Shown: positions 1-13,486 of the stretch, one piece after another
How the letters are laid out: the number at the start of each line of letters is the position of its first letter
How positions within the stretch are numbered: the first letter of the stretch is position 1
Origin: a virus
Taxonomy: Duplodnaviria; Heunggongvirae; Uroviricota; Caudoviricetes
IMG/VR virus record: IMGVR_UViG_2534681899_000005
Length of the DNA stretch: 13,486 nucleotides
Direction: 5' to 3' (one strand)
The notes under the pieces: model-generated
Database searches by the model: none
What the model was told of the DNA's origin: nothing
What the model saw: only the letters and a program-made list of their open reading frames with translations
Position numbers and translations under genes: made by a program

Positions 1-95
1 TTGGTGTGAACAGTCTTTCATGTTCTTTATGTATCAGTTGTCCTGTGTGGTGATTTGGTGGACTGCCCCAGGGGCCATACTTATGATGCCCGGTC
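1..95. repeat. Left copy of 95-bp terminal direct repeat
   Basis: Bases 1-95 are identical to 13392-13486. Contains CTGTGTGG and the inverted repeat GCCCCAGGGGC. The repeat is truncated by the window edge, so its true length may be larger. Confidence 0.9.
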
Positions 96-343
96 AACAT
101 AAGTGTCGATAAAATCAACGGGTGTTGATCTGCATATTTCCCACACATGAGAGGAAATCAGAGCAAAGAGAGAGGAGAGAGGTTTGCTAGTCAAATTAAA
201 GGATACTCCCACACAAGACAGTCTCATACATCAGATTTGAAGGGTGCTTATCTTTCCCCAGACTTGGCCCTTGACCTGTTGGGATTTCCTACAACCCCTT
301 TCAGTCATACTCAGGCACCACACCCCGGTAAATATTACCGCAC

Positions 344-541
344 TAACCTGTAAAGAATTTTCACACCTGTGTGTTTATACAGTCATACTCTCCTGTTTTG
401 CAGTCATTGCACCCATGATACACAGCCCCTAACCTGTCAAAATATTTTACTACCCCACCAATAATACGGCCCATACCTGTAAAATATTTTTACTACTACC
501 TGTCAAAATCTTTTACTACTACCTGTAAAAATATTTGACAC
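344..541. repeat. Iteron array: five direct 22-24-bp repeats, three contiguous; candidate replication origin
   Basis: Copies at 344-366, 430-453, 474-496, 497-519 and 520-541 share the core ACCTGT[A/C]AAAAT(A/C)TTTTACTAC; AT-rich context. Confidence 0.7.
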
Positions 542-1109
542 TAATAGATAAAGTAATAGACCACACAATAAATCCCCCCTAACCCCCCCAGGGGGAATGG
601 GGAGGGATCAGAGAGTGGGGAAGGTTTTCTAAGGGAAAAGCTTAACCCACAAATGAAAGCCTAAAGAGCATTAGTGACTCTTTAGGCAATCTGTGTGTGG
701 GTCACTCTGTGACTTTAGCTATACAGCTAAACCGACTACATCGGCCTGTGTGTGGGGTGACAATGTATTCCATACATGACACGTCACCCAATTGTGTGTG
801 GTCCGGCGAATGCGTCAGCATGAGGCCCACATGTGGACCGCTGCCGAAAGCTTGCCAGCGCCGGAAGGAGGCAGCAAAGAGTCTCCCGCGCTCATGTGTG
901 GGCGTATACGTAAGATATACATTCATAAATCCAATTCTAGGCACCTAAATGGCCTTCTGGCTGCATTAACCTGTGTGAGTAGTGCAATTGCATTACCTGA
1001 CCTCTAAATCGCGTTAGAATCGATTTTAGAGCGCTTAAGGCAAAAAGTGCCCTCCCTCCCTTGTGGGCTTGCTTGTACCTATAGCACACCTAAATGATAA
1101 TAATTCTCA

Positions 1110-1138
1110 TTGACAATTGGTTGACAATATGATAAGAT
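1110..1138 (+). promoter_or_regulatory. Candidate sigma70 promoter (TTGACA-17-TAAGAT), with a second TTGACAAT copy at 1121
   Basis: -35 TTGACA at 1110-1115 and -10-like TAAGAT at 1133-1138; TTGACAAT is duplicated 11 bp downstream. Confidence 0.3.
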
Positions 1139-1173
1139 TATAAATAGGGGGAGAAACAGATCCGGAGGTCAAT

Positions 1174-1323
1174 GTGGAAATTACTGATGCAATAGCGATC
1201 ATCAACCTGGCTGTACTGTGGTGCGGTGTTGCCTACATAGCCGGAGTAACTGCAATCGACAATCTTGAAGAAAAAATGATAGATAAATACAAAAAGATTG
1301 TTGACAATTTGACGAATGTCTGA
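1174..1323 (+). CDS. Hypothetical small hydrophobic peptide (49 codons, GTG start)
   Basis: GGAGG at 1164-1168 lies 5 nt before GTG 1174. The translation VEITDAIAIINLAVLWCGVAYIAGVTAIDNLEEKMIDKYKKIVDNLTNV has one predicted TM helix and a charged tail. Below the ORF-track size cutoff and overlaps the downstream promoter. Confidence 0.2.
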   Translation: MEITDAIAIINLAVLWCGVAYIAGVTAIDNLEEKMIDKYKKIVDNLTNV

Positions 1324-1329
1324 TAAAAT
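1301..1329 (+). promoter_or_regulatory. Strong sigma70-type promoter for the rightward Rep operon (TTGACA-17-TAAAAT)
   Basis: -35 TTGACA at 1301-1306, 17-bp spacer, -10 TAAAAT at 1324-1329; 125 bp upstream of the first operon ATG; near-identical to the minus-strand promoter at 10859-10887. Confidence 0.55.
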
Positions 1330-1454
1330 ATAAAGCATAGGGTAATTCTCATCATAGTGAATTTCCTTTAGTAGACTGGCGGGGGCTTGTATTAAGTTCC
1401 CGTTTCTTTTTAACCGTATATCGCACAGGCGGTGAGCTGACAGGAGATTGAATC

Positions 1455-1664
1455 ATGGCTAAAACCGGACCGATAAGCCAGCTTGTAAACTGGACTACTG
1501 ACGAAATCGTCGAGAACGTGCTTAAAGGTAACTTTCGAAAAACTTCCGTTTATGCATTTATTCGTAAACACAAAGGAGAATATCCACACATTGAAGCGGC
1601 AATAGAAAAACTTAACTTTATCCGTATTGAGCGTGAGCTGGAAAGATATAAACATCTACTTTGA
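1455..1664 (+). CDS. Small (69 aa) putative DNA-binding regulator
   Basis: ATG preceded by AGGAGA RBS; stop overlaps the TTG at 1661 of the next gene; basic, with an HTH-like segment (TTDEIVENVLKGNFRKTSVYAFIRKH). Family not recognised. Confidence 0.5.
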   Translation: MAKTGPISQLVNWTTDEIVENVLKGNFRKTSVYAFIRKHKGEYPHIEAAIEKLNFIRIERELERYKHLL

Positions 1665-1684
1665 TAAATAATTGTGAGGGAATT

Positions 1685-2590
1685 ATGGCAAACAATAAAC
1701 TGGGGGCACATTTCACCCCAATTTTTAAACGTTTCATCAAGTATAATTTTGAAAATCCAATTGCAAAAACTACAACAGGCAAAGAGAGATTTAATTTAAA
1801 TGCGACGGAATTGATAATTTACGGGGAAATGGTTGGCTTTCATTTAAACGGCAACGAAATATTCATCTCGGAGCAGACCTTAGCAGATGATTGGGATTTT
1901 TCAAGACCAACGATTATTAAAGCTATTAAATCTCTAGTAAATGCTGGGATTATTTCTAAAGATAACCGGAAAGGCAAATCTAACATTTACAAACTGTTAA
2001 TTACACCTGAGCAGTTTGATAAAATGTGCGATGAGCAGGGTATTAAAACCTTAGACAGTGTGGGAGACAGCAAAGAGGCACCTGCTACACAGGCCCAAGA
2101 TAATCAACAGGAAGCCCCAAAAAAAGCCGCACAGCAAGCTAAAAAGGCTAAAGTAGTGCAATTGCCTACCCAAGACACTAAAGCGCCTCAAATTAACGCT
2201 GTTAGTGACAAGCCACGCCGGGGCCGTCCTGTGAAAGATGCAACAGATGGAGGCTGGATCGCCCTGGGTGAGAGTGAGGCTAAAGGCATAATGCGATCAC
2301 TGTGGGAAAGCAAATACAAAGATTTAAACAAACGTCGCCCGATCCTTTTGTCAAAGATTCAGGAGGATTTTTACACCGCAGAAGAGGTAAGCCAACATAA
2401 AGGGAAAAGAGAGGGTGAAATCTGGAAACCGGAAGAATACTGGCATTTAACCAGACCTGTGTTTATTTTTGCAAATAAGCTTATTGGGATGGGATTTGAA
2501 ATATTGTTAGATAAAACCTGCGGAGATTATCCCGAAATATTGTGGAGAAATGTTAGAAAAAATAAAAAAGGCATTTTAGAGTTTAAATAA
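1685..2590 (+). CDS. Putative replication initiator / replisome-organiser-like protein (winged helix plus AT-hook)
   Basis: ATG 1685 with GAGGGA RBS (the track uses in-frame TTG 1661). N-terminal winged-helix-like region (..FISEQTLADDWDFSRPTIIKAIKSLVNAGIISKD..), P/Q/A/K-rich linker with AT-hook KPRRGRPVK, C-terminal domain. Iteron array lies about 1.1 kb upstream. Confidence 0.45.
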   Translation: MANNKLGAHFTPIFKRFIKYNFENPIAKTTTGKERFNLNATELIIYGEMVGFHLNGNEIFISEQTLADDWDFSRPTIIKAIKSLVNAGIISKDNRKGKSNIYKLLITPEQFDKMCDEQGIKTLDSVGDSKEAPATQAQDNQQEAPKKAAQQAKKAKVVQLPTQDTKAPQINAVSDKPRRGRPVKDATDGGWIALGESEAKGIMRSLWESKYKDLNKRRPILLSKIQEDFYTAEEVSQHKGKREGEIWKPEEYWHLTRPVFIFANKLIGMGFEILLDKTCGDYPEILWRNVRKNKKGILEFK

Positions 2591-2638
2591 AAACACTGAT
2601 AATCTTATTTTTTTACAGTATTCTAAAGGAAATTTAAA

Positions 2639-2785
2639 ATGTATGGCGATTTTGATTATTACCTGGAAAAGGAAAAATATTTTGAAGATGAACTATCACA
2701 ACATTTTTCATATTGGGAAGAATATTGTGGTTGGTTAGCTGAAGATCCAGCAGATGAAGAAAACGATTCTGACATCCCTTATTAA
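2639..2785 (+). CDS. Hypothetical small acidic protein (48 aa)
   Basis: ATG 2639 with AAAGGA RBS 8 nt upstream; translation MYGDFDYYLEKEKYFEDELSQHFSYWEEYCGWLAEDPADEENDSDIPY; below the track cutoff, found by hand. Confidence 0.3.
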   Translation: MYGDFDYYLEKEKYFEDELSQHFSYWEEYCGWLAEDPADEENDSDIPY

Positions 2786-2889
2786 TTAATATCCCCTGTT
2801 ATCCCCAAATAAACTAAATAAACTAATTACATATAGAACTAGAACTAGATTGATTTCTCTTTAATGTTAAATTGACTGGAGAATTAATC

Positions 2890-3375
2890 ATGTTCAAATC
2901 TGATCTTTCTGATTCCCAATTTGAAAAACTGGTAGCACTGCAGAAATATCTTCCCAGTGATGATCAACCAACACGACAGGCCAAACACTTATTAGTCGAG
3001 GGCTTTACCCCTGAATTCGTGGCGGAATATACAGGCGTTAAACTTGAGAAAGTCCAAAAACTATATAATGAATCCTGGAATCCACGGTGTCGAGTTCCCC
3101 TCAGTGTCTATAACGACACAGACAGAGATAGAAATGTCTTCGAAGATCGCCGCCGCAAATCTCTTTTAATGTGGAATTGCGGGATGAATATTGAAGAGAT
3201 AGCAAAAGAATTAAAAGTAACCTGCTTTCATATCTGGGGTTTGTTGAGTGAAATCCTGCCACGTAAGGAGCTTAATCAACGTTTGCCTAAGCCCGGTAGT
3301 CGTGCTTATCGCGAATTTATATTCATCTACCGCCGCCATAGCAATAAAGTCCGGAAAGCAATGCAGCGCAAATAG
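2890..3375 (+). CDS. Hypothetical DNA-binding protein with two HTH-like segments (161 aa)
   Basis: ATG 2890 with TGGAGA RBS (the track ORF starts at TTG 2872). Segments GFTPEFVAEYTGVKLEKVQKLY and GMNIEEIAKELKVTCFHIWGLL resemble resolvase or sigma-region-4 type HTH; basic C-terminus. Confidence 0.5.
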   Translation: MFKSDLSDSQFEKLVALQKYLPSDDQPTRQAKHLLVEGFTPEFVAEYTGVKLEKVQKLYNESWNPRCRVPLSVYNDTDRDRNVFEDRRRKSLLMWNCGMNIEEIAKELKVTCFHIWGLLSEILPRKELNQRLPKPGSRAYREFIFIYRRHSNKVRKAMQRK

Positions 3376-3433
3376 CTTATAGCCTTCACATATGCCGCAA
3401 GTTATTGATTCTGCCGTCCGGTAAATATGCCGG

Positions 3434-3907
3434 ATGGCTCATATAAATTTTAAGGAATTCCAAATGTCTCAAATCGCTAAATTATTATCCCAGGTTATCA
3501 AAGCTATCGACGCTGAAGATTCAAAAGTTCGCCAGGATCTTTTAGATGGCAAGTTTACCAACACCCTGGCATTTACCCGTGACAAAGAGCACTTCTTAAA
3601 GCACAGACATCACGCTTTCGCTGAATGCAAGTCCGCTAATGGTGATGTTTTCTATGTCGATTTGGTGGTTATGGCATGCCGGTTGTGGATGATTCAGGAC
3701 CTTATGCGCCAACACGGTGATGATCCTCTTATCAGCATGTGGAACAGCGCCCAGGATGGCTTTGTGATTGCTGCCTTATCTAAATCCATGATTGAGGCAG
3801 AAGGCGCAAGCCTTCAGAACATGGCAGATCTCTTTGAAATAAGCGTAGGAATGATGCAGACCATGCTGCAGGCGGTGAAGCCTCTCAAACTGGTTAATCT
3901 TGATTAA
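3434..3907 (+). CDS. Hypothetical protein (157 aa; alternative start ATG 3464)
   Basis: Long ORF co-directional with neighbours; ATG 3464 has a TAAGGAA RBS; no recognisable motifs. Confidence 0.5.
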   Translation: MAHINFKEFQMSQIAKLLSQVIKAIDAEDSKVRQDLLDGKFTNTLAFTRDKEHFLKHRHHAFAECKSANGDVFYVDLVVMACRLWMIQDLMRQHGDDPLISMWNSAQDGFVIAALSKSMIEAEGASLQNMADLFEISVGMMQTMLQAVKPLKLVNLD

Positions 3908-3922
3908 ACTATTGATAAATAA

Positions 3923-3947
3923 GCACTCCCCATTTTTTGGGGGGTGC
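3923..3947. other. Intergenic GC hairpin (GCACTCCCC-ATTTTTT-GGGGGGTGC)
   Basis: 9-bp stem with one G.T pair and a T-rich loop, between the 157-aa and 129-aa genes; no downstream U-tract on the plus strand. Confidence 0.4.
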
Positions 3948-3961
3948 ATCAATGAGAGGAT

Positions 3962-4351
3962 ATGCCTATGAATATTGAAGAAATGATAGTTGAATTCGAA
4001 GAGGGTGATTTCCTGGAGGATGGGGAGTTTAGTTACTCCCGTTTTAAACAGGCGTTATTTAGCAGCGAGGATAAACCACACGTTAGTGATCTTAACGACG
4101 ATGATTTATGTCGCTGGGTATGCACCCGCTTATATGAGGATGGAAAATATACAGGCCAAAACTTTCCAAATCTCTATTTCAAAGCACAAACATTTGAGGA
4201 AGGGCAAAGAGTGAAAAACCTGGTCGATAAAATGCTTTCAGCCGGATATTTGCATAAAGAATTATTAAATCCTAAAGCTGAAAGCAAGCGCCATTATATT
4301 TTTGTGTGGACTATTGGCGATAAGTGTCCACTAAGACGCAAAGGAAAATGA
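3962..4351 (+). CDS. Hypothetical acidic protein (129 aa; probable start ATG 3968)
   Basis: GAGAGGA RBS upstream; sits two genes before the tape-measure-like gene, so a tail-assembly-chaperone-like role is possible but unproven. Confidence 0.5.
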   Translation: MPMNIEEMIVEFEEGDFLEDGEFSYSRFKQALFSSEDKPHVSDLNDDDLCRWVCTRLYEDGKYTGQNFPNLYFKAQTFEEGQRVKNLVDKMLSAGYLHKELLNPKAESKRHYIFVWTIGDKCPLRRKGK

Positions 4352-4352
4352 T

Positions 4353-4589
4353 ATGAATACCTACGAAAAGATTTATCAAAAACTGGTTAAGGACTCCGAA
4401 GAGACGCACGAAGGGGTGACAGTAGGTCACCTGCCAGAGGCAGCGAAAGAGGGGGCCACCATTATTAAAAGTTGCTCCCACACAGAAGGCCTCTCAATCG
4501 AAGAGCTTGCGGAGAAATATAATATTGATAAAGAGGCCCTGAAAAGGGCTATTTCATTATCAAAATCTTTAAGACAGGGCGAGGTGTAA
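4353..4589 (+). CDS. Hypothetical protein (78 aa)
   Basis: ATG 1 nt after the preceding stop, AAGGA RBS; stop 3 nt before the tape-measure-like ATG, so tightly coupled. Confidence 0.5.
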   Translation: MNTYEKIYQKLVKDSEETHEGVTVGHLPEAAKEGATIIKSCSHTEGLSIEELAEKYNIDKEALKRAISLSKSLRQGEV

Positions 4590-4592
4590 GAG

Positions 4593-6719
4593 ATGGCAAT
4601 GAAGGAAGTCGCCAGACTAACAAACGTTATTTACTGGGATTCTGATAAATCCAGCTGGCGAAAAGAAGTTAAACGGCTTGAGGATTATAAAAAATCCTGG
4701 AAGAAAGCCACCGACGATATAGCTAAAGCGGATTTTAAATCGAATCAGGCTGTGCTCAGAACACAAAGAACACGCGCTAAGGTGGAAGAGCAGATTGCCA
4801 GAGCACAGAAGAAACAACGTGCTCAGGCTGTCAGCCGTCTGACCGGGGGCAATAATCCGGAGCTCTCCTCTATGCGCAAGTTCTACCAACAACAAGCCAG
4901 AGAAGCCGCCAGACAACAAAAACTGTTAGATCGTAGTGTTGGAGATGTTCAGCACAGAAAAGCACGTGTAGGGGCCAACAGTGCACGAATCAGCAGCATG
5001 TTTGATGGCTCCCTGGTTGCTCAGTTCCAATCCAGAATTCAGAGAGTTAATGCTGATTATGCTAAAGGGGCTATTAACCTGCAGACCTATAATCAGAAAA
5101 TGGCCCGACTCAGAGCTGAAATGAAGATGGCAACAGCAGAGGCCGGAAAATTTCAGAGCAGACTAGACAAAGCTGCGGTAGCAGGATCTAAGCTGCATGA
5201 CAACCTGGGGAAACTCAACTCCACACTTGGCAAGATAGCTATTGGCCTTACTGCCGCTGGCTGGGGTGTTCAGCGTGCTGTTAGTGGTGCTATGGGTAGC
5301 CTTGCAGATCGCAACAGTGCCTACTTCGGTTTGATGGCACAGAACAAGGATGATAAAGCCAAGACTGATCAGCAGATGGCTTTTATCAAGAACACAGCCT
5401 ACACCTACGGGATGGATGAGCGGGAGATGCAAGGTGGCTACATGCGCTTTGCTGCAGCTACCCCCACCATGAAGGAATCTGATAAGCAGGCTCTTTTTGA
5501 GGCTATGGCTATTAAAGGTCGCTCAGTGGGTGCTACTGGCGAGCAACAGAACAGGGCGCTTGTTGCGGTCCAACAAATGGCTTCAAAGGGAAAAGTTATG
5601 GCAGAAGAGCTGCGGGGCCAACTGTCAGAAGCCTTTGCAGGCTCACAACAGGATTTTCAACAGGCCGCTATTGATGCCGGAATCATCAAGAATGCCCAGG
5701 AATTCGATAAAGCCCTTAAAGATGGCAAAATCACCCTGGATAAGCTTCTCCCTTCTTTGGTGAAAATCTGGGGTGCTGCAAAAGAAACTAAAGCTTTTGC
5801 TGAATCCATGAAACAGCCAGAAGTAGCAATGCAGCGCATGAAAAACAGCTTTAACGAGCTGGCGATCCAGTTTATGGGTGTTGTAGATCCTGCAGATGGC
5901 GTTATTAGCTTATCTGAATCTCTGATCTCCATCTTCGAAGACCTCACTACTGATATGGACGGCAGCGGGAGCGCGGCAAAACAGTTTGGTGAGGCAGTCG
6001 GTGCTGCCATGCGGGAGATCATGTATTGGGTAGGCTTCGCTAAGGGATATATTGAGGTCAAGGCTAAAGAGTTCGGCATGACCGGATCAGAGGTTGGCGA
6101 GCTTATCGGGAAACTGGTAGTCGGCTTAGCTGGTCTGAAAGTTATTACCACACTGCTTTCCCCTCTAACCGGATTTGTTTCACTTGTCACCCAACTGATT
6201 TCTCTGATAGGCAAGATTCCAGGTCTGGGCAATCTCGTTAAGGGTGCAGGTGGTGCAGTCGCTGGAAGCCCAACAACAGCATTAGCCGCTGGCAGTGCCG
6301 CAGGTGTGGGTGTTGGTGTCGCTGGCGCACTGGGCGCTAAGACGGTAGGTGAGAAGTTCAGAGGATGGATGCAAAGCAAGGCTGATCAGTTCGGGGAGTG
6401 GGCTAAATCTAAAGGCCTGCTTAGCGATGAACAGGACGCTATGACCAAACCGGGGGCCTATAACCATAGCTACATCAACAAGGGAGCTTCTTTTAATCCA
6501 TATCCAACCATTAGCCCATCACGTCCTACTCCTAGCACTGGTACGGCTATTCAGAATGGTGGCTATCAACCTGCTCAGGTTAATGTGGTGCCTCAAGGTG
6601 AGATTTCCGGCAAATGGGAGATAACCATCGATGAGGGGGGAATTGCCAGGGTGATTCAGAAGGAAGTCAGCGATCAGTTGGATTGGAAAGCCACACAGGA
6701 ATCTAATCAGCTTTTCTAA
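4593..6719 (+). CDS. Phage tail tape-measure-like protein (708 aa)
   Basis: GAGGTG RBS then ATG 4593. N-terminal about 200 aa is Q/R/A/K-rich and coiled-coil-like; central ..GATGEQQNRALVAVQQMASKGKVMAEELRGQLSEAFAG.. resembles the conserved tape-measure core; C-terminal Gly/Ala-rich hydrophobic segments; no Walker A or catalytic motif seen. Confidence 0.6.
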   Translation: MAMKEVARLTNVIYWDSDKSSWRKEVKRLEDYKKSWKKATDDIAKADFKSNQAVLRTQRTRAKVEEQIARAQKKQRAQAVSRLTGGNNPELSSMRKFYQQQAREAARQQKLLDRSVGDVQHRKARVGANSARISSMFDGSLVAQFQSRIQRVNADYAKGAINLQTYNQKMARLRAEMKMATAEAGKFQSRLDKAAVAGSKLHDNLGKLNSTLGKIAIGLTAAGWGVQRAVSGAMGSLADRNSAYFGLMAQNKDDKAKTDQQMAFIKNTAYTYGMDEREMQGGYMRFAAATPTMKESDKQALFEAMAIKGRSVGATGEQQNRALVAVQQMASKGKVMAEELRGQLSEAFAGSQQDFQQAAIDAGIIKNAQEFDKALKDGKITLDKLLPSLVKIWGAAKETKAFAESMKQPEVAMQRMKNSFNELAIQFMGVVDPADGVISLSESLISIFEDLTTDMDGSGSAAKQFGEAVGAAMREIMYWVGFAKGYIEVKAKEFGMTGSEVGELIGKLVVGLAGLKVITTLLSPLTGFVSLVTQLISLIGKIPGLGNLVKGAGGAVAGSPTTALAAGSAAGVGVGVAGALGAKTVGEKFRGWMQSKADQFGEWAKSKGLLSDEQDAMTKPGAYNHSYINKGASFNPYPTISPSRPTPSTGTAIQNGGYQPAQVNVVPQGEISGKWEITIDEGGIARVIQKEVSDQLDWKATQESNQLF

Positions 6720-6792
6720 TGCTGGAAGATAGCGCAGCTTTACTGATATTGTGATCAAAATCAATAAGTTAGCCCGACCGGATAAACTCCAG

Positions 6793-6828
6793 GCAAGAAA
6801 AAAGCCCCTAAGTGTTAACAAAGGGGCT
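6793..6828 (-). terminator. Intrinsic terminator, clearest on the minus strand (possibly bidirectional)
   Basis: Stem AGCCCCT (6803-6809) / AGGGGCT (6822-6828) with a 12-nt loop. On the minus strand it is followed by TTTTTTCTT (complement of 6793-6802); on the plus strand only by CTCTTCTCC. Confidence 0.5.
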
Positions 6829-6849
6829 CTTCTCCGGTATCCTTTTGAT

Positions 6850-6964
6850 GCGGGGCGAACCTGCTAACAAAAATCAACCTCTCGCGAGACTAATGTTAGC
6901 AGGTTGCCGGAAGGTAAGTCAACTCCGGCCTATAAACCTTAAAGCGACTATAAAATCGCCCCGC
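6850..6964. other. Highly structured element with nested perfect inverted repeats (candidate structured RNA or protein-binding site)
   Basis: 9-bp outer stem GCGGGGCGA (6850-6858) / TCGCCCCGC (6956-6964) encloses a 10-bp stem CCTGCTAACA (6860-6869) / TGTTAGCAGG (6895-6904), whose loop holds the palindrome TCTCGCGAGA, plus hairpin GCCGGA / TCCGGC (6906-6929). Confidence 0.4.
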
Positions 6965-7246
6965 CAATTGTGATGATCCGACCTTTGAGGCGGGTCCGGT
7001 GCCCAGGGGGTGCAGTGATGCACAAACCAGGCAACGATAAACAGGCTAACAGTGATAGCGGCGCTCAATCAGCGCACTAAATCCTAACCAGTCCGGGAAA
7101 GAGGCTGGCTCTATCGACCGCTCATGCACGGGACAATGCATACCTGATAAAGGATTCTCACAAGGGACCAATCGCGAGAAAAGAAGTGGAAAGGGGCTGA
7201 TTTGTGGTGTATCACTACGGCCTCAAAAGAACACTATTGTCTTTTT

Positions 7247-7705
7247 TCAGCCTCTCCCCACATTTGACCAGTATTTGATTGCACCGATCAAATCATCATA
7301 GTGGCGCATTGCATCATTGAAGCCTTTATAGCTTGCCCATTGTGGGGAAACCTTGTTATTGCTGAATTGCCCACTAATCAGGATAGTCTCCAAAATGTCG
7401 GCGTATCGCTTGCCAATTCGCTTTCTGACGGCCTCAGAGCTCCCACCCTTTACGATTGCATTAATCAGGGCTTTTGTGTGTCTCAGGCTCTCATAGAGCA
7501 TTGCAGCGTGGGCAGATTCCATAAAGGAGCGCTTAGGCAGATCACCCCACCCCTCAGAATGAATTGCTGCCAGTGTGGCGTAATTCAGGCCGCTATAGTG
7601 TTTCCCGTCATCCCAGCCAACCGCTACACCTTCCATCTGTGAGAGCTCTTTATGCAGCTTATCCATCATGCGCTTGTCTATGGTGCAACGGACTTTCGGA
7701 CTCAT
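7247..7705 (-). CDS. Phage virion morphogenesis / head-tail joining protein (HK97 gp10 / Mu G-like), 152 aa
   Basis: Start overlaps the upstream stop by ATGA (7702-7705); motif ..NYATLAAIHSEGWGDLPKRSFMES.. resembles the Y-A-x-H-x-x-G...P-x-R-x-F signature of this family, recalled from memory. Confidence 0.4.
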   Translation of the reverse strand: MSPKVRCTIDKRMMDKLHKELSQMEGVAVGWDDGKHYSGLNYATLAAIHSEGWGDLPKRSFMESAHAAMLYESLRHTKALINAIVKGGSSEAVRKRIGKRYADILETILISGQFSNNKVSPQWASYKGFNDAMRHYDDLIGAIKYWSNVGRG

Positions 7706-8514
7706 TTGTTGATCTCCGTGATGTCATCGAGCAACATGTTGGCCTTATCAATCATCGTTTCGTGGAACTCATTCGACACAACAGACTTATCACCTGCGGC
7801 AATCTTTCCCGCTGCCTCTCCCTGTGCATATTCCCCGCGATGCTTAGCCCTGGTTGATTTCGTAGCAGCGTTGCCAGCGTTGCTACCCTCTTTAGCACTG
7901 TTAACAGCGCCCTTTTGCTGTGTTTTATTCACCTTCTTACTGTTAGTGAAAACTCCGGCATTTTCGACCATCTTCACCTTGAAGGTGCGGAATTCTTCAA
8001 AAGTGCAATCAATAGTGATGCAGTCACCAGAGGAAGAGCTACGCTTAACTTCACATTTCGTCATGATGAAGTTCTCAAGGAGTCCGGCATCTTCACTTAC
8101 CAGGCTAACTAGCTGGCGCTTGTCTCTCATTTCCATAAGTGCCTGAACAGCGGCAGCAGGGCGCATAGATTCACGGGGATTATCTGGATCAGTGTTCCGG
8201 TCGATGTAGTTCTCTTTCCGGATGATATGAGGGGAAGAGGTAATAATGCCCGTAAAGCTGACAGATTTATCTTTAATGACGGCATGGTCTGACATGGTGG
8301 TGCCATCCTCGACCGCATAGCTCGATTTCTCGACAGGGAACGAATAGCTGACATCAGAGATTGAGTCAAAGAAGATAGCCACGTTATCGGTATAGTTGAA
8401 GCCATCCATTATATTTTTGTTTTGTGAATATCCCCCACACATAACAGTGAATGCAGGAGATCTCGATTCAGCTTGTTTTGCAGCTGTCAGAGCATCACTA
8501 GCCATATTAAACAT
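7702..8514 (-). CDS. Hypothetical protein, possibly phage structural (270 aa)
   Basis: Long ORF in the capsid operon, translationally coupled to the next gene; C-terminal half is low-complexity K/A/G/N-rich; no family recognised. Confidence 0.45.
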   Translation of the reverse strand: MFNMASDALTAAKQAESRSPAFTVMCGGYSQNKNIMDGFNYTDNVAIFFDSISDVSYSFPVEKSSYAVEDGTTMSDHAVIKDKSVSFTGIITSSPHIIRKENYIDRNTDPDNPRESMRPAAAVQALMEMRDKRQLVSLVSEDAGLLENFIMTKCEVKRSSSSGDCITIDCTFEEFRTFKVKMVENAGVFTNSKKVNKTQQKGAVNSAKEGSNAGNAATKSTRAKHRGEYAQGEAAGKIAAGDKSVVSNEFHETMIDKANMLLDDITEINK

Positions 8515-8610
8515 GCCTCCAAAATGAATCTTTTCGTTGCCCTGCTTAAAATCTGCAGAAAATACAGGGCAGTTATTCGTTAGAATCGCTTATAGCTCTT
8601 CCCGAGAGCG

Positions 8611-8862
8611 TTATTTTGCAAAACGATTATGCGCATTCAGGGCTTTTTTGCGGTCCTGGGCTTGTTTGCGTGCAATAAAATGTTCGAAAGTCTCGGCCCA
8701 GGTGCATTTATTATATTCACGGTATTTATGCATAGCCTGGCGGCTAACGTCATAGCAGGCGGCAAATGTGGAGATACGCAGGAATTCCGGCAGATCCTCG
8801 TCATCGATATGGATAATATCAAAAGGCACGTCGTCACGGTCGCCGTATAAAACAATTTTCAT
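8611..8862 (-). CDS. Hypothetical small protein (83 aa from ATG; track ORF extends to GTG at 8871)
   Basis: GAGGTG RBS 6 nt before the ATG (complement of 8860-8862); acidic N-terminus, basic C-terminus with a possible HTH (FAACYDVSRQAMHKYRE). Confidence 0.4.
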   Translation of the reverse strand: MKIVLYGDRDDVPFDIIHIDDEDLPEFLRISTFAACYDVSRQAMHKYREYNKCTWAETFEHFIARKQAQDRKKALNAHNRFAK

Positions 8863-8975
8863 AAAAGACACCTCAAAAACTTAAGACGGGGATAATAAAA
8901 AAGGGAAGAGGGAAAGACCTATCCCCGATCTCTCACCTCTTCCCTTTGCTTTTATTTGGCCTTCGAAGAAGGACC

Positions 8976-10022
8976 TTATTTAGCCTTGGCTTTTGCCAGA
9001 GCAGCGGCGGCGGAGTTACTAACACTCACTTTAACCACAACTTCAGGCATCATGTTCATGAAAGCATAAGAGGATTCAATGAAGATTTCTCGTTTACCTC
9101 TGGACTCTTCCATATACATGAAAGCTTCACGTGCAGCGCCGTTTGCAAGCTTCAGGTTGCGAGCGCAAGGGCCGAAAAATTGAGTATAAACGCCCACCAT
9201 ATCGCCTAACGCATGCGGCTGGAACTGTGGGACCAGATAAGCAGTATTCTCTGGCAGACTATCCATTTGCACCACACGCAGAGCTAAGCCTGGAATGCGG
9301 AAAGTCGGGAAGCCCGGCAGAATATCCTCAGGGAACATCAGACCTTTATCGGTAATATTCTGATTGCCGAACAACAGCACTTTTCGCAACAGTTCATCAG
9401 TCTGAATTGCAGCAAAGAGTTCAGCACGGCAGAACAGGGTGAAACCACGCAGAGCACGAACGACACCACGCTGTTTAACCTTGCTCAGTGCAACCAGGTC
9501 CTGCAGTTGTTTGAGGATGTCTTGAGCTAGATCCACTTCAGAGGTGGACTGTTCCACGCCCAGCAGTTCGCACACATTCAGTTCTTTACCCTTGGTGAGG
9601 ATAATTTTGTTCTCAAAGAGAGCAAGCTGGCGTGCTTCTTCGTGGGTCTGGCGTAAGCCTTCACCCAACTGAATAACACGACGAGCGGTTACAGACTCTA
9701 AATTCTCTTCGGAATCTTTGCCCGGAACACGGATACCTTGCCAGTCAGAAGGATAAATAGCACTTGATGCGGCAGTGAATGCCATATCACCCGTGCCCGT
9801 TTCACGCTCATCTGCGGTAATGGTAGCCATCTGTTCACCGTAGCGCGGATACTGACCGAAAGCGGATTGTTTCACCTGGCGAACTTTGTCATATTCAAAT
9901 TTAAAGGTATTGCACAGAGCAGTAGTGTTGAAGATATCCATTGCTGAAATAATCTGGTTATCCAGCGGGATATCTTTAATCAGACCACACAGATCGCGAA
10001 CTTCGAATTCTTTCTTAGCCAT
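8976..10022 (-). CDS. Putative major capsid protein, lambda gpE-like (348 aa)
   Basis: ATG (complement of 10020-10022) with AAGGAGG RBS 6 nt upstream; the track ORF starts at in-frame TTG. Size and C-terminal segment (..KREIFIESSYAFMNMMPEVVVKV..) resemble lambda E-family capsid proteins as recalled; follows a ~110-aa gene as in lambda D-E. Not searched. Confidence 0.45.
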   Translation of the reverse strand: MAKKEFEVRDLCGLIKDIPLDNQIISAMDIFNTTALCNTFKFEYDKVRQVKQSAFGQYPRYGEQMATITADERETGTGDMAFTAASSAIYPSDWQGIRVPGKDSEENLESVTARRVIQLGEGLRQTHEEARQLALFENKIILTKGKELNVCELLGVEQSTSEVDLAQDILKQLQDLVALSKVKQRGVVRALRGFTLFCRAELFAAIQTDELLRKVLLFGNQNITDKGLMFPEDILPGFPTFRIPGLALRVVQMDSLPENTAYLVPQFQPHALGDMVGVYTQFFGPCARNLKLANGAAREAFMYMEESRGKREIFIESSYAFMNMMPEVVVKVSVSNSAAAALAKAKAK

Positions 10023-10033
10023 TTTCAACCTCC

Positions 10034-10369
10034 TTATTGTGCAACACGCAAATCGCCATTGCTGGCAGCAATAACAGCGGCTAAGCCGTCTTTATCCACG
10101 TAGGCCGGATTGATATAACAGCCCTTGTTGGCAACAACGATAAAAGCGTCGCCAACTTCAGCACGTTCTACAACCAGCAGCGGAGTTTTATCTGTGTGCG
10201 TTGCTTTAACGAAGGTCTCAACCTCGCCAGCCTCAGTTACCACAACAACAGTGCCAGCCGGAATCTCAGCTTTAACTTTGTTTTTAATTTCAACGTCGCG
10301 AATACTAAATTGCTCATCTGCGGCGTATGAAATGATGTGTCCGCGTGTGCGGATAGTCATATCTTTCAT
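10034..10369 (-). CDS. Putative head decoration protein, lambda gpD-like (111 aa)
   Basis: AGGTGA RBS then ATG (complement of 10367-10369); beta-rich small protein directly upstream of the capsid candidate; first gene after the promoter. Confidence 0.35.
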   Translation of the reverse strand: MKDMTIRTRGHIISYAADEQFSIRDVEIKNKVKAEIPAGTVVVVTEAGEVETFVKATHTDKTPLLVVERAEVGDAFIVVANKGCYINPAYVDKDGLAAVIAASNGDLRVAQ

Positions 10370-10667
10370 TTGATCACCTGCGATTTAAATTAACTCCCCT
10401 CAAAGAGTTCCGGTATAACCTCTCAAACCACGACAGGCTCGGGCCGAAAAGTTATGCCGGAAATCTAAAGGGAAATTGATACAAGGAGAGGGAGATAGCC
10501 CCGCACCGTCCAAGCGGGGGCTATTCCACATGGGGAAACCGACAACAGTCGGATGATAGTTCACAGTATGATTACGGTTACTAGAGAGCACTATCACGAA
10601 AGGCACTCCCCCGGATCAGTTCAGGCTGCGGTCACATCAGCGGGGAAATACCTTTCGGGATAGCTAC

Positions 10668-10701
10668 CCACACAGAAAACCCGCAAAAGAAAACTGTGTG
10701 G
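10668..10701. promoter_or_regulatory. Inverted repeat CCACACAG-N18-CTGTGTGG in the capsid-operon leader
   Basis: Perfect 8-bp arms at 10668-10675 and 10694-10701; lies in the roughly 480-nt leader between promoter and decoration gene; overlaps TGTGGATAA. Confidence 0.35.
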
Positions 10702-10850
10702 ATAACTAGCCCAATAGGAGAATTAATCGACCACTCAACGATGATCAGGGTAGTGTTATTTATAAGGCGGCACCGCTACCTGGTCGCCTTTACTTTGGAG
10801 GAAAATACGGCAAATCAAGATCTTCTCAAATGATATTGATTCCATACTAT

Positions 10851-10870
10851 ACTGTATATTATATCAGTAT
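10851..10870. promoter_or_regulatory. LexA-box-like palindrome (SOS operator candidate)
   Basis: Minus strand reads TACTGATATAATATACAGTA, which keeps CTG-N10-CAG with an AT-rich spacer (consensus TACTGTATATATATACAGTA); overlaps the -10 of the capsid-operon promoter. Confidence 0.5.
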
Positions 10871-10887
10871 TCTCTCAAATTGTCAAC
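10859..10887 (-). promoter_or_regulatory. Consensus sigma70 promoter for the leftward capsid operon (TTGACA-17-TATAAT)
   Basis: Minus strand reads gtgTTGACAatttgagagaatactgaTATAATat: -35 at 10882-10887, -10 at 10859-10864, exact 17-bp spacer. Confidence 0.6.
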
Positions 10888-11193
10888 ACCCTGATTATAT
10901 AAATTCTAATAATTAGCGTGGTAACTGTATTTTCAGACCTCTATCAATCCCATCAATACGTCACCCCACCCTTTAGATGCATACATCCGACCTACTTTGT
11001 AGGCTTGGCGTACTGCCAAGGTCGCAGCTATGCGACTCCTATCTATCACCACTTTATAAAGCTTGATAGATATCTTTTGATCAATATCAATGTTTTCCAG
11101 GGATTTACCCGGCTATAGTTCGAATCAAGGAAGGGGAGCATTGATAGCACCCAACCGAGCAAACAAATCAACTTCTCGCAAAAGGTGATAGTT

Positions 11194-11316
11194 ATGGGTA
11201 TCAAGAACAGTGCCAGCGCATGGCAAAAGGCCAGGTTTCATCACCCACACATTGTTAAGGCAATTGAGGTGGTTGGAGTTTTAGCCCTGATGTTAGCTCT
11301 GTGTGTGGAGGTGTGA
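11194..11316 (+). CDS. Hypothetical small hydrophobic peptide (40 aa)
   Basis: AAGGTGA RBS 6 nt before the ATG; translation MGIKNSASAWQKARFHHPHIVKAIEVVGVLALMLALCVEV has a C-terminal TM-like segment; its leader shares a 15-nt motif with the 173-aa gene leader. Confidence 0.25.
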   Translation: MGIKNSASAWQKARFHHPHIVKAIEVVGVLALMLALCVEV

Positions 11317-11380
11317 GATAGGCAAAGGAGGCAAAGCATTTTTTAATAGGTCTGGCAGTCTTAGATTTTGTATTAATCAT

Positions 11381-11423
11381 CATTGAGCGGAGTTTATGAA
11401 CAGCATTGAGAGGAGTTTATGAC
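11381..11423 (+). repeat. Tandem duplication of a translation-initiation region, with an 8-codon upstream ORF coupled by ATGA
   Basis: CATTGAGCGGAGTTTATGAA (11381-11400) is followed by a near-identical second copy (11404-11423, CATTGAGAGGAGTTTATGAC); mini-ORF 11396-11422 (MNSIERSL) stops at TGA overlapping the main ATG at 11419. Confidence 0.45.
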
Positions 11424-11679
11424 GGGGGCTAAAGATATCAGGAGACTGAGGGAAGAGCTGATAGCTGAAATTAAAGCTAAGGCAAAGCAAATGGAGATAG
11501 CCGCACAAATGGATGTAGCGGAACAGATGTACAAGATGGTTGAAGAGGGAACACCACGACAGGTTATCGCTAAAACCTTCGGTGTGGGGATCGCCACCGT
11601 GCACAGAAGGCTGAAAGCCTATGCCGACTACCACAATATCGAGAGAAAGGAGGATGGGAGATTTAAGAAGAATAAATAG
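11419..11679 (+). CDS. Small HTH DNA-binding protein (resolvase/Fis-type HTH), 86 aa
   Basis: GAGAGGAG RBS; coiled-coil-like N-terminus; C-terminal GTPRQVIAKTFGVGIATVHRRLKAY matches the Hin/resolvase-type HTH pattern; no recombinase catalytic domain. Confidence 0.5.
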   Translation: MTGAKDIRRLREELIAEIKAKAKQMEIAAQMDVAEQMYKMVEEGTPRQVIAKTFGVGIATVHRRLKAYADYHNIERKEDGRFKKNK

Positions 11680-11736
11680 TAGGAACAGTCCAACAGGTTA
11701 TTAACTAAATTCAACTTCTCGCAAAGGGGTACCATT

Positions 11737-12258
11737 ATGTTATTTCAGAAAGATAAAGAATCAGTAAATAAAAGGCTTTTTAAAGAACTGGTAAAAATGT
11801 TCTTTCAGTACACTGCAGCGTTTTTGATAGCCGGGCCTTGGTTAATGGCTATCTGTTTTTACCCTGCTACCTTGTTTATTGGCAGTAGCAAGTTCGGCGA
11901 TGGCCCGTTTCATGTGGATATTGGTTTTATAGATTCTCTCCTGATCCGTCCTATAAATGCTGTTCTCAATGCTTTCTACTTCCCCACTAGTCTAGAGGGG
12001 TGGGCGGTAACCTGGGGTGTTTTAGGCTTAGCATATGTATATTGGTTGGTTGGCTTTTTGTGGGGTGCAATCTGTGCTCTCCTCGATATTGATACAGGAT
12101 CAAGCCGTAGGAGTGGTGGTAATAATAGCGGAGCGGGTGTATATGCACATGTAGGCACCAGGGGAGCTAGTGTTACCGCAGGTACCCGATTCGCTGGCGG
12201 CTGGCTGAGCATAGGCAAACGCGGCGTTAGTTGGAGAAAAAGCAAAAAACTGTTCTGA
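11737..12258 (+). CDS. Hypothetical membrane protein (173 aa, 2-3 predicted TM helices)
   Basis: ATG 11737 with a leader containing TCAACTTCTCGCAAA; hydrophobic segments (AAFLIAGPWLMAICFYPATLFIG; GWAVTWGVLGLAYVYWLVGFLWGAICALL); Gly/Ser/Arg-rich tail; followed by a terminator. Confidence 0.5.
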   Translation: MLFQKDKESVNKRLFKELVKMFFQYTAAFLIAGPWLMAICFYPATLFIGSSKFGDGPFHVDIGFIDSLLIRPINAVLNAFYFPTSLEGWAVTWGVLGLAYVYWLVGFLWGAICALLDIDTGSSRRSGGNNSGAGVYAHVGTRGASVTAGTRFAGGWLSIGKRGVSWRKSKKLF

Positions 12259-12265
12259 CCTACCA

Positions 12266-12292
12266 GGGGGGCCATCACGGCCCCTTTTTATT
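12266..12292 (+). terminator. Rho-independent terminator
   Basis: GC stem GGGGCC / GGCCCC with loop ATCAC, followed by TTTTTATTTAT; 8 nt after the stop at 12258. Confidence 0.75.
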
Positions 12293-12366
12293 TATCCCTT
12301 ATTTACACTCCTTTCAGTCCTGATCATCACTCCCTACGGTAATGAGCAATTAACCCCTATTTAAGG

Positions 12367-12408
12367 GGTATTTAATGGGTATTTAATGCCTATTTATTGA
12401 TTTAATCC
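12367..12408. repeat. 11-bp tandem repeats (GGTATTTAATG x2 plus degenerate copies)
   Basis: GGTATTTAATG at 12367-12377 and 12378-12388, then CCTATTTATTG and ATTTAATCC; preceded by CCCCTATTTAAGGGG; related palindrome GGTATTAATACC at 12871-12882. Confidence 0.5.
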
Positions 12409-13099
12409 GTTTTATGCCACAACCGCCCGGTTGACAGAGTAAGAGAGAGGGTGTAACCCTTTTTCGTAAAACCAATAAAATCAATAGCTTAGCTCAATTG
12501 GCCTTTTCTCTGTTTTTGTCAAATTTAACATGCCCTCAAAAACTGCAAAATCTGGCTGCAAGATTATCTGCAGCTGGATTTCTTACACCTCAATTTGTGG
12601 TATCACCCTGACTAGTTTGTGCATAAAATGAACAGTTTTTAACATTTCCTATTCACCTGGTAACCACACAAAAAGCTAAAAACGAGGCACAGATAATCTT
12701 AGAGGCCTGTTTTCTTGTTATCACTCTGGGAACGTCGTAGAAGTGATTTTGATGAAAGACGGCCTACCCTATTACACCCCCATTTTTTGTTATCACAATT
12801 GCATCCTGTGCGGTATATGACTATGTGCTGAAAGCGGTCTCAGGTGTGGGTGTCAGAAATATCCATTAGCGGTATTAATACCCGTCAGATGTTCGTCTGA
12901 GGTGCCAGGCAGGCGCTCCCCTACCTCCCCTTTTTCTTCTAACAATTCTCAAATATCACACCACTGCCCACCACGTTGCTATTATGTTAATTCTTAAGCT
13001 TTGCTTTATGTTGTGCACATTATTTATTCAGGTGCGTGTACGTAAATTCTGGGCCTCCTTATCACGATTTTTAAATCAGATTTTGTAGTGCGCTTTATT

Positions 13100-13127
13100 A
13101 GTGTAGATAAGATCTATTATGTTAAAT
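13100..13127 (+). promoter_or_regulatory. Candidate Xer recombination site (dif/psi-like)
   Basis: AGTGTAGATAA-GATCTA-TTATGTTAAAT: right arm is identical to the E. coli dif XerD arm as recalled; 6-bp centre resembles pSC101 psi (GATCCA); left arm is degenerate versus GGTGCGCATAA (5 of 11). Confidence 0.35.
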
Positions 13128-13391
13128 GCAATTTTCCCAACCCTTCAAATCAATGACTTACATGTAAGCATGCACTAACACCCCACACAGCACATTAGAC
13201 GTGTAGATGTCCATATCCCACATTTTTGATTGTTTTGTAGTCATTCCCCTGATCATTTAACCAGTATAGTTTGTTCTCTGCAGACCACAAAATCGGAATT
13301 TACATCTGATTAACATAATCTGTTAGCATGATCACCATTACCCACACAACAATAACCCCATGCAAGCCTCTTCAGGCAATTTATCGGCGTG

Positions 13392-13486
13392 TTGGTGTGA
13401 ACAGTCTTTCATGTTCTTTATGTATCAGTTGTCCTGTGTGGTGATTTGGTGGACTGCCCCAGGGGCCATACTTATGATGCCCGGTC
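13392..13486. repeat. Right copy of 95-bp terminal direct repeat
   Basis: Exact match to 1-95 on the same strand. Confidence 0.9.

What the first reader, a model, noticed from the sequence alone, without database searches (positions are those of the whole stretch)
1..13486. Integrase-less replicon with an SOS-wired partial phage morphogenesis set
The window combines an iteron/Rep replication module with only part of a virion toolkit: decoration-like, capsid-like, gp10-like and tape-measure-like genes. It has no terminase, portal, protease, tail tube, sheath or integrase ORF. That gene content does not match P4-like, PICI, capsid-forming PICI or PLE satellites as I know them, nor a complete phage. 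It could be a new satellite or phage-plasmid type that remodels a helper's capsid or tail, or a decayed prophage fragment.
Basis: partly seen in the sequence, partly recalled or inferred. Interest (0 to 1): 0.8.

Follow-up and report, generated by a model that had tools for sequence, protein, structure and literature searches.

The report
Plasmid satellite of rV5-like phages
This 13.4-kb circular E. coli plasmid carries its own replication module plus well-preserved copies of a few head and tail genes of the large virulent rV5-type phages, and shares a piece of their replication-origin region. It is most likely an undescribed plasmid-borne parasite ("satellite") of those phages that builds its own small head and sets its own tail length.

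Summary
The window is a complete 13,391-bp circle that recurs as closed 13.2-13.8-kb E. coli plasmids and is never chromosomal. It has Rep and iterons and only a partial virion set: a decoration-like gene, major capsid protein (MCP), an 86-aa ORF, tail tube initiator, Ne1 neck/tail-completion protein and tape measure protein (TMP). No terminase, portal, protease, tube, sheath or integrase was detected. It is not a prophage fragment or decay: the structural genes have dN/dS 0.01-0.14, and the cassette keeps its order in two lineages (minus Ne1 in a third) at 29-49% identity. New here: the structural genes with detectable phage homologs all point to the virulent rV5 group (Vequintavirus): tube initiator 51%, Ne1 45%, TMP 26%, MCP 24%. 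A 61-nt hairpin next to the plasmid iterons matches 121 mostly rV5-like phage genomes at 85-87%, at the same distance from the phage's own initiator and iterons, with compensatory stem changes. Best reading: a new family of plasmid-resident satellites of rV5-like phages that makes its own capsid shell and tail ruler set. The SOS wiring is only partly supported: the LexA box is intact in 4 of 9 plasmids. Packaging and transfer are untested.

The parts
1..95 (.). Assembly overlap, identical to 13392-13486, which marks the circular junction of a 13,391-bp unit
   Evidence: closed circular relatives
432..542 (+). Four 22-23-bp iterons (ACCTGTCAAAATATTTTACTAC). Their sequence differs between sister plasmids together with Rep
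367..382 (.). CTGT-N8-ACAG site beside the iterons. It resembles both an iteron and a LexA box, and its spacer is not conserved
773..1000 (+). Origin-adjacent non-coding array homologous to the rV5 intergenic region that follows the phage's wHTH initiator gene, iterons and AT-rich stretch. Variable hairpins are each followed by TGTGTGG
831..891 (+). 61-nt core hairpin element, 85-87% identical to 121 phage genomes, nearly all rV5-like. It lies 289 nt after the last iteron (284 nt in rV5). Three different self-complementary stems sit between conserved flanks
1110..1138 (+). Promoter-like site P1 (TTGACA-17-TAAGAT) upstream of the 49-aa ORF
1174..1323 (+). 49-aa small hydrophobic protein. Its homolog is annotated in sister plasmids (WP_157794903.1). 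The window coordinates come from reading the sequence by eye
1301..1329 (+). Promoter-like site P2 (TTGACA-17-TAAAAT), related in sequence to the capsid-operon promoter
   Evidence: (inverted repeat I1)
1455..1664 (+). 69-aa ORF upstream of Rep, function unknown
   Evidence: dN/dS 0.24
1661..2590 (+). Rep initiator with a winged HTH (HTH_36/DnaD_N, phage RepO-like). It is 26% identical to the small rV5 initiator-like protein and highly diversified between plasmids
2872..3375 (+). 167-aa tandem-HTH DNA-binding protein of unknown role. No small-terminase fold was found
3434..3907 (+). 157-aa protein with no homologs outside the family, under strong purifying selection (dN/dS 0.07)
3962..4351 (+). 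129-aa protein of unknown function, upstream of the TMP
4353..4589 (+). 78-aa protein with weak HTH hits, immediately upstream of the TMP
4593..6719 (+). Tape measure protein, 708 aa. Residues 4-494 are 26% identical to the rV5 TMP (778 aa). The C-terminal ~175 aa are hypervariable between plasmids
6790..7246 (-). Non-coding element that is 99% conserved across the family. The minus-strand RNA fold has z = -6.2 and ends in an intrinsic terminator at about 6838-6797. It is a candidate packaging site or ncRNA. Conserved islands are shared with lineage 3 and a Klebsiella island
7247..7705 (-). Ne1 neck/tail-completion protein, 152 aa, 45% identical to rV5 Ne1, dN/dS 0.01
7702..8514 (-). Tail tube initiator (Dit-like), 270 aa, 51% identical to the rV5 protein encoded just after its TMP
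8611..8871 (-). 86-aa protein between the MCP and the tube initiator. A small ORF occupies this position in all three lineages, 35% identical in lineage 2. Function unknown
8976..10028 (-). Major capsid protein, 350 aa, a divergent member of the lambda gpE-type family PF03864. It is 24% identical to the rV5 MCP, and the lineage is rare
10034..10369 (-). 111-aa putative head decoration protein, called by position and size only. It is conserved at 47-50% in lineage 2
10370..10851 (-). Conserved, highly structured ~480-nt leader of the structural operon (fold z = -6.05), with a CCACACA/TGTGTGG inverted pair forming a long stem
10858..10886 (-). Perfect consensus sigma-70 promoter (TTGACA-17-TATAAT, with TG) that drives the Dec-MCP-p86-tube initiator-Ne1 operon. 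It is invariant in 9 of 9 plasmids
10848..10867 (.). LexA-box-like palindrome TACTGTATATTATATCAGTA overlapping the -10 hexamer. It is intact in 4 of 9 plasmids
11419..11679 (+). 86-aa protein with a resolvase-type HTH (HTH_7) and no catalytic domain. It is a candidate regulator, dN/dS 0.07
11737..12258 (+). 173-aa predicted membrane protein, hypervariable between plasmids, followed by a terminator at 12265-12287
12600..13391 (.). ORF-free region with ~96% conservation that continues into 1-200 and carries several TGTGTGG copies. A 24-nt stretch (12934-12957) is 96% identical to the rV5 ORF-poor region at 104 kb

Best explanation
The window is a complete member of an undescribed family of plasmid-resident phage satellites whose helpers are rV5-like (Vequintavirus-group) virulent myoviruses.

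Shown:
- It is an autonomous circular replicon with its own Rep and iterons and no integrase.
- It carries only a subset of virion genes, and all of them are under purifying selection.
- Its TMP, tube initiator, Ne1 and MCP all have their homologs in the rV5 virion module. The tube initiator and Ne1 have their closest deposited relatives there.
- Its origin region contains a hairpin element shared with rV5-like genomes at the equivalent place.

Inferred mechanism:
1. In uninfected cells the plasmid replicates through Rep and the iterons. The consensus promoter of the structural operon is held down by LexA in this variant, or by a plasmid HTH protein or the long structured leader.
2. When an rV5-like phage infects, the helper-like origin element lets the plasmid use the phage replication machinery, and the structural operon is expressed.
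3. The plasmid's own MCP and decoration protein assemble a small shell sized for about 13-14 kb, on the helper's portal, scaffold and protease.
4. The helper terminase packages plasmid DNA, using one of the ultra-conserved non-coding regions as its recognition site.
5. The plasmid's TMP, tube initiator and Ne1 replace the helper's ruler, tube starter and tube-end protein, while the helper supplies the baseplate, tube, sheath and fibres. The resulting particles have a satellite-specified tail, and their TMP C-terminus, the part likely to act at cell entry, varies between plasmid variants.
6. Particles deliver the plasmid to new cells, where it re-establishes itself without integrating.
For: Complete replicon:
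- Terminal overlap.
- Nine or more closed or circular copies of 13.2-13.8 kb.
- No chromosomal copy in 5,426 complete E. coli genomes, and no diverged DNA relatives in E. coli chromosomes.

Helper link from proteins:
- Tube initiator: 51% identity, E 2e-61.
- Ne1: 45%, E 7e-35.
- TMP: 26% over 584 aa, E 2e-21.
- MCP: 24%, E 6e-10.
- The decoration-then-MCP order is the same as in rV5.
- The best phage hits for the tube initiator are Vequintaviruses.

Helper link from non-coding DNA:
- Window 831-891 matches 121 phage genomes, nearly all rV5-like, at 85-87% identity (E 2e-10) in unannotated DNA.
- In rV5 the match follows a small wHTH initiator-like gene, four iterons and an AT-rich stretch. 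The spacing from the last iteron is 284 nt in rV5 and 289 nt in the plasmid.
- Homology extends over about 220 nt.
- The stem differs between plasmid type A, plasmid type B and rV5 but stays complementary. In the structure test 95.7% of cells are paired against 81.9% in shuffles (0/500), and the covariation score is 0.43 against 0.19 (0/500).
- The TGTGTGG heptamer occurs 21 times against about 1.4-1.5 expected in the plasmid, is enriched in all 10 family members, and clusters at the putative origin of rV5.

Functional maintenance:
- dN/dS is 0.01 for Ne1, 0.07 for Dec, 0.08 for MCP, 0.12 for the tube initiator and 0.14 for the TMP N-terminal part.
- The Dec-MCP-small ORF-tube initiator-Ne1 cassette is conserved in order at 35-49% identity in lineage 2, and without Ne1 in lineage 3.
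- A distant integrated cousin in Klebsiella has an integrase.
- Unit sizes fall in a narrow range, which fits a packaging constraint.

The pattern of divergence also fits. Parts that must dock onto helper parts (tube initiator, Ne1) are 45-51% identical to rV5, whereas the self-assembling shell protein is only 24% identical.
Against: - There is no direct evidence of encapsidation or transfer.
- No relative of the MCP was found in IMG/VR viral contigs, and there is no nucleotide match in deposited phages other than the 61-mer.
- No packaging-specificity protein was found. p167 is only a generic tandem-HTH protein, and no pac or cos site has been identified.
- Identity to rV5 proteins is only 24-51%, so the true helper may be an unsampled relative.
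- Plasmid type B of the shared element has no phage counterpart.
- One family member tolerates a 16.7-kb resistance-transposon insertion, giving a 30-kb contig. Such a copy would not fit a small capsid.
- Whether an MCP only 24% identical to the helper's can use the helper's portal and scaffold is unknown.
- The rV5 'origin' is inferred from its layout and was not found documented in the literature available here.
Confidence: 0.6

Rival explanations
1. Anti-phage interference plasmid. The diverged copies of helper tail and head parts (TMP, tube initiator, Ne1, MCP) act as dominant-negative or decoy subunits that poison the assembly of infecting rV5-like phages. This protects the bacterial population without the plasmid itself being packaged.
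For: - The tube initiator and Ne1 are similar enough to rV5 (45-51%) to enter helper assemblies.
- Interference with tail assembly is a documented defence strategy of mobile elements (PMC11364771, listed).
- The plasmid is typed as non-mobilizable.
- No packaging protein was found.
Against: - No ORF matches any PADLOC defence model.
- A decoy role does not explain keeping a complete, strongly conserved capsid protein with a decoration partner at only 24% identity to the helper's. That is too diverged to co-assemble.
- It also does not explain the helper-like origin element or the narrow 13.2-13.8-kb size range.
- Known satellites combine interference with their own transfer, so this is more a component of the main model than an alternative to it.
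Confidence: 0.15
2. One segment of a larger helper-independent system. The plasmid would be a part of a phage-plasmid or defective phage whose remaining virion genes (portal, terminase, tube, sheath, baseplate) sit on another replicon or prophage that regularly co-resides in the same strains.
For: - The element lacks most virion genes.
- A head-to-tail trimer record exists, and a distant integrated cousin exists.
- The co-resident replicons of the seven host genomes were not inspected.
Against: - No DNA relatives of its structural genes exist anywhere else in the 5,426 complete E. coli genomes, including the seven hosts.
- The closest homologs of its tube initiator and Ne1 are in strictly virulent phages that leave no prophage. 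That Vequintaviruses are virulent is established knowledge.
- The hosts are diverse: human, pig, chicken and bovine isolates from several continents.
Confidence: 0.08
3. A cryptic plasmid carrying an inert, decaying fragment of phage DNA with no present function.
For: - Only a partial virion gene set is present.
- 35% of the element is non-coding.
Against: - dN/dS is 0.01-0.14 on all structural genes.
- All ORFs are intact in nine copies.
- The cassette order is conserved at 35-49% protein identity in a second lineage, and partly in a third.
- The non-coding regions are more conserved than the genes and strongly structured.
Confidence: 0.03

Closest known systems
[quoted passage not shown]
   Same: - Both are small (13-18 kb) elements apparently dedicated to one group of virulent myoviruses.
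- Both have their own replication initiator and origin, and presumably rely on the helper's replisome.
- Both are expected to use the helper's virion parts.
   Different: - PLEs are integrated and encode an integrase, which is a core gene of all four families in PMC10085698. This element is a free plasmid with no integrase.
- From my own knowledge, PLEs remodel the helper's coat protein with a scaffold rather than encoding an MCP. This element encodes its own MCP, decoration candidate, TMP, tube initiator and Ne1.
- The known PLE markers were not detected by name. A PLE-specific profile set was not run.
Capsid-forming PICI (cfPICI)
   Same: - Both encode their own major capsid protein and depend on a helper for the rest of the virion.
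- The sizes are similar (cfPICI median 14 kb).
   Different: - cfPICI have an integrase, primase, terL/terS, head-tail adaptor and connector, and a protease. Tail genes are 'forbidden components' in their model (PMC10085698).
- This element has none of the packaging or connector genes, and it does carry three tail genes.
- cfPICI take complete helper tails. This element appears to specify the tail ruler itself.
P4 (satellite of P2), which can persist as a plasmid
   Same: - Both can be maintained as a plasmid in E. coli.
- Both redirect a myovirus helper towards a small capsid.
- Both carry a decoration-type function (Psu in P4).
   Different: - P4 has an integrase, the alpha primase-helicase and the Sid external scaffold, and it uses the helper's own capsid protein.
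- None of these genes was detected here.
- The helper here is a virulent 136-kb phage rather than a temperate one.
MiniFlayer and MulchRoom, Streptomyces satellite phages (PMC10690885)
   Same: - One of these satellites does not appear to integrate and has a virulent helper.
- They encode their own encapsidation genes (abstract read).
   Different: - Those satellites lack key replication genes and depend on the helper for replication.
- This element is the reverse. It has an autonomous replicon but only a fragmentary virion set.
- No relatedness between them is known.
Plasmid that acts as an inovirus satellite (Schmid et al. 2024, cited in PMC12282955)
   Same: Both are autonomous plasmids that act, or are proposed to act, as phage satellites. 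The 2025 review calls it the only phage satellite shown to be a plasmid.
   Different: That helper is a filamentous phage and no capsid or tail genes of tailed phages are involved. The paper itself was not read here.
rV5-like phages (Vequintavirus, Vequintavirinae)
   Same: - Homologous MCP, TMP, tube initiator and Ne1.
- The same decoration-then-MCP order.
- A homologous origin-adjacent hairpin element and enrichment of the TGTGTGG motif.
   Different: - The phage genome is 136 kb with about 219 annotated features and a full virion, replication and lysis set. This element is 13.4 kb with about 15 genes.
- Protein identities are only 24-51%.
- Lineages 1 and 2 are about equally distant from rV5 (tube initiator 46-51%, Ne1 41-45%; lineage 3 tube initiator 54%). 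The genes are therefore an old separate lineage, not a recent deletion derivative.

Membership tests
Phage satellite (general concept) | Lacks a complete virion gene set, so it cannot form particles alone | tested here: met
   Pfam, PHROGs and NCBIfam scans of every ORF treated as a candidate gene found no portal, terminase, protease, tube, sheath, baseplate or lysis genes
Phage satellite (general concept) | A specific genetic link to a helper phage | tested here: met
   Four structural proteins are homologous to rV5 virion proteins. A 61-nt origin-region element is shared with 121 mostly rV5-like genomes. This is an in-silico link only
Phage satellite (general concept) | Helper-dependent packaging and transfer in virus particles | not testable with these tools
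   Requires infection experiments. IMG/VR holds no relative of the MCP
P4-like satellites | Integrase, the Psu-Delta-Sid operon, an alpha primase and the AlpA regulator | tested here: not met
   None was detected in any ORF. The core components are as described in PMC10085698
PICI | A chromosomally integrated island with an integrase, a regulator, a primase/replicase and a terS or capsid-redirection module | tested here: not met
   0 chromosomal places in 5,426 genomes. No integrase, primase or terS was found
cfPICI | Its own capsid gene plus a head-tail adaptor, connector, terL, terS, protease and integrase | tested here: not met
   Only the MCP (and a decoration candidate) is present, and none of the other markers was found
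cfPICI | No tail genes (tail profiles are forbidden components in the model) | tested here: not met
   A TMP, a tube initiator and Ne1 are present. The definition is from PMC10085698
PLE | An integrated Vibrio cholerae island with an integrase and the PLE-specific core genes, with ICP1 as helper | tested here: not met
   This is an E. coli plasmid with no integrase. PLE-specific profiles were not run separately
Phage-plasmid | A plasmid replicon | tested here: met
   Rep, iterons and closed circular records
Phage-plasmid | Encodes a complete phage (virion, packaging and lysis genes) | tested here: not met
   Only 5-6 structural genes are present, with no packaging or lysis genes
SOS (LexA) regulon member | A conserved LexA box (CTGT-N8-ACAG, TACTG-N10-CAGTA) at the promoter | tested here: inconclusive
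   The window has TACTG-N10-CAGTA over the -10 hexamer. The left CTG is deleted in 5 of 9 sister plasmids, and no box is evident at the lineage 2 and 3 promoters. Binding was not tested
Lambda gpE-type major capsid proteins (PF03864) | A significant profile match | tested here: met
   The window protein has no direct Pfam hit, but 23 of 26 members of its HMMER-derived family hit PF03864 (best 1.4e-58). The profile hits solved capsids including Phi92 gp124 at 1e-48. phrog_29 scores 3e-21

The most novel reading that the evidence does not exclude
This is the first representative of a widespread, unrecognised superfamily of small elements built around a Dec-MCP pair, usually with a tube initiator and a large TMP-sized protein, that parasitise large virulent myoviruses. 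The members would be free plasmids in E. coli, unplaced metagenomic lineages, and integrase-bearing islands in Klebsiella. They would remodel both ends of the helper virion, building their own small head and dictating tail length and the ejected tape measure with their own ruler, tube starter and tube-end protein. They would also copy a hairpin element of the helper's replication origin in order to be replicated by the phage. A satellite-encoded tail ruler and a satellite that lives as a plasmid under a virulent tailed helper have not, to my knowledge, been described.
Probability: 0.4. Interest if true: 0.88.

Novelty: new variant of a known kind. Interest (0 to 1): 0.78.

Why it matters
If confirmed, this would extend phage satellites in three directions.

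1. **Lifestyle.** It would be a free plasmid with no integrase. A 2025 review knows only one plasmid satellite, of a filamentous phage, and states that others may remain unknown (PMC12282955).
2. **Helper.** The helper would be a strictly virulent, broad-host-range group of E. coli phages that is widely used in therapy cocktails and typing sets. A resident plasmid that hijacks or blocks these phages would matter for therapy outcomes and for the spread of resistance genes. One family member already carries strA/strB and a tet-type regulator.
3. **Mechanism.** It would be a satellite that supplies its own tape measure, tube initiator and tube-end protein. That makes tail-length determination and TMP function at cell entry directly testable in a 13-kb system.

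It would also explain part of the large class of 'non-mobilizable' plasmids that have no known route of transfer. The system is easy to test, because both E. coli hosts and rV5-like phages (for example in the BASEL collection) are available.

Tried and rejected
**Not a larger prophage.**
- Megablast and blastn against 5,426 complete E. coli genomes found only plasmid copies.
- There is no nucleotide match in phage records.

**Searches for the MCP that found little.**
- tblastn against phages found nothing.
- Pattern scans of GTDB genomes and IMG/VR with the MCP and with its 43% relative found nothing.
- A 26-sequence profile was too diverse for pattern scanning.
- The metagenome scan returned only the same family.

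**RNA and defence libraries.**
- Rfam at E <= 1 gave only a weak ctRNA hit on a terminator hairpin, and no tRNA genes were found.
- PADLOC gave no credible match.

**Decoration protein.**
- hhalign against the rV5 decoration protein was inconclusive (E 0.024, probability 2%).
- The single-sequence model had pLDDT 47 and was not used.

**Other proteins.**
- p167 as a small terminase: the model has pLDDT 75, but Foldseek gave only generic tandem-HTH matches, with no hit at E <= 0.001. The idea was dropped.
- p129 and p78 as a tail-assembly-chaperone pair with a frameshift: there is no slippery site and no similarity. Positional analogy only.
- Ne1, p157 and p167 have no informative PDB sequence hits.

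**Non-coding elements.**
- Type B of the shared element has no phage match.
- The exact LexA consensus 20-mer with up to 3 mismatches gave no hit. The box was found only with the looser CTGT-N8-ACAG pattern.
- No extended consensus was found around TGTGTGG.

**Relatives.**
- The 602-aa Klebsiella protein and the 545-aa lineage 3 protein as TMPs: no family hit.

**Literature.**
- Searches for rV5 or Vequintavirus satellites found nothing relevant.

Full report
**1. What is in the window**

The first and last 95 bases are identical, so the window is one 13,391-bp circle. The same element exists as closed circular E. coli plasmids of 13,238-13,697 bp at 91-96% identity. A 39.6-kb record is a head-to-tail trimer, and a metagenome copy is circular with a 13,840-bp unit. 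In 5,426 complete E. coli genomes it occurs in 7, always on plasmids and never on a chromosome. The cluster of its capsid protein at 90% identity holds 441 member sequences, and the related clusters lie almost all on contigs of about 13.4-14.3 kb. The window is therefore not an internal piece of a prophage.

**2. Gene content**

On the plus strand:
- Promoter-like sites at 1110 and 1301.
- A 49-aa hydrophobic ORF and a 69-aa ORF.
- Rep at 1661-2590 (HTH_36/DnaD_N; PHROG replication initiators).
- A 167-aa tandem-HTH protein.
- Proteins of 157, 129 and 78 aa with no informative matches.
- A 708-aa tape measure protein: PF20155 1.8e-13, phrog_5255 1e-194, PDB 9cuy_W 1e-20.

On the minus strand, one operon runs from a perfect consensus promoter (TTGACA-17-TATAAT at 10886-10858):
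- A 111-aa decoration candidate.
- A 350-aa major capsid protein. It hits phrog_29 at 3e-21. Its HMMER-derived family is PF03864 in 23 of 26 members, and the profile matches solved capsids including Phi92 gp124.
- An 86-aa ORF.
- A 270-aa tail tube initiator: PF21821 2e-25 and PDB 'Tube initiator protein' 1e-34.
- A 152-aa Ne1 neck/tail-completion protein: phrog_222 8e-29.

A resolvase-type HTH protein without a catalytic domain and a variable membrane protein follow on the plus strand. No ORF is a terminase, portal, protease, tube, sheath, baseplate, lysis or integrase protein, and none matches a known defence model. Two refinements apply. Its 'gp10-like' gene is Ne1, and there is also a tube initiator. 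The decoration call rests on position only.

**3. Not decay**

Across nine plasmids the structural genes are under strong purifying selection:

| Gene | dN/dS |
|---|---|
| Ne1 | 0.01 |
| Dec | 0.07 |
| MCP | 0.08 |
| Tube initiator | 0.12 |
| TMP, N-terminal part | 0.14 |

The capsid lineage is rare: only 29 of 1.84 billion cluster representatives match it. Its nearest relatives sit in the same cassette.
- Lineage 2 (L017/L018) has Dec, MCP, a small ORF, the tube initiator and Ne1 in the same order, at 49, 40, 35, 47 and 41% identity.
- Lineage 3 (L024) has a 107-aa ORF in the Dec position with no detectable similarity, then the MCP, a small ORF and the tube initiator.

Lineages 1 and 2 are about equally distant from rV5, so this is an old, maintained module rather than a recent deletion product.

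**4. The helper link**

tblastn of all plasmid proteins against a complete rV5 genome gives hits for exactly four proteins:

| Plasmid protein | rV5 counterpart | Identity | E-value |
|---|---|---|---|
| Tube initiator | Gene directly after the rV5 TMP | 51% | 2e-61 |
| Ne1 | Ne1 neck protein | 45% | 7e-35 |
| TMP | TMP | 26% over 584 aa | 2e-21 |
| MCP | Major head protein | 24% | 6e-10 |

rV5 also has the decoration-then-MCP order. Among 50,697 phage records the best tube-initiator hits are Vequintaviruses at about 50%, followed by related ~145-150-kb myoviruses.

The non-coding DNA gave independent evidence. A 61-nt stretch (window 831-891) matches 121 phage genomes at 85-87% (E 2e-10), in unannotated DNA. 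Nearly all of them are rV5-like.

In rV5 this stretch lies in a 660-nt gap that has a classic origin layout:
- A small wHTH protein gene, annotated as a replication initiator or regulator. Its product is 26% identical to the plasmid Rep (pairwise E 9e-5).
- Four iterons.
- An AT-rich stretch.
- The shared element, 284 nt after the last iteron.

In the plasmid the same element lies 289 nt after its own, different iterons. Homology extends over about 220 nt.

The plasmids carry two versions of the core, and rV5 carries a third. Each has a different but self-complementary stem between the conserved flanks ATGTGGA...GAGTCTCCCGCGC:
- Plasmid type A: GCTGCC/GGCAGC.
- Plasmid type B: GTCCGGAT/ATCCGGAC.
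- rV5: ACCGAC/GTCGGT.

On the alignment, 95.7% of cells pair against 81.9 +/- 2.0% in shuffles (0/500). The covariation score is 0.43 against 0.19 (0/500), and slid controls pair at 29-55%. Only three independent stem versions exist, so this is good but not overwhelming covariation.

**5. Other non-coding features**

The heptamer TGTGTGG occurs 21 times per unit against about 1.4-1.5 expected, and 14-19 times in the other family members. Fifteen of the 21 copies lie in the 35% of the element that is non-coding. In rV5 the heptamer clusters at the putative origin and at an ORF-poor region near 104 kb. Its role is unexplained.

Three non-coding stretches are more conserved than the genes:
- 6790-7246: 99% conserved. 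The minus-strand RNA fold has z = -6.2 and ends in a terminator.
- The 480-nt leader of the structural operon: z = -6.05.
- 12600-200: about 96% conserved.

None of them matches Rfam. They are the natural candidates for a packaging site, regulatory RNAs or both.

Rep with its iterons, the C-terminal ~175 aa of the TMP, and the membrane protein are hypervariable between otherwise near-identical plasmids. This suggests diversification of replicon specificity and of functions at cell entry or exclusion.

**6. SOS wiring**

The window has TACTGTATATTATATCAGTA over the -10 hexamer of the consensus promoter. This is a credible LexA operator in the position expected for a repressor. The promoter is invariant in all nine plasmids. 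However, five plasmids have a 1-nt deletion that removes the left CTG, and no box is evident at the cassette promoters of lineages 2 and 3. SOS control may therefore apply to this variant but is not a defining feature of the family.

**7. Mechanism (inferred)**

The best-supported model is a plasmid-resident satellite of rV5-like virulent myoviruses.
- It replicates autonomously between infections.
- On infection it uses a helper-like origin element and expresses its operon.
- It builds a small shell from its own MCP and decoration protein on the helper's portal and scaffold.
- It is packaged by the helper terminase.
- Its own ruler (TMP), tube starter and tube-end protein (Ne1) are used with the helper's baseplate, tube, sheath and fibres.

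The divergence pattern fits this model. Docking parts are 45-51% identical to the helper's, whereas the self-assembling shell protein is only 24% identical.

Weak points of the model:
- There is no evidence of particles.
- No packaging protein or packaging site has been identified.
- The element is absent from IMG/VR.
- One 30-kb derivative carrying a resistance transposon would not fit a small head.

Rival readings are pure assembly interference, one part of a split phage system, and an inert remnant. The first is partly compatible with the main model. The second and third are contradicted.

**8. Comparison with known systems**

The published satellite families all have integrases as core genes, and cfPICI models forbid tail genes (PMC10085698). 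This element fails P4-like, PICI, cfPICI and PLE membership on features tested here. It works most like a PLE, in that it is dedicated to a virulent myovirus and has its own initiator. It also resembles a cfPICI in having its own capsid. It differs from both in plasmid lifestyle, in having a tail ruler set, and in lacking all packaging and connector genes.

A 2025 review records a single plasmid satellite, of an inovirus, and expects more (PMC12282955). The Streptomyces satellites are the inverse case, because they have encapsidation genes but lack replication genes (PMC10690885). No paper in the library links satellites to rV5 or Vequintavirus.

**9. A distant cousin**

A short match from the conserved 6790-7246 region led to a ~12.7-kb island next to sodB in a Klebsiella pneumoniae record. 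Its contents are:
- A tyrosine integrase.
- A serine recombinase, 35% identical to the lineage 2 resolvase.
- A Rep-like wHTH protein.
- A Dec-like ORF followed by an MCP.
- A 602-aa protein homologous to the large convergent gene of lineage 3.

This suggests that the plasmid family is one branch of a wider set of elements built around a Dec-MCP pair, some of which are integrated like classical satellites.

**10. Verdict**

The satellite interpretation is supported in silico and now has a concrete candidate helper group. The prophage-fragment alternative is refuted, and the SOS claim is only partly supported. The element is a new family within the known kind 'phage satellite'. Its features are unusual enough, and the system tractable enough, to merit experiments.

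Noticed in passing
window, 21 sites per unit, for example 44, 141, 209, 561, 694, 749, 795, 895, 10668, 10695, 11245, 11302, 12664, 13183, 13342: The heptamer TGTGTGG/CCACACA is about 14-fold over-represented. It lies mostly in non-coding DNA, often just 3' of a variable hairpin or as an inverted pair forming a long stem. It is enriched in all 10 family members and clusters at two ORF-poor regions of rV5 (64-68 kb and 104-108 kb). No extended consensus was found, and its function is unknown.
   Followed up: partly
window 6790-7246: This non-coding stretch between the convergent TMP and Ne1 genes is 99% conserved, more than any gene. The minus-strand RNA fold has z = -6.2. It shares short conserved islands (GATAAACAGGC, ATACCTGATAAAG, CTATTGTCTTTTT) with lineage 3, whose proteins are only 29-46% identical to the window's.
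   Followed up: partly
window 10370-10851 (minus strand): A ~480-nt conserved leader lies between the consensus promoter and the first structural gene. Its fold is exceptionally stable (z = -6.05). Lineage 3 also has a ~620-nt leader. This could be a regulatory RNA or an antitermination target.
   Followed up: partly
window 6192-6719, 1661-2590 with 432-542, and 11737-12258: The TMP C-terminal ~175 aa (dN 0.39), Rep with its iterons (dN 0.32) and the membrane protein (dN 0.38) are hypervariable between plasmids that are otherwise 93-96% identical. They look like exchanged or diversifying cassettes.
   Followed up: partly
L012 (NTNY01000053.1, GCA_002463705.1), locus positions about 13400-21041: One family member carries an insertion between the Ne1 and TMP genes that includes strA/strB-type aminoglycoside phosphotransferases, an IS transposase and a TetR-family regulator. 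The contig is 30,105 nt, which implies roughly 16.7 kb of inserted DNA, so the element can carry antibiotic resistance.
   Followed up: partly
L010 (NZ_CP043822.1, 39,610 bp): This record is a head-to-tail trimer of the plasmid. One copy has many broken ORFs. It may be a real multimer or a long-read assembly artefact.
   Followed up: no
L026 (NZ_CP074582.1, record positions about 83.0-95.7 kb, Klebsiella pneumoniae): A ~12.7-kb island lies next to sodB. It has a tyrosine integrase, a serine recombinase, a Rep-like wHTH protein, an Ant-like protein, a Dec-like ORF followed by an MCP, and a 602-aa protein homologous to the lineage 3 large gene. It appears to be a distant integrated cousin of the plasmid family. 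The record is labelled a plasmid but carries chromosomal-type genes (purR, sodB, grxD, rnt).
   Followed up: partly
L002 3067-4081 (rV5_ev147, record positions about 63.7-64.8 kb): rV5 has an unannotated origin-like region: a small wHTH initiator-like gene, then four palindromic iterons (CTGTCCGTGATACGGACAC), an AT-rich stretch and a structured GC-rich region. No description of it as the phage origin was found in the papers available here.
   Followed up: partly
window 12934-12957: A 24-nt stretch is 96% identical to rV5 at 104,374-104,397, inside the phage's second TGTGTGG-rich, ORF-poor region. A few weaker matches lie nearby. This may point to a second shared cis element, but the match is marginal.
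   Followed up: partly
phage records MG0656xx: Many records labelled 'Campylobacter phage' (mostly 128-141 kb) give the same hits as E. coli rV5-like phages. They are probably Vequintaviruses with a misassigned host.
   Followed up: no
L019 (ERZ506993 contig, 15,489 nt): This metagenome copy has two different Rep regions and no terminal overlap. It is probably a chimeric assembly of two co-occurring plasmid variants.
   Followed up: no

What the first reader, a model, noticed from the sequence alone, without database searches (positions are those of the whole stretch)
1..95. Exact 95-bp direct repeat at both window termini
The two copies are identical and coincide exactly with the window edges. 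This fits three scenarios: a circular molecule written with overlapping ends, direct terminal repeats of a packaged linear genome, or attL/attR duplication from site-specific integration. Each implies a different lifestyle. The repeat carries CTGTGTGG and a GCCCCAGGGGC inverted repeat, so it may be a functional site rather than just duplicated target.
Basis: seen in the sequence. Interest (0 to 1): 0.5.

Follow-up and report, generated by a model that had tools for sequence, protein, structure and literature searches.

The report
Assembly overlap closing a circular plasmid
The identical 95 bases at the two ends of the window are what is left when a circular 13.4-kb E. coli plasmid is written out as a line with overlapping ends, so the repeat itself is ordinary, although the plasmid it closes carries phage-like genes and looks worth a separate study.

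Summary
Bases 1-95 and 13392-13486 are identical and sit exactly at the window edges. The repeat is not a biological feature.

- **What the window is:** one complete 13,391-bp unit of a circular E. coli plasmid family. Closed circular records of 13.2-13.7 kb are 91-96% identical to it.
- **Single copy in relatives:** in every full-length relative that retains the junction region (about 25 fetched), the sequence across the junction is continuous and the 95-mer equivalent occurs once per unit, inside a non-coding region.
- **Same artefact elsewhere:** sister assemblies carry their own exact end overlaps at unrelated positions. Their lengths track the source: 30 nt in Logan contigs, 55 and 77 nt in SPAdes-style NODE or scaffold contigs, and none in the NCBI records fetched.
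- **No integration or packaging signs:** there is no integrase, terminase, portal or tRNA. None of 5,426 complete E. coli genomes has a chromosomal copy. The one integrated copy found is cut at about 1039/1062, not at 1/95.
- **Proposed functional sites:** the CTGTGTGG copy inside the repeat is conserved in 0 of 6 aligned relatives. The GCCCCAGGGGC palindrome is broken without compensation in 3 of 8.

Seen in passing: the plasmid encodes diverged homologues of four rV5-like phage structural proteins, shares short structured non-coding modules with those phages, and is about 15-fold enriched in CCACACA. It may be an undescribed plasmid-borne phage satellite.

The parts
1..95 (.). Left copy of the 95-nt terminal overlap. 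It is the genuine single-copy sequence of the plasmid's non-coding region.
   Evidence: It is single copy and interior in relatives.
13392..13486 (.). Right copy of the overlap. It is a redundant rewrite of bases 1-95 created by linearising a circular assembly and should be trimmed.
   Evidence: Relatives read ...TTATCGGCGTG|TTGGTGTGAAC... and ...GATGCCCGGTC|AACATAAGTG... continuously, with one copy.
1..13391 (.). One complete unit of a circular E. coli plasmid.
   Evidence: It is 91-96% identical over 79-93% of its length to closed circular plasmids of 13,238-13,697 bp. In 1,347 of 1,661 sample blocks, the longest contig carrying the exact 152-aa protein is 10-20 kb.
432..542 (+). Four 22-nt iteron-like direct repeats (ACCTGTCAAAATATTTTACTAC, spacing 43, 23 and 23 nt). 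This is the probable replication origin.
   Evidence: The region varies among relatives together with the rep gene. The origin function is inferred.
1661..2590 (+). Replication initiator (winged-helix HTH_36 / DnaD_N-like; several PHROG replication-initiation families).
   Evidence: HTH_36, E = 2.4e-6; phrog_270 at 7.6e-10, phrog_678 at 9.1e-10.
12260..13391 (.). Left part of a 2.6-kb ORF-poor region that runs across the junction to about 1450. The 95-mer lies inside it.
   Evidence: Positions 12519-13391 plus 1-27 are 91-100% conserved across 8 relatives in 50-nt bins.
4593..6719 (+). Tape measure protein, 26% identical to the tape measure protein of rV5-like phages.
   Evidence: TMP_3; phrog_5255, E = 9.5e-194.
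7247..8514 (-). Two genes: a tail-completion/neck-like protein (7247-7705) and a Dit-like 'tail tube initiator' (7702-8514).
   Evidence: They are 45% and 51% identical to MaxTheCat bas57_0011 and bas57_0019.
8976..10028 (-). Major capsid protein.
   Evidence: phrog_29, E = 3e-21; 25% identity to the rV5-like MCP, E = 2e-11.
831..891 (+). 61-nt non-coding element shared with 121 rV5-like phage genomes.
   Evidence: It is 85-87% identical, and a 6-bp stem shows 3 compensatory pair changes between plasmid and phage.

Best explanation
The window is a complete circular plasmid of Escherichia coli (unit 13,391 bp) that an assembler output as a linear string whose last 95 bases repeat its first 95. 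The molecule has one copy of this sequence. It lies in a conserved non-coding region about 340 bp upstream of the iterons of an iteron/Rep replicon. The position of the cut is arbitrary, and the length of the overlap most likely reflects the assembler's word size (inferred: k = 95, or k-1 = 95). Nothing is cut, duplicated or recombined at these coordinates in the cell.
For: Shown:
(1) Five PLSDB and seven RefSeq closed circular E. coli plasmids of 13.2-13.7 kb match the window at 91-96% identity over 79-93% of its length. Each record starts at a different point (window positions of about 8141, 9146, 7106, 84 and others). None has a terminal overlap.
(2) A junction built with a single 95-mer (400 + 95 + 405 nt) aligns as one continuous block in all five fetched records, with one copy per unit. 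This includes the three head-to-tail units of the 39.6-kb record. The residue-level alignment shows both repeat boundaries are ordinary interior sequence in 8 of 8 relatives.
(3) Independent assemblies of the same family carry their own exact end overlaps elsewhere. The lengths follow the source:
- 30 nt in Logan contigs, at window positions of about 3524, 2138, 26, 12255, 1283 and 1752;
- 55 nt in a SPAdes NODE contig (about 4970-5024) and in an ENA scaffold (about 1062);
- 77 nt in a SPAdes NODE contig (about 4460-4530);
- 0 nt in the NCBI records fetched, both draft and complete.
(4) The element is almost always a stand-alone contig of plasmid size. The exact 152-aa protein is on record in 1,661 sample blocks, and the longest contig is 10-20 kb in 1,347 of them. 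MCP clusters have longest contigs of 13.4-14.3 kb.
(5) The plasmid has a Rep protein and iterons. It has no integrase, terminase, portal or tRNA.
Against: No reads are available, so the topology of this particular molecule is inferred from relatives. As far as I know, 95 is not a default word size of the common assemblers, so the origin of that exact length is a guess. Three of about 24 full-length assemblies are cut inside window 1-95 (the window itself, L015 at about 26, and NZ_CP020521.1 at 84/85). That is more than the roughly 0.2 expected from uniform cutting. However, the three cuts are at different bases, other cut points recur exactly between assemblies (3938 twice, 12536-12538 twice, about 2615 twice), and 8 further contigs gave no cut there.
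Confidence: 0.95

Rival explanations
1. The repeat is a true direct terminal repeat of a linear, packaged genome. On this view the element is encapsidated, for example by a helper phage, as a 13,486-bp linear DNA with 95-bp terminal redundancy.
For: The plasmid encodes a capsid protein and tail proteins related to rV5-like phages, so packaging at some stage is conceivable. Three of about 24 assemblies are cut within window 1-95.
Against: There is no terminase or portal gene. Closed long-read and RefSeq records are circular with one copy. The boundaries at 1 and 95 are not marked by anything conserved. The other assemblies' overlaps lie elsewhere and match assembler word sizes. The family is absent from IMG/VR viral contigs. 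From general knowledge, a short-read graph collapses a terminal repeat, so contig ends would not report its position anyway.
Confidence: 0.03
2. The two copies are attL and attR, produced by site-specific integration of the element, and the window is an excised or integrated island bounded by the duplicated core.
For: Direct repeats bounding a mobile element are the classic att signature. One chromosome-sized contig (353 kb, L030) does carry the element.
Against: There is no integrase or recombinase catalytic domain, only an 86-aa HTH_7 protein, and no tRNA. The window contains no flanking host DNA. There are 0 chromosomal places in 5,426 complete E. coli genomes. The single large-contig copy is linearised at window 1039/1062, lacks 9710-12350 and abuts ISEcp1-blaCTX-M, so it is an IS-type event and not att recombination at 1/95.
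Confidence: 0.01
3. The window is a slightly over-long read-through of a plasmid multimer or concatemer (rolling-circle or recombinational), so the repeat is real DNA from the next unit.
For: A 39.6-kb record (NZ_CP043822.1) consists of three head-to-tail units.
Against: This differs from the best explanation only in bookkeeping: the monomer still has one copy. An overlap of exactly 95 nt with 100% identity is typical of graph assemblers and not of a read-through.
Confidence: 0.01

Closest known systems
Terminal word-size overlap of circular contigs from de Bruijn graph assemblers. Completeness tools call this signal 'DTR' (my knowledge: CheckV-type criteria).
   Same: The overlap is exact, sits at the very ends, closes onto a unit of the size of known closed relatives, and sister assemblies show the same artefact with 30-, 55- and 77-nt overlaps.
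   Different: An overlap of 95 nt does not correspond to a default word size that I know of. The assembler used is unknown.
Direct terminal repeats of packaged phage genomes (T7-, T5- and N4-type fixed ends)
   Same: Identical direct repeats at both ends of a linear representation.
   Different: There is no terminase or portal. The ends are not conserved landmarks. Relatives are closed circles with one copy.
attL/attR of integrative satellites and islands (P4, PICI/SaPI)
   Same: The element is small (about 13 kb) with phage-related genes, bounded in this record by direct repeats.
   Different: There is no integrase, no host flanks and no chromosomal copies. Replication is by Rep and iterons as a plasmid.
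Plasmid-state phage satellites: P4 in its plasmid mode, and pDolos of an inovirus. [quoted passage not shown]
   Same: The window is an autonomous small replicon with an incomplete set of virion genes. It shares protein homologues and short non-coding sequences with one phage group.
   Different: Mobilisation by a helper phage has not been tested. The candidate helper (rV5-like Vequintavirinae) is a large lytic myovirus. The element encodes a capsid protein together with tape measure and tube-initiator homologues, a combination I did not find described for a satellite in the literature searches run here.

Membership tests
Assembly overlap of a circular replicon | The two copies are exactly identical and coincide with the contig ends | tested here: met
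   95/95 identical, at 1-95 and 13392-13486.
Assembly overlap of a circular replicon | Independently closed relatives have one copy, continuous with both flanks | tested here: met
   single continuous junction in every full-length relative that retains the region, one per unit.
Assembly overlap of a circular replicon | Other assemblies of the same replicon show overlaps at unrelated positions, with lengths tied to the assembler | tested here: met
   30 nt (Logan), 55 and 77 nt (SPAdes-style), 0 nt (NCBI records fetched). The cut points are scattered.
Assembly overlap of a circular replicon | Reads span the closed junction with uniform depth | not testable with these tools
   No reads and no source assembly are available.
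Phage direct terminal repeats | Packaging machinery (terminase, portal) encoded, or a defined cleavage site | tested here: not met
   none among all ORFs of at least 150 aa, nor among the smaller ORFs scanned.
Phage direct terminal repeats | The same ends recur in related genomes | tested here: not met
   no relative starts at 1 or ends at 95. Two are cut elsewhere inside 1-95.
Phage direct terminal repeats | Doubled read depth and read-start pile-ups at the repeat | not testable with these tools
   No reads are available.
attL/attR of an integrated element | Integrase or recombinase encoded next to one end | tested here: not met
   only an 86-aa HTH_7 protein, with no catalytic domain.
attL/attR of an integrated element | Host DNA outside the repeats, with chromosomal copies or empty sites in related strains | tested here: not met
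   0 chromosomal places in 5,426 genomes; one large-contig copy in 1,661 sample blocks, cut at 1039/1062 next to ISEcp1.
Iteron-type plasmid replicon | Rep initiator plus an array of directly repeated binding sites | tested here: met
   4 x 22 nt at 432-542; Rep at 1661-2590. Binding of Rep to the repeats is inferred.
Phage satellite | Incomplete virion gene set with homologues in a specific helper group | tested here: met
   MCP, tape measure, tube initiator and neck protein are 25-51% identical to rV5-like phage proteins. No homologue of the phage's portal, protease, sheath, tube or baseplate genes was detected.
Phage satellite | Carries the helper's packaging signal | tested here: inconclusive
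   61-, 60- and 52-nt non-coding modules are shared with rV5-like genomes, but their function (pac, ori, RNA) is unknown.
Phage satellite | Helper-dependent induction, packaging and transfer | not testable with these tools
   This needs infection experiments.

The most novel reading that the evidence does not exclude
The repeat is trivial, but the circle it closes may be an undescribed kind of element: a plasmid-resident satellite, or an assembly-interfering parasite, of large lytic rV5-like (Vequintavirinae) phages. It is widespread in E. coli (at least 1,661 sample blocks). It encodes its own diverged capsid, tape measure, tube-initiator and neck proteins. It shares small structured non-coding modules and a TGTGTGG-type motif with those phages. 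On this reading, the conserved non-coding region containing the junction would hold the helper-responsive replication or packaging signals.
Probability: 0.3. Interest if true: 0.7.

Novelty: not a real feature. Interest (0 to 1): 0.1.

Why it matters
For the finding itself, the practical value is limited. The record should be trimmed to 13,391 bp and treated as a complete circular plasmid. The repeat should not be read as evidence of a phage-like linear genome or of an integrated island.

The wider point is that exact end repeats in assembled contigs report topology only. They say nothing about where biological ends lie.

The replicon that emerges is more interesting than the repeat. It is a common, apparently unstudied E. 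coli plasmid that carries homologues of rV5-like phage structural genes. If it is a satellite or an anti-phage decoy, it would bear on plasmid mobility and on the use of rV5-like phages against E. coli.

Tried and rejected
- **Rfam scan of the whole window:** only a sub-threshold ctRNA hit at 6793-6833. Nothing at the repeat.
- **tRNA scan:** no tRNA.
- **Folding the 95-mer:** no better than shuffled sequence (z = -0.37).
- **Phage DNA search with the whole unit:** no match.
- **IMG/VR searches:** no match with the 31-mer or with the MCP.
- **GTDB species representatives:** no relative of the tube-initiator-like protein.
- **Exact look-up of the window's MCP:** not on record, so the source assembly could not be identified.
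- **AlphaFold2 single-sequence model of the 157-aa ORF 3434-3907:** pLDDT 41.7, unusable, so no fold search was run.
- **NCBIfam, PADLOC and extra Pfam scans of the unknown ORFs:** nothing significant.
- **Literature searches:** no description of this plasmid family. CP043822 is only listed in a strain table (PMC9729726).
- **A third apparent variant of the shared hairpin, in IMG/VR contig L027:** rejected. The 18-mer match lies inside a 482-aa ORF of an unrelated contig.
- **Possible physical DNA end at window 1-95, suggested by assembly cut points:** 8 further contigs gave no cut there, and other cut points recur for algorithmic reasons. I treat it as unproven and probably chance.
- **CCACACA as a general rV5-like promoter motif:** it is only 2.2-fold enriched genome-wide in MaxTheCat, although it is clustered in that phage's 2.5-kb non-coding region.

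Full report
**1. The observation**

The first 95 bases of the window and the last 95 (13392-13486) are identical at every position and coincide with the two edges. This cannot be chance. By my arithmetic, the expectation for an exact 95-nt repeat in 13.5 kb is about 6e-50. The next-longest direct repeats in the window are no more than 37 nt at 73% identity. Removing one copy gives a unit of 13,391 bp.

**2. What the window is**

Gene content:
- a replication initiator at 1661-2590, with an HTH_36/DnaD_N-like domain and hits to several PHROG replication-initiation families;
- four 22-nt iteron-like repeats at 432-542;
- a tape measure protein at 4593-6719;
- a tail-completion/neck-like protein at 7247-7705;
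- a Dit-like protein at 7702-8514;
- a major capsid protein at 8976-10028;
- a small HTH_7 protein at 11419-11679;
- several ORFs with no family match.

There is no integrase, terminase, portal or tRNA. About 2.6 kb running from 12260 across the junction to about 1450 has no convincing ORF.

Database comparison:
- Megablast against annotated plasmids found five E. coli plasmids. Four are 13,238-13,697 bp and one is 39,610 bp. They are 91-96% identical to the window over 79-92% of its length.
- The collection of complete E. coli genomes gave seven records. All are plasmids, and there are 0 chromosomal places in 5,426 genomes.
- All fetched records are annotated as circular.
- The 39.6-kb record is three head-to-tail units.

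**3. Testing the three scenarios**

*One copy or two.* I built the circular junction with a single 95-mer (400 nt upstream, the 95-mer, 405 nt downstream) and aligned it to the fetched records. It aligns as one continuous block in all five, with one copy per unit. A residue-level alignment of eight relatives shows ...TTATCGGCGTG|TTGGTGTGAAC... and ...GATGCCCGGTC|AACATAAGTG... running straight through both boundaries of the repeat. So positions 1 and 95 are not landmarks in any relative.

*Where other records are cut.* The closed records start at different places, corresponding to window positions of about 8141, 9146, 7106, 84 and 12716.

*Do other assemblies show the same artefact?* I collected further independent assemblies through a 31-mer scan of metagenome contigs and through exact-protein look-ups. 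Many carry their own exact terminal overlaps at unrelated positions, with lengths that depend on the source:
- 30 nt in Logan contigs, at window positions of about 3524, 2138, 26, 12255, 1283 and 1752;
- 55 nt in a SPAdes NODE contig (4970-5024) and in an ENA scaffold (about 1062);
- 77 nt in another NODE contig (about 4460-4530);
- none in the NCBI records fetched.

This is the signature of circular contigs left unclipped by graph assemblers. The window's 95 nt fits the same pattern with a different word size. That last step is inferred, because I could not identify the source assembly.

*Is the element ever integrated?* The exact 152-aa protein of 7247-7705 is on record in 1,661 sample blocks. 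The longest contig carrying it is 10-20 kb in 1,347 of them, and exceeds 20 kb in only two. One of those two is the trimer record. The other is a 353-kb contig (L030) in which the element is linearised at window 1039/1062, lacks 9710-12350 and abuts ISEcp1-blaCTX-M. That is an insertion-sequence type of event at a different site, not att recombination at the 95-mer. A 30-kb derivative (L010) is the plasmid with a strAB/tet/IS insertion between the tape measure and tail-completion genes.

**4. Is the 95-mer a functional site?**

- The first 34 nt are invariant among relatives. A variable patch and a 21-nt indel follow, and then conserved sequence.
- The CTGTGTGG copy reads CTGTGTGA or CTGTGCGG in all six relatives of the whole-plasmid alignment. 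L015, read separately, is the only relative seen to carry CTGTGTGG at this site.
- The palindrome is intact in five of eight relatives. In L001, L002 and L007 it is broken with no compensating change.
- As single-stranded DNA, the 95-mer folds no better than shuffled sequence (z = -0.37).
- It has no similarity to phage genomes.

I find no support for a site-specific function at these coordinates.

**5. A residual oddity**

Three of about 24 full-length assemblies are cut inside window 1-95: the window itself, L015 at about 26, and NZ_CP020521.1 at 84/85. Ten of the 24 are cut somewhere in the 2.6-kb non-coding region, which is 19% of the unit. Uniform cutting would give about 0.2 cuts in 1-95.

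Several things argue against a real end. The three cuts are at different bases. Identical cut points recur between unrelated assemblies elsewhere (3938 twice, 12536-12538 twice, about 2615 twice), which points to deterministic assembler behaviour. Eight additional contigs gave no further cut in 1-95. I regard a physical DNA end here as unproven and improbable, but only reads can exclude it.

**6. Verdict on the finding**

The best explanation is a circular plasmid written with overlapping ends (confidence about 0.95). True terminal repeats of a packaged linear form (about 0.03) and attL/attR (about 0.01) are not supported. The repeat is an artefact of representation and not a biological feature. 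The record should be trimmed to 13,391 bp.

**7. What I noticed beyond the finding**

The plasmid itself appears unusual and, in the literature I could search, undescribed. [quoted passage not shown]

*Protein homologues in rV5-like phages.* Four of the plasmid's proteins have homologues in rV5-like lytic myoviruses (Vequintavirinae, about 136 kb):

| Plasmid protein | Identity |
|---|---|
| Tube initiator (Dit-like) | 51% |
| Neck/tail-completion protein (vs bas57_0011) | 45% |
| Tape measure protein | 26% |
| Major capsid protein | 25% (E = 2e-11) |

No homologue of the phage's portal, protease, sheath, tube or baseplate genes was detected, so the set is incomplete.

*Shared non-coding modules.*
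- A 61-nt stretch (window 831-891) matches 121 rV5-like genomes at 85-87% identity. In the phages it lies in an intergenic region upstream of the tRNA cluster and the terminase genes. A 6-bp stem differs between plasmid and phage at three pairs, all compensated. That comparison involves only two lineages, so the evidence for structure is modest.
- Other family members share a second 60-nt phage module.
- A 52-nt double-hairpin mini-element is also shared. It sits in the phage's own 2.5-kb non-coding region, inside the 78-aa ORF before the tape measure gene (window about 4398-4449), inside the Rep gene of some variants, and as a clean insertion in an intergenic region of others.

*An over-represented heptamer.* CCACACA/TGTGTGG is the most over-represented heptamer in the plasmid.
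- There are 21 copies per unit against about 1.4 expected, and 14-19 copies per unit in the full-length relatives first fetched (L001-L008).
- 15 of the 21 copies lie in non-coding DNA.
- 12 of the 21 are conserved in at least 5 of 6 aligned relatives.
- Between 690 and 905, the motif bounds hairpin-containing modules that are present or absent among relatives exactly at motif boundaries.
- In the phage MaxTheCat the motif is only 2.2-fold enriched overall, but seven copies cluster in its 2.5-kb non-coding region.

*Interpretation.* These observations suggest that the plasmid coexists with rV5-like phages, exchanges DNA with them, and may be a plasmid-state satellite or an assembly-interfering parasite. 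This is inference. No helper dependence, packaging or transfer has been shown, and the function of the shared modules is unknown.

**8. Scores**

Interest in the finding as stated is low (0.1), and I class it as not a real feature. The most novel reading that the evidence leaves open concerns the replicon and not the repeat. I give the satellite or parasite reading about 0.3 probability, and an interest of about 0.7 if it proves true.

Noticed in passing
window 4593-6719 (+), 7247-8514 (-), 8976-10028 (-): The plasmid encodes diverged homologues of four structural proteins of rV5-like lytic myoviruses (Vequintavirinae): tape measure 26%, tube initiator 51%, neck/tail-completion 45% and major capsid protein 25% identity. 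No homologue of the phage's portal, protease, terminase, sheath, tube or baseplate genes was detected. It is a candidate plasmid-borne satellite or assembly decoy, and I found no literature on it.
   Followed up: partly
window 831-891; L023 4001-4061 (KR698074.1 75162-75222): A 61-nt non-coding element is shared at 85-87% identity with 121 rV5-like phage genomes, where it lies in a roughly 660-nt intergenic region. The stem GCTGCC/GGCAGC in the plasmid versus ACCGAC/GTCGGT in the phage gives three compensatory pairs around a conserved 25-nt loop.
   Followed up: partly
whole window; 21 sites, e.g. 141, 694, 749, 795, 895, 10668, 11245, 11302, 12664, 13183, 13342: The heptamer CCACACA/TGTGTGG occurs 21 times per unit against about 1.4 expected, making it the top enriched 7-mer. 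There are 14-19 copies per unit in relatives L001-L008, 15 of the 21 are in non-coding DNA, and 12 are conserved in at least 5 of 6 relatives. Its function is unknown. Seven copies cluster in the 2.5-kb non-coding region of phage MaxTheCat.
   Followed up: partly
window 690-905 and the homologous region of L001-L018: This region is built of hairpin-containing modules bounded by TGTGTGG(G). Whole modules are present or absent among relatives exactly at the motif boundaries. Some variants (L004, L010, L015, L036) carry an extra module that is also found in the phage intergenic region (MZ501094.1 131600-131658).
   Followed up: partly
window about 4398-4449; L001 3001-3052; L004 2752-2802; MZ501094.1 90900-90952: A 52-nt double-hairpin mini-element (..CCCGAAGGGGTGAC-N-GTCACCTGGC-N3-GCCAGTGAAAG) is shared with the phage's large non-coding region. 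It is found in frame inside the 78-aa ORF before the tape measure gene, inside the Rep gene of some variants, and as a clean intergenic insertion in others that is absent from the window near 11163. The second stem shows compensatory variants.
   Followed up: partly
window 12260-13391 plus 1-1450; window 6720-7246: About 3.1 kb of the 13.4-kb plasmid has no convincing ORF yet is as conserved as the structural genes. Position 12519 to 27 is 91-100% conserved in 50-nt bins, and 6801-7200 is 99-100% conserved. The only Rfam hit is a sub-threshold ctRNA_p42d match at 6793-6833 (-) with E = 0.25.
   Followed up: no
window 200-800 and 1600-2800: The iteron region and the rep gene are the most variable parts of the family (51-73% column identity against more than 90% for most of the plasmid). 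This is as expected if Rep and iteron specificity co-vary between incompatibility variants.
   Followed up: no
L010 (NTNY01000053.1, 30,105 bp); L030 (JAWROW010000003.1, 352,930 bp): There are derivatives of the plasmid that carry resistance genes. One has a strAB/IS/tetR-type insertion between the tape measure and tail-completion genes. Another is a partly deleted copy joined to ISEcp1-blaCTX-M at the end of a 353-kb contig, linearised at window 1039/1062.
   Followed up: partly
L003 / L029 (NZ_CP043822.1, 39,610 bp): This RefSeq 'complete plasmid' consists of three head-to-tail copies of the 13.5-kb unit, with several genes broken in the first copy. It is either a real multimer or a long-read assembly artefact.
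   Followed up: no
window 1-95 and the non-coding region 12260-1450: Assembly cut points are not uniform. Three of about 24 full-length assemblies are cut within 1-95, and 10 of 24 within the 2.6-kb non-coding region. Identical cut points also recur elsewhere (3938, 12536-12538, about 2615). This is probably assembler behaviour, but a physical cause has not been excluded.
   Followed up: partly
window 12358-12396: There are 3.5 tandem copies of an 11-nt unit (TATTTAATGGG) just downstream of the terminator-like hairpin at 12265-12287. This may be another protein-binding array.
   Followed up: no
window 11737-12258 (+): This ORF of unknown function is the most variable protein-coding gene of the family. 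It is 173-239 aa in relatives, shows 64-77% column identity, and has no hit in Pfam, PHROGs, NCBIfam or PADLOC.
   Followed up: no

What the first reader, a model, noticed from the sequence alone, without database searches (positions are those of the whole stretch)
44..13441. Heptamer TGTGTGG / CCACACA is strongly over-represented and concentrated at the element ends
By eye I count at least 17 copies. TGTGTGG occurs near 44, 694, 749, 795, 885, 10695, 11302 and 13435; CCACACA near 141, 209, 561, 4478, 6691, 10668, 12664, 13183 and 13342. A random heptamer would be expected about 1-2 times in 13.5 kb on both strands. Copies cluster in the left arm (690-900, spaced about 50 bp), in the right arm, and inside the terminal repeat. 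That pattern suggests arm-type binding sites for a recombinase, Rep or packaging protein.
Basis: seen in the sequence. Interest (0 to 1): 0.5.

Follow-up and report, generated by a model that had tools for sequence, protein, structure and literature searches.

The report
Phage-linked heptamer signature on satellite-like plasmid
The heptamer TGTGTGG really is about 20 times too frequent on this small circular E. coli plasmid, and the same word is enriched in rV5-like phages that share tail genes and a structured non-coding element with it, so it is most likely a recognition signal linking a satellite-like plasmid to its helper phage rather than recombinase "arm" sites.

Summary
Observation confirmed. 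TGTGTGG/CCACACA occurs 22 times (21 unique, because bases 1-95 repeat 13392-13486), against about 1.5-2.5 expected. It is the most over-represented 7-mer, and every position is sharply specified. E. coli K-12, lambda, phi92 (first 50 kb) and PVP-SE1 (first 100 kb) show no enrichment.

The "ends" and "terminal repeat" are an artefact of linearising a circle. The window is a 13.4-kb non-mobilizable E. coli plasmid, present in 7 of 5,426 complete genomes and never chromosomal. It has no recombinase. Its Rep has separate 22-bp iterons, and Rep alleles diverge to 28% identity while the heptamer stays the top 7-mer in 14 of 15 family members.

New findings:
- Right of the origin, the heptamer punctuates a variable array of hairpin modules.
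- The last module, flanked by heptamers, is about 86% identical to an intergenic element in 119 rV5-like phages.
- The plasmid's tail-tube-initiator, tail-completion and tape-measure proteins are 50%, 45% and 25% identical to those phages' proteins.
- The heptamer is also enriched in an rV5-like genome (51 vs 19 expected, rank 5).

Best reading (inferred, about 0.42): a double-stranded-DNA recognition word of a Vequintavirus-specific factor, concentrated on a satellite-like plasmid. The binding protein and the process are unknown.

The parts
1..95 (.). Exact duplicate of 13392-13486. This is the assembly overlap of a circular 13,391-bp plasmid, not a biological terminal repeat.
   Evidence: identity; circular relatives; collinear alignment through the junction.
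44..50 (+). Heptamer TGTGTGG (same site as 13435-13441).
   Evidence: intact in 6 of 16 family genomes.
141..147 (-). Heptamer (CCACACA on the + strand), left of the origin.
   Evidence: intact in 16/16.
209..215 (-). Heptamer, specific to this window, in a hypervariable stretch.
   Evidence: 1/16; alignment.
346..542 (+). Five 22-bp iterons (ACCTGTCAAAATATTTTACTAC type). Presumed replication origin and Rep binding sites, distinct from the heptamer.
   Evidence: families D2, D10; the region is hypervariable among siblings; Rep alleles are 28-65% identical.
561..567 (-). Heptamer next to the 572-598 hairpin.
   Evidence: 7/16; hairpin.
694..901 (+). Array of hairpin modules A (702-746), B (758-792) and D (802-894). 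Each is preceded by (TG)2-3TGG(G). Heptamers start at 694, 749, 795 and 895.
   Evidence: Across 17 plasmids the arrays are ordered subsets of C-A-B-A'-D/D'.
831..891 (+). Core of module D, 85-87% identical to an unannotated intergenic element of 119 rV5-like phages. It contains a stem with compensatory changes (CTGCC/GGCAG vs CCGAC/GTCGG).
1584..1590 (-). Heptamer inside the 69-aa ORF.
   Evidence: 10/16.
4303..4309 (+). Heptamer inside the 129-aa ORF.
   Evidence: 14/16.
4478..4484 (-). Heptamer inside the 78-aa ORF.
   Evidence: 7/16.
6691..6697 (-). Heptamer at the 3' end of the tape-measure gene.
   Evidence: 13/16.
8435..8441 (-). Heptamer in the 5' part of the tail-tube-initiator (Dit-like) gene, on the sense strand.
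   Evidence: 16/16.
9985..9991 (-). Heptamer in the 5' part of the capsid gene, on the sense strand. It is also kept in the 72%-identical relative L009.
   Evidence: 16/16.
10668..10701 (.). Inverted heptamer pair CCACACAG-N18-CTGTGTGG, in the roughly 480-nt leader between promoter P3 and the structural operon.
   Evidence: 10668 intact in 16/16 and 10695 in 10/16.
11245..11308 (.). Inverted heptamer pair 57 bp apart, inside a 41-codon hydrophobic ORF. The spacing and both copies are kept in the divergent relative L009.
   Evidence: 13/16 and 16/16.
12664..12670 (-). Heptamer in the conserved ORF-free region left of the origin.
   Evidence: 16/16.
13183..13189 (-). Heptamer in the conserved ORF-free region.
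   Evidence: 13/16.
13342..13348 (-). Heptamer in the conserved ORF-free region.
   Evidence: 14/16.
7702..8514 (-). Dit-like / tail-tube-initiator homologue, 50% identical to the Vequintavirus protein. This is evidence for the phage link.
   Evidence: PF21821; E=5e-61.
7247..7705 (-). 152-aa tail-completion/neck protein, 45% identical to a Vequintavirus protein.
   Evidence: phrog_222; E=2e-34.
4593..6719 (+). Tape-measure protein, 25% identical over 577 aa to the Vequintavirus tape measure.
   Evidence: (E=8e-21).

Best explanation
TGTGTGG(G) is a short, exact recognition word on double-stranded DNA that belongs to the rV5-like (genus Vequintavirus) phage system. The window is a small circular E. 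coli plasmid that behaves like a satellite of these virulent phages. It carries diverged copies of three of their tail genes and a copy of one of their structured non-coding elements. It has accumulated the phage's signature word at 3-4 times the phage's own density, mainly around its replication origin, in the leader of its structural operon and between the modules of the shared non-coding element. I infer that a Vequintavirus-specific DNA-binding factor reads this word during infection. The plasmid's copies would then let it be treated as phage-type DNA, meaning switched on, amplified and/or packaged, or let it soak up that factor. Shown: the enrichment, its specificity to the plasmid family and to one Vequintavirus genome, the gene and non-coding homology, and the module-junction position. 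Inferred: that a protein binds the word, that the protein is phage-encoded, and which process it serves.
For: (1) Enrichment is extreme and sharply defined: 21 vs 2.5 expected, top 7-mer, with all single-base variants at background. (2) It is the top-ranked 7-mer in 14 of 15 family plasmids (14-21 copies each) despite 85-93% overall identity and site turnover. (3) It is absent from the host background, lambda, phi92 (first 50 kb) and PVP-SE1 (first 100 kb). It is enriched in the rV5-like phage KP869112: 51 vs 19.3, rank 5 of 8,103, with TGTGTGGG at 20 vs 3.7, rank 3. The phage sites cluster at the early/late divergent boundary and in a gene-free region. (4) The only shared flanking preference in plasmid and phage is G at +7 and avoidance of C there, consistent with one recognition specificity. 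(5) Physical link to the phage: module D, flanked by heptamers on both sides, is 85-87% identical to an intergenic element with the same heptamer-module-heptamer layout in 119 rV5-like phages. Three tail proteins are 50%, 45% and 25% identical. (6) DNA-level rather than RNA-level reading: both orientations occur with no bias relative to transcription in either genome, and many sites lie on either strand of coding regions. (7) Not Rep or recombinase sites.
Against: No binding protein has been identified. No small plasmid protein has a detectable homologue in the phage. Motif columns are no better conserved than their flanks among close siblings (68% vs 69% invariant). Selection therefore seems to act on number or density rather than position, or the sites may be by-products of something else. 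Related phages with the same replication and packaging enzymes (PVP-SE1, phi92) are not enriched, so any factor must be genus-specific and is not the conserved primase-helicase or terminase core. Enrichment was measured in only one Vequintavirus genome. The helper-satellite relationship is inferred from homology only; no transfer or induction data exist. The more distant relatives L009, L130 and L131 show only 0-0.6 sites/kb in the fragments available.
Confidence: 0.42

Rival explanations
1. Junction or micro-homology word. The heptamer has no dedicated binding protein. It is the short conserved linker at module boundaries, and recombination or replication slippage between copies shuffles and deletes hairpin modules and exchanges them between phage and plasmid, as in T4-type PeSL cassettes.
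For: In 17 plasmids every module of the array is preceded by (TG)2-3TGG(G), and the arrays differ exactly by presence or absence of whole modules, all being ordered subsets of C-A-B-A'-D. The phage copy of module D is bounded by the same word. Some window-specific sites (209, 4478) lie in mosaic or hypervariable stretches.
Against: It explains the array but not the invariant solitary sites in well-conserved, indel-free DNA (141, 8435, 9985, 10668, 11302, 12664). It also does not explain the 51 dispersed phage sites, most of which lie inside genes. Deletion between direct repeats needs the repeats to exist already, so it does not explain why they are there.
Confidence: 0.17
2. RNA-level element. 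The word (CCACACA or UGUGUGG) is a single-stranded linker or processing/binding motif in a modular structured RNA shared by phage and plasmid, and in some 5' leaders.
For: Module A variants keep three mini-hairpins through compensatory changes, and the heptamers stay unpaired in minus-strand folds. Module D shows a compensatory stem between plasmid and phage. Two minus-strand terminator-like hairpins (687-659, 598-572) lie just downstream of the array. In the phage, several copies sit as hairpin-CCACACA-Shine-Dalgarno-ATG.
Against: Orientation relative to likely transcripts is mixed in both genomes. The phage element is co-oriented with + strand genes, whereas the plasmid terminators suggest minus-strand transcription. 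Rfam found nothing. The alignment-wide consensus fold is weak on both strands (-13.0 and -8.9). Many sites are inside ORFs on either strand.
Confidence: 0.12
3. Plasmid-housekeeping sites. A conserved plasmid-encoded protein (for example the 86-aa HTH, 94-100% conserved) binds the word for partition, copy control or global repression, and the phage enrichment is unrelated.
For: Sites concentrate on both sides of the origin and in promoter leaders. Several small conserved proteins of unknown function, some HTH-like, are encoded. Dispersed centromere or operator sites are known in prophage-plasmids (N15, P1; own knowledge).
Against: No ParA/ParB or known partition genes were found. Known centromeres and operators are longer or contiguous. 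It does not explain the rank-5 enrichment in the phage or the heptamer-flanked shared module. It would require coincidence.
Confidence: 0.12
4. Chi-like or nuclease-protection word. The heptamer attenuates a host or phage helicase-nuclease, so that phage and satellite DNA survive degradation.
For: The motif is exact, short and G-rich with a GTGG 3' end like Chi (GCTGGTGG). Canonical Chi is absent from the plasmid family members checked (0 copies). Conserved origin-flanking sites point away from the origin. The phage is also enriched in the Chi-like GTTGGTGG (22 vs 5.8).
Against: The sequence is not Chi. The host genome is not enriched. Orientation relative to the origin is not significant (14/21, P=0.09), and phage sites show no polarity (my count of runs: 25 vs 26 expected).
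Confidence: 0.07
5. One reading: arm-type sites for a recombinase or for Rep at the ends of an integrative element.
For: Sites cluster in non-coding DNA that lies at the two ends of the linearised window.
Against: The molecule is circular and the 'ends' are an overlap. No recombinase is encoded. There is no chromosomal copy in 5,426 genomes. Rep has separate iterons and varies while the heptamer does not.
Confidence: 0.02

Closest known systems
Satellite-helper shared cis signals (P4/P2: Ogr/Delta-responsive TGT-N12-ACA late promoters and a shared cos site; SaPI and PLE systems)
   Same: A small element with an incomplete virion gene set carries the helper's recognition sequences and homologues of some helper structural genes. 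The signal is specific to one helper lineage.
   Different: The element is a free plasmid and never integrated. The putative helper is a large virulent myovirus. The word is a solitary 7-8-mer dispersed about 20 times rather than a few promoter or cos sites. No activator, terminase or transfer has been demonstrated.
Dispersed asymmetric operator sites (mycobacteriophage L5 'stoperators'; P1 C1 operators)
   Same: Many copies of one asymmetric site are scattered over a phage or plasmid genome, in coding and non-coding DNA.
   Different: Those sites are 13-17 bp, tolerate mismatches and (for stoperators) are oriented with transcription. Here the site is 7-8 bp and exact, shows no orientation bias, and has no identified repressor.
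Short repeat arrays at packaging sites (P1 pac hexamers TGATCA/G; T7 SRL/SRR heptamer arrays beside the terminal repeat; own knowledge)
   Same: Clusters of a 6-7-bp word spaced tens of bp apart in non-coding DNA of a phage-related replicon.
   Different: No cleavage site, terminase gene or genome end is associated here. The copies are also dispersed in genes. The function of the T7 arrays is itself uncertain.
T4-type PeSL mobile regulatory cassettes, and integron cassette arrays (core site GTTRRRY)
   Same: A conserved short sequence marks every module boundary, and closely related genomes differ by whole modules.
   Different: The modules here are 35-100-nt hairpin sets without ORFs. There is no integrase, attI or promoter-stem-loop unit. 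The observed variation needs only deletions.
Chi (GCTGGTGG) and other genome-signature oligomers
   Same: An exact, G-rich, strongly over-represented short word.
   Different: The sequence is different. It is enriched on the mobile elements and not in the host. There is no significant strand polarity.

Membership tests
Arm-type recombinase binding sites (lambda-Int-type attP) | A tyrosine integrase (or other site-specific recombinase) is encoded by the element. | tested here: not met
   PHROGs, Pfam and NCBIfam scans of all ORFs of 60 aa or more found no recombinase. The 86-aa protein is a bare HTH.
Arm-type recombinase binding sites (lambda-Int-type attP) | The element exists integrated, with att junctions; the arms flank a core crossover site. 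| tested here: not met
   0 chromosomal places in 5,426 complete E. coli genomes, all 9 places on plasmids. The 'arms' are one continuous non-coding region of a circle.
Iterons / Rep-binding sites | Tandem 17-22-bp direct repeats at the origin that co-vary with the Rep allele. | tested here: not met
   Separate 22-bp iterons exist at 346-542 and are hypervariable. Rep identity falls to 28% while the heptamer stays the top 7-mer.
Chi sites | The sequence recognised by host RecBCD, over-represented in the host genome. | tested here: not met
   The heptamer differs from GCTGGTGG. K-12 has 10 copies in 150 kb vs 12.6 expected.
Chi sites | Strand polarity relative to replication direction. | tested here: inconclusive
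   14 of 21 sites are co-oriented away from the iterons, P=0.09. No polarity in the phage.
Terminase recognition (pac/cos) repeats | Bound by a small terminase and adjacent to the cleavage site or genome end. | not testable with these tools
   No terminase on the plasmid. No lambda-type cos. The Vequintavirus genome ends are not annotated in the records used.
Dispersed operators / stoperators | Asymmetric 13-17-bp sites oriented with transcription and a cognate repressor gene. | tested here: not met
   The site is 7-8 bp with only a +7 G preference. Orientation is mixed relative to genes. No repressor was identified.
CRISPR array | Repeats of 23 nt or more separating unique spacers. | tested here: not met
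   The boundary word is 8-12 nt, and the 'spacers' are a small catalogue of conserved hairpin modules.
Integron cassette array | IntI integrase, attI, and cassettes made of an ORF plus attC with a GTTRRRY core. | tested here: not met
   No integrase. Modules are 35-100 nt without ORFs. The boundary word is TGTGTGG.
Phage satellite (for the element that carries the motif) | An incomplete virion gene set with homologues of, or dependence on, a specific helper phage. | tested here: met
   Capsid, decoration-sized, tape-measure, tail-tube-initiator and tail-completion genes are present, but no portal, terminase, tube or sheath. Three tail proteins are 25-50% identical to Vequintavirus proteins, and a non-coding element is shared.
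Phage satellite (for the element that carries the motif) | Helper-dependent induction, packaging and transfer. | not testable with these tools
   Needs infection experiments.

The most novel reading that the evidence does not exclude
The plasmid family is an undescribed, autonomously replicating satellite of virulent rV5-like myophages. TGTGTGG is a genus-specific 'phage-identity' word through which the helper's machinery distinguishes DNA to be spared, amplified or packaged from host DNA. The satellite exploits it by over-loading itself with the word and by copying a heptamer-punctuated structured element from the helper.
Probability: 0.22. Interest if true: 0.8.

Novelty: new variant of a known kind. 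Interest (0 to 1): 0.6.

Why it matters
Satellites of strictly virulent phages are rare (PLE of Vibrio cholerae is the main example), and plasmid-borne ones that carry tail-assembly genes are, as far as the searched literature shows, undescribed. Vequintavirus phages are common candidates for phage therapy and biocontrol. A plasmid that parasitises or interferes with them, present in human, animal and food-chain E. coli, would matter for phage efficacy and for gene transfer. The heptamer gives a simple, testable handle: an exact 7-mer that can be mutated, used as bait for the binding factor, or used as a k-mer signature to find more elements tied to this phage genus. It also points to an unannotated, conserved structured element in rV5-like genomes.

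Tried and rejected
- A (TG)n microsatellite or compositional artefact was rejected by dinucleotide shuffles, second-order Markov expectations and the single-substitution table.
- Host-wide frequency was rejected.
- DnaA boxes: only 10697-10705 is a perfect TTATCCACA, and the excess of 1-mismatch hits comes from the shared CCACA.
- A promoter element with a fixed -10 was rejected. The three strong sigma-70 promoters (1110, 1301, 10886) contain no heptamer. The A at +18 and T at -3 seen in the plasmid are not shared by the phage sites.
- Lambda-type cos is absent.
- Known RNA families: none at E<=1 except a chance ctRNA hit. No tRNAs.
- A T7-gp4-like primase site (template TGTGTGG giving pppACACA) is attractive on paper. 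It is weakened because PVP-SE1, which has the same primase-helicase, is not enriched (13 vs 13.1), and because origin polarity is not significant.
- Homology of the 1.2-kb conserved non-coding region to the phage gene-free region: only one 24-nt match exceeds shuffled controls, and nothing was found by database BLAST.
- The heptamer-triplet pattern scan of IMG/VR returned unrelated tandem repeats.
- The capsid protein found no relatives in IMG/VR or GTDB genomes by pattern scan.
- Literature searches on the raw heptamer were uninformative. Searches for plasmid satellites or Vequintavirus satellites found no description. The rV5 genome paper reports sigma-70 promoters and a 'non-coding' box but not this word.

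Full report
**1. The observation**

An exact search finds TGTGTGG/CCACACA 22 times in the window, against 1.54 +/- 1.19 (largest 5) in 200 dinucleotide-preserving shuffles. '885' is really 895, and five copies were missed (1584, 4303, 8435, 9985, 11245).

Bases 1-95 are identical to 13392-13486, so the copies at 44 and 13435 are one site. There are 21 unique sites in 13,391 bp.

With a second-order Markov background the heptamer is the most over-represented 7-mer (21 vs 2.5-2.6 expected, z about 11.5). TGTGTGGG is the most over-represented 8-mer (11 vs 0.6).

The word is sharply defined. None of the 21 single-substitution variants is clearly enriched, and 21 of 30 TGTGTG copies are followed by G, so this is not a TG microsatellite. 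The only flanking preference that holds up is G, and avoidance of C, at the eighth position.

Fifteen of the 21 sites lie in the 3.55 kb of non-coding DNA (P=2e-5). The six coding sites still exceed expectation (1.8 expected, P=0.011).

**2.

150 kb of E. coli K-12 contains 10 copies (0.067/kb, 12.6 expected), against 1.57/kb in the window. That is a 23-fold difference, and the Poisson probability of 21 or more copies at the host rate is about 8e-22. Lambda has 5 vs 4.9 expected. The enrichment is therefore specific to the element.

**3. What the element is**

The window is about 91-96% identical over most of its length to five circular, non-mobilizable E. coli plasmid records. Four are 13.2-13.7 kb and one is a 39.6-kb record made of three tandem copies. 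It occurs in 7 of 5,426 complete E. coli genomes, always as a plasmid and never in a chromosome.

The 95-nt 'terminal repeat' is therefore the overlap of a circular assembly. The 'left arm' and 'right arm' are one continuous non-coding region of about 2.2 kb that the linearisation point cuts in two. All relatives align collinearly across the junction.

The genes are:
- a lambda-O/DnaD-like Rep (1661-2590), with five 22-bp iterons at 346-542;
- a tape-measure protein (4593-6719);
- a tail-completion/neck protein (7247-7705, minus strand);
- a Dit-like tail-tube-initiator (7702-8514, minus strand);
- a major capsid protein (8976-10028, minus strand), preceded by a 111-aa protein;
- several small conserved proteins, including an 86-aa HTH.

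There is no integrase, resolvase catalytic domain, portal, terminase, tube or sheath.

**4. Family behaviour of the heptamer**

In 15 complete family members the heptamer has 14-21 copies against about 2.4 expected. It ranks first among 7-mers in 14 of them and second in one.

About half of the window's sites are intact in at least 13 of 16 aligned genomes: 141, 4303, 6691, 8435, 9985, 10668, 11245, 11302, 12664, 13183 and 13342. Others turn over (44, 209, 561, 4478).

Motif columns are not more conserved than their flanks in the six-genome alignment (68% vs 69% invariant). Any selection is therefore visible at the level of copy number rather than position.

Rep alleles differ greatly (median 65%, minimum 28% identity) and the iteron region is hypervariable, yet the heptamer is constant. 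This separates it from Rep binding.

**5. The array right of the origin**

Between two minus-strand terminator-like hairpins (572-598, 659-687) and the first promoter, the sites at 694, 749, 795 and 895 bound three hairpin-rich modules.

Comparison of 17 plasmids shows a small catalogue of modules:
- A and its variants A', A'' and A''' (three mini-hairpins);
- B (one long hairpin);
- C (88 nt);
- a terminal D or D'.

Every module is preceded by (TG)2-3TGG(G). The plasmids differ by whole modules, and all observed arrays are ordered subsets of C-A-B-A'-D. Deletion between the direct heptamer repeats is enough to explain the variation.

The A variants keep their three stems through compensatory changes: GTCAC/GTGAC vs GTGCC/GGCAC, TTTAGCT/AGCTAAA vs CTTAGCC/GGCTAAG, and CCGAC/GTCGG vs CCC/GGG. 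In minus-strand folds the heptamers remain unpaired.

**6. The link to rV5-like phages**

A sensitive search with 560-1140 matched 119 phage records, nearly all Vequintavirus or unclassified rV5-like phages. The match covers 831-891 (the core of module D) at 85-87% identity and falls in unannotated DNA.

In E. coli O157 typing phage 14 (KP869112) the locus reads TGTGTGGG, a 115-nt D-like module, TGTGTGG, then AGGCCCCTAAATAGCC. This is the same layout as in the plasmid, with a compensatory stem (CTGCC/GGCAG in the plasmid, CCGAC/GTCGG in the phage). The phage also has an upstream hairpin that appears in the insertion carried by plasmids L003 and L134. The locus is conserved in three further phages.

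It lies in a 510-bp intergenic gap near the boundary between divergent gene blocks. It is about 2 kb upstream of the tRNA cluster and about 4 kb upstream of the terminase genes.

tblastn of all plasmid proteins against this phage gives three hits:
- the tail-tube initiator, 50% identical (E=5e-61);
- the 152-aa tail-completion protein, 45% identical (E=2e-34);
- the tape measure, 25% identical over 577 aa (E=8e-21).

Nothing else matched. Across the phage collection, the best matches of the initiator are Vequintavirinae.

The capsid protein has no close phage relative. Its distant relatives (31-43% identity) carry the lambda-E capsid domain and keep the same gene order.

**7. The heptamer in the phages**

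In the 132-kb KP869112 genome the heptamer occurs 51 times against 19.3 expected (rank 5 of 8,103), and TGTGTGGG occurs 20 times against 3.7 (rank 3). Only the -35-like TGTTGACA family ranks higher.

Nine sites lie at 44.6-47.6 kb (the divergent boundary, including the D-like element). Nine lie at 83.8-86.8 kb, most of them in an approximately 2.5-kb gene-free stretch with several sigma-70-like promoters.

Orientation shows no relation to transcription and no runs along the genome (my count is 25 runs vs 26 expected). A few copies sit as hairpin-CCACACA-Shine-Dalgarno-ATG in early-type genes.

PVP-SE1 (same subfamily, Salmonella host) has 13 vs 13.1 expected in 100 kb. phi92 has 3 vs 6.2 in 50 kb. 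Among the genomes examined, the enrichment is therefore confined to the one Vequintavirus genome analysed, the same genus that shares the D element with the plasmid.

The rV5 genome paper describes sigma-70 promoters, a T4-late-like motif and a 'non-coding' box, but not this word (PMC3606486).

**8. Interpretation**

The enrichment is independent in most of the plasmid and most of the phage, because only the D locus is homologous. It therefore reflects selection for the same word in two replicons that are linked by gene content and by a shared cis element.

Both orientations, both strands of genes and a strict 7-8-bp definition argue for recognition on duplex DNA by a sequence-specific factor. 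The genus restriction argues that the factor is Vequintavirus-specific rather than part of the conserved replication or packaging core.

I therefore read the plasmid as a satellite-like parasite, or possibly an antagonist, of rV5-like phages. I read the heptamer as the phage's recognition word, which the plasmid concentrates around its origin, in the 480-nt leader of its structural operon (inverted pair 10668/10695) and in the shared structured element.

Which process it serves (activation, replication, packaging or sequestration) is not determined. This reading is inferred, with confidence about 0.42.

The rivals are:
- a pure recombination-junction word, which explains the array but not the invariant solitary sites or the phage sites;
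- an RNA-level linker, supported by structural covariation but contradicted by mixed orientation;
- a plasmid-housekeeping site, which does not explain the phage;
- a Chi-like protective word, for which there is no significant polarity and no host enrichment.

Its 'packaging protein' option remains open.

**9. Novelty and limits**

Searches of the held literature found no description of this plasmid family, of a Vequintavirus satellite, or of the heptamer. The searches were limited to open-access papers.

Phage enrichment was measured in one Vequintavirus genome. The more divergent plasmid relatives are available only as 3.7-6.8-kb fragments, with 0-0.6 sites/kb. No experiment links plasmid and phage.

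I rate this a new variant of a known kind: cis signals shared between a satellite and its helper, and dispersed recognition words. Interest is moderately high because the heptamer makes the relationship directly testable.

Noticed in passing
window 1110-1138 (+), 1301-1329 (+), 10886-10858 (-): Three copies of one promoter module (TTGACAAT...-17-TA(A/T)AAT). The one at 10886 is a perfect TTGACA-17-TATAAT with an extended TG, and it drives the structural operon through a roughly 480-nt leader. It overlaps a LexA-box-like TACTGTATATTATATCAGTA (10850-10869), but the left CTGT half-site is kept in only 4 of 6 siblings.
   Followed up: partly
window 7247-8514 (-), 4593-6719 (+), 8976-10369 (-): The plasmid encodes a myovirus-type tail-tube initiator, a tail-completion protein and a tape measure related to rV5-like phages. 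It also encodes a capsid protein of the lambda-E type plus a 111-aa protein the size of lambda gpD. There is no portal, terminase, tube or sheath. This is an odd mixture for any known satellite class.
   Followed up: partly
L005 (NZ_CP043822.1, 39,610 bp): One database record is three tandem copies of the element, one of them rearranged in the structural genes. It could be a real multimer or a long-read assembly artefact.
   Followed up: no
window 12290-13391 plus 1-140: About 1.2-1.4 kb with no ORF of 50 aa or more, yet it is almost indel-free and highly conserved across the family. It contains AT-rich direct repeats (GGTATTTAATG, 12365-12395) and a 20-nt inverted repeat (12395-12414 / 12467-12486). 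Its function is unknown. Only one 24-nt match to the phage gene-free region exceeds shuffled controls.
   Followed up: partly
window 11194-11319 (+) and 1174-1323 (+): Two small hydrophobic ORFs (41 and 49 codons). The 41-codon ORF and the 173-aa membrane protein gene (11737) share a 32-nt leader (AACTTCTCGCAAA(A/G)GG..., repeat D12). The 41-codon ORF contains two heptamers.
   Followed up: no
window 11737-12258 (+): The 173-aa membrane protein is found in only 5 of 15 relatives. The others carry unrelated 195-239-aa ORFs at the same place, which suggests a variable accessory or cargo slot.
   Followed up: no
L009 (Logan SRR3146357 contig, 4,875 bp): A divergent lineage (capsid 81% aa, about 72% nt identical) has only 3 heptamers but is enriched for a different octamer, GATAGCCA/TGGCTATC (5 copies vs 0.18 expected).
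   Followed up: no
KP869112.1 84,480-86,980 (L147 19,790-22,300): The rV5-like phage has a 2.5-kb gene-free region, the 'non-coding' box of the rV5 paper, with several sigma-70 promoters and a cluster of heptamers, three of them spaced exactly 402 bp apart without underlying long repeats. The genome is also enriched in the Chi-like GTTGGTGG (22 vs 5.8), while canonical Chi occurs 4 times.
   Followed up: partly
KP869112.1 about 44,990-45,040 (L145 19,650-19,720): Just upstream of the phage D-like element are three copies of a palindromic TGTCCGT-N3-ACGGACA motif followed by an AT-rich stretch. It looks like an operator or origin-like site and is not present in the plasmid.
   Followed up: no
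window 1378-1404 (+): A terminator-like hairpin lies about 45 nt downstream of the 1301 promoter and upstream of the 69-aa/Rep genes. This suggests an attenuated or antitermination-controlled leader for the replication genes.
   Followed up: no

Follow-up and report, generated by a model that had tools for sequence, protein, structure and literature searches.

Dyad iterons matched to the recognition helix of a winged-helix Rep form a probable replication origin in a family of small Escherichia plasmids

The replication origin of phage lambda (NC_001416) is built from four 18-bp dyad iterons with an A-tract at the centre, whose starts lie 20, 24 and 23 bp apart, and these are followed by an AT-rich tract of ~40 bp and then by a palindrome. 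Among lambdoid relatives the N-terminal domain of the initiator O co-varies with the specificity of the iterons, and the C-terminal domain is exchanged independently. Lambda O acts as dimers on the iterons, three of which suffice (PMC7466680). The iterons of the RepA_N initiators have been described as 'semi-palindromic direct repeats converging on a poly-A tract' (PMC7145576). The repeat array analysed here shares features with both systems. It lies in a sequence of 13,486 nt (IMGVR_UViG_2534681899_000005), referred to below as the window, and all coordinates without a plasmid name refer to that sequence.

The first 95 nt of the window equal its last 95 nt exactly (1-95 = 13392-13486), an assembly overlap. 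The window thus represents an entire circle of 13,391 bp, an E. coli plasmid of 13.39 kb. In megablast searches, nt 1-2700 matched five PLSDB records, all small E. coli plasmids, as well as plasmids of seven of the 5,426 complete E. coli genomes and none of their chromosomes. The same segment had no megablast match in phage genomes, a tblastn search with Rep found nothing in 50,697 phage genomes, and a scan of IMG/VR for the conserved AT-rich tract described below returned no match; species-representative genomes gave a single marginal match, which was unrelated. Approximately 120 Rep variants were collected, almost all on ~13-14.4-kb contigs of E. coli, E. albertii and Shigella. The five PLSDB members are non-mobilizable by MOB-suite typing, and their Rep genes are annotated merely as generic 'helix-turn-helix'. 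A literature search by accession and by concept did not find a description of the plasmid family or its replicon, and one paper merely lists CP043822. This widespread Escherichia/Shigella plasmid family with phage capsid and tail genes thus appears to be undescribed.

For comparison, 30 relatives were assembled, nine of them annotated (L001-L009) and the others reached through 10 diverse Rep homologues. The nine share a gene order, with a 49-aa ORF, a 69-aa ORF, rep, unknown ORFs and a tape-measure gene on the plus strand, followed by neck, Dit-like baseplate and major-capsid genes on the minus strand and by an HTH_7 protein. In the window the tape-measure gene occupies 4593-6719 (plus strand; 26% identity to the tape measures of rV5-like myophages), and the neck, Dit-like baseplate and major capsid proteins are encoded on the minus strand at 7247-7705, 7702-8514 and 8976-10028. 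A gene for a terminase, portal, protease or integrase was not recognised on the plasmid, nor was a known defence gene, a helicase gene or a helicase-loader gene of the P-like or any other kind. About 2.3 kb (12259-13391 together with 1-1170) is without an annotated gene. Rfam and tRNA scans of the whole stretch gave nothing relevant, with one sub-threshold ctRNA match at 6793-6833. The family looks like a set of plasmid-borne phage satellites; according to a 2025 review, only one plasmid phage satellite is known and more may exist (PMC12282955). With phage capsid and tail genes aboard, knowing the origin would be a first step toward a test of that relationship. One relative, L009 (NZ_CP043822.1, 39,610 bp), is a head-to-tail trimer of a ~13.2-kb unit in which the structural genes of one copy are frameshifted or fragmented; it may be either a real multimer or an assembly artefact.

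Searching the window with the 19-nt sequence ACCTGTMAAAWWHTTTKAC at up to three mismatches gave plus-strand matches at 346, 432, 475, 498 and 521 (start-to-start spacings of 86, 43, 23 and 23 nt), and two reverse-strand matches that are overlaps arising from the internal dyad. The chance expectation was 0.20 matches, and none of 200 dinucleotide shuffles reached the observed seven. Tandem Repeats Finder (TRF) likewise reported a 23-nt period at 474-536 (2.7 copies, score 98). The initial annotation had described a classic iteron array of five direct repeats, three of them head-to-tail. The direct repeats are real and the last three copies keep an exact 23-bp period, but only four are cognate sites in the sense developed below, the copy at 346 belonging to a different, non-cognate class; and the array is iteron-like, but its sites are dyad-symmetric, of the lambda O/RepA_N type, not asymmetric as in the Rep_3 type. 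The four cognate iterons lie on the plus strand at 432-450 (ACCTGTCAAAATATTTTAC), 475-493, 498-516 and 521-539, at offsets of -105, -62, -39 and -16 from an AT-rich tract; the second is the first of the three 23-bp head-to-tail units and the fourth abuts the tract. This tract (541-573, strand-neutral; CTAATAGATAAAGTAATAGACCACACAATAAAT, starting CTAATAGATAAAG) is 33 bp long with 76% A+T. In every plasmid of the main Rep lineage the tract is kept and the four cognate sites stand at -105/-106, -62, -39 and -16 from it, and the cognate sites of all six classes of that lineage are dyads of 15-17 bp centred on A/T. The cognate array occurs once on the plasmid, the rep gene itself is without a cognate site, and no inverted-repeat operator was found at the rep promoter.

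The rep gene (1685-2590, plus strand, 301 aa) starts 1144 nt past the array, in agreement with the ~1.1 kb first reported, and the corresponding distance ranges from 1091 to 1820 nt in the family. This gap had been called unusual, structured and repeat-rich. Structured it is: from 560 to 1100 both strands fold far better than shuffled sequences (z = -5.5 for the plus strand, -4.7 for the minus strand). The gap is not all non-coding, however, and contains two promoter-like sites and two small ORFs. A GC-rich imperfect palindrome at 574-606 (strand-neutral), made of C-runs and then G-runs, directly follows the AT-rich tract, and the region from 607 to 1100 (strand-neutral) contains cassettes of local stem-loops bounded by TGTGTGG, arrayed at 607-1000 (for example 660-687, 701-713, 714-731, 758-788 and 802-866), none with an Rfam match. 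These hairpin cassettes have been gained, lost or replaced between otherwise near-identical relatives. Beyond them lie two strong, sigma-70-like promoter-like sites on the plus strand (1110-1138, TTGACA-17-TAAGAT, and 1301-1329, TTGACA-17-TAAAAT), near-identical and with an extended-10 TG. They bracket a conserved hydrophobic 49-aa ORF (1174-1323, plus strand), whose product could be a small membrane peptide or a toxin. A conserved 69-aa ORF, orf69 (1455-1664, plus strand), lies directly upstream of rep. The separation of array and gene is real and conserved, but it is not without precedent. In plasmid RK2, oriV is far from trfA. The RepA-dependent origin of PLE, a Vibrio cholerae phage satellite, is a repeat-rich non-coding region (NCR) away from repA (PMC7145576).

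Two further repeats were noted. The 7-mer TGTGTGG/CCACACA occurs 21 times in 13.4 kb against ~1.6 expected (CCACACA at, for example, 141, 209, 561, 12664, 13183 and 13342; TGTGTGG at, for example, 44, 694, 749, 795 and 895), and the large non-coding region carries it in opposite orientations on the two sides of the AT-rich tract, CCACACA to the left and TGTGTGG to the right. It is possibly a protein-binding or polar motif. Just past the terminator-like hairpin of orf173, at 12358-12396, there are 3.5 tandem copies of the 11-nt unit TATTTAATGGG, and a variant form is present in L025.

Rep begins with a winged helix-turn-helix (wHTH) domain at residues 40-117 (nt 1802-2035), within which residues 74-86 (nt 1904-1942) form the recognition helix; a disordered linker (residues 119-184) then leads to a folded C-terminal domain (residues 185-301). 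Its AlphaFold model has a mean pLDDT of 64, with well-defined domains, a single wHTH and a confident C-terminal domain. Rep passes the Pfam family HTH_36 (PF13730; 27.7 bits against a cut-off of 25, residues 37-90), a match that is also precomputed on most of its homologues. Twelve of its 16 PHROG matches are to replication initiators, O-like or DnaD-like proteins or helicase loaders (best E = 7e-10), and the other four to one HTH DNA-binding family and three families of unknown function. Among its nearest viral structural neighbours in BFVD are proteins named as lambda GpO N-terminal or as replication initiators, the majority of the remainder having only the name helix-turn-helix or no name, and fold searches of the PDB gave generic winged-helix matches only. 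The Pfam family Phage_rep_O scored 13.8 bits against a cut-off of 28.7 (E = 0.085) and DnaD_N was also sub-threshold; there was no match to Rep_3 at E <= 0.1 and none to RepA_N. The replicon is recovered as a circular plasmid of 13-14 kb, and Rep is its sole candidate for an initiator.

Across the family, Rep is a three-part mosaic in which the N-terminal domain classes are freely shuffled with three unrelated C-terminal alleles, ending GILEFK/R, ELTITK or KMVLLDK, on either side of a linker with the conserved motif QEAPKQA(A/T)QQ. This free shuffling suggests that the C-terminal domain is matched to a different variable partner. The initial annotation had placed an AT-hook, KPRRGRPVK, at 2210-2236 and proposed that it could engage the AT-rich iteron spacers. 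The coding coordinates are exact (residues 176-184, within the predicted disordered linker), but the proposed role is not supported. RGRP is restricted to one of the three C-terminal alleles (GILEFK/R), and identical iterons are used with the others: it occurs in six of 53 sampled Reps with the window's helix class, and L004 and L014-L020 carry the window's iterons with Reps that are without RGRP. The motif is therefore unlikely to be part of iteron recognition; it may have a role at the AT-rich tract. At the boundary of linker and C-terminal allele within rep (2152-2165) lies one copy of an exact 14-nt repeat, AGTAGTGCAATTGC, with the palindrome TGCAATTGCA inside; the other copy is at 978-991, and the pair could be a recombination joint or chance.

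The partner of the array was identified by comparing the relatives. Every relative of the main lineage has three 23-bp head-to-tail units at the same place, directly 5' of the AT-rich tract, and the sequence of the unit varies. A table of 29 plasmids, for which 19 further members were added, recorded the units, the helix-wing segment of Rep, the C-terminal allele and the array-to-rep distance. The repeat core CCTGTmAAAwwwTTTkAC goes with the helix SRPT(I/V)I(K/N)(A/S)IKS in the window, L004 and L014-L020; CCTGTTGGAATTTCCCACA with DRGKIVSAIKS in L002, L006 and L025; CTGAAGATTTCTCAC with SDRKIIESIKT in L001 and L013; CGGAAGATTTCTCCG with SDRKIRDSIKS in L003, L010-L012 and L026-L028; CGGTAAATATTTCCG with TEKTVRSAIKT in L005, L009, L021 and L022; and GGTAAAAATTACCG with TPKTVRTAI(H/Y)S in L008, L023 and L024. 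The two GAAGATTTCTC classes differ in their arms (CTGA versus CGGA). With classes assigned by inspecting alignments, and among plasmids that are kin rather than independent samples, the six repeat classes match the helix class of Rep in 28 of the 29. The match is independent of the three unrelated C-terminal alleles, of two wing variants and of an array-to-rep distance between 1091 and 1820 nt. Counted as distinct combinations of helix and C-terminal allele, 11 of 12 are concordant, and none of 200,000 permutations did as well.

The class-specific residues fall in the recognition helix, 74-86. Arginine at position 78 accompanies CGG...CCG arms in three of three classes, and isoleucine or valine accompanies other arms in three of three; Arg-guanine readout would be a physically sensible basis for the pairing. 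The wing was considered as the specificity determinant and rejected: in the natural hybrid L010/L011 the helix of one class is joined to the wing of another and the iterons follow the helix, and the window and L004 share iterons and differ in wing. Linkage does not account for the match. Plasmids of different class are 95-100% identical in the DNA that separates the array from rep, and in the window and L002 identity is 95-100% at 541-690, 811-960 and 1081-1680, compared with 0-71% (mostly 26-66%) at 211-540 and 43-78% at 1681-2100, which encodes the N-terminal domain of Rep. The array and that domain are thus two co-diverged islands split by conserved DNA, which argues for covariation and not linkage. 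No other protein covaries. Whatever the repeat class, the remaining proteins are 87-100% identical, with the exception of the tape measure, orf78 and orf173, which vary in patterns other than repeat class. As binders, orf69 (100% identical in the window and L002, without covariation with iteron class), the 86-aa HTH_7 protein, orf161 and all other ORFs were rejected, being 87-100% identical across differing repeats.

The sole exception among the 29, L007, combines an intact CGGTAAATATTTCCG array with an unrelated Rep N-terminal domain. This apparent counter-example was resolved as a second Rep lineage with repeats of its own, of which 31 variants were found, all on 13.5-14-kb E. coli contigs. 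In L007, L029 and L030 an insertion of ~520 nt just past the palindrome carries three direct repeats with conserved 44- and 33-nt spacing. The repeat TATCAAyATATCAAnnTGATATA goes with the helix GILQPNIARAIKK in L007 and L030, and GTGTGCGATAGCAGCACAT with the helix GIARTDALKAIKK in L029. The three units of the old array have ceased to be homogeneous in L029, and in L030 the old array, the AT-rich tract and the palindrome have all been lost. Arrays without a cognate Rep decay or are lost, and the intact array of L007 indicates that an array can outlast its partner. In total, eight helix/repeat classes in two Rep lineages, all of them concordant, were seen across 31 plasmids. That the repeats are binding sites of the plasmid's own Rep is strongly supported by this covariation, and comparison shows the N-terminal winged-helix domain to be the part that would recognise them, through its recognition helix.

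Covariation establishes a partnership of protein and site but not the firing of an origin, and a winged-helix protein with repeated sites might serve other purposes. One is partition, with the array as a centromere and Rep as a centromere-binding adaptor of the TubR/ParR/AspA type. Centromeres are also iterated and diversified in specificity, and Rep has weak sequence and fold matches to the winged-helix centromere binders TubR and AspA; generic wHTH regulators match just as well, though, searches of all ORFs with Pfam, PHROG, NCBIfam and PADLOC detected no NTPase of the ParA, ParM or TubZ type, and the AT-rich tract and the skew minimum described below would stay unexplained, making this reading highly improbable. 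Another is packaging, with Rep as a specificity factor of the lambda gpNu1 or satellite small-terminase type and the array as a cosB- or pac-like site for helper capsids. gpNu1 also has a winged helix and binds three repeated R sites, and the plasmid carries capsid, tape-measure, neck and Dit-like genes and no recognisable terminase. Against this, PHROG and Pfam gave no terminase match, and 12 of 16 PHROG matches are to families of helicase loaders or replication initiators; those viral structural neighbours with a functional name are replication proteins; the plasmid would, as under partition, be left without any initiator; and a diversity of specificity classes suits replicon incompatibility and suits the exploitation of a shared helper terminase less. 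A packaging role is consequently regarded as very unlikely.

The surroundings of the array point instead to replication. Cumulative GC skew, raw and detrended, has its global minimum at 589-590 and its maximum at 6690-7209, about half a circle apart, although the C-run/G-run at this place accentuates the exact minimum and gene orientation is a confounder of the broad trend. The minimum falls at the equivalent of 500-600 in seven to eight of nine rotated relatives. The skew is supportive but weak evidence for an origin near the array. The conserved AT-rich tract beside the fourth iteron is proposed to be the DNA-unwinding element. Rep binding alone does not define an origin, however, and the array could be a copy-control, incompatibility or autoregulatory locus comparable to incA of P1, with initiation elsewhere, for example at 10370-11418 or 2591-2890. 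The first of these, the second non-coding region, includes TTATCCACA (10697-10705, minus strand), a perfect match to the DnaA box, with AT-rich DNA next to it at 10800-10950, and the second, following rep, has 27-30% G+C and short tandem repeats. Such a control locus is nonetheless unlikely: the sole cognate array abuts the conserved AT-rich tract with the skew minimum there, and the new repeats of the second lineage were inserted at the array locus and not elsewhere. The repeats at 2591-2890 were rejected as an alternative cognate array, being identical between classes; 2611-2790 is 100% identical across Rep classes and so is without class-specific sites. The DnaA box at 10697 is enclosed by a 25-nt inverted repeat, CCCACACAG ... 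CTGTGTGG (10651-10718), and this region could be regulatory for the divergent structural operons or an alternative origin. Taking these points together, we consider it likely that the plasmid's vegetative replication origin has its initiator-binding part in the array at 432-539.

Compared directly, nt 39034-39160 of NC_001416 and nt 432-573 of the window are organised alike: tandem dyads with A/T centres and a period of ~20-24 bp (start spacings of 43, 23 and 23 bp on the plasmid), then an AT-rich tract, then a palindrome. Each initiator joins a DNA-binding domain at its N-terminus, through a flexible linker, to a C-terminal domain for the recruitment of partners, a role that is proposed in the case of Rep. 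The plasmid differs in that its origin lies outside the initiator gene, 1.1-1.8 kb upstream and beyond two small genes. No homology between Rep and lambda O was found by hhalign (probability 0.07%), and the resemblance of the two is confined to the PHROG 'O-like' families (E 1e-9) and the BFVD structural neighbours. With the RepA_N systems of pSK41, pTZ2162 and PLE the locus shares semi-palindromic iterons with an A-tract, a variable C-terminal domain and, as predicted for Rep, dimeric binding by the N-terminal domain. The RepA_N structures 4pql, 4pt7 and 5kbj were among the Foldseek matches in the PDB, scoring no better than generic wHTH regulators, and the plasmid is free, unlike the integrated island PLE. 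In the Rep_3 plasmids (pSC101, R6K, F, P1 and RK2), direct initiator repeats likewise stand beside an AT-rich element and the specificity of site and initiator defines the replicon; here, by contrast, dyads replace the asymmetric monomer sites, Rep has one wHTH instead of two WH domains, and the array is without nearby DnaA boxes. No DnaA box occurs within 1 kb of the array (TTWTNCACA matches only at 10697 and 12618), and neither an IHF consensus nor GATC clusters were found near it. The lack of a DnaA box and an IHF consensus near the array brings the locus closer to lambda than to the Rep_3 plasmids in that respect. The origin most likely belongs to a known type, the initiator-specific dyad-iteron origin, in a lambda-like build; what sets it apart are its detached position, the clean allelic series of eight classes and the presence of non-cognate sites.

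A mechanism can be proposed from these parallels. Rep would bind each of the four 15-17-bp dyads (GTmAAAwwwTTTkAC) as a dimer, as the symmetry of the sites implies. Like the lambda O-some, the complex of Rep and DNA would distort and open the 33-bp AT-rich tract at 541-573, and the C-terminal domain of Rep, in any of its three exchangeable alleles, would recruit a helicase or the replisome. Replication would then proceed in theta mode, probably bidirectionally, with a terminus near 6.7-7.2 kb as judged from the skew and from gene orientation. The sequence classes of helix and iteron would act as replicon-specificity groups of the incompatibility type.

In each of the plasmids (the window and L001-L028), single sites of other classes are well preserved upstream of the four cognate sites, with 0-2 mismatches to the consensus of those classes. 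The site at 274-292 of the window (plus strand, ACCTGTTGGGATTTCCTAC) belongs to the class from which L002, L006 and L025 build their tandem array, and the dyad at 326-340 (strand-neutral, CGGTAAATATTACCG) is of the array class of L005, L009, L021, L008 and L023. The copy at 346-364 (plus strand, ACCTGTAAAGAATTTTCAC), counted as repeat 1 in the initial annotation, is a 'class 7' dyad that is kept in relatives with other Rep and tandem-repeat classes; this dyad, TGTGAAGAATTTTCACA, is found in most plasmids, and none of those sampled has it as a tandem array. Such sites may be relics of past module swaps, or they may act as decoys for the initiators of rivals. The second possibility belongs to a broader and rather doubtful reading, in which the rep-ori module is under diversifying selection through competition among co-infecting relatives and the extra sites and orphan domains are interference devices, not fossils. 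The coordinated replacement of the recognition helix and four cognate sites, which switches specificity, would fit this reading, as would the intact other-class sites at 274-292, 326-340 and 346-364 and the orphan N-domain paralogues, described below, that have no matching sites. If it were true, decoy iterons would titrate the initiator of a rival plasmid, and DNA-binding domains incapable of initiation would occupy its origin.

Under the origin reading itself, the locus supplies the replicon of an apparently undescribed family of ~13-14.4-kb Escherichia/Shigella plasmids. Eight helix/site specificities on near-identical backbones are a ready data set for DNA recognition by winged helices (for example Arg78 and CGG), and the eight-class series could help to delimit incompatibility groups and could be drawn on in the construction of orthogonal small replicons. 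Additional domains related to Rep were also observed. In some plasmids a second-lineage paralogue consisting of the N-terminal domain alone (165-172 aa, 60-68% identity, helix intact) is encoded between orf69 and rep (L010 3520-4017, L011 6466-6963, L013 1394-1894 and L025 6333-6851), and the plasmids that carry it have no second-lineage repeats. A different extra HTH_36 ORF, of 124-128 aa, occupies the position between orf69 and rep in L012 and L026-L028.

What the first reader, a model, noticed from the sequence alone, without database searches (positions are those of the whole stretch)
1298..1331. Paralogous promoter cassette on the Rep operon that lacks the LexA right half-site
The Rep-operon promoter region matches the minus-strand capsid promoter at about 25 of 34 aligned positions, including GTTGACAATTTGA, the CTGA at the spacer end, and the -10. 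Its palindrome is broken, reading CTG-N10-AAG instead of CTG-N10-CAG. The two operons may therefore share a duplicated promoter but differ in SOS repression: replication constitutive or differently controlled, morphogenesis SOS-gated.
Basis: seen in the sequence. Interest (0 to 1): 0.5.

Follow-up and report, generated by a model that had tools for sequence, protein, structure and literature searches.

The report
Strong promoter for a small RNA
The flagged site looks like a real, strong, non-SOS promoter on a 13-kb phage-like E. coli plasmid, but its first product is probably a ~76-nt regulatory RNA that pairs with the ribosome-binding site of a small gene just after the replication gene, not simply a replication-operon message.

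Summary
Window 1298-1331 matches the minus-strand capsid-operon promoter at 26 of 34 positions (40/54 when extended). It reads CTG-N10-AAG where the partner reads CTG-N10-CAG. The similarity exceeds chance and exceeds 122 unrelated promoters that share the same core.

- **P1300 is conserved and not a LexA site.** TTGACA-17-TAAAAT with a TG extension is invariant in 31/31 relatives and never scores as a LexA box.
- **The capsid-promoter LexA box is good here but unstable.** It is intact in 16 of 30 relatives. A 1-nt G deletion breaks it in 13, and it is absent in the most divergent one.
- **A better conserved LexA-like box lies elsewhere**, next to the iterons (365-384).
- **P1300 probably makes a small RNA.** It sits in the last codons of a conserved 49-aa ORF, about 40 nt upstream of a conserved intrinsic terminator, so its main product should be a ~76-nt RNA.
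- **That RNA has a covarying target.** Its middle (1353-1378) is complementary to the SD and AUG of the small ORF after rep (2616-2641). Four matched RNA/target types exist across relatives, with 26 matched pairs and none mixed, independent of rep allele.

No expression data exist, so the RNA mechanism is inferred.

The parts
1110..1138 (+). P1110: upstream promoter of the 49-aa ORF (TTGACA-17-TAAGAT with TG extension). It is a weaker third member of the same promoter family.
   Evidence: 10/12 match. It shares 32/59 positions with P1300 and 24/59 with Pcap. It is present in all relatives examined.
1174..1323 (+). Conserved 49-aa ORF (GTG start, GGAGG SD, hydrophobic N-terminal half). Its last 8 codons and its TGA stop contain the -35 and the TG of P1300.
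   Evidence: Translation. Annotated in relatives as WP_157794903.1. Intact in all 31 relatives, with conservative substitutions.
1301..1329 (+). P1300, the finding itself: -35 TTGACA 1301-1306, 17-nt spacer, TG 1321-1322 (part of the stop codon), -10 TAAAAT 1324-1329. The predicted start is near 1336.
   Evidence: 11/12 plus TG. -35, TG and -10 are invariant in 31/31 relatives, while 7 of the 12 nt between TTGACAAT and the TG, and the transcribed region, vary.
1336..1411 (+). Predicted ~76-nt RNA: a weak 5' hairpin, an antisense element, and a terminator hairpin with a U tract.
   Evidence: Fold -21.6 kcal/mol, z = -3.0. The equivalent RNA is 73-77 nt in types A, B, C and E and 96 nt in type D (z = -4.5).
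1353..1378 (+). Antisense element CATAGTGAATTTCCTTTAGTAGACTG, complementary to 2616-2641.
   Evidence: I3 (26 nt, 81% complementary). My hand count on the I3 arms gives 22/26 pairs when G-U is allowed; one search confirms 14 contiguous pairs. Covariation.
1378..1411 (+). Intrinsic terminator: 12-pair stem GGCGGGGGCTTG/TAAGTTCCCGTT followed by TTTCTTTTT.
   Evidence: Relatives L009, L136 and L149 have a different hairpin (GCTGGG...CCCAGC) plus a T tract at the same place.
1455..2590 (+). 69-aa ORF (1455-1664) and the replication initiator (ATG 1685 to 2590; HTH_36/DnaD_N-like, PHROG 'replication initiation O-like'). The promoter scan finds no site between the terminator and the rep start at 1685, so these genes depend on read-through from P1300 or P1110.
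2616..2641 (+). Predicted RNA target CAGTATTCTAAAGGAAATTTAAAATG, which is the SD (AAGGAAA) and AUG (2639-2641) of the 48-aa ORF.
2639..2785 (+). 48-aa acidic ORF (MYGDFDYYLEKEKYFEDE...) immediately after rep. It lies upstream of five further ORFs, the last being the tape measure gene.
   Evidence: Annotated in relatives as WP_001682500.1.
10858..10886 (-). Pcap: TTGACA-17-TATAAT with TG extension (12/12). It lies upstream of a ~480-nt leader, a 111-aa ORF and the major capsid gene.
   Evidence: -35 and TG are invariant in 30/30 relatives; the -10 is TATAAT in 27, TACAAT in 2 and TAAAAT in 1.
10850..10869 (.). LexA-like box TACTGTATATTATATCAGTA overlapping the Pcap -10 and start site.
   Evidence: HI 5.6 on my matrix. 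P about 0.001 by chance. Intact in 16/30 relatives.
365..384 (.). Second LexA-like box ACCTGTGTGTTTATACAGTC, directly after an iteron-like copy and upstream of the iteron array at 432-542. It is not part of P1300 but bears on the SOS interpretation.
   Evidence: HI 6.1. Present in 21/25 complete relatives with five different 8-nt spacers, while CTGT and ACAG are kept.

Best explanation
Window 1301-1329 is most likely a genuine, strong sigma-70 promoter with an extended -10. It is nested in the last codons of a 49-aa ORF on a 13.4-kb circular phage-like plasmid of E. coli. It belongs to a small family of look-alike promoters on this element (P1300, Pcap, and more distantly P1110). It is not a LexA target.

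Transcripts starting near 1336 meet a conserved intrinsic terminator at 1378-1411. The main product is therefore inferred to be a ~76-nt RNA. The minority that reads through would supply mRNA for the 69-aa ORF and rep.

The middle of the short RNA (1353-1378, core AAUUUCCUUUAG) is inferred to pair with the Shine-Dalgarno sequence and AUG of the small ORF just after rep (2616-2641). That pairing would block its translation. By polarity it may also hold down the distal genes, including the tape measure gene, while the element is maintained as a plasmid.

What is shown: the promoter elements and their invariance, the terminator, the complementarity, and its covariation. What is inferred: transcription start, termination efficiency, action in trans, and the physiological consequence.

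The LexA palindrome is a lineage-variable feature of Pcap. It is not something P1300 has lost.
For: **Promoter**
- 11/12 consensus match, 17-nt spacer, TG extension.
- TTGACA, TG and TAAAAT are invariant in 31/31 relatives, although 7 of the 12 nt between TTGACAAT and the TG change in one haplotype, and the sequence downstream of TGATAAAATATA is completely replaced in type D.

**Not LexA**
- HI 16.4, against 1.3-9.8 for known boxes. This is background-level rank.
- Still HI 12.3 after a hypothetical AAG to CAG repair.

**Terminator**
- 12-pair stem plus U tract, kept in all types.
- Replaced by a different hairpin plus U tract in type D.
- The promoter scan finds no site between the terminator and the rep start at 1685.

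**Pairing**
- 14 contiguous pairs in type A and 20 in type B. Type C has 14 exact plus flanking matches, and type D has a 26-nt imperfect match. In every case the pairing covers the SD and/or AUG of the first ORF after rep, even though that ORF is a different gene in types C and D.

**Covariation**
- 85% of cells paired, with 9 of 28 pairs changed on both sides. 0/500 shuffles reach this, and slid controls give 43-55% paired with 0-3 such pairs.
- 26 elements have matched RNA and target types (A/A 14, B/B 6, C/C 3, D/D 3) and none is mixed.
- The two arms switch together independently of the rep gene between them. L001 (type A) and L143 (type B) have Reps 94% identical, and L006/L139 (A) versus L007 (B) are 93-94% identical. 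Within type A, Rep identity falls to 41%.

**Relation to Pcap**
-.
Against: - There are no transcript data. The start site, the RNA's existence, its abundance and terminator efficiency are all predictions.
- Covariation rests on only 5 distinct rows and about 3-4 block switches. I anchored the alignment on the complementary cores, which favours the tested register (caveats).
- A genome-wide RNAduplex scan did not single out the target by energy. For type A, unrelated windows reached -25 to -28 kcal/mol and the target was not among the top four. For type B it ranked second among non-self hits.
- Part of the antisense element is paired in the predicted 5' hairpin.
- Three relatives (type E: L004, L142, L147) keep the promoter, RNA and terminator but have no small ORF and no detectable target.
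- P1110 transcripts also end at the same terminator and carry the same element, so P1300 may not be the only source.
- The LexA matrix was rebuilt from 28 sites recalled from the literature. Only relative rank is reliable. For example, it gives recA 4.7 where the published value as I recall it is 4.31.
Confidence: 0.6

Rival explanations
1. First reader's model. P1300 is simply the promoter of the replication operon and a duplicate of the capsid promoter that has lost the right LexA half-site. Replication is then SOS-independent and morphogenesis is SOS-repressed.
For: - Similarity beyond chance.
- P1300 lacks a LexA box, and Pcap in this window has a good one.
- rep has no other recognisable promoter, so P1300 or P1110 read-through must feed it.
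Against: - A conserved terminator lies about 40 nt after the predicted start.
- There is a covarying antisense element in the leader.
- The Pcap box is broken in 13/30 relatives and absent in L010.
- P1300 is more than one change away from a LexA box.
- The best conserved LexA-like box lies at the iteron region.
- The plus-strand operon carries the tape measure gene.
Confidence: 0.2
2. The resemblance between P1300 and Pcap is convergence. Both are near-consensus extended -10 promoters in AT-rich DNA, with no common origin and no shared regulation.
For: - 14 of the matching positions are the consensus elements themselves.
- The 19-nt core TTGACAAT-N12-TGATAWAATATA occurs in more than 120 unrelated viral contigs.
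- Spacers differ among relatives without loss of the hexamers, so no shared operator is evident.
- In relatives with the alternative P1300 spacer, my hand comparison of the sequences gives only about 4/12 spacer matches.
Against: - At 40 non-core columns the pair shares 22 positions. The 122 same-core controls average 13.0 (sd 2.3, maximum 18).
- The genome-wide segment score exceeds all 46 shuffles.
- Similarity continues past the -10 into the first transcribed bases, as AG-ATAG.
Confidence: 0.25
3. The complementarity acts in cis. In read-through mRNA the leader (1353-1378) folds back onto 2616-2641 as a long-range structure that couples rep translation to the downstream ORF. No separate small RNA is involved.
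For: The same base pairs and covariation are expected under this model. Both arms lie on one transcription unit with no strong promoter between them.
Against: - A strong, conserved terminator separates the arms.
- The arms are 1.26-1.8 kb apart, with variable inserts between them.
- The architecture of promoter, short RNA and U-tailed hairpin is that of an independent RNA.
Confidence: 0.12
4. The two arms are DNA inverted repeats marking the borders of an exchangeable rep cassette. They act as recombination or protein-binding sites, not as RNA.
For: They flank the highly mosaic rep module. Mosaic breakpoints lie close to the promoters.
Against: - Arm type does not track rep allele.
- The right arm always covers the SD and AUG of three different small ORFs.
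- Pairing tolerates G-U, for example AAGGAAG opposite UUUCCUU.
- The left arm sits exactly between a promoter and a terminator.
Confidence: 0.03

Closest known systems
c4 antisense RNA of phages P1 and P7 (immI operon: c4, icd, ant)
   Same: A small RNA is encoded upstream, in the same orientation and transcription unit as its target. It pairs with the ribosome-binding region of a small ORF and so controls downstream genes. Specificity types differ between related elements. P1 is also a plasmid prophage of E. coli (PMC8201110 for C4, Icd and Ant; P1/P7 heteroimmunity from my own knowledge of Citron and Schuster 1990).
   Different: No sequence or structure match was found: the Rfam scan at E <= 1 returned no phage antisense-RNA family. 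Here the RNA has its own promoter inside an upstream CDS and its own intrinsic terminator, whereas c4 is cut out of a longer transcript. The target ORFs are unrelated to icd. No antirepressor gene is recognisable downstream.
CI RNA of satellite phage P4 (seqB pairing with seqA and seqC)
   Same: A satellite-type element holds part of its own operon silent with a small RNA made from the leader of that operon (described in PMC4825925).
   Different: P4 CI is generated by processing and causes premature transcription termination at two targets. Here a single target covers an SD and AUG, which suggests translational block. There is no Rfam match, and no P4-like genes such as alpha primase, sid, psu or delta.
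IsrK of the Gifsy-1 prophage
   Same: One promoter gives a short terminated RNA and a read-through mRNA, and the short form acts in trans on the long form (PMC4825925).
   Different: IsrK activates translation of its target. Here the pairing covers the SD and AUG and should repress. There is no homology.
3'-UTR sRNAs with their own promoter inside the upstream coding sequence (DapZ, MicL class; own knowledge, MicL cited within PMC4825925)
   Same: The promoter is embedded in the 3' end of a CDS. The sRNA shares the mRNA's intrinsic terminator. A short seed pairs with translation-initiation regions.
   Different: Those are chromosomal sRNAs with trans targets elsewhere in the genome. Here the target lies 1.3 kb downstream on the same element, and it co-varies with the RNA in discrete specificity types.
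LexA-repressed promoters of plasmids and phages (colicin operons and others)
   Same: Pcap in this window has a CTG-N10-CAG box over its -10 and start site. That is the usual position for repression (consensus as in PMC2994835; position effects in PMC8072944).
   Different: P1300 itself does not meet the definition. There is a single box, not the overlapping double boxes of colicin promoters. The box is polymorphic among close relatives.

Membership tests
Sigma-70 promoter with extended -10 | -35 hexamer close to TTGACA | tested here: met
   TTGACA at 1301-1306, 6/6. Invariant in 31/31 relatives.
Sigma-70 promoter with extended -10 | -10 hexamer close to TATAAT at 16-18 nt spacing, with TG one base upstream | tested here: met
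   TAAAAT at 1324-1329 (5/6), 17-nt spacer, TG at 1321-1322. Invariant in 31/31 relatives.
Sigma-70 promoter with extended -10 | Mapped transcription start or promoter activity | not testable with these tools
   No transcript data are available. The start near 1336 is a prediction.
LexA (SOS) box, gammaproteobacterial type, at P1300 | CTGT-N8-ACAG palindrome (CTG-N10-CAG core) | tested here: not met
   CTGA-N8-AAAG at 1320-1335. No relative has CAG at N10 spacing.
LexA (SOS) box, gammaproteobacterial type, at P1300 | Heterology index within the range of known functional boxes | tested here: not met
   HI 16.4, against 1.3-9.8 for 28 recalled E. coli boxes. 21 sites in the window score as well, with 12 expected by chance. 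HI is 12.3 even after an AAG to CAG repair. The matrix was rebuilt from memory, so only rank is reliable.
LexA (SOS) box, at the capsid promoter 10850-10869 | Palindrome, HI in the functional range, overlap with the promoter | tested here: met
   TACTGTATATTATATCAGTA, HI 5.6, P about 0.001 in random sequence, spanning about -18 to +2.
LexA (SOS) box, at the capsid promoter 10850-10869 | Conservation among relatives | tested here: inconclusive
   Intact in 16/30, CAT variant (HI 11.8) in 13/30, absent in L010.
LexA (SOS) box (any site here) | LexA binding and SOS inducibility | not testable with these tools
   Needs EMSA or footprinting and reporter assays.
Intrinsic (Rho-independent) terminator | G+C-rich hairpin followed by a U tract | tested here: met
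   12-pair stem at 1378-1404 followed by TTTCTTTTT to 1411. Kept in all types, and replaced by a different hairpin plus T tract in type D.
Base-pairing regulatory sRNA | Own promoter and terminator delimiting a short non-coding transcript | tested here: met
   Predicted 73-96-nt unit in all 31 relatives. This is prediction only.
Base-pairing regulatory sRNA | Complementarity to a translation-initiation region, supported by covariation | tested here: met
   14-20 contiguous pairs over the SD and AUG in types A and B, with imperfect matches in types C and D. 9 pairs have compensatory changes, 0/500 shuffles reach this, and 26 matched versus 0 mixed elements exist.
Base-pairing regulatory sRNA | Detected RNA and a regulatory effect on the target | not testable with these tools
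   Needs Northern blot or RNA-seq, plus reporter fusions with compensatory mutations.
Described phage antisense or immunity RNA families in Rfam | Match to a curated covariance model | tested here: not met
   Rfam 15 scan of the whole window at E <= 1 returned only a chance ctRNA_p42d hit at 6793-6833 (23.6 bits against a gathering score of 50).

The most novel reading that the evidence does not exclude
P1300 drives a previously undescribed immunity-type antisense RNA with at least four mutually exclusive specificity classes (A-D). Each class is matched to the ribosome-binding site of the small ORF that follows rep. The host is an uncharacterised family of ~13.4-kb E. coli plasmids that encode a capsid protein, tape measure, Dit-like and tail-completion proteins. 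No terminase or portal was recognised among the 15 ORFs scanned, so these may be plasmid-borne phage satellites. The RNA classes would then act like heteroimmunity or incompatibility types. They would separate plasmid maintenance from expression of the distal, partly structural genes. LexA boxes would be placed variably, at the capsid promoter or at the iteron region, to link the element to DNA damage.
Probability: 0.45. Interest if true: 0.7.

Novelty: new member of a known kind. Interest (0 to 1): 0.5.

Why it matters
As first described, a promoter duplicate without a LexA half-site, the finding is modest. Its value is that it points to the control region of an unstudied family of small phage-like plasmids, found in E. 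coli from human, bovine, feral-pig and chicken sources.

If the small RNA is real, it gives a compact and directly testable example of RNA-based specificity types on a satellite-like plasmid, comparable to P1/P7 c4. Natural compensatory variants (types A-D) are already available as controls.

It also shows that SOS control in this family is labile. A single-base deletion distinguishes LexA-boxed from unboxed capsid promoters in otherwise near-identical plasmids. This is a natural experiment on the cost and benefit of SOS gating.

For annotation, it warns that a strong promoter upstream of rep need not be only a rep promoter.

Tried and rejected
- **More distant relatives.** A capsid-protein scan of IMG/VR found nothing, and a scan of one genome per species found no true relative. 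The protein search found only 18 clusters, all E. coli and all at least 81% identical. A specific 24-mer found 4 metagenome contigs and no representative genome. Deep phylogenetic tests were therefore impossible.
- **Generic promoter pattern in viral contigs.** It hit more than 120 unrelated contigs. It was useless for finding relatives, so I reused the hits as a same-core control set.
- **Genome-wide RNAduplex target search.** It was not discriminating. Looped duplexes of -25 to -28 kcal/mol occur at unrelated places, so I replaced energy with contiguous-helix and local-alignment searches.
- **An analogous small RNA or target downstream of Pcap.** None was found. The leader fold is no better than shuffles (z = +0.18), and the best complementarities were 12-26 nt imperfect matches inside coding regions.
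- **A shared operator in the spacers of the two promoters.** Rejected, because spacers vary freely among relatives.
- **Rfam.** No family matched.
- **Literature.** Searches for this plasmid family or for plasmid-borne satellites with capsid and tape measure genes found nothing specific.
- **Helper phage.** The tape measure and capsid proteins reach only 23-26% identity to proteins of large (131-150 kb) phage genomes, including rV5-like Escherichia phages. No helper could be named.
- **Published HI matrix.** It was not retrievable from the papers held, so I rebuilt a matrix from recalled sites.

Full report
**What the window is**

Bases 1-95 and 13392-13486 are identical, so the window is a circular 13,391-bp element with an assembly overlap. 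Megablast finds it only in E. coli plasmids of 13.2-13.7 kb, at 91-96% identity. It is on no chromosome and in no deposited phage.

The plus strand carries:
- a 49-aa ORF and a 69-aa ORF;
- a replication initiator (HTH_36/DnaD_N; PHROG 'replication initiation O-like');
- a 48-aa ORF and four ORFs of unknown function;
- a tape measure protein.

The minus strand carries a 111-aa ORF, a major head protein, an 83-aa ORF, a Dit-like protein and a tail-completion protein. About 2.2 kb has no annotated gene and contains four 22-nt iterons at 432-542. None of the 15 ORFs scanned matched a terminase or portal family, so the element looks like a plasmid-borne satellite or defective phage. I found no paper on it.

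**Checking the observation**

The finding is accurate.
- Anchored on the -35 hexamers, 1298-1331 matches the reverse complement of 10856-10889 at 26/34 positions. The match extends to 40/54 and 41/59.
- The two sites are the best sigma-70 matches in the window: 11/12 and 12/12, 17-nt spacers, both with TG.
- The pair is the longest inverted repeat reported.
- Its ungapped score of 26 exceeds the best inverted segment in all 46 dinucleotide shuffles (mean 18.9, maximum 25).

Both are near-consensus promoters, so I also used a harder control. The 19-nt core they share occurs in more than 120 unrelated viral contigs. Against 122 such promoters, P1300 shares 13.0 +/- 2.3 (maximum 18) of the 40 non-core columns, while it shares 22 with Pcap. 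The likeness is therefore real and goes beyond consensus. A third promoter, P1110, is a weaker relative at 32/59.

**The LexA question**

The published heterology-index matrix was not retrievable. I rebuilt a count matrix from 28 E. coli boxes recalled from the literature. It is approximate, so only rank should be trusted.

| Site | Score on this matrix |
|---|---|
| 28 known E. coli boxes | 1.3-9.8 |
| Pcap box, TACTGTATATTATATCAGTA (10850-10869) | 5.6 |
| P1300 | 16.4 |
| P1300 with AAG repaired to CAG | 12.3 |

- A site as good as the Pcap box arises in about 0.1% of random 13.4-kb sequences.
- P1300's score is no better than 21 other places in the window, with 12 expected by chance.
- Even the hypothetical repair leaves P1300 outside the known range. 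Its 'left half-site' is just the extended -10.

Across 31 relatives, P1300 never approaches a LexA box. The Pcap box is intact in 16 of 30 relatives. It is reduced to CAT by loss of one G in 13, on several different leader backgrounds. It is absent from the most divergent relative, L010, whose -10 region equals that of P1300.

A second box at 365-384 (HI 6.1) is better conserved. It is present in 21/25 complete relatives, with five different 8-nt spacers but constant CTGT and ACAG. It lies directly beside iteron copies. A third, weaker box lies at 13247-13266.

SOS control of the family is therefore plausible: three sites score <= 10 in the window against 0.14 expected. But it is not organised as 'capsid operon yes, replication no'.

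**What lies downstream of P1300**

- The -35 is formed by codons V-D-N of the 49-aa ORF, and the TG is part of its TGA stop. The ORF is intact and conservatively substituted in every relative.
- Starting near 1336, the transcript runs about 40 nt into a 12-pair hairpin followed by TTTCTTTTT.
- The hairpin is kept in all relatives. In type D a different hairpin plus T tract takes its place.
- The promoter scan reports no site between this terminator and the rep start at 1685.

The expected products are thus an abundant ~76-nt RNA and a minority of read-through mRNA.

**The antisense element**

The repeat finder had flagged 1353-1378 as complementary to 2616-2641 (I3). The second arm is the SD (AAGGAAA) and AUG of the 48-aa ORF just after rep. 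Relatives fall into discrete types:

| Type | RNA arm | Target arm |
|---|---|---|
| A | ...CCTTTAGTAGACTG | CAGTATTCTAAAGG... |
| B | ...CCTTAAACAAAAA | TTTTTGTTTAAGG... |
| C | AAGTCATCATAGTGGATTTCCTTAATTAAC | GTTAATTAAGGAAAACTCTTATGATAACTT (a different small ORF) |
| D | an unrelated 96-nt RNA | TTATTATGAGCATATTAAACGATTAT (the start of yet another ORF, right after rep) |

A formal count over types A-C gives the following:
- 85% of cells paired;
- 9 of 28 pairs with changes on both sides;
- 0/500 shuffles reaching any measure;
- slid registers at 43-55% paired.

Among 29 elements, 26 have matched RNA and target. None is mixed, and three (type E) have no small ORF and no target.

The arms switch together regardless of the rep allele between them. 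Reps are 94% identical between a type A and a type B element, and only 41% identical within type A. Simple linkage is therefore an unlikely explanation.

**Mechanism proposed**

P1300 makes a terminated small RNA that occludes the ribosome-binding site of the post-rep small ORF. This could reduce expression of the distal genes by polarity. Read-through supplies rep.

This works like P1/P7 c4 (PMC8201110), P4 CI and IsrK (PMC4825925). In its promoter-in-CDS layout it resembles the DapZ/MicL class (own knowledge). It is not a member of any described RNA family, because Rfam returned no match.

**Limits**

- All of this is sequence inference, with no expression data.
- The covariation rests on few independent events, and I anchored the alignment.
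- Duplex energy alone does not single out the target.
- Part of the seed is paired in the predicted fold.
- Type E lacks a target.
- Action in cis within read-through mRNA cannot be excluded.

**Verdict**

The site is a conserved, LexA-independent strong promoter related to the capsid promoter. Its most likely main product is a small antisense-type RNA. The LexA palindrome is a variable feature of the capsid promoter, not something P1300 has lost.

Noticed in passing
window 1-95 and 13392-13486; whole window: The window is a circular 13,391-bp element with a 95-nt assembly overlap. Close relatives are only E. coli plasmids of 13.2-13.7 kb from human, chicken, bovine and feral-pig sources. They encode capsid, tape measure, Dit-like and tail-completion proteins plus a replication initiator. 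None of the 15 ORFs scanned matched a terminase or portal family, so this may be a plasmid-borne phage satellite. I found no paper on it.
   Followed up: partly
window 365-384: A LexA-like box ACCTGTGTGTTTATACAGTC lies directly after an iteron-like copy and upstream of the iteron array. It is present in 21/25 complete relatives, with five different 8-nt spacers, while CTGT and ACAG stay constant. This looks selected. What it controls (an origin-region promoter, or replication itself) is unknown.
   Followed up: partly
window 13247-13266: A third, weaker LexA-like site, CCCTGATCATTTAACCAGTA (HI 9.9 on my matrix), is conserved in sequence in most relatives. A TATAGT -10-like hexamer starts within its last bases. 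No gene is annotated nearby.
   Followed up: no
window 10850-10857 and equivalent positions in L002, L003, L004, L006, L007, L011, L135, L139, L146, L150, L151, L153: The right half of the capsid-promoter LexA box is switched off by loss of a single G (ACAGTATA versus ACATATA). This occurs on several different leader backgrounds. Sequence downstream of the start site is mosaic, with at least four leader versions.
   Followed up: yes
window 432-542: Four 22-nt iterons (ACCTGTCAAAATATTTTACTAC) are present. Relatives carry different iteron sequences, for example ACCTGTTGGAATTTCCCAC and ACTACTGAAGATTTCTCAC. The Rep protein is highly mosaic (41-100% identity). Three relatives (L004, L142, L147) have an unrelated Rep at about 25% identity.
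   Followed up: partly
window 1174-1323: A conserved 49-aa ORF has a hydrophobic N-terminal half and a charged C-terminal half (VEITDAIAIINLAVLWCGVAYIAGVTAIDNLEEKMIDKYKKIVDNLTNV). It has a strong SD and its own strong promoter, P1110. It matches no family and its function is unknown; it may be a small membrane protein.
   Followed up: partly
window 10370-10850 (minus strand): About 480 nt lie between the capsid promoter and the first ORF of that operon, with no convincing ORF. The predicted fold of the first 152 nt is no better than shuffles, and there is no Rfam match. The purpose of this leader is unknown.
   Followed up: partly
window 12260-13391 and 96-1100: About 2.2 kb has no annotated gene in any relative and no Rfam hit. 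It contains the iterons, two LexA-like boxes and several hairpins followed by T runs (572-598, 659-687 on the minus strand; 12265-12287 on the plus strand).
   Followed up: no
L001 6173, L004 1461, L005 7075, L006 7242, L009 11355, L011 2241 (minus strand), L014 12503 (minus strand); L003 4631, L005 8661, L008 3586, L014 10429 (minus strand): Relatives carry further promoter-like sites with the same TTGACAAT -35 motif. One lies about 130 nt upstream of P1110 (ATTGACAATCTTATTGCATAAATGCTATAAG). One lies just upstream of the RNA target (AATTGACAATTACAAAATAAATATTCTTATT, with a poor -10). Both are absent from this window.
   Followed up: no
L147 (NTNY01000053.1), 13452-21041: One relative sits on a 30-kb contig next to aminoglycoside phosphotransferase genes, a DDE transposase and a TetR-family gene. 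The backbone can therefore acquire a resistance module.
   Followed up: no
L008 (NZ_CP043822.1, 39,610 bp): This record holds three places matching the query and is about three times the unit length. It is either an assembled trimer or a real multimer.
   Followed up: no
window 11378-11422: A tandem 22-nt duplication (CATCATTGAGCGGAGTTTATGA / CAGCATTGAGAGGAGTTTATGA) contains the SD and ATG region of the 86-aa HTH_7-like gene at 11419-11679.
   Followed up: no

What the first reader, a model, noticed from the sequence alone, without database searches (positions are those of the whole stretch)
2639..4589. Five compact unknown genes between Rep and the tape-measure-like gene
This stretch encodes a 48-aa acidic protein, a two-HTH protein, and 157-, 129- and 78-aa unknowns, all tightly packed and co-directional. 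In satellites and plasmids this position typically holds helper-manipulation, anti-defence or defence cargo. The HTH protein could also be a small-terminase-like or late-activator-like factor. A structured GC hairpin (3923-3947) splits the cluster.
Basis: inference. Interest (0 to 1): 0.5.

Follow-up and report, generated by a model that had tools for sequence, protein, structure and literature searches.

The report
Orphan control genes of a phage-parasite plasmid
The five small genes are real and conserved but occur only in one rare family of 13 kb E. coli plasmids that appears to parasitise rV5-like viruses, and they look like that plasmid's own DNA-binding control module rather than swappable cargo.

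Summary
All five same-strand ORFs and the GC hairpin are present. Relatives show purifying selection and keep the same gene order.

The window is a complete 13,391 bp circular E. coli plasmid. It carries Rep plus iterons and only four virion genes (capsid, tape measure, Dit, Neck1). Their closest phage relatives are virulent rV5-like myoviruses. A roughly 60 nt non-coding element is also shared with 120 of those phages. The element is therefore probably an undescribed plasmid-borne phage satellite.

The five genes are family-restricted orphans. They gave no significant hit in Pfam, PHROGs, NCBIfam, PADLOC, PDB sequences, 50,697 phage genomes or billions of proteins. Four (B-E) are in every member examined; the A slot is filled in all but one. 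Together they form one allelic cassette with sharp boundaries, so they are core genes, not variable cargo.

- B has two weak HTH signals.
- D is predicted to be a winged helix.
- E has a C-terminal HTH.
- C is unresolved.
- A is an acidic peptide ending in [IVL]PY, which resembles the SSB tail.

D and E are translationally coupled to the tape measure gene, but they are not recognisable tail chaperones. My best guess is a regulatory or control module. Confidence is modest.

The parts
2639..2785 (+). Gene A. 48 aa, very acidic (pI 4.05), ends in ...ENDSDIPY. Alleles in relatives (71 aa and 62 aa) differ widely, but all are acidic and end in [IVL]PY. It is absent where Rep is replaced (L013).
2890..3375 (+). 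Gene B. 161 aa from ATG 2890 (the mechanical ORF starts at TTG 2872), basic (pI 9.6). It has two helix-turn-helix-like segments at about residues 29-61 and 83-117.
   Evidence: purifying selection
3464..3907 (+). Gene C. 147 aa from ATG 3464 (the mechanical ORF starts at 3434). It is the best conserved of the five among close relatives (74-99%; 40% in L011). It is a true orphan, with a possible C-terminal HTH supported only by a very weak hit.
3910..3954 (.). GC-rich stem-loop between C and D (core 3923-3947). It is terminator-like. In this window the T-rich tail is on the - strand. Relatives have the loop flipped with a + strand T-tail, or carry unrelated terminator hairpins at the same place.
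3968..4351 (+). Gene D. 127 aa from ATG 3968 (the ORF starts at 3962). It has an acidic disordered N-terminus and a predicted winged-helix core at about residues 40-120. Three Cys are conserved. The C-terminal tail is basic and prone to insertions and deletions.
4353..4589 (+). Gene E. 78 aa, with a conserved N-terminal helix (MNTYEKIYQKL), a linker of variable length, and an invariant C-terminal HTH-like segment (LSIEELAEKYNIDKEAL.RAI). Its ATG lies 1 nt after the D stop, and its last codons carry the Shine-Dalgarno sequence of the tape measure gene.
1661..2590 (+). Rep, the plasmid replication initiator. It is the upstream boundary of the cassette.
4593..6719 (+). Tape measure protein. It is the downstream boundary and is translationally coupled to E. 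It is 26% identical to the rV5-like tape measure protein.
1301..1329 (+). Near-consensus sigma-70 promoter with an extended -10 (TTGACA-17-TAAAAT). It is the likely start of the p69-Rep-A-B-C transcript. It shares a 54-nt similarity with the - strand promoter at 10886-10858.

Best explanation
The five genes are the family-specific control module of a small plasmid. That plasmid most likely lives as a satellite, or assembly-poisoning parasite, of virulent rV5-like (Vequintavirinae) myoviruses.

**Proposed mechanism**
- A, B and C are transcribed with Rep from the strong promoters upstream of p69/Rep.
- A is a small acidic adaptor whose conserved C-terminal [IVL]PY tip imitates the SSB C-terminal tail. 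It would act on the host or helper replication and repair machinery.
- B (two HTH motifs), and probably C, bind DNA and set the expression state of the plasmid's operons and/or helper genes.
- A stem-loop separates these three genes from D-E-TMP.
- D (winged helix) and E (HTH with an N-terminal docking helix) are made in fixed proportion with the tape measure protein through translational coupling. They would act when the morphogenetic genes are expressed, either as DNA-binding switches or as adaptors for the tape measure protein.

**What is shown**
- The genes are real and under purifying selection, with B-E in every member and A in all but one.
- They are restricted to this plasmid family.
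- They form one allelic cassette.
- D-E-TMP coupling is conserved.
- A hairpin recurs at the C-D junction.
- The element has rV5-like affinities.

**What is inferred**
- DNA binding.
- The regulatory role.
- The SSB-tail mimicry.
- The satellite lifestyle.
For: **1. Core genes, not cargo**
- The order Rep-(A)-B-C-D-E-TMP is the same in every relative examined.
- pN/pS is 0.0-0.4.
- In the L008 member the amino-acid identities are A 70%, B 79%, C 89%, D 76% and E 56%, against 59% for Rep.

**2. One module**
- Against L011, nucleotide identity falls from 90-93% (Rep 3' half) to 41-61% exactly across 2600-4550 (A to E). It rises to 75-93% in the tape measure gene.
- This mosaic pattern is typical of specificity or regulatory regions.

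**3. DNA-binding-type folds**
- B gives recurrent sub-threshold hits in two alleles: Sigma70_r4 (E 0.003-0.006), KORA (0.005-0.07), Mor (0.018) and the PHROG late activator and repressor families. Its N-terminal domain profile hits PDB 8vd6 'CAP repeat' at E 3e-5.
- E hits many HTH families at E 0.01-0.1, always on its invariant C-terminal segment.

**4. Two expression units**
- Hairpins occupy the C-D gap in 9 of the 10 members compared. L011 and L013 have unrelated sequences with U-tracts there.
- The D-E and E-TMP gaps are 0-9 nt in all members.

**5. Satellite context**
- Dit is 51%, Neck1 43%, TMP 26% and MCP 25% identical to rV5-like phage MaxTheCat.
- Window 831-891 is 85-87% identical to a gene-free stretch of 120 Vequintavirinae genomes.
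- There is no terminase, portal, tube, sheath or lysis gene.
- Iterons plus Rep are present.
- The element is always a roughly 13.4 kb plasmid and never chromosomal.

**6. The A tail**
- Three diverged alleles all end in acidic-x-[IVL]-P-Y. The SSB tip is DDDIPF (established knowledge; the SSB-Ct role is described in PMC7145534 and PMC7913777).
Against: - No HTH hit reaches a curated threshold.
- The D model has only moderate confidence (mean pLDDT 61; the other four models score 37-45). Winged helices also serve as protein-binding modules.
- D and E are acidic overall (pI 5.4-5.6), and the putative recognition helix of D is not basic.
- I found no operator that co-varies with the cassette type. 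The three promoters are alike in both window-type and L011-type elements.
- The hairpin in this window has no + strand U-tract, so the two-unit transcription model is weaker for this particular plasmid.
- The tight D-E-TMP coupling could equally mean a structural or chaperone role.
- The A motif is only three residues long.
- The satellite lifestyle is not demonstrated. No virion-derived sequence of the element was found in IMG/VR.
Confidence: 0.4

Rival explanations
1. D and E are non-homologous analogues of the tail assembly chaperones (gpG/gpGT-type). They would keep the plasmid's own tape measure protein soluble and recruit the helper's tail tube protein. Only A-C would be regulatory.
For: - D-E-TMP occupies the same position as TAC(157 aa)-T(82 aa)-TMP in rV5-like phage MaxTheCat.
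- The sizes are similar (127/78 aa), and both proteins are acidic.
- Translational coupling to TMP is conserved in all members.
- The plasmid has no recognisable chaperone of its own, and its TMP is only 26% identical to the helper's.
- D ends in a basic [RK]3-4-G-K tail that loosely resembles the basic C-terminus of the rV5-like T segment.
Against: - D and E give no PHROG or Pfam TAC hit, whereas the rV5-like TAC scores 5e-69 against phrog_3840.
- hhalign of the D and E alignments against rV5-like TAC and T alignments gives under 1% probability.
- D has no slippery heptamer, the -1 frame is full of stops, and E has its own Shine-Dalgarno sequence and ATG.
- In L011 the TMP is 84% identical but D and E are only 47% and 43% identical, so they do not co-evolve with TMP.
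Confidence: 0.2
2. The genes are effector cargo: anti-restriction, anti-defence or helper-interference proteins that act by protein-protein inhibition. For example, A could be a DNA mimic and C an inhibitor.
For: - They are small orphan proteins with no homologues, as is typical of anti-defence genes.
- A is extremely acidic.
- The cassette exists in strongly diverged alleles, as expected for arms-race genes.
Against: - Presence and order are invariant across the family, rather than showing the presence/absence variation expected of cargo.
- Purifying selection is strong.
- There is no PADLOC hit.
- Three of the five have DNA-binding-type motifs or folds.
- D-E are coupled to a structural gene.
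Confidence: 0.15
3. One of the HTH proteins (B, or D+E) is a small-terminase-like packaging specificity factor. It would direct the helper's large terminase to the plasmid, perhaps through the repeated CCACACA motif or the shared 60-nt element.
For: - B gives weak hits to phrog_7067 'terminase small subunit' in two alleles (E 0.058 and 0.015).
- The plasmid lacks any terminase gene yet would have to be packaged.
- CCACACA occurs 22 times against 1.5 expected.
- The rV5-like record read here (MaxTheCat) has no annotated small terminase subunit in the 30 kb stretch around its large terminase gene.
Against: - phrog_7067 is a 56-position HTH-only profile, and the hits are far below significance.
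- No oligomerisation core is evident.
- The motif is retained in both cassette types (11 copies in L011-type, 14-21 in window-type) although B-E differ by 44-60%.
Confidence: 0.1
4. Some of the ORFs, especially the 48-aa A, are chance ORFs in non-coding spacer DNA.
For: A is short and nearly invariant among close relatives, so substitution patterns carry little information.
Against: - The A frame is kept open in diverged alleles of 71 aa and 62 aa that retain the acidity and the C-terminal [IVL]PY.
- B, C and D show clear third-position bias and low pN/pS.
- All have plausible Shine-Dalgarno sequences.
Confidence: 0.02

Closest known systems
Satellite phage P4 control region (epsilon, delta, Vis, Cnr next to the alpha replication gene)
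   Same: - A small element that can replicate as a plasmid.
- It carries a cluster of small regulatory proteins beside its replication gene.
- Those proteins sense and reprogram a myovirus helper.
   Different: - P4 integrates and uses temperate P2.
- P4 encodes no capsid or tape measure protein; it uses Sid/Psu instead.
- There is no sequence similarity to any P4 protein: no hit in the phage-genome tblastn search or in PHROGs.
- The helper here would be a virulent rV5-like phage.
PLE of Vibrio cholerae (satellite of virulent myovirus ICP1), e.g. the HTH repressor CapR and the RepA initiator
   Same: - A satellite of a strictly lytic myovirus.
- It has an iteron-type initiator.
- It carries small orphan genes, including DNA-binding proteins, that act on helper structural gene expression.
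   Different: - PLE is chromosomally integrated and has no capsid or tape measure genes of its own.
- There is no homology.
- The comparison is functional analogy only, drawn from the literature (PMC11071384 abstract; general knowledge).
Capsid-forming PICIs (cf-PICIs)
   Same: A satellite that encodes its own major capsid protein rather than only remodelling the helper's.
   Different: - cf-PICIs carry a complete head and packaging module and no tail genes, and they integrate.
- This plasmid has only MCP plus a small upstream gene, and it adds tail genes (TMP, Dit, Neck1).
Tail assembly chaperones gpG/gpGT (PHROG 3840/1613 in rV5-like phages)
   Same: Two small acidic ORFs lie immediately upstream of, and are coupled to, the tape measure gene.
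   Different: - There is no frameshift architecture.
- There is no profile homology.
- D is predicted to be a winged helix and E an HTH.
Mor/C late activators, KorA repressors and sigma-70 region 4 HTH proteins
   Same: The two halves of B give their best, weak matches to these HTH families.
   Different: All matches are below the curated cut-offs (12.9-17.7 bits against 24-27), so B is not a member by the families' own criteria.
SSB C-terminal tip (…DDDIPF)
   Same: A ends in an acidic stretch followed by a hydrophobic residue, Pro and an aromatic C-terminal residue. This is conserved across three otherwise diverged alleles.
   Different: - A has no OB fold.
- Its last residue is Tyr, not Phe.
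- Binding to SSB partner proteins is untested.

Membership tests
Tail assembly chaperone gpG/gpGT (for D and E) | Located immediately upstream of the tape measure gene | tested here: met
   D-E-TMP gaps are 1 and 3 nt in the window and 0-9 nt in all relatives.
Tail assembly chaperone gpG/gpGT (for D and E) | Two overlapping ORFs joined by a programmed -1 frameshift at a slippery heptamer | tested here: not met
   There is no X XXY YYZ heptamer in the D frame. The -1 frame has 9 stops between 4100 and 4354. E is in the +1 frame, which is open only from 4335, and has its own Shine-Dalgarno sequence and ATG.
Tail assembly chaperone gpG/gpGT (for D and E) | Profile homology to a TAC family | tested here: not met
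   - No Pfam, PHROG or NCBIfam TAC hit for two alleles.
- hhalign against rV5-like TAC and T alignments gives probability under 1%.
- The rV5-like TAC itself scores 5e-69.
Tail assembly chaperone gpG/gpGT (for D and E) | TAC-like fold | tested here: inconclusive
Helix-turn-helix / winged-helix DNA-binding proteins (B, D, E) | Match to an HTH family above its curated threshold | tested here: not met
   The best hits are 12.9-18.8 bits against cut-offs of 20-27 bits.
Helix-turn-helix / winged-helix DNA-binding proteins (B, D, E) | Winged-helix or tri-helical fold | tested here: met
Helix-turn-helix / winged-helix DNA-binding proteins (B, D, E) | Sequence-specific DNA binding | not testable with these tools
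   This needs EMSA, ChIP or footprinting.
Known anti-phage defence systems (PADLOC) | Match to a defence-system protein model | tested here: not met
   There were no hits except C against a CARF model at E 0.02, which is not significant.
Small terminase subunit (B) | Profile match to a TerS family with a DNA-binding domain plus an oligomerisation core | tested here: not met
   The only match is phrog_7067, a 56-position HTH-only profile, at E 0.015-0.058.
SSB C-terminal tail mimic (A) | Acidic segment ending in hydrophobic-Pro-aromatic at the free C-terminus | tested here: met
   The endings are ENDSDIPY, ERDDILPY, ERDSCIPY and CDCVPY, and all alleles have pI 4.05.
SSB C-terminal tail mimic (A) | Binds the SSB-Ct pocket of SSB-interacting proteins | not testable with these tools
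   This needs binding assays with, for example, ExoI, PriA, chi or RecQ.
Phage satellite (whole element) | Lacks a complete virion gene set but carries helper-related morphogenetic genes and its own replication module | tested here: met
   - Only MCP, TMP, Dit and Neck1 are recognisable as virion genes.
- There is no terminase, portal, tube or sheath.
- Rep plus iterons are present.
- The structural genes are homologous to rV5-like ones.
Phage satellite (whole element) | Mobilised in helper-made particles | not testable with these tools
   No copy was found in IMG/VR. This needs infection and transduction experiments.

The most novel reading that the evidence does not exclude
The plasmid is the first described plasmid-borne satellite of a virulent E. 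coli myovirus (the rV5-like group). It would substitute its own capsid, tape measure, tail-tube initiator and neck proteins into helper-built particles. Genes A-E would be its hijack controller.
- Four new families of small HTH or winged-helix proteins would switch the element from plasmid maintenance to morphogenesis and silence helper genes.
- D-E would form a new kind of factor coupled to the tape measure protein.
- A would be a free-standing mimic of the SSB tail that recruits or blocks replication and repair proteins.
Probability: 0.25. Interest if true: 0.8.

Novelty: new variant of a known kind. Interest (0 to 1): 0.6.

Why it matters
If the reading is right, these five genes are the control centre of a type of mobile element I could not find described. 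It would be an autonomously replicating plasmid that parasitises strictly lytic rV5-like phages and brings its own capsid and tail-length genes. I found no paper on it. A 2025 review states that only one plasmid satellite has been shown so far and that others probably remain unknown (PMC12282955).

rV5-like phages are widely used in E. coli phage therapy and biocontrol work. A plasmid that interferes with them, or rides in their particles, is therefore practically relevant.

The genes also provide four or five protein families with no relatives anywhere else, and a testable candidate for SSB-tail mimicry.

If instead the genes prove to be ordinary plasmid regulators, the finding is of modest interest.

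Tried and rejected
**Homology searches that found nothing**
- Pfam, PHROGs, NCBIfam and PADLOC scans of A-E in two alleles gave nothing significant.
- tblastn of A-E against 50,697 phage genomes gave no match.
- tblastn against PLSDB found only the same plasmid family.
- Word-indexed searches of 5.8 billion proteins with B, C and D found only E. coli 13-14 kb contigs.
- An exhaustive HMMER search of 1.84 billion representatives with the C profile found only its own family, plus a spurious Calx-like repeat protein.
- PDB sequence-profile searches for B, C, D, E and the two halves of B gave nothing convincing. The exception is a 'CAP repeat' hit to the first HTH of B.

**Searches for wider distribution**
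- A GTDB species-representative scan and an IMG/VR scan with MCP found nothing, and an IMG/VR scan with C found nothing.
- The metagenome scan found only near-identical copies.

**Tail-chaperone hypothesis for D-E: rejected as a membership claim**
- It was tested by BLASTP, hhalign, frame analysis and fold search.

**Other attempts**
- The structure model of C was too weak to interpret.
- I looked for an operator that co-varies with the cassette type in the three promoters and found none.
- The whole-window Rfam scan at gathering thresholds gave no hit.
- tRNA/tmRNA scan: none.
- An earlier assumption that E's frame is open from 4215 was wrong. It opens at 4335.
Full report
**What is in the sequence**

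- A, 2639-2785, is 48 aa and very acidic: pI 4.05, with 16 Asp/Glu and 2 Lys/Arg.
- B is the 2872-3375 ORF. Its Shine-Dalgarno spacing, its annotated relatives and the alignment all point to ATG 2890, giving 161 aa.
- C most likely starts at 3464 (147 aa) and D at 3968 (127 aa).
- E is 4353-4589 (78 aa).

Only D-E-TMP is truly tight. The E ATG lies 1 nt after the D stop, and the TMP ATG lies 3 nt after the E stop. The last codons of E (…QGEV) supply the Shine-Dalgarno sequence of the tape measure gene. The other gaps are 48-104 nt.

The hairpin GCACTCCCC-ATTTTTT-GGGGGGTGC sits exactly at 3923-3947 and extends through an outer stem to 3910-3954. Its free energy is -24.6 kcal/mol and z = -3.5.

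**Are they genes?**

I compared the window with six plasmid relatives. B, C and D show pN/pS of 0.07-0.40, 0.00-0.16 and 0.13-0.35, and most differences fall at third codon positions.

A is nearly invariant among close relatives, so that test is uninformative for it. However, its frame is kept in two diverged alleles of 71 aa and 62 aa.

E keeps a conserved N-terminal helix and an invariant C-terminal 33 residues. These flank a linker that varies by up to about 35 residues.

**What the window is**

Positions 1-95 repeat at 13392-13486, so the window is a closed circle of 13,391 bp.

It matches a family of non-mobilizable E. coli plasmids of 13.2-13.7 kb at 90-96% identity.
- The family is in 7 of 5,426 complete E. 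coli genomes, always as a plasmid.
- It is in four metagenome contigs of 2.4-15.5 kb, three of them 13.9-15.5 kb.
- It appears in hundreds of draft assemblies, judged by protein cluster sizes of 189-369 members.

The plasmid has a Rep initiator and four 22-nt iterons at 432-542.

On the - strand it carries a major capsid protein, a Dit-like 'tail tube initiator', a Neck1/tail-completion protein and two small unknown genes. On the + strand it carries the tape measure protein.

No terminase, portal, protease, scaffold, tube, sheath, baseplate wedge, fibre or lysis gene is present.

The closest phage relatives of the four virion genes are virulent rV5-like Vequintavirinae. Against phage MaxTheCat, Dit is 51% identical, Neck1 43%, TMP 26% and MCP 25%.

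In addition, window 831-891, in gene-free DNA, is 85-87% identical to a gene-free stretch of 120 Vequintavirinae genomes.

The element therefore looks like a plasmid-borne satellite, or assembly-interfering parasite, of rV5-like phages.

Literature searches found no description of such an element. A 2025 review says only one plasmid satellite, of an inovirus, has been demonstrated (PMC12282955).

**The five genes are orphans**

None of A-E has a significant hit in Pfam, PHROGs, NCBIfam or PADLOC, in either of two diverged alleles.

tblastn found nothing in 50,697 phage genomes and only the same plasmid family in PLSDB.

Searches of 5.8 billion proteins with B, C and D returned only E. coli contigs of about 13-14 kb.

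An exhaustive HMMER scan of 1.84 billion cluster representatives with the C profile returned only the family itself and one spurious repeat protein.

PDB sequence-profile searches were negative, apart from a hit of the first HTH of B to a 'CAP repeat' chain at E 3e-5.

**They are core genes, not cargo**

Every relative I read has the order Rep-(A)-B-C-D-E-TMP.
- In the diverged member L008 the identities are A 70%, B 79%, C 89%, D 76% and E 56%, against 59% for Rep.
- In L011 they are B 56%, C 40%, D 47% and E 43%, while TMP is 84%, Neck1 93% and MCP 80%.

A sliding comparison with L011 shows a sharp-edged block. Identity is 90-93% in the 3' half of Rep, 41-61% from 2600 to 4550, and 75-93% from the start of TMP. 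A-E therefore behave as one allelic cassette, as immunity or specificity regions do.

A is missing only in L013, where Rep itself is replaced. L006 carries an unannotated type-2 A.

**What the proteins look like**

- **B** is basic and has two HTH-like segments. The N-terminal segment repeatedly matches KorA (E 0.005-0.07). The C-terminal segment matches sigma-70 region 4 (0.003-0.006), Mor (0.018) and the PHROG late-activator and repressor families. All are below threshold, but they recur in both alleles.
- **E**: its invariant C-terminus (LSIEELAEKYNIDKEAL.RAI) hits a dozen HTH families at E 0.01-0.2.
- **A** and its two other alleles share little beyond acidity and a C-terminal acidic-x-[IVL]-P-Y. 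This resembles the DDDIPF tip of SSB, which docks many replication and repair proteins. The SSB-Ct role is described in PMC7145534 and PMC7913777; the motif sequence is from general knowledge. This is a lead, not a result.

**The tail-chaperone question**

In rV5-like phages the two genes in front of the tape measure gene are a 157-aa tail assembly chaperone (phrog_3840, E 5e-69) and an 82-aa -1 frame extension. D and E sit in the same place and have similar sizes, so I tested this carefully.
- BLASTP gave E 0.62 and 0.005 in single pairwise comparisons.
- hhalign of the D and E family alignments against alignments of nine rV5-like TACs and eight T segments gave probabilities below 1%.
- D contains no slippery heptamer, the -1 frame is closed by many stops, and E has its own Shine-Dalgarno sequence and ATG.
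- The D model is a winged helix, and no TAC appears among its structural neighbours.
- In L011, D and E have diverged far more than TMP.

D and E are therefore not members of the TAC family. A non-homologous analogue cannot be excluded, because the conserved translational coupling to TMP is exactly what a chaperone would have.

**The hairpin**

A stable hairpin occupies the C-D gap in 9 of the 10 members compared.
- L001, L003 and L006 have the window's version.
- L002, L004 and L005 have the same stem with the loop flipped, followed by CTTTATTTATC. This is a canonical + strand terminator.
- L011 and L013 have unrelated GC hairpins with U-tracts.
- Only L008 lacks one.

Recurrence in non-homologous sequence argues for function. 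The hairpin would separate the Rep-A-B-C transcript from D-E-TMP.

In this window the T-rich tail is on the - strand. Read-through into D-E-TMP may therefore be substantial here, or the hairpin may act as an RNA-stability element. There is no room for a promoter between the hairpin and the D ribosome-binding site.

**Best reading and its limits**

I conclude that A-E are the family-specific control module of the element. It is an early unit (A, B, C) expressed with Rep and a late unit (D, E) expressed with the tape measure protein, made mostly of small DNA-binding-type proteins.

- Shown: gene reality, core status, orphan status, cassette behaviour, coupling, the recurrent hairpin and the rV5-like affinities.
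- Inferred: DNA binding, a regulatory role, SSB-tail mimicry and the satellite lifestyle.

My confidence in the regulatory reading is about 0.4. The rivals are a chaperone role for D-E (0.2), effector cargo (0.15), packaging specificity (0.1) and chance ORFs (0.02).

**Novelty and score**

The proteins belong to no known family, though three have familiar fold types. The element appears to be a new variant of a known kind, the phage satellite.

The finding as handed over ('five unknown genes') cannot be resolved to a function with these tools. It does mark the control region of what may be an undescribed satellite of phages that matter for therapy. I score interest at 0.6.

Noticed in passing
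window 1-13486 (whole): The window is a closed circle of 13,391 bp, since positions 1-95 equal 13392-13486. It belongs to a rare E. coli plasmid family with Rep plus iterons and only four recognisable virion genes (MCP, TMP, Dit, Neck1). All four are nearest to virulent rV5-like Vequintavirinae. It is a candidate plasmid-borne satellite or assembly-poisoning plasmid, and I found no paper describing it.
   Followed up: partly
window 822-909 (core 831-891); phage copy L027 2501-2561: A roughly 60-nt stretch in gene-free DNA is 85-87% identical to a gene-free region of 120 rV5-like phage genomes. It is almost invariant in the plasmid members where it was found, including the diverged L011. The differences between plasmid and phage are compensatory (GCTGCC…GGCAGC against ACCGAC…GTCGGT), which suggests a shared structured RNA or DNA element. 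The plasmid copy gives a sub-threshold match to bacterial small SRP RNA (20.8 bits, gathering score 40), but the phage copy does not. It could be a pac site, an origin element or a small RNA.
   Followed up: partly
window, 22 sites, e.g. 141, 209, 561, 694, 749, 795, 895, 10668/10695, 11245/11302, 12664, 13183, 13342: The heptamer CCACACA occurs 22 times against 1.5 expected (0 of 200 shuffles reach this). Most copies are in gene-free DNA, and some form inverted pairs. It is enriched in every family member (11-21 copies) but not in the rV5-like structural region. It is a candidate protein-binding site or RNA stem motif.
   Followed up: partly
window 12260-13391 plus 1-1100: About 2.2 kb, 17% of the plasmid, has no plausible gene. 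An equivalent gene-free gap of 2.2-2.6 kb is kept in all relatives. It contains the iterons, the shared phage element and most of the CCACACA copies. There is no Rfam family at gathering score.
   Followed up: partly
window 1110-1138, 1301-1329 (+) and 10886-10858 (-): Three near-consensus sigma-70 promoters with extended -10 elements share the pattern TTGACAATTTGA-N8-TGATAAAAT. The same pattern is kept in the diverged members L008 and L011. The - strand promoter (a perfect 12/12 match) lies about 490 nt upstream of the small gene that precedes the capsid gene, which implies a long structured leader.
   Followed up: partly
window 432-542: Four direct repeats of 22 nt (ACCTGTCAAAATATTTTACTAC) are spaced 43, 23 and 23 nt apart. 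They are probably the Rep iterons, that is, the origin.
   Followed up: no
window 3923-3947 compared with L002, L004, L005: In three relatives the loop of the C-D hairpin is flipped and a T-tract follows it. The same cassette is therefore a + strand terminator in them and a - strand one here. The tail TTTATTTATC also follows the terminator at 12265-12287 and resembles the tails of rV5-like phage terminators.
   Followed up: partly
window 4300-4351 (D 3' end) and 4395-4470 (E linker): These are indel hot spots. Some relatives have 18-35 extra residues at the D C-terminus, with repeated GDKCPL and LAKAKP segments. The E linker varies by up to about 35 residues, while both of its ends stay conserved.
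   Followed up: no
NZ_CP043822.1 (39,610 bp plasmid): This record holds three places matching the window, which is consistent with a head-to-tail trimer of the 13 kb element. It could be a multimer or an assembly artefact.
   Followed up: no
window 11419-11679 and 11737-12258: An 86-aa protein consists of a resolvase-type HTH only (HTH_7, E 3e-6) with no catalytic domain. It is followed by a 173-aa hydrophobic, Gly-rich orphan protein. Both are conserved in the family and their role is unknown.
   Followed up: no
L027 2130-2225 (phage APECc02, upstream of the shared element): The phage gene-free stretch carries four copies of a palindromic repeat, CTGTCCGT-N-ATACGGACAC. This may be a phage origin or operator array.
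   Followed up: no

Follow-up and report, generated by a model that had tools for sequence, protein, structure and literature searches.

What a gene for a phage tail tape measure protein (TMP) is doing on a DNA of 13,486 nucleotides (called the window here, i.e., the whole stretch analysed) is the question raised by the open reading frame (ORF) at 4593..6719. The first-pass annotation had described a tape-measure-like protein at the end of a replication operon, preceded by two small genes in the position of tail assembly chaperones and without any further tail gene, and had suggested that it either substitutes into the tail of a helper phage or is a repurposed membrane or DNA-delivery protein. 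The features that our answer draws upon are the following.

432..542: iterons, four copies of 22 bp, ACCTGTCAAAATATTTTACTAC, start-to-start distances 43, 23 and 23 bp
831..891, plus strand: 61-nt non-coding element within a long hairpin, 82-87% identity to Vequintavirus genomes
1301..1329, plus strand: near-consensus sigma-70 promoter (11/12) with extended -10, heading the plus-strand array that ends at the TMP gene
1661..2590, plus strand: plasmid replication initiator (winged-helix, DnaD/O-like); PF13730 above cut-off, DnaD_N and several "replication initiation" PHROGs
3962..4351, plus strand: 129-aa ORF, found only in this plasmid family
4353..4589, plus strand: 78-aa ORF immediately preceding the TMP gene, weak helix-turn-helix (HTH) family matches
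4593..6719, plus strand: TMP, 708 aa, ATG start; Pfam, NCBIfam, PHROG and PDB matches
7247..7705, minus strand: homologue of PHROG-222 "tail completion or Neck1", 152 aa; phrog_222, E 7.9e-29
7702..8514, minus strand: tail tube initiator (Dit-like), 270 aa; PF21821, E 2.3e-25
8611..8871, minus strand: 86-aa ORF, flanked by the MCP and tube-initiator genes and retained across the family and in lineage L007
8976..10028, minus strand: major capsid protein (MCP) homologue, 350 aa; phrog_29, E 3e-21
10034..10369, minus strand: 111-aa ORF immediately 5' of the MCP gene, conserved with it in diverged relatives
10858..10886, minus strand: consensus sigma-70 promoter (12/12) with extended -10, heading the capsid/tube-initiator/Neck1 array
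13392..13486, no strand: terminal duplicate, exact copy of bases 1-95

The repetition of bases 1-95 at the end of the window is an overlap left by assembling a circular molecule, and the element itself therefore measures 13,391 bp. It is a complete, non-mobilizable iteron plasmid (13.4 kb) of Escherichia coli, in which the iterons are likely the origin of replication and the replication initiator lies upstream of the TMP gene on the same strand, as described before. The plasmid family was present in seven of 5,426 complete E. coli genomes, each time on a plasmid and at no chromosomal place, and all its complete records are circular plasmids. Since the five plasmid records in PLSDB are typed non-mobilizable, spread of the plasmid requires a vehicle. 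The family is widespread and size-constrained, with nearly all of the 120 best-scoring TMP relatives lying on contigs of 13.2-14.3 kb from E. coli and Shigella. One record of 39.6 kb (NZ_CP043822.1), considered as packaged trimers, was set aside; it holds about 2.9 head-to-tail copies, the first of them with degraded gene models, and is probably a long-read assembly artefact.

A phage-plasmid in the sense of a complete temperate phage can be ruled out, because the window does not hold the full set of virion and packaging genes. The largest ORFs encode 708, 350, 309 and 270 aa, none being big enough for a portal or large terminase, and neither portal nor terminase was found among the window ORFs by ORF inventory, Pfam and PHROGs. 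Matches to terminases or proteases were absent with Pfam, PHROGs and NCBIfam, and an integrase with Pfam and PHROGs; ORF inventory and family scans gave no tube, sheath, baseplate wedge or fibre genes. Moreover, a small terminase, a protease, a recognisable pac/cos site and ParA were not identified in the plasmid. Megablast of the whole window against phage genomes gave no match, and Rfam (gathering thresholds) and tRNA scans of the window found nothing. The plasmid family is not described in the literature collection searched.

The promoters of both operons correspond to the sigma-70 consensus, and thus no obvious helper-dependent switch is seen; their regions share a 54-nt sequence that is 74% complementary, i.e., an inverted repeat. 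The TMP gene is transcribed with the replication and regulatory genes, apart from the other structural genes. The 61-nt element at 831..891 matches Vequintavirus genomes only (119 phage records, all of them rV5-like as judged by size and name), with an identity far above the protein-level similarity to the same phages, and possibly represents an RNA, a packaging signal or a recognition signal.

The tape measure protein and its upstream neighbours

Judged from its sequence, the 708-aa protein is indeed a phage tail tape measure protein and is intact, and in this respect the original description has held. It matches the Pfam family TMP_3 (PF20155) with 51.1 bits (cut-off 41, E 1.8e-13) over aa 252-427, TIGR02675 (tape_meas_nterm) with 34.1 bits (cut-off 21.35), phrog_5255 "tail length tape measure protein" with E 9.5e-194, and the solved TMP chain of phage phiTE (9cuy_W) with E 1.1e-20. 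Its identity is 26-30% to the TMP of MaxTheCat (778 aa) and 24-27% to those of phiTE (811 aa) and A7_1 (807 aa). Aligned globally, it is collinear with three Vequintavirinae TMPs over the whole length, from residue 1 up to the C-terminal end, and falls 70-103 aa short of them, with all length differences located in the N-terminal and central parts. The Pfam domain, the domain order and invariant motifs are common to the plasmid protein and the Vequintavirinae TMPs (rV5-like bas57_0018; phiTE_228, PDB 9cuy_W), among them M-x-K-F-Y-Q-x-Q at aa 94-101 of the plasmid TMP and the TMP_3 core. A hydrophobic segment, a Gly/Ala-rich stretch and a conserved C-terminal block, which sits in the baseplate hub in phiTE (PMC11972413), are shared as well. 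By composition, aa 1-250 at the N-terminus of the plasmid TMP are enriched in charged, Gln and Ala residues. Hydropathy places hydrophobic segments at aa 501-540 and 562-582; Gly-rich C-proximal segments are also present, and aa 540-650 are hypervariable within the plasmid family.

The first-pass annotation had named homology to a non-tail family and truncation across homologues as findings that would speak against a tape measure. The protein matches TMP families, and it is intact with 699-716 aa in the 120 best-scoring relatives. Its dN/dS is 0.28-0.41, with a localised hypervariable segment. In one relative (CP148565.1) both the TMP open frame and the 129-aa ORF are shorter.

The genetic context of the TMP gene differs from that in Vequintavirinae, as it is neither preceded by a frameshifted chaperone pair nor followed by a tube initiator gene on the same strand. 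The 129-aa and 78-aa ORFs do precede it, as had been noted, directly and on the same strand with spacers of 1-3 nt. However, their proposed role as tail assembly chaperones found no support when the chaperone-fold and frameshift checks suggested for them were carried out. A frameshift scan with a positive phage control found no slippery heptamer at this ORF pair, and the 78-aa ORF occupies the +1 frame, which is open upstream of it for 18 nt only (from 4335), whereas the phage chaperone pair used as control shows T_TTT_TTC and an open -1 frame. Against profiles of Vequintavirinae chaperones, both ORFs gave hhalign probabilities below 1%. BLASTP and hhalign of every small plasmid ORF against these chaperones were negative, as were PDB sequence searches. 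The AF2 single-sequence model of the 129-aa ORF (pLDDT 48) was too poor for a fold search. For the 78-aa ORF, the AF2 model shows four helices (pLDDT 62), and the top Foldseek matches are all HTH domains, none of them significant; it is probably a small HTH protein and not a chaperone. The chaperone of PLE, a satellite of Vibrio cholerae, is recognisable by structure only (PMC12987554).

Capsid and tail homologues on the minus strand

The initial statement that no other tail gene is present proved wrong, since the minus strand encodes a tube initiator and a PHROG-222 homologue beside an MCP homologue. Consequently, of the tube, sheath and baseplate partners that had been reported missing, tube and sheath are indeed absent, but the baseplate is represented by the Dit-like tube initiator. 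This protein shares 51% identity with bas57_0019, the rV5-like "tail tube initiator", and matches the tube initiator chain of phiTE (9cuy_K, E 9.9e-35) as well as Phi92 gp135; in phiTE, the tube initiator forms the first hexameric ring of the baseplate hub (PMC11972413). Its stop overlaps the start of the PHROG-222 gene by 4 nt. The PHROG-222 homologue is 43-45% identical to MaxTheCat bas57_0011 and 49% to phiTE_219. Neither it nor phiTE_219 matches any PDB chain, and because it is absent from the modelled virion proteins of phiTE, its "tail" role derives from the family label.

The MCP homologue aligns over the full length with the MCP of MaxTheCat at 24.7% identity (pairwise E 1.8e-13) and weakly matches the phiTE MCP (9cul_G). 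This relationship emerged in the direct pairwise comparison only, as tblastn against phages at 1e-5 gave no match. Among 1.84 billion representatives, just 29 clusters reach E 0.001 with the MCP homologue, and its nearest relatives reside in similar small elements. The 111-aa ORF upstream of it takes the position in which the phage carries the head decoration gene and shows a dN/dS of 0.06 and 46% identity in L007. As a decoration protein it was rejected, since hhalign of the family alignment against the phage decoration protein was not significant. The 86-aa ORF is 34% identical in L007 and is annotated as a 252-nt CDS in relatives.

All structural genes are under strong purifying selection, with dN/dS values of 0-0.03 for the tube initiator, 0-0.02 for the PHROG-222 homologue and 0.05-0.13 for the MCP homologue in addition to the TMP value given above. 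Furthermore, the order of 111-aa ORF, MCP, small ORF and tube initiator is kept in two diverged lineages (L007/L008-type), in L007 together with a Neck1-like gene, at an MCP identity of only 29-40%. The MCPs of these diverged relatives carry PF03864, the capsid family of the PISP satellites, and the MCP homologue of the window falls below PF03864 detection. A convergent ORF of 545 aa or more in L008 had no PHROG match.

Possible roles of the plasmid in phage infection

Substitution of the element's TMP into a helper tail, one of the two ideas put forward initially, is now the best-supported reading, as an intact Vequintavirinae-type TMP occurs together with structural homologues from the same phages. 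We consider it reasonably probable that the plasmid is a satellite of virulent rV5-like myoviruses (Vequintavirinae, ~135 kb) and that the hybrid tails it builds are slightly shorter. While the helper infects the cell, the plasmid would produce its TMP together with its tube initiator, and the tube and sheath subunits of the helper would polymerise around the core that these two specify. Assistance probably comes from the chaperones of the helper, since no chaperone is detectable in the plasmid and its TMP has preserved motifs found to be invariant among helper TMPs. With 708 versus 778 aa and ~1.5 Å per residue, tails of ~106 versus 117 nm can be expected, i.e., the hybrid tail would be about 10 nm shorter than that of the helper. 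The capsid homologue of the plasmid may provide or remodel a head fitting the small genome. Helper dependence, incorporation of the TMP into tails, tail shortening and packaging are what we infer from several lines of evidence. The TMP is full-length, collinear with Vequintavirinae TMPs and shorter; three more structural homologues of the same phages are present (51%, 43-49% and 25% identity), all under purifying selection, and gene order is kept in both diverged lineages. The family is widespread, size-constrained, plasmid-only and non-mobilizable, the 61-nt element matches Vequintavirus genomes exclusively, and the GC content is near that of the phage (44.4% vs 43.6%). Finally, PLE is a direct experimental precedent, and plasmid-borne satellites exist with PISP and cf-PISP. 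Given that the plasmid proteins share only 24-51% identity with those of known Vequintavirinae, a relative not yet sampled could be the actual helper.

Several observations count against a satellite. A scan of IMG/VR with MCP-derived patterns had no match, and a small terminase, protease, pac/cos site and chaperone were not detected in the plasmid. The lack of an obvious helper-dependent switch and the origin of the PHROG-222 tail role in a family label belong here as well. The first of these would also suit the main rival, an assembly-poisoning defence, in which the MCP, TMP, tube initiator and Neck1-like protein act as dominant-negative decoys that abort Vequintavirus virions and the plasmid remains unpackaged. 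The four homologues are nucleating or length-setting parts, where substoichiometric poisoning works, the consensus host-type promoters could permit expression before or early in infection, packaging genes were not found, and interference with tail assembly occurs among known defences (Tab, PMC10884400; Tai, PMC11364771; Rta, PMC12987554). However, the known tail-interference proteins are not homologous to structural proteins, PADLOC defence models found only weak HTH noise in the plasmid, and purifying selection on whole proteins with a conserved TMP length fits working structural parts at least as well. Packaging also accounts better for a non-mobilizable plasmid of tightly constrained size that has spread through numerous strain backgrounds of E. 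coli and Shigella. Altogether, we hold poisoning as the plasmid's role to be rather unlikely, although by analogy with PLE it could coexist with satellite transfer.

The other early idea, a TMP homologue repurposed outside the tail, e.g., serving in the membrane to deliver plasmid DNA or in exclusion, could draw on the two hydrophobic segments and on the co-transcription with replication and regulatory genes instead of the other structural genes. Yet the helper TMP has a comparable hydrophobic segment, collinear conservation begins with the first residues and continues into the C-terminal block located in the baseplate hub in phiTE, and a cognate tube initiator is co-encoded, so that this idea is unsupported and appears very unlikely. 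Even less credible, and largely refuted, is a decaying remnant of a phage or phage-plasmid with functionless leftover genes: the structural gene set is incomplete and CP148565.1 has the shortened frames mentioned above, but the 120 best-scoring TMP homologues are full length, every structural gene has a dN/dS well under 1, gene order persists at low MCP identity and the element size is uniform.

Returning to the satellite, the chances appear evenly balanced that the family forms an undescribed class in E. coli and Shigella, namely an autonomous plasmid that parasitises virulent Vequintavirus phages and supplies a capsid protein and a tail core, with the 61-nt element maybe as shared recognition signal. 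The plasmid would contribute tape measure, tube initiator and Neck1-like protein to this core, and the helper the packaging enzymes, portal, tube, sheath, fibres and everything else. The rV5-like phages are common E. coli phages; among them are isolates that infect O157:H7 and phages from a K-12 reference collection. A plasmid hijacking or sabotaging the assembly of such phages would have consequences for phage efficacy and carry DNA between strains of E. coli and Shigella. If the satellite reading is true, no strictly lytic coliphage would have had a satellite described before this one. Because rV5-like phages grow on E. coli K-12 and the plasmid measures just 13.4 kb, TMP incorporation, tail-length control and capsid re-sizing are directly testable.

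Comparison with known satellites

A satellite TMP acting in helper tails had initially been called a strategy not established for satellites, which is superseded by the chimeric tails of PLE (PMC12987554) and the TMP genes of EPIP (PMC12822802). PISP and cf-PISP of Vibrio crassostreae (Nat Commun 2026, PMC13230959), whose authors found relatives in Vibrio only, resemble the plasmid as small circular extrachromosomal elements (11-16 kb) with replication and capsid genes and a proposed spread in helper-derived particles. However, they are described as having a small terminase, protease and parA, none of which was detected in the plasmid, and cf-PISP additionally a portal, adaptor and others, whereas the TMP, tube initiator and Neck1-like gene are present in the plasmid only and PISP/cf-PISP have no tail genes. 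EPIP of Mycolicibacterium aichiense (bioRxiv 2025, PMC12822802) shares a TMP and an MCP gene with the plasmid, and altered tail lengths have been observed for it. Unlike the plasmid, it is an actinobacterial, integrase-bearing element with a prophage helper of non-contractile tail, it encodes a small terminase, adaptor, stopper and scaffold, and its tails are longer and variable, whereas shorter ones are predicted for the plasmid. SaPIbov5 with Ccm (PMC8569155), which redirects capsid size or shape, also has a satellite-borne diverged homologue of the helper MCP. This chromosomal island of Staphylococcus has a siphovirus as helper and lacks tail genes; an analogy to the plasmid would concern the MCP gene alone.

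The closest functional parallel may be PLE (Mathur, Boyd et al., Nature 2026, PMC12987554), which exploits the lytic myovirus ICP1 in V. cholerae. Its TMP, chaperone and baseplate hub are 20, 20 and 41% identical to those of the helper; satellite TMP and hub replace the helper proteins in virions, and the TMP, being 95 aa shorter, leads to tails that are 10 nm shorter (PMC12987554). PLE and, by our reading, the plasmid are both tied to a large virulent myovirus. Both have an own TMP of ~20-30% identity to the helper's and of reduced length (by 95 aa in PLE11, ~70 aa in the plasmid), both have a better-conserved baseplate-core protein (BhuB in PLE, 41%; the tube initiator in the plasmid, 51%), and both are without tube, sheath and fibre genes. 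For PLE, chimeric tails were shown by experiment, whereas the plasmid counterpart is deduced from genes. PLE is an integrated chromosomal island with an integrase, uses the helper capsid protein with its scaffold TcaP and has a recognisable chaperone, whereas the plasmid is an autonomous iteron replicon, encodes an MCP homologue and has no chaperone that we found. If the satellite reading is true, satellite tape measures and hybrid tails would not be confined to the Vibrio PLEs, and the plasmid would offer the second demonstrated case of chimeric-tail piracy. Hybrid tails would then have arisen independently in an unrelated plasmid-borne element with its own capsid gene, in which the baseplate protein replaced would be the tube initiator instead of the hub as in PLE, and to which the PHROG-222 Neck1-like protein is an addition relative to PLE.

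The tape measure gene and its phage counterparts

The gene at 4593-6719 (+), which begins with ATG and encodes 708 aa, matches Pfam TMP_3 with 51.1 bits over aa 252-427 (curated cut-off 41), TIGR02675 above cut-off, phrog_5255 "tail length tape measure protein" with an E-value of 9.5e-194 together with nine more tape measure PHROGs, and the cryo-EM-modelled tape measure protein (TMP) of Pectobacterium phage phiTE (9cuy_W, E 1.1e-20). Because of these four lines of matches, the first-pass annotation was right to call the gene tape-measure-like. Residues 1-250 are rich in charged residues, Gln and Ala and are followed by the conserved core, hydrophobic segments (aa 501-540 and 562-582) and a C-terminal block, which, judged from the sequence, is the usual build for a TMP. 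Among phage TMPs, the nearest belong to rV5-like Escherichia myoviruses. In global alignments with the TMPs of the rV5-like E. coli phage MaxTheCat (778 aa) and of two further Vequintavirinae, phiTE (811 aa) and A7_1 (807 aa), identity is 24-30%, and the plasmid-encoded protein is collinear with all three, beginning at the N-terminus and extending into the C-terminal block. It is 70-103 aa shorter, a deficit confined to the N-terminal and central portions of the alignment. The four proteins do not differ in the motif M-x-K-F-Y-Q-x-Q (aa 94-101) or in much of the TMP_3 core, which would point to a continued need to contact helper-type partners. With the textbook value of ~1.5 Å per residue, a tail with a 708-aa instead of a 778-aa TMP is predicted to be ~10 nm shorter.

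In a large protein collection, 427 proteins are related to the TMP (E <= 1e-5); the best 120 of them have 699-716 aa and come nearly all from E. coli/Shigella contigs of 13.2-14.3 kb. Among these 120, positions 1-525 and 651-708 are ~90-100% conserved. Residues ~540-650 (window ~6210-6540) are hypervariable, identity to the window sequence going down to 41-57% in the family, and the pattern is one of allele-like replacement, not decay. Since escape mutations of the Vibrio cholerae phage ICP1 to Rta, the inhibitor of its satellite PLE11, are concentrated within a discrete stretch of 73 TMP residues (PMC12987554), aa 540-650 could be a conflict interface.

Further structural homologues and the upstream ORFs

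The element carries two convergent gene arrays, each with a near-consensus sigma-70 promoter at its head:

1301-1329, plus strand: sigma-70 promoter of the plus-strand array, inside the shared 54-nt sequence at 1287-1340
3962-4351, plus strand: 129-aa ORF
4353-4589, plus strand: 78-aa ORF
6795-7240: convergent intergenic region (530 nt), with a strong minus-strand terminator (hairpin + T6) at ~6830-6795
7247-7705, minus strand: PHROG-222 "tail completion or Neck1" protein, E 7.9e-29
7702-8514, minus strand: Dit-like protein, PF21821, E 2.3e-25
8976-10028, minus strand: major capsid protein (MCP) homologue, phrog_29, E 3e-21
10034-10369, minus strand: 111-aa ORF upstream of the MCP gene, at the position of the phage head decoration gene
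10886-10858, minus strand: sigma-70 promoter of the minus-strand array, inside the shared 54-nt sequence at 10847-10900

The plus-strand array begins with a 69-aa ORF, continues with rep and a number of small ORFs, some of them HTH-like, and ends with the TMP gene; the minus-strand array runs from the 111-aa ORF via the MCP homologue, an 86-aa ORF and the Dit-like gene to the PHROG-222 gene. The near-identity of both promoters (TTGACAATTTGA...TGnTAnAAT) suggests that the TMP-containing and the capsid-containing operons are under common control, presumably via a shared repressor. Downstream of the Neck1-like gene lie ~400 nt of GC-rich, structured-looking sequence devoid of ORFs, which may be a non-coding RNA.

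The TMP gene had been described as the only tail gene of the element, which has to be revised in view of the Dit-like tube initiator and the PHROG-222 homologue on the minus strand. The Dit-like protein shares 51% identity with the rV5-like "tail tube initiator" and has matches in 376 phage records; further matches are the phiTE tube initiator chain 9cuy_K (E 9.9e-35) and Phi92 gp135. In phiTE, the tube initiator forms the first hexameric hub ring, the base for tube growth (PMC11972413). The PHROG-222 protein shares 43-49% identity with bas57_0011 of MaxTheCat and phiTE_219, whose gene is kept between head and sheath genes in Vequintavirinae; no PDB chain matches either the plasmid protein or phiTE_219, so that a virion location of the plasmid protein is putative and taken from the family label. 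The MCP homologue shares 24.7% identity with the rV5-like MCP over the full length (pairwise E 1.8e-13). The 111-aa ORF is conserved in all diverged relatives, and its resemblance to the phage decoration protein, with the same N-terminal offset, is faint and non-significant. No ORF in the window reaches the size of a portal or large terminase gene, and the family scan gave no match there to tube, sheath, wedge, fibre, protease or small terminase. Computed against two relatives, dN/dS is 0-0.02 for the PHROG-222 gene, 0-0.03 for the tube initiator, 0.05-0.13 for the MCP, 0.06 for the 111-aa ORF and 0.28-0.41 for the whole TMP gene.

HMMER, run exhaustively over 1.84 billion representatives, returned only 29 MCP-related clusters, and the three nearest relatives (43%, 31% and 29% identity by HMMER) are all located on short metagenomic contigs. 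By tblastn, MCP identity is 40% for contig L007 (ERR11504048) and 29% for L008 (SRR33454221), both of which have the order small ORF, MCP, small ORF, Dit-like gene, with a Neck1-like gene also in L007. Contig L009 (SRR29211247; MCP 29% by HMMER) has the small ORF and the MCP gene ordered as in the window. Therefore, the capsid/tube-initiator module is older than the E. coli plasmid family. L008 furthermore contains a convergent ORF of >545 aa at the expected TMP place, which has no PHROG match.

The two small genes preceding the TMP gene had been placed in the position of tail assembly chaperones. In MaxTheCat, the corresponding pair bears the canonical chaperone signature, a T_TTT_TTC heptamer with the -1 frame of the downstream gene open across it. 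The plasmid pair contains no X_XXY_YYZ heptamer; the 78-aa ORF lies in the +1 frame, with just 18 nt open upstream. BLASTP and hhalign (probability <1%) show no similarity to the Vequintavirinae chaperones for this ORF, for the 129-aa ORF or for the remaining small ORFs of the plasmid. Family matches of the 78-aa ORF are weak and to HTH proteins only, and its AF2 model (four helices, pLDDT 62) has exclusively HTH domains as Foldseek neighbours, all non-significant. With no frameshift signal, no chaperone similarity and HTH-only matches, the chaperone reading is unsupported for the 78-aa ORF. Homologues of the 129-aa ORF occur inside the plasmid family only, and its model (pLDDT 48) is unusable.

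Plasmid replicon and DNA-level links to rV5-like phages

The first 95 bases of the window equal the last 95, and thus the molecule is circular with 13,391 bp. It shares 91-96% identity across 79-92% of its length with five E. coli plasmids, all typed non-mobilizable by PLSDB; four have 13.2-13.7 kb, and the fifth (NZ_CP043822.1, 39,610 bp) comprises ~2.9 head-to-tail copies of the element, with broken gene models in the first copy, and is probably a long-read assembly artefact, not a biological trimer. The TMP gene is present in 7 of 5,426 complete E. coli genomes and plasmid-located every time. The replication and non-coding features are:

432-542: iterons, four 22-bp direct repeats, likely origin of replication
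572-598 and 659-687: two terminator-like hairpins just downstream of the iterons
831-891: non-coding element of 61 nt within a long hairpin (811-910)
1661-2590: Rep initiator, winged-helix

The 61-nt element recurs in 119 phage records at 82-87% identity, all of them rV5-like (e.g., MaxTheCat 131730-131790), and is unannotated in most of these genomes. At the protein level, the structural genes are far less similar than that. Its stems are conserved and its loop is variable. Against bacterial small SRP (4.5S) RNA it gives a full-length, weak match below threshold (20.8 bits, E 0.16; gathering score 40), and its motif CCGGAAGGAGGCAGC resembles 4.5S RNA domain IV. The element may act as a small RNA or serve plasmid and helper alike as a signal for recognition or packaging. 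GC content is 44.4% in the plasmid versus 43.6% in the phage. Some of the 119 matches are "Campylobacter phage" records (e.g., MG065653, MG065654, MG065635) of rV5-like size. With their rV5-like genes and a 61-nt element, both at the identity seen in E. coli phages, they seem to be Vequintavirus sequences that were mislabelled or are contaminants. Moreover, a palindrome-containing 51-mer (window 4400-4450; 78%, with an inverted copy at phage 93115-93058) and a 24-mer (12934-12957; 23/24) both match one unannotated 2.5-kb region of MaxTheCat (90.1-92.6 kb), with E-values of 2e-4 and 0.003 against this one genome, which may be chance.

A putative plasmid-borne satellite

On the best-supported reading, Vequintavirus phages are the helpers of the element, which would be a plasmid-borne satellite. 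The plasmid would provide a satellite-specific tail core of TMP and tube initiator, perhaps with the PHROG-222 protein, as well as the capsid protein, and the helper would give tube, sheath, baseplate, fibres, portal and packaging enzymes. The data establish what the genes are, their homology and conservation, and the type of replicon; all else, including encapsidation, helper dependence and tail shortening, is putative and inferred from these. The main rival is a pure defence by poisoning of phage assembly, which could coexist with transfer. A decay remnant is poorly supported, as the best 120 of the 427 TMP homologues are full length and dN/dS of the structural genes is 0-0.41; the TMP gene is thus not the truncated remnant that the first-pass annotation had considered. 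Its other suggestion, a TMP repurposed outside the tail, is likewise poorly supported.

The satellite reading is modelled on the experimentally established case of PLE and ICP1. The PLE TMP, chaperone and hub are 20, 20 and 41% identical to their ICP1 counterparts, the TMP is 95 aa shorter and leads to tails 10 nm shorter, TMP and hub are incorporated while those of the helper are excluded, and deletion of tmp lowers transduction by 96-99.9% (PMC12987554). Since satellite-encoded TMPs are known from PLE (PMC12987554), from the Mycolicibacterium satellites EPIP (PMC12822802) and from putative cf-PICI, the earlier remark that such a strategy is not established for satellites is out of date. Neither this E. 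coli plasmid family nor any satellite of Vequintavirinae turned up in the literature searched. The Vibrio satellite-plasmids PISP/cf-PISP (PMC13230959) are plasmid-borne like the element, but lack tail genes. Compared with PLE, PISP, cf-PICI and P4, the element has a distinct combination of features: an autonomous plasmid with its own MCP homologue, TMP, tube initiator and Neck1-like gene, free of terminase and portal, and with a virulent coliphage as likely helper.

What the first reader, a model, noticed from the sequence alone, without database searches (positions are those of the whole stretch)
6793..7246. A 450-bp convergent intergenic region containing a terminator and a nested inverted-repeat element
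Between the two converging operons lies a hairpin terminator whose U-tract is on the minus strand and, upstream of it, a 115-nt element with perfect nested stems (9 bp, 10 bp and 6 bp) around the palindrome TCTCGCGAGA. This is far more structure than a terminator needs. Candidates are a structured 3' UTR or small RNA of the capsid operon, a transfer or nicking origin, or a packaging or recombination site.
Basis: seen in the sequence. Interest (0 to 1): 0.55.

Follow-up and report, generated by a model that had tools for sequence, protein, structure and literature searches.

The report
Large structured RNA in phage-like plasmid
The 450-bp gap between the two converging operons of this 13-kb phage-like E. 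coli plasmid encodes one long, intricately folded non-coding RNA that matches no known RNA family and is the best-conserved part of the whole element, but its function is still unknown.

Summary
They are the 3' end and 3' domain of a larger unit: a conserved RNA of about 430 nt on the minus strand (6799-7224). It starts 22 nt after the neck-gene stop codon.

A second E. coli lineage has proteins only about 50% identical. It keeps the same RNA at the same place, with compensatory base changes. On 16 variants, 95% of cells pair, against 35-42% in slid controls; 20 pairs changed on both sides, against 2-5.

The RNA is the most conserved segment of the element: 96.7% identity where flanking genes are 66-85%. 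It matches no Rfam family, holds no conserved ORF, and has no homologue in a representative helper-type phage.

The iteron origin (432-542) and an Xer-like site (13100-13127) lie elsewhere, and no relaxase is present. This argues against the origin, nicking and recombination readings.

The palindrome TCTCGCGAGA is not conserved; the loop CGCGAGAGGUU is.

Verdict: a new family of large structured RNA in a probable, undescribed E. coli satellite-plasmid. Its mode of action is inferred, not shown.

The parts
6799..7224 (-). Conserved structured non-coding RNA (426 nt in this window), from GAGGCCGU to the terminator U-tract
   Evidence: Alignment A6 of 16 distinct variants. Covariation counts. nhmmer finds one copy per element and none elsewhere. 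It is the most conserved segment of the element.
7225..7246 (-). Leader directly after the neck stop codon: A-tract, weak hairpin, U-tract (AAAAAGACAAUAGUGUUCUUUU). It may be a leaky terminator or a 5' hairpin of the RNA.
   Evidence: Sequence. The same module, with better stems, is in L162, L167 and L173. AGACAAUA is conserved in all lineages.
7211..7223 (-). 5' strand of long-range helix P1 (AGGC + GUAGUGAU). It is also able to form a local 5' hairpin with 7193-7201.
   Evidence: P1b is 100% paired and has 3 pairs with changes on both sides in three sequence versions. Local and distal partners both change in step with it.
7043..7056 (-). 3' strand of P1 (AUCACUGU ... GCCU)
7081..7150 (-). 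Near-invariant 70-nt core: UUAUCAGG, P3 hairpin (UAUGCA/UGCAUG, 7123-7142), GAGCGG, P4 hairpin (7086-7110) with invariant loop CCUCUUUCCCGGA, then GUUAGGAU
   Evidence: Invariant columns in A6. The P4 stem occurs as CCAG/CUGG, CAAG/CUUG, UUAU/AUAA and CUAU/AUAG.
7152..7161 (-). 5' strand of candidate pseudoknot helix PK (GUGAGAAUCC), pairing with 6970-6979. It competes with a local hairpin at 7155-7180.
   Evidence: 6 of 10 pairs changed on both sides between clades. The antiparallel scan finds it and the parallel control finds none.
6970..6979 (-). 3' strand of PK (GGAUCAUCAC)
7001..7075 (-). Variable peripheral hairpins P5 (7061-7075) and P6/P6a (7001-7032), either side of the conserved joining sequence GCCUGUUUAUC (7036-7046)
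   Evidence: P5 and P6 are absent from L002/L162. P5 is GCGC/GCGC here and GUGC/GCAC in L160/L171. Extra hairpins are inserted here in L160.
6980..6996 (-). P7: short hairpin GACC/GGUC with invariant loop CGCCUCAAA
6850..6964 (-).
   Evidence: P8 has 4 pairs changed on both sides and G-C to G.U changes within the E. coli-type. P10 occurs as CCGG/CCGG, CCGC/GCGG, CCUGC/GCAGG and CCUG/CAGG. P11 shows C-G to U-A.
6876..6886 (-). Invariant P11 loop CGCGAGAGGUU. GAGAGG (6878-6883) can pair with the P4 loop CCUCUU (7099-7104) as a loop-loop contact.
   Evidence: 100% paired in 16 variants, with one C-to-U change that keeps pairing. The palindrome is not conserved.
6893..6922 (-). Candidate internal sigma-70 promoter (-35 TTGACT 6917-6922; TG-extended -10 TGCTAACAT 6893-6901). 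It would give a short RNA of about 90 nt starting near CGCGAGAGG.
   Evidence: Consensus scan of the window. The same site is found independently at the homologous place in L160, as TTGACT-16-TAGTAT with TG. It is weaker in L171/L173 (TAGACT). It is not statistically distinguishable from chance on its own.
6798..6832 (-). Intrinsic terminator: stem GAAGAGCCCCU/AGGGGCUUUUU and U-tract. This is the 3' end of the RNA.
   Evidence: Only terminator-like sub-threshold Rfam alignments hit here. It is 100% paired in all variants, with U-A to C-G at the stem top.
10858..10886 (-). Perfect consensus sigma-70 promoter (TTGACA-17-TATAAT, TG) heading the capsid, Dit and neck operon, whose 3' end is the RNA
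   Evidence: inverted-repeat pair I1.
7247..7705 (-). Neck / tail-completion gene (phrog_222) immediately upstream of the RNA
4593..6719 (+). Convergent tape-measure gene. It ends 79 nt before the RNA's 3' end.

Best explanation
SHOWN. The spacer encodes a single long, highly structured non-coding RNA on the minus strand (6799-7224, with a 22-nt leader up to the neck stop codon) that ends at the intrinsic terminator. Upstream lies a larger domain closed by long-range helix P1. That domain holds a near-invariant 70-nt core, lineage-variable peripheral hairpins, and a candidate pseudoknot.

INFERRED, about 0.8. The RNA is made as the last ~450 nt of the capsid, Dit and neck transcript, which starts at the consensus sigma-70 promoter at 10886-10858. 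A short form of about 90 nt may also arise from an internal promoter-like site.

INFERRED, about 0.45. The RNA works through its folded shape, not by long antisense pairing and not as a DNA site. Invariant loops and junctions on covarying helices, and a possible loop-loop contact (CCUCUU with GAGAGG) joining the two domains, suggest a compact tertiary fold. That fold would bind a conserved partner: a host factor, a helper-phage factor, or other copies of the RNA itself. It would do so during the phage-related (late) phase of this probable satellite-plasmid. The 5' strand of P1 can pair with a local or a distal partner, and all three change in step. This points to a folding pathway or a conformational switch.

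The biochemical function itself is not known.

The overall confidence of 0.6 blends about 0.9 for 'structured RNA on the minus strand' with about 0.45 for the proposed mode of action.
For: Homology with structure-preserving change. L002 and L160-L173 have a neck protein 50% identical and an MCP 51% identical. They carry the same RNA in the same synteny, neck gene, then RNA, then convergent TMP gene.

Covariation on 16 distinct variants. 95-96% of cells are paired, against 35-44% when partners are slid by 1-3 columns. 20 pairs changed on both sides, against 2-5. 0 of 500 shuffles reach the observed values. Only antiparallel column stacks pass a two-clade complementarity test; the parallel control gives 0. 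An independent double change CCAG/CUGG to CAAG/CUUG occurs within the E. coli-type (L168).

Strand. The U-tract is on the minus strand. Three G.U pairs are invariant (G7.U265, U133.G153, G167.U189). Several changes run from Watson-Crick to G.U. All of these would be A.C mismatches on the other strand.

Selection. Against L003 the RNA is 96.7% identical, while neck is 85%, TMP 83%, MCP 72% and Dit 66%. Against L160 it is the only largely alignable segment. The rep gene is not even homologous between the window and L001, yet the RNA is 99% identical.

No conserved ORF. No remnant of helper genes. No Rfam family.

Folding z = -4.5.

A perfect sigma-70 promoter heads the operon.

The iteron origin and the Xer-like site are elsewhere.
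Against: There are no expression data of any kind; transcription is inferred from promoter, terminator and strand-specific pairing. Diversity is small: two clades plus mosaics, all from E. coli. Covarying 'events' are therefore few, and many cells share ancestry. The structure was partly derived from the same sequences on which it was scored. The fold is not resolved: P1 competes with a local 5' hairpin, and PK crosses P1 and competes with a local hairpin. Minimum-free-energy comparison of the two strands is inconsistent; the sense strand is more stable in window and L003, the antisense strand in L160 and L173. A single-stranded DNA structure of the same strand cannot be excluded from sequence alone. 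No partner, target or catalytic signature was found. The mode of action is therefore an argument from anatomy and analogy.
Confidence: 0.6

Rival explanations
1. Cis-acting 3' UTR. The structure only serves the upstream mRNA. It would be a 3' stabiliser or retroregulator (lambda sib-like), or an insulator that stops the two convergent operons from transcribing into each other. It would have no function as a free RNA.
For: It sits at the 3' end of the operon and ends in a strong terminator 79 nt from the convergent TMP stop codon. No clear promoter of its own lies upstream. A weak terminator-like hairpin precedes it, compatible with regulated read-through.
Against: About 430 nt with a 70-nt invariant core, conserved loops and long-range helices is far more than stabilisers or terminators need. 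It is more conserved than the genes it would serve. Sequence after the terminator is not conserved between clades.
Confidence: 0.2
2. The functional product is a short (~90 nt) Hfq/ProQ-type sRNA made from the internal promoter-like site. It would have the invariant CGCGAGAGGUU as a 5' seed and the terminator as a 3' handle. It would regulate host, helper or element mRNAs by base pairing.
For: A -35/TG-extended -10 site lies at the homologous position in two clades, with changes only at weakly constrained -10 positions. The predicted RNA has an invariant 5' end, a strong terminator and a U-tail.
Against: The 5' strands of P8, P10 and P11 lie upstream of that start and covary with the 3' strands, so a longer RNA is under selection. 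This does not explain the conserved 5' two-thirds. The promoter scan is at chance level (3 found, 2.0 expected). No complementary target was found in the element or in phage LTH01. The -35 is weaker in L171/L173.
Confidence: 0.15
3. DNA-level site: a packaging (pac/cos) signal copied from a helper phage, a single-strand initiation site or ssDNA origin, or a site-specific recombination or nicking site.
For: It is the most conserved non-coding DNA of a probable satellite, as cos is in P4-type satellites. The structure is strand-specific, as in ssDNA origins. A trimeric assembly exists.
Against: Compensatory changes that keep pairing, including G.U, are not expected of a duplex protein-binding site. 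It is framed by a terminator with a U-tract in every lineage. There is no similarity to a complete Vequintavirinae genome. The iterons are at 432-542 and an Xer-like site is at 13100-13127. There is no relaxase or rolling-circle Rep; PLSDB types these plasmids as non-mobilizable. Sequence cannot exclude a folded ssDNA form.
Confidence: 0.07
4. Protein-coding or decayed coding sequence: small ORFs, or a pseudogene remnant of the head-closure and tail-terminator genes that follow the neck gene in large phages.
For: ORFs of 41-70 codons occur. One assembly pipeline called a 75-aa gene over the L002 copy. In large relatives the neck gene is followed by coding genes.
Against: The longest ORFs differ in strand, position and length in every variant, and indels are not multiples of three. 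tblastn with helper HCP, tail-terminator, sheath, tube and TAC proteins finds nothing there. Conservation exceeds that of real genes.
Confidence: 0.02

Closest known systems
GOLLD and ROOL RNAs (large ornate RNAs of phages and prophages; Rfam; cryo-EM shows RNA-only multimers, bioRxiv 10.1101/2024.12.08.627333)
   Same: More than 400 nt; carried by phage-related elements; many helices with conserved loops and junctions; variable peripheral hairpins; candidate long-range and loop-loop contacts; function unknown.
   Different: No match to their covariance models. Not next to tRNA genes. Found in Enterobacteria on a 13-kb plasmid. Multimerisation was not tested.
Satellite phage P4 CI RNA / P1-P7 c4 RNAs (small processed immunity RNAs of satellites and phage-plasmids)
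   Same: A non-coding RNA that is a key conserved function of a phage-dependent element.
   Different: Those are about 70-80 nt antisense regulators with defined complementary targets. This RNA is about 430 nt, no target was found, and there is no Rfam C4 match.
3'UTR-derived enterobacterial sRNAs (e.g. CpxQ, SroC, MicL, DapZ) (from my own knowledge)
   Same: Located at the 3' end of an operon; shares the operon's terminator; possible internal promoter.
   Different: Those are 50-150 nt with a short seed, and conservation is confined to the last ~100 nt. Here the whole 430 nt is conserved and structured.
hok-family mRNAs (coupled covariations showing alternative local and long-range pairings; Gultyaev, Franch and Gerdes, from my own knowledge)
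   Same: One strand keeps complementarity to two alternative partners, a local hairpin and a long-range helix, across lineages.
   Different: No toxin ORF or antisense sok-like gene is present. The resemblance is in folding logic only.
Lambda sib / 3' retroregulators and bidirectional terminators
   Same: A 3'-terminal structured element between convergent transcription units.
   Different: Those are single hairpins of about 50 nt. This RNA is roughly ten times larger with an invariant core.
Phage-inducible satellite-plasmids PISP / cf-PISP of Vibrio (PMC13230959)
   Same: Context only: small (11-16 kb) plasmids carrying phage capsid genes (PISP has a PF03864 capsid, as does L002) and plasmid replication functions.
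   Different: Those were reported only in Vibrio, lack tail genes, and have no RNA described. The E. coli elements carry TMP, Dit-like and neck genes, and satellite behaviour is untested.

Membership tests
Rho-independent terminator | G+C-rich stem-loop followed directly by a U-tract on the transcribed strand, at the end of a transcription unit | tested here: met
   Stem 6803-6809/6822-6828 and U6 on the minus strand. Kept in all 16 variants with a compensatory U-A to C-G change. The loop is long (about 12 nt), so the simple scanner missed it.
Any Rfam 15 family (4,227 models, including GOLLD, ROOL, OLE, HEARO, raiA, C4, pRNA, 6S, riboswitches, ribozymes) | Covariance-model score at or above the family's gathering threshold | tested here: not met
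   0 hits at gathering threshold in the whole window. The best sub-threshold hits are terminator look-alikes: ctRNA_p42d 23.6 bits against 50, Thr_leader 21.7 against 55. The L173 variant gives the same result.
GOLLD/ROOL-type phage-associated ornate RNAs (as a kind, not a family) | Large multi-helix RNA on phage-related DNA with conserved loops and pseudoknots, often beside tRNA genes, forming homo-oligomers | tested here: inconclusive
   Size, context and conserved loops on covarying helices are met. tRNA adjacency is not met. Oligomerisation is not testable here.
oriT / relaxase nicking site | A relaxase (MOB) gene on the element and a nic site beside an inverted repeat | tested here: not met
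   No relaxase among the ORFs. PLSDB/MOB-suite types the plasmids as non-mobilizable. No nic motif was searched.
Iteron-type replication origin | Tandem iterons next to the initiator gene | tested here: not met
   No direct repeats in 6720-7246. Four 22-bp iterons lie at 432-542, upstream of rep.
Xer (cer/dif/psi-like) multimer-resolution site | XerC arm, 6-8 bp spacer, XerD arm TTATGTTAAAT | tested here: not met
   No match in the region with up to 3 mismatches. A candidate with a perfect XerD arm is at 13100-13127.
pac/cos packaging site borrowed from a helper phage | Sequence shared with the helper's packaging site and cut or recognised by its terminase | not testable with these tools
   The helper is unknown. 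nhmmer against the complete Vequintavirinae phage LTH01 found nothing, and blastn against 50,697 phage records found nothing. RNA-type covariation argues against this reading.
Base-pairing sRNA (Hfq/ProQ type) | Own 5' end (promoter or processing), conserved seed complementary to targets, terminator with U-tail | tested here: inconclusive
   The terminator and U-tail are met. A promoter-like site is conserved in two clades. No target complementarity beyond chance was found.
Riboswitch / transcription attenuator | Lies in the 5' leader of the gene it controls, with an aptamer and a competing terminator/antiterminator | tested here: not met
   It lies 3' of its operon, and nothing follows on that strand except antisense TMP. 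Alternative pairings exist, but none involves the terminator in all clades.
Protein-coding gene | An ORF conserved in frame across relatives | tested here: not met
   indels of 1, 2 and 4 nt.

The most novel reading that the evidence does not exclude
The RNA is the functional heart of a previously undescribed class of E. coli satellite-plasmids. It would be a new large RNA with a biochemical role of its own: a ribozyme, an RNA-only assembly, or an RNA that recruits helper-phage or host machinery for hijacking, packaging or particle assembly. That would explain why it stays nearly invariant while replication and structural genes are swapped or diverge. It would join OLE, GOLLD, ROOL and raiA as one of the few large bacterial RNA classes of unknown function, but in a genetically tractable host.
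Probability: 0.2. Interest if true: 0.85.

Novelty: new variant of a known kind. Interest (0 to 1): 0.68.

Why it matters
New structured RNAs above 400 nt are rare, and most known ones sit in organisms that are hard to manipulate. This one is in E. coli, on a 13-kb plasmid that can be cloned, mutated and challenged with phages.

It is the single most conserved feature of an element family whose proteins have diverged to about 50% identity and whose replication modules have been exchanged. This suggests the RNA, not any protein, is the indispensable shared function.

If the elements are satellites of rV5-like myophages, as their capsid, neck, Dit and tape-measure genes suggest, the RNA could reveal an RNA-based step in the conflict between satellite and helper. 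Even if its role proves regulatory, it defines a new RNA family and a marker for finding these elements.

Tried and rejected
- **Rfam**, at gathering and permissive thresholds, on the window and on a divergent variant: nothing beyond terminator look-alikes.
- **blastn** of the spacer and of the whole window against 50,697 phage records: no match.
- **IMG/VR pattern scans** with three RNA motifs, and protein-based scans with the neck protein and an MCP alignment: only chance hits or none.
- **GTDB species-representative scan**: 25 chance hits in unrelated MAGs, none confirmed by nhmmer.
- **JGI metagenome scan**: two more E. coli-type elements and one chance hit.
- **Other neck-protein relatives** (P0024, P0025, P0027, P0033) as possible further satellite lineages: all lie in large-phage gene order, followed directly by the next gene, with no RNA.
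- **A homologue in a helper-type phage**: none in the complete LTH01 genome.
- **Antisense targets** in the element or in LTH01: only chance-level 12-13-mers.
- **Origin of replication**: rejected, because the iterons are elsewhere.
- **Xer site**: rejected for this region.
- **Pseudogene of helper tail or neck genes**: rejected.
- **Coding ORF**: rejected.
- **Antiterminator idea**, that the P8 3' strand GCCCC competes for the terminator's GGGGC: rejected, because the L002 clade has UAUCAGC there.
- **Sarcin-ricin-like motif** in CGCGAGAGG: rejected by inspection, because only the C-GAGA-GG segment (CGAGAGG) is shared.
- **Strand assignment from MFE alone**: inconclusive.
- **RNAalifold** on the 16-sequence alignment gave an unstable 5' domain, so helices were defined from a covariation scan.
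- **Literature searches** found no description of these plasmids or of the RNA.

Full report
**What the window is.** The 13,486 bases are a circular contig; positions 1-95 repeat at 13392-13486. It is an E. coli plasmid of about 13.4 kb.

Seven of 5,426 complete E. coli genomes carry it, always as a 13.3-13.7 kb plasmid and once as a 39.6-kb trimer. The hosts were humans, cattle, a pig and a chicken, on several continents. PLSDB types the plasmids as non-mobilizable.

The plus strand carries a RepO/DnaD-like initiator (1661-2590), small ORFs and a tape-measure protein (4593-6719). The minus strand carries a major capsid protein (8976-10028), a Dit-like protein (7702-8514) and a neck/tail-completion protein (7247-7705).

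The neck and tape-measure proteins resemble those of 140-150 kb Vequintavirinae and phiTE-like myophages at 26-49% identity. No terminase, portal or sheath was detected. I infer a satellite-plasmid of such phages. This is untested, and I found no description of it. The nearest published concept is the Vibrio PISP/cf-PISP (PMC13230959).

**The observation.** The minus-strand RNA folds with z = -4.5, and 0 of 100 shuffles fold as well. No Rfam family matches.

**Relatives.** The neck protein led to a second E. coli lineage (L002, L160-L164, L171-L173). These are 14-15 kb elements whose neck protein and MCP are 50-51% identical to the window's. Their gene order is the same: neck gene, about 570 bp of non-coding DNA, then a convergent tape-measure gene.

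That non-coding DNA aligns with the window's minus strand from about 7246 to the terminator. Long invariant blocks are UUAUCAGGUAUGCA, UGCAUGAGCGG, CUCUUUCCCGGA, GUUAGGAU, GCCUGUUUAUC, ACCCGCCUCAAAGGUC, UUUAUAGUCG and CGCGAGAGGUU. Between them lie segments that differ but stay complementary.

In large phages the neck gene is followed directly by the next structural gene, with no such RNA.

**Structure.** I aligned 16 distinct variants (A6) and scanned all column pairs for stacks that stay complementary in both clades. This defined the helices below.

| Helix | What it is | Support |
|---|---|---|
| P1 | Long-range closing helix | UAGUGAU/AUCACUG, UGAUGGU/ACCAUCG and UAGUGGU/ACCACUA |
| P3 | Hairpin in the core | Invariant |
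| P4 | Hairpin in the core | CCAG/CUGG, CAAG/CUUG, UUAU/AUAA and CUAU/AUAG |
| P5, P6 | Peripheral hairpins | Present or absent by lineage |
| P7 | Short hairpin | Invariant loop |
| T | Terminator | Kept in all variants |
| PK | Candidate pseudoknot, RNA positions 64-73 with 246-255 | Covaries between clades |

With this structure 95.1% of cells form standard pairs, against 35-42% when partners are slid by 1-3 columns. Twenty pairs have changes on both sides, against 2-5 in the slid controls. No shuffle in 500 reaches the observed values. A parallel-orientation control of the two-clade scan gives zero hits.

There are caveats. There are effectively two clades plus recombinant mosaics, and the structure was derived from these same sequences.

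What is conserved is the loop CGCGAGAGGUU. Its GAGAGG can pair with the invariant P4 loop CCUCUU. This is compatible in all variants, including one C-to-U change, but it is not proven.

**RNA, and which strand.** The U-tract is on the minus strand in every lineage. Three G.U pairs are invariant. Several substitutions convert Watson-Crick pairs to G.U or back, for example G-C to G.U at P8 within the E. coli-type. On the plus strand these would be A.C mismatches.

MFE comparison of the two strands does not discriminate. A folded ssDNA form of the same strand cannot be excluded from sequence. However, the element has an iteron/initiator replicon (iterons at 432-542) and no rolling-circle or relaxase genes.

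**Selection.** The RNA is the best-conserved part of the element.

| Compared with | RNA | Other segments |
|---|---|---|
| L003 | 96.7% identical | neck 85%, TMP 83%, MCP 72%, Dit 66% |
| L160 | 73% alignable | genes 13-45% alignable |
| L001 | 99% identical | rep gene not homologous |

No ORF is conserved, and there is no trace of helper genes.

**Transcription (inferred).** A perfect consensus sigma-70 promoter at 10886-10858 heads the minus-strand operon. The RNA is the operon's last ~450 nt.

Directly after the neck stop codon there is an A-tract, a weak hairpin and a U-tract. This module is stronger in L162, L167 and L173 and may be a leaky terminator.

Inside the 3' domain a promoter-like site is found independently at the homologous place in L160: TTGACT in the P10 loop and a TG-extended -10 in the P11 5' strand. 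It could give a short form of about 90 nt. By itself it is not above chance.

**Alternative pairings.** The 5' strand of P1 can also form a local hairpin. Its energy is -13 to -17 kcal/mol in four lineage types and -5 in the window type. The P1 duplex is -14 to -18. Where the strand changes (A to G), both the local and the distal partner change with it (L173 against L160/L171).

PK crosses P1 and competes with a local hairpin at 7155-7180. Its 3' strand can also pair with the 5' strand of P8. The fold is therefore not resolved. A folding pathway or a switch is plausible but unproven.

**What it is not.**
- It is not a replication origin, because the iterons are elsewhere.
- It is not an Xer site. 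A candidate, AGTGTAGATAA-GATCTA-TTATGTTAAAT, is at 13100-13127.
- It is not an oriT, because there is no relaxase.
- It is not a copy of helper-phage sequence. nhmmer against the complete LTH01 genome and all other held loci finds only the satellite copies, one per element.
- It is not an obvious antisense regulator.

**Mechanism and verdict.** Shown: a conserved, strand-specific, multi-domain RNA structure that ends in a terminator. Inferred: co-transcription with the late structural genes, and action through a tertiary fold or RNP rather than by antisense pairing or as a DNA site.

The partner is unknown. That the RNA stays constant while all proteins diverge suggests a conserved host or helper component, or the RNA itself.

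It belongs to no known family. By kind it is closest to the large ornate phage-associated RNAs (GOLLD, ROOL).

My confidence that it is a structured RNA on the minus strand is about 0.9. My confidence that it acts as a folded trans-acting or RNP-forming RNA is about 0.45.

Noticed in passing
window 1-95 and 13392-13486: Identical 95-bp ends. The window is a circularly assembled contig, and the true element length is 13,391 bp.
   Followed up: yes
window 432-542: Four tandem ~22-bp repeats (ACCTGTCAAAATATTTTACTAC) upstream of the RepO/DnaD-like initiator gene. These are probably the iterons of the replication origin.
   Followed up: partly
window 10858-10886 (-) and 1301-1329 (+); inverted pair 1287-1340 / 10847-10900: Two near-consensus sigma-70 promoters (12/12 and 11/12, both with TG) lie within a 54-nt inverted repeat. 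One heads each of the two convergent operons, which suggests a shared operator and co-regulation.
   Followed up: partly
window 13100-13127: A dif/psi-like Xer site candidate, AGTGTAGATAA-GATCTA-TTATGTTAAAT, with a perfect XerD arm. It lies in a gene-poor stretch and is a possible multimer-resolution site.
   Followed up: partly
whole window; L001, L003, L160-L173: The element family looks like an undescribed E. coli satellite-plasmid. It has capsid, Dit-like, neck and tape-measure genes related to Vequintavirinae/phiTE-like myophages, but no terminase, portal or sheath was detected. It is present in 7 of 5,426 complete E. coli genomes. Published satellite-plasmids (PISP/cf-PISP) were reported only in Vibrio.
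   Followed up: partly
window 1661-2590 vs L001 10592-11503: The replication/initiator module is not homologous between otherwise ~95% identical plasmids; L001's is annotated as MarR family. This indicates modular exchange of replicons.
   Followed up: no
NZ_CP043822.1 (39,610 bp): One RefSeq record is a head-to-tail trimer of the 13.2-kb element. It is either a real multimer or concatemer, or a long-read assembly artefact.
   Followed up: no
L160 3587-4041 and L160 10727-10743: The L160-type RNA carries an extra inserted hairpin. A 17-mer from it recurs in the gene-poor part of the same element (E = 0.004), which may indicate a small repeated or mobile hairpin.
   Followed up: no
L162 1620-1680; L173 2200-2271: Some variants carry a second, upstream copy of the GAGGCCG... 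5' module followed by a clean A-tract/hairpin/U-tract. This suggests recombination at the RNA's 5' boundary.
   Followed up: partly
window 8892-8955: A 20-nt-arm inverted repeat (85% complementary) lies between the capsid gene and the next gene of the minus-strand operon. It may be an internal attenuator or a processing site.
   Followed up: no
window 2872-3375 and 3434-4589: The ORF at the head of the tape-measure gene group has weak sigma-70 region 4 / HTH hits. The three small ORFs before the tape-measure gene sit where tube and chaperone genes sit in the large phages, but they have no detectable similarity to them.
   Followed up: partly

What the first reader, a model, noticed from the sequence alone, without database searches (positions are those of the whole stretch)
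8976..10369. Orphan capsid and decoration gene pair
A lambda D-E-like pair is the first thing transcribed from the strongest promoter in the window, yet no portal, protease, scaffold or terminase precedes it. A capsid protein made by an element that cannot build its own head suggests co-assembly with, or size redirection of, a helper capsid.
Basis: inference. Interest (0 to 1): 0.65.

Follow-up and report, generated by a model that had tools for sequence, protein, structure and literature searches.

The report
Capsid genes of a plasmid phage-satellite
The two genes are a real capsid-shell and decoration-protein pair, carried by a small E. coli plasmid that has no other head-building genes and looks like an undescribed parasite ("satellite") of large virulent rV5-like phages.

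Summary
On the minus strand, a 111-aa gene (10369-10034) and a 348-aa gene (10022-8976) form one operon. It runs from the window's only perfect sigma-70 promoter (10886-10858) to an intrinsic terminator (~8955-8892).

- **The 348-aa protein** is an HK97-fold, lambda-E-class major capsid protein (AF2 pLDDT 83; top PDB matches PhiTE, ICP1 and lambda capsids).
- **The 111-aa protein** has no family hit and its AF2 model failed. A profile of 11 orthologues aligns full-length to the Vequintavirinae beta-tulip decoration protein (hhalign P=3e-6, far above shuffled controls).

The window is a complete ~13.4-kb iteron plasmid, found in 7 of 5426 complete E. coli genomes and never on a chromosome. It encodes no portal, protease, scaffold, terminase, sheath or tube. 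It does encode diverged homologues of five rV5-like virion proteins: capsid, decoration, tape measure, tube initiator and a neck protein. All measurable genes are under strong purifying selection.

A 61-nt non-coding hairpin is shared with about 120 Vequintavirus genomes and shows compensatory changes. All 13 distant relatives checked outside the phage clade keep the same small-protein/capsid module, on plasmid-sized contigs or integrase-flanked islands.

[quoted passage not shown] Mobilisation by a helper phage is untested.

The parts
10858..10886 (-). Promoter P_L: perfect sigma-70 consensus with extended -10 (TTGACA-17 nt-TGnTATAAT)
   Evidence: Only 12/12 match in the window. Both hexamers and the spacing are conserved in all plasmid variants. 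It is one of three related GTTGACAATnTGA cassettes, at 1119(+), 1299(+) and 10888(-) (I1, 108).
10370..10851 (-). ~480-nt untranslated leader between P_L and the first gene; highly structured, and its middle part is nearly invariant
   Evidence: RNA fold -174 kcal/mol, z=-6.05 against shuffles. Positions 10601-10800 are 99% identical among 6 plasmids, while synonymous sites differ by 10-30%. No Rfam family. Its role is unknown; I infer it is regulatory.
10034..10369 (-). 111-aa decoration-protein candidate (remote homologue of the Vequintavirinae beta-tulip DEC)
   Evidence: No Pfam, PHROG, NCBIfam or PDB sequence hit. Orthologues of 107-121 aa lie immediately upstream of the capsid gene in every relative. 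hhalign of 11 orthologues against 9 phage DECs gives global P=3e-6 over 98 columns, score 33.3, against a maximum of 9.4 in 100 column shuffles. dN/dS 0.084. The AF2 model failed (pLDDT 38.6).
8976..10022 (-). 348-aa major capsid protein, HK97 fold, lambda-E class
   Evidence: phrog_29 E=3e-21. A profile hits the capsid proteins 9zbi, Phi92_gp124, PhiTE 9cul, 9ncf, ICP1 8g1r and 9c2d. 24 of 27 relatives hit PF03864. AF2 pLDDT 82.8; Foldseek E=4e-20 to PhiTE, and also lambda gpE and HK97. 24.6% identical to the rV5-like capsid protein. dN/dS 0.057.
8892..8955 (-). Intrinsic terminator hairpin followed by a T-run, closing the two-gene operon
   Evidence: Inverted repeat I7: 20-nt arms, 85% complementary. 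Terminator-like site at 8926-8910. Sequence read.
8611..8871 (-). 86-aa small protein with a helix-turn-helix-like stretch; a 53-90-aa ORF follows the capsid gene in every relative
   Evidence: Position conserved in L004, L005, L009, L010, L011, L015, L017, L019, L030, L038 and L039. dN/dS 0.046. No family hit.
7702..8514 (-). Tail tube initiator (Dit-like), 270 aa
   Evidence: PF21821 E=2e-25 and phrog_5197 E=2e-107. 51% identical to the rV5-like 'tail tube initiator'. PhiTE tube initiator 9cuy_K E=1e-34. dN/dS 0.011.
7247..7705 (-). 152-aa neck / tail-completion-like protein
   Evidence: phrog_222 E=8e-29. 45% identical to MaxTheCat bas57_0011, which lies between the capsid and sheath genes. 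dN/dS 0.013.
4593..6719 (+). Tape measure protein, 708 aa
   Evidence: PF20155 and phrog_5255 E=1e-193. Best phage matches are rV5-like tape measure proteins at 26%. PhiTE tape measure 9cuy_W E=1e-20.
3962..4589 (+). Two small ORFs (129 and 78 aa) in the position that tail-assembly chaperones occupy upstream of the tape measure gene; function unknown
   Evidence: Position only. In relatives a PF26210 (Phage_phiTE_211) protein sits there. No hit for the window proteins.
1661..2590 (+). Replication initiator (HTH_36 / DnaD_N / phage O-like), 309 aa
432..542 (+). Four 22-nt iterons (ACCTGTCAAAATATTTTACTAC): putative plasmid origin
   Evidence: Direct repeat family D2.
771..891 (+). Non-coding element shared with Vequintavirus genomes (core 831-891); a hairpin with compensatory changes
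   Evidence: 61 nt at 85-87% identity to 120 phage records, nearly all rV5-like, E=7e-11, in unannotated phage DNA. In the 6-bp stem, 3 pairs are changed on both sides, 100% of cells are paired, and slid controls give 0.

Best explanation
**What the pair is.** The two genes are the head-shell module of a plasmid-borne phage satellite. The window is a complete, circular ~13.4-kb iteron plasmid of E. coli. It cannot make a virion alone: it has no portal, protease, scaffold, terminase, sheath, tube, baseplate or fibres. It does carry its own diverged versions of five virion parts of rV5-like (Vequintavirinae) virulent myoviruses:
- major capsid protein;
- decoration protein;
- tape measure protein;
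- tail tube initiator;
- a neck/tail-completion protein.

**Proposed mechanism.**
1. The plasmid is kept by its Rep protein and iterons (sequence features shown; function inferred).
2. When a Vequintavirus-type phage infects, the 111-aa/348-aa operon is transcribed from the consensus promoter P_L through a long structured, conserved leader that probably gates expression (promoter, leader and terminator shown; regulation inferred).
3. The satellite capsid protein (HK97 fold, shown) polymerises on helper portal with helper scaffold and protease. It forms a shell sized for 13.4 kb rather than the helper's 136-kb T=13 head. The 111-aa protein binds it as a trimeric beta-tulip cement (homology weakly shown; assembly inferred).
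4. Helper terminase fills the shell with plasmid DNA, possibly via the hairpin element shared with Vequintavirus genomes (element shown; role speculative).
5. The head joins a helper-built tail whose inner axis (tape measure, tube initiator) and neck are satellite-encoded (inferred).
For: **Identity of the two proteins.**
- Capsid protein.
- Decoration homology: hhalign global P=3e-6, probability 75%; local P=5.7e-5. Reversed and 100 column-shuffled controls score far lower. Among 38 MaxTheCat structural proteins, the decoration protein is the best match.
- The rV5-type decoration protein matches the solved PhiTE DEC, 9cul_e, at E=9.5e-14. That protein is a trimeric beta-tulip on a T=13 capsid (PMC11972413).

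**The window is a whole plasmid.**
- PLSDB hits of 13.2-13.7 kb, all non-mobilizable.
- 7 of 5426 complete E. coli genomes, always on a plasmid.
- A 95-nt end overlap and iterons.

**Head and packaging genes are missing.**

**All five virion homologues point to one phage lineage**:
- tube initiator 51% identical;
- neck protein 45%;
- tape measure 26%;
- capsid protein 25%.

**The genes are functional.** dN/dS ranges from 0.01 to 0.08 and the genes are intact in all variants.

**DNA-level link to Vequintavirus.** A shared element with three compensated base pairs.

**The family is deeply conserved.**
- All 13 relatives checked outside the phage clade (capsid proteins 18-43% identical) keep ~110 aa + capsid + small ORF, often with a tape measure protein. 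None has a portal or terminase.
- They sit on ~13-kb contigs or in integrase-flanked chromosomal islands.
- The one relative that groups with phage capsid proteins (P0045) sits in a full phage tail module.
Against: - No experiment or particle data exists. Mobilisation, helper identity and capsid size are all inferred.
- The decoration homology is weak (hhalign probability 66-75%), and the only structure prediction failed.
- The virion homologues are only 25-51% identical to any sequenced phage, so the true helper could be an unsequenced relative.
- No element relative was found in IMG/VR viral contigs, so there is no evidence of encapsidated copies.
- A consensus sigma-70 promoter suggests expression without a helper unless it is repressed, and no repressor or operator has been shown.
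- Why a satellite would need its own tape measure, tube initiator and neck protein is unexplained.
- One plasmid variant (CP134895.1) lacks the shared hairpin element.
Confidence: 0.6

Rival explanations
1. Defence by poison subunits. The plasmid is mainly an anti-phage element. Its diverged capsid, decoration, tape-measure, tube-initiator and neck proteins co-assemble with those of an infecting rV5-like phage and spoil virion assembly. The plasmid itself is not packaged.
For: Every structural gene on the plasmid is a diverged paralogue of a helper part that must fit into a multi-protein assembly. A strong constitutive-looking promoter sits in front of the capsid genes. Known satellites also interfere with their helpers, so the two readings overlap (established knowledge: P4, SaPI, PLE).
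Against: No known defence family was detected (PADLOC). The tight conservation of replicon size (13.2-13.7 kb) fits a packaging constraint better than pure defence, as does the cis element shared with the phage. Five separate decoys would be an expensive defence. Integrated relatives carry integrases typical of mobile islands.
Confidence: 0.15
2. Mixed-shell co-assembly. The plasmid capsid protein does not build its own small head. Instead it inserts into helper capsids, for example at pentons or specific hexons, and changes their geometry or stability.
For: Plasmid and helper capsid proteins share the same fold class. The plasmid has no scaffold or size-determining protein that I could recognise.
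Against: The capsid proteins are only ~25% identical, which makes precise quasi-equivalent mixing with the helper subunit less likely. The satellite brings its own matching decoration protein, which suggests a self-consistent shell surface. Satellite capsid proteins form a group apart from the phage ones (a rough NJ tree).
Confidence: 0.1
3. Decaying remnant. The plasmid is a degraded phage-plasmid or a captured fragment of a phage structural module with no current function.
For: The gene set is fragmentary. About 30% of the replicon has no ORF of 60 aa or more.
Against: dN/dS is 0.01-0.08 and all genes are intact in all variants. The non-coding stretches are up to 99% conserved. The same module is kept in relatives whose capsid proteins are only 18-43% identical. 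The capsid protein cluster has 441 member sequences.
Confidence: 0.03
4. Portal-less protein compartment. The capsid and decoration proteins form an encapsulin-like closed shell or a gene-transfer-agent-like particle that is unrelated to any helper phage.
For: HK97-fold proteins can form portal-less shells, and encapsulins appear among the distant Foldseek matches.
Against: The best structural and sequence matches are phage capsid proteins, not encapsulins. No cargo or encapsulin-type partner was found. The co-conserved tape measure, tube initiator and neck genes make sense only for a tailed particle. The shared element points to Vequintavirus.
Confidence: 0.04

Closest known systems
Capsid-forming PICIs (cf-PICIs) of Enterobacterales
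   Same: They are satellites that encode their own HK97-fold capsid protein and make their own capsids, while taking other virion parts from a helper (literature seen; otherwise my own knowledge).
   Different: cf-PICIs carry a complete head and packaging module (portal, protease, head-tail connectors, small terminase) and take only tails. They are integrated and induced by temperate helpers. This element has no portal, protease, connector set or terminase. It adds tail-axis genes (tape measure, tube initiator). It is a plasmid, and its apparent helpers are virulent 136-kb myoviruses.
PLE satellites of Vibrio cholerae and their helper ICP1
   Same: The helper is a virulent myovirus of about 125-140 kb whose capsid protein belongs to the same lambda-E-like structural group; the ICP1 coat protein 8g1r is among the top matches. 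The satellite is about one-tenth of the helper genome. Small capsids are expected.
   Different: PLE has no capsid protein of its own. It reshapes ICP1 coat protein with an external scaffold, TcaP (title of PDB entry 8g1r). PLE is integrated and excises on infection. This element supplies its own capsid and decoration proteins and is a plasmid.
P4 satellite and its helper P2
   Same: P4 can persist as a plasmid, is about 11-13 kb, and encodes a capsid decoration protein (Psu) while relying on a helper for portal, terminase and tail (my own knowledge).
   Different: P4 uses the helper's capsid protein, redirected by Sid. It has no capsid, tape measure or tube initiator gene. No Psu-, Sid- or delta-like proteins were detected here. 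The P4 helper is temperate.
Vequintavirinae head module (rV5, PhiTE): decoration gene followed by capsid gene
   Same: Same gene order and same protein families. The PhiTE DEC is a trimeric beta-tulip on a lambda-E-class HK97 capsid protein.
   Different: In the phages the pair follows terminase, portal, protease and scaffold, and builds a T=13 head for about 136-142 kb. Here the pair stands alone behind its own promoter and leader. The capsid protein is ~25% identical to the phage version, and the decoration protein shows no BLAST match to it and aligns only at profile level (~24%).
pDolos, a plasmid satellite of an inovirus
   Same: It is a plasmid that acts as a phage satellite. According to a 2025 review it was the only plasmid shown to be one.
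   Different: It is a rolling-circle plasmid packaged by a filamentous phage and encodes no capsid protein. It is unrelated in sequence and in mechanism.

Membership tests
Lambda gpE-class HK97-fold major capsid proteins (Pfam PF03864 Phage_cap_E) | HK97 fold (A and P domains, E-loop, spine helix) | tested here: met
   AF2 model pLDDT 82.8, pTM 0.81. Foldseek E=4e-20 to 1e-9 against PhiTE, ICP1, Bas63, Sf14, lambda gpE and HK97 capsid proteins.
Lambda gpE-class HK97-fold major capsid proteins (Pfam PF03864 Phage_cap_E) | Sequence match to the family model | tested here: inconclusive
   The window protein alone gives no Pfam hit. However, 24 of 27 aligned relatives hit PF03864 (best E=1.4e-58). 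The joint profile hits solved E-class capsid proteins at E=1e-48, and phrog_29 gives E=3e-21.
Lambda gpE-class HK97-fold major capsid proteins (Pfam PF03864 Phage_cap_E) | Assembles into an icosahedral DNA-filled shell | not testable with these tools
   This needs expression, EM and mass spectrometry.
Beta-tulip trimeric decoration proteins (lambda gpD, PhiTE DEC / phrog_2680) | Gene immediately upstream of an E-class capsid gene, about 110-150 aa | tested here: met
   The gap to the capsid gene start is 11 nt. The arrangement is the same in the 13 satellite-type relatives examined and in rV5-like phages.
Beta-tulip trimeric decoration proteins (lambda gpD, PhiTE DEC / phrog_2680) | Sequence homology to a decoration protein of known structure | tested here: met
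   The link is profile-level only. hhalign of 11 satellite proteins against 9 Vequintavirinae DECs gives global P=3e-6 (probability 75%, 98 columns) and local P=5.7e-5. Shuffled controls reach at most 9.4 and 18.7, against observed scores of 33.3 and 31.9. The rV5 DEC matches the PhiTE DEC 9cul_e at E=9.5e-14. Single-sequence searches find nothing.
Beta-tulip trimeric decoration proteins (lambda gpD, PhiTE DEC / phrog_2680) | Beta-tulip fold | tested here: inconclusive
The sequence is beta-rich with a short C-terminal helix, which is compatible but not diagnostic.
Beta-tulip trimeric decoration proteins (lambda gpD, PhiTE DEC / phrog_2680) | Match to the Pfam HDPD (PF02924, lambda gpD) model | tested here: not met
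   No hit even at E<=10 for any of 8 orthologues. The counterpart in a true phage relative (L037) has only a faint precomputed HDPD hit.
Phage satellites (general) | Lacks the genes needed to build and fill a virion on its own | tested here: met
   No portal, protease, scaffold, terminase, sheath, tube, baseplate or fibre gene. Only three ORFs exceed 300 aa.
Phage satellites (general) | Own replication or maintenance module | tested here: met
   Rep with HTH_36, DnaD_N and phage-O-like domains. Four iterons at 432-542. Always recovered as a 13.2-13.7-kb plasmid.
Phage satellites (general) | Specific genetic link to a helper phage lineage | tested here: met
   Five virion-protein homologues whose best matches are in Vequintavirinae. 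A 61-nt element shared with 119-120 Vequintavirus genomes.
Phage satellites (general) | Packaged and transferred in particles made with helper proteins | not testable with these tools
   No relative was found in IMG/VR viral contigs. An experiment is needed.
cf-PICI | Complete head module (portal, protease, head-tail connectors) plus small terminase and integrase | tested here: not met
   None was detected in the window. Distant relatives have an integrase but still no portal or terminase.
P4-like satellites | Psu, Sid, Delta, Ash/Eps and an alpha primase-helicase | tested here: not met
   No matching Pfam or PHROG families for any ORF.
Phage-plasmids | A plasmid that encodes a complete phage | tested here: not met
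   13.4 kb, five virion genes only.

The most novel reading that the evidence does not exclude
This is the founding example of a new class of phage satellites, which exist both as plasmids and as integrative islands across Enterobacterales. They parasitise virulent Vequintavirinae by building chimeric virions. The shell, its cement, the tape measure, the tube initiator and a neck protein are satellite-encoded. Portal, terminase, sheath, tube, baseplate and fibres are stolen from the helper. A hairpin element copied from, or shared with, the helper genome serves as the cis signal for packaging or replication.
Probability: 0.45. Interest if true: 0.85.

Novelty: new variant of a known kind. Interest (0 to 1): 0.72.

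Why it matters
If correct, this would be a second, experimentally tractable case of a satellite of a virulent phage, alongside the PLE-ICP1 system in Vibrio.

- **Host and helpers.** The host is E. coli. The candidate helpers are rV5-like phages that are widely isolated and considered for therapy.
- **A new division of labour.** The satellite would bring its own capsid shell and the inner tail axis, but not the portal or the packaging motor.
- **A new plasmid route.** It would give a clear example of a 'non-mobilizable' plasmid that moves by phage hijacking. A 2025 review lists this as an open question.
- **Structural questions.** It raises how a foreign capsid protein uses another phage's portal, scaffold and protease to make a head about ten times smaller.
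- **Practical consequences.** Carriage of such plasmids or islands could lower the efficacy of Vequintavirus therapy phages. It could also spread DNA between strains during treatment.

Tried and rejected
**Searches and predictions that gave nothing useful**
- Direct family searches of the 111-aa protein (Pfam, PHROGs, NCBIfam, PADLOC, PDB sequences, tblastn against phages) gave nothing useful. The weak Bactofilin, phrog_29936 and homing-endonuclease hits were treated as noise.
- hhalign with few sequences was not significant. It became significant only after adding orthologues from distant elements and more phage decoration proteins.
I therefore make no fold claim and ran no fold search on that model.
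- Searches for relatives of the capsid protein found nothing in IMG/VR or in GTDB representative genomes. Metagenomes gave only near-identical copies. Two alignments were too diverse for the locus finder.
- Rfam and tRNA scans of the window found nothing above noise.
- DNA searches of 10370-13486 and 6700-7260 against phages gave no meaningful match. Only 1-1460 gave the Vequintavirus element.
- Seven of the eight literature searches were aimed at finding a description of this plasmid family or of any satellite of Vequintavirinae; none did.

**Readings considered and rejected**
- Autonomous mini-phage: rejected because there is no portal or terminase.
- Decayed prophage fragment: rejected because of purifying selection and deep conservation.
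Full report
**1. What is at the coordinates**

The finding spans two adjacent minus-strand ORFs: 10369-10034 (111 aa, ATG) and 10028-8976. Reading the strand shows an AAGGAGG ribosome-binding site in front of ATG 10022, so the second protein is most likely 348 aa. That is also the length of its commonest database cluster (P0001, 441 member sequences).

About 490 nt upstream lies the only perfect sigma-70 consensus in the window: TTGACA, 17 nt, TGnTATAAT, at 10886-10858 on the minus strand. It is conserved in every plasmid variant. Directly after the second gene there is a hairpin of 20-nt arms followed by a T-run (8955-8892).

The pair is therefore a self-contained operon of promoter, 482-nt leader, two genes and terminator. 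The genes are on the minus strand. A long leader separates promoter and genes; it is highly structured (z=-6.05) and locally 99% conserved.

**2. The 348-aa protein is a capsid protein**

- Pfam alone is silent, but phrog_29 'major head protein' matches at E=3e-21.
- An exhaustive HMMER search of 1.84 billion representatives found only 29 relatives.
- Aligned with them (A1), 24 of 27 hit PF03864 Phage_cap_E.
- The profile hits solved capsid proteins at E=1e-48 to 1e-30: 9zbi, Phi92_gp124, PhiTE 9cul, Bas63 9ncf, ICP1 8g1r and Sf14 9c2d.
- The AF2 model is confident (pLDDT 82.8, pTM 0.81).
- Foldseek places it with PhiTE, ICP1, Bas63, Sf14, then lambda gpE and HK97.

It is an HK97-fold, lambda-E-class major capsid protein.

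**3. The 111-aa protein is probably the decoration protein**

Nothing matched it directly. Its close homologues occur only on the same plasmids.

Every distant relative of the capsid gene has a 107-121-aa ORF immediately upstream, and these align with the window protein.

In rV5-like phages the gene in that position is the 'head decoration protein'. It matches the solved PhiTE DEC (9cul_e, E=9.5e-14). The PhiTE paper describes that protein as a trimeric beta-tulip protein on a T=13 capsid (PMC11972413).

| Comparison | Result |
|---|---|
| 11 satellite proteins vs 9 Vequintavirinae DECs, global | P=3e-6, probability 75%, 98 columns, score 33.3 |
| Same, local | P=5.7e-5, score 31.9 |
| Reversed template, scores (local / global) | 12.9 / 3.2 |
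| 100 column-shuffled templates, maximum score (local / global) | 18.7 / 9.4 |

Against each of 38 MaxTheCat structural proteins, the decoration protein was the best match. I regard homology as likely (about 0.75) and the decoration function as inferred.

**4. The surroundings change the picture**

The window is a whole replicon.
- It matches five 'non-mobilizable' E. coli plasmids of 13.2-13.7 kb end to end.
- Its first and last 95 nt are identical, an assembly overlap, so the circle is 13,391 bp.
- It has four 22-nt iterons (432-542) and a Rep protein.
- The gene pair occurs in 7 of 5426 complete E. coli genomes, always on such plasmids and never on a chromosome.

Besides the pair, the plasmid encodes three more virion proteins:
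- a 708-aa tape measure protein;
- a Dit-like tail tube initiator;
- a neck/tail-completion-like protein.

Nothing resembles a portal, protease, scaffold, terminase, sheath, tube or baseplate. Only three ORFs exceed 300 aa. No known defence system is present.

**5. All virion genes point to one phage lineage**

| Plasmid protein | Match in rV5-like phage MaxTheCat | Solved PhiTE counterpart |
|---|---|---|
| Tube initiator | 51% identical | 9cuy_K, E=1e-34 |
| Neck protein | 45%, to bas57_0011 | none found |
| Tape measure | 26% | 9cuy_W, E=1e-20 |
| Capsid protein | 24.6% | 9cul |

tblastn against 50,697 phage records gives Vequintavirinae as the best or only matches.

A stretch of non-coding plasmid DNA (core 831-891) matches about 120 phage records at 85-87% identity (E=7e-11). 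Nearly all are rV5-like Vequintavirus. The match falls in a ~510-nt unannotated gap of the phage genome.

In an alignment of 6 plasmids and 5 phages, the 24-nt loop is invariant. The 6-bp stem differs at three pairs, each changed on both sides: GCUGCC/GGCAGC in plasmids and ACCGAC/GUCGGU in phages. All cells are paired, and slid controls show none. This reflects a single plasmid/phage split, so it counts as one event set. Even so, three compensated pairs argue for a functional hairpin shared by plasmid and phage.

**6. The module is old and selected**

Among seven plasmid variants:

| Gene | dN/dS |
|---|---|
| 111-aa gene | 0.084 |
| Capsid gene | 0.057 |
| 86-aa ORF | 0.046 |
| Tube initiator | 0.011 |
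| Neck gene | 0.013 |

I examined the genomic context of 14 distant capsid relatives (18-43% identical).
- Thirteen show the same core: a ~110-aa ORF, the capsid gene and a 53-90-aa ORF. It is usually joined by a tape measure protein and a Phage_phiTE_211-family protein, sometimes by Dit and the neck protein, and never by a portal or terminase.
- Some are ~13-kb or shorter contigs (L004, L005, L009, L010, L011).
- Others are islands next to integrases in chromosomes, for example in Serratia nevei (L015, L017, L019, L030, L038, L039).
- The fourteenth (P0045) groups with phage capsid proteins in a rough NJ tree and sits in a full phage tail module.

The satellite-type capsid proteins therefore form a separate, diverse group.

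**7. Mechanism**

The best-supported reading (confidence about 0.6) is that the pair is the head-shell module of a phage satellite that exploits rV5-like virulent myoviruses.

*Shown here:*
- the identity of the capsid protein;
- the operon anatomy;
- the absence of head and packaging genes;
- plasmid status;
- homologies to one phage lineage;
- selection on the genes;
- the shared cis element;
- family conservation.

*Inferred:*
- expression on infection;
- assembly on helper portal, scaffold and protease into a small shell;
- decoration by the 111-aa protein;
- packaging by helper terminase;
- use of the satellite tape measure, tube initiator and neck protein in helper-made tails.

By simple volume scaling from the T=13, 142-kb PhiTE head, 13.4 kb corresponds to about T=3 to T=4. 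That is my own arithmetic, not a result.

*Rivals:* a poison-subunit defence plasmid (0.15), mixed-shell co-assembly (0.1), an encapsulin-like compartment (0.04) and a decaying remnant (0.03).

**8. Comparison with known systems**

It works most like cf-PICIs (own capsid) and PLE (virulent helper about ten times larger, with the same capsid-protein class). It is a member of neither. The cf-PICI head module and small terminase are absent. PLE and P4 have no capsid gene. P4 marker proteins are absent.

I found no description of this plasmid family or of any satellite of Vequintavirinae in the searchable literature. A 2025 review states that only one plasmid, pDolos, had been shown to be a satellite. 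The library is incomplete, so prior description cannot be excluded.

**9. Verdict**

- Novelty: a new variant of a known kind (phage satellites).
- Interest: 0.72.

Noticed in passing
window 771-891 (core 831-891): A non-coding element is shared with about 120 rV5-like Vequintavirus genomes, where it lies in a ~510-nt intergenic gap after a gene annotated 'replication initiation protein'. The loop is invariant, and the 6-bp stem has three pairs changed on both sides between plasmids and phages. Whether it is a packaging site, an origin or a regulatory RNA is unknown.
   Followed up: yes
window 1119-1160 (+), 1299-1340 (+), 10847-10900 (-): Three paralogous promoter cassettes share GTTGACAATnTGA. 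The 54-nt cassettes at 1287-1340 and 10847-10900 are 74% identical and face outwards towards the two gene blocks. This suggests common control of the 'replication/tape-measure' and 'capsid/tail' operons.
   Followed up: partly
window 10370-10851 (-): The 482-nt leader of the capsid operon folds far better than shuffles (z=-6.05). Its 10601-10800 part is 99% identical among plasmids whose synonymous sites differ by 10-30%. There is no Rfam match. It could be an attenuator, an antiterminator or a non-coding RNA.
   Followed up: partly
window 6720-7246: The 527-nt gap between the convergent tape-measure and neck genes is 99% conserved among plasmids and is strongly structured on the minus strand (z=-5.3). 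It contains a bidirectional terminator-like hairpin near 6790-6830. It has no match in phages or in Rfam beyond a sub-threshold ctRNA hit.
   Followed up: partly
window 1-95 and 13392-13486: The two 95-nt ends are identical. This is the overlap of a circular assembly, so the true replicon is 13,391 bp.
   Followed up: yes
L002 (NZ_CP043822.1, 39,610 bp): One database record is a head-to-tail trimer of the 13.2-kb unit, with different indels in each copy, including truncated capsid genes. It is either a long-read assembly artefact or a real multimer of roughly 40 kb.
   Followed up: no
window 8611-8871 (-) and the equivalent ORFs in L004, L005, L009-L011, L015, L017, L019, L030, L038, L039: A small ORF (53-90 aa; 86 aa here, with a helix-turn-helix-like stretch) follows the capsid gene in every relative and is under purifying selection (dN/dS 0.05). 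It might be a packaging-specificity or regulatory protein.
   Followed up: partly
window 11737-12258 (+): A 173-aa protein has hydrophobic segments and a glycine-rich tail. It hits no family and has the highest dN/dS on the plasmid (0.21). It might be a membrane, exclusion or lysis-related cargo protein.
   Followed up: no
L027 (CP134895.1) about 10967-11100: The most divergent plasmid variant lacks the Vequintavirus-like hairpin and has unrelated sequence at that place. This may reflect adaptation to a different helper.
   Followed up: no
L030, L039, L019 (chromosomal islands): Integrated relatives sit in the same chromosomal neighbourhood. The flanking genes are a pseudouridine synthase, a CobA/CobO-like gene, a short-chain dehydrogenase and, in L030 and L039, peptidase S49, topoisomerase I and a LysR regulator. 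This suggests a preferred integration site.
   Followed up: no
L004 219-1190 (-): A 13.25-kb relative carries a DUF4062 protein. A 2026 preprint title (seen) names DUF4062 as an anti-phage defence family. These elements may therefore carry defence cargo.
   Followed up: no
window 1-1450 and 12260-13486: About 2.6 kb of contiguous sequence across the circle junction has no convincing ORF yet is mostly 90-98% conserved among plasmids. This is unusually much non-coding DNA for a 13-kb replicon.
   Followed up: partly
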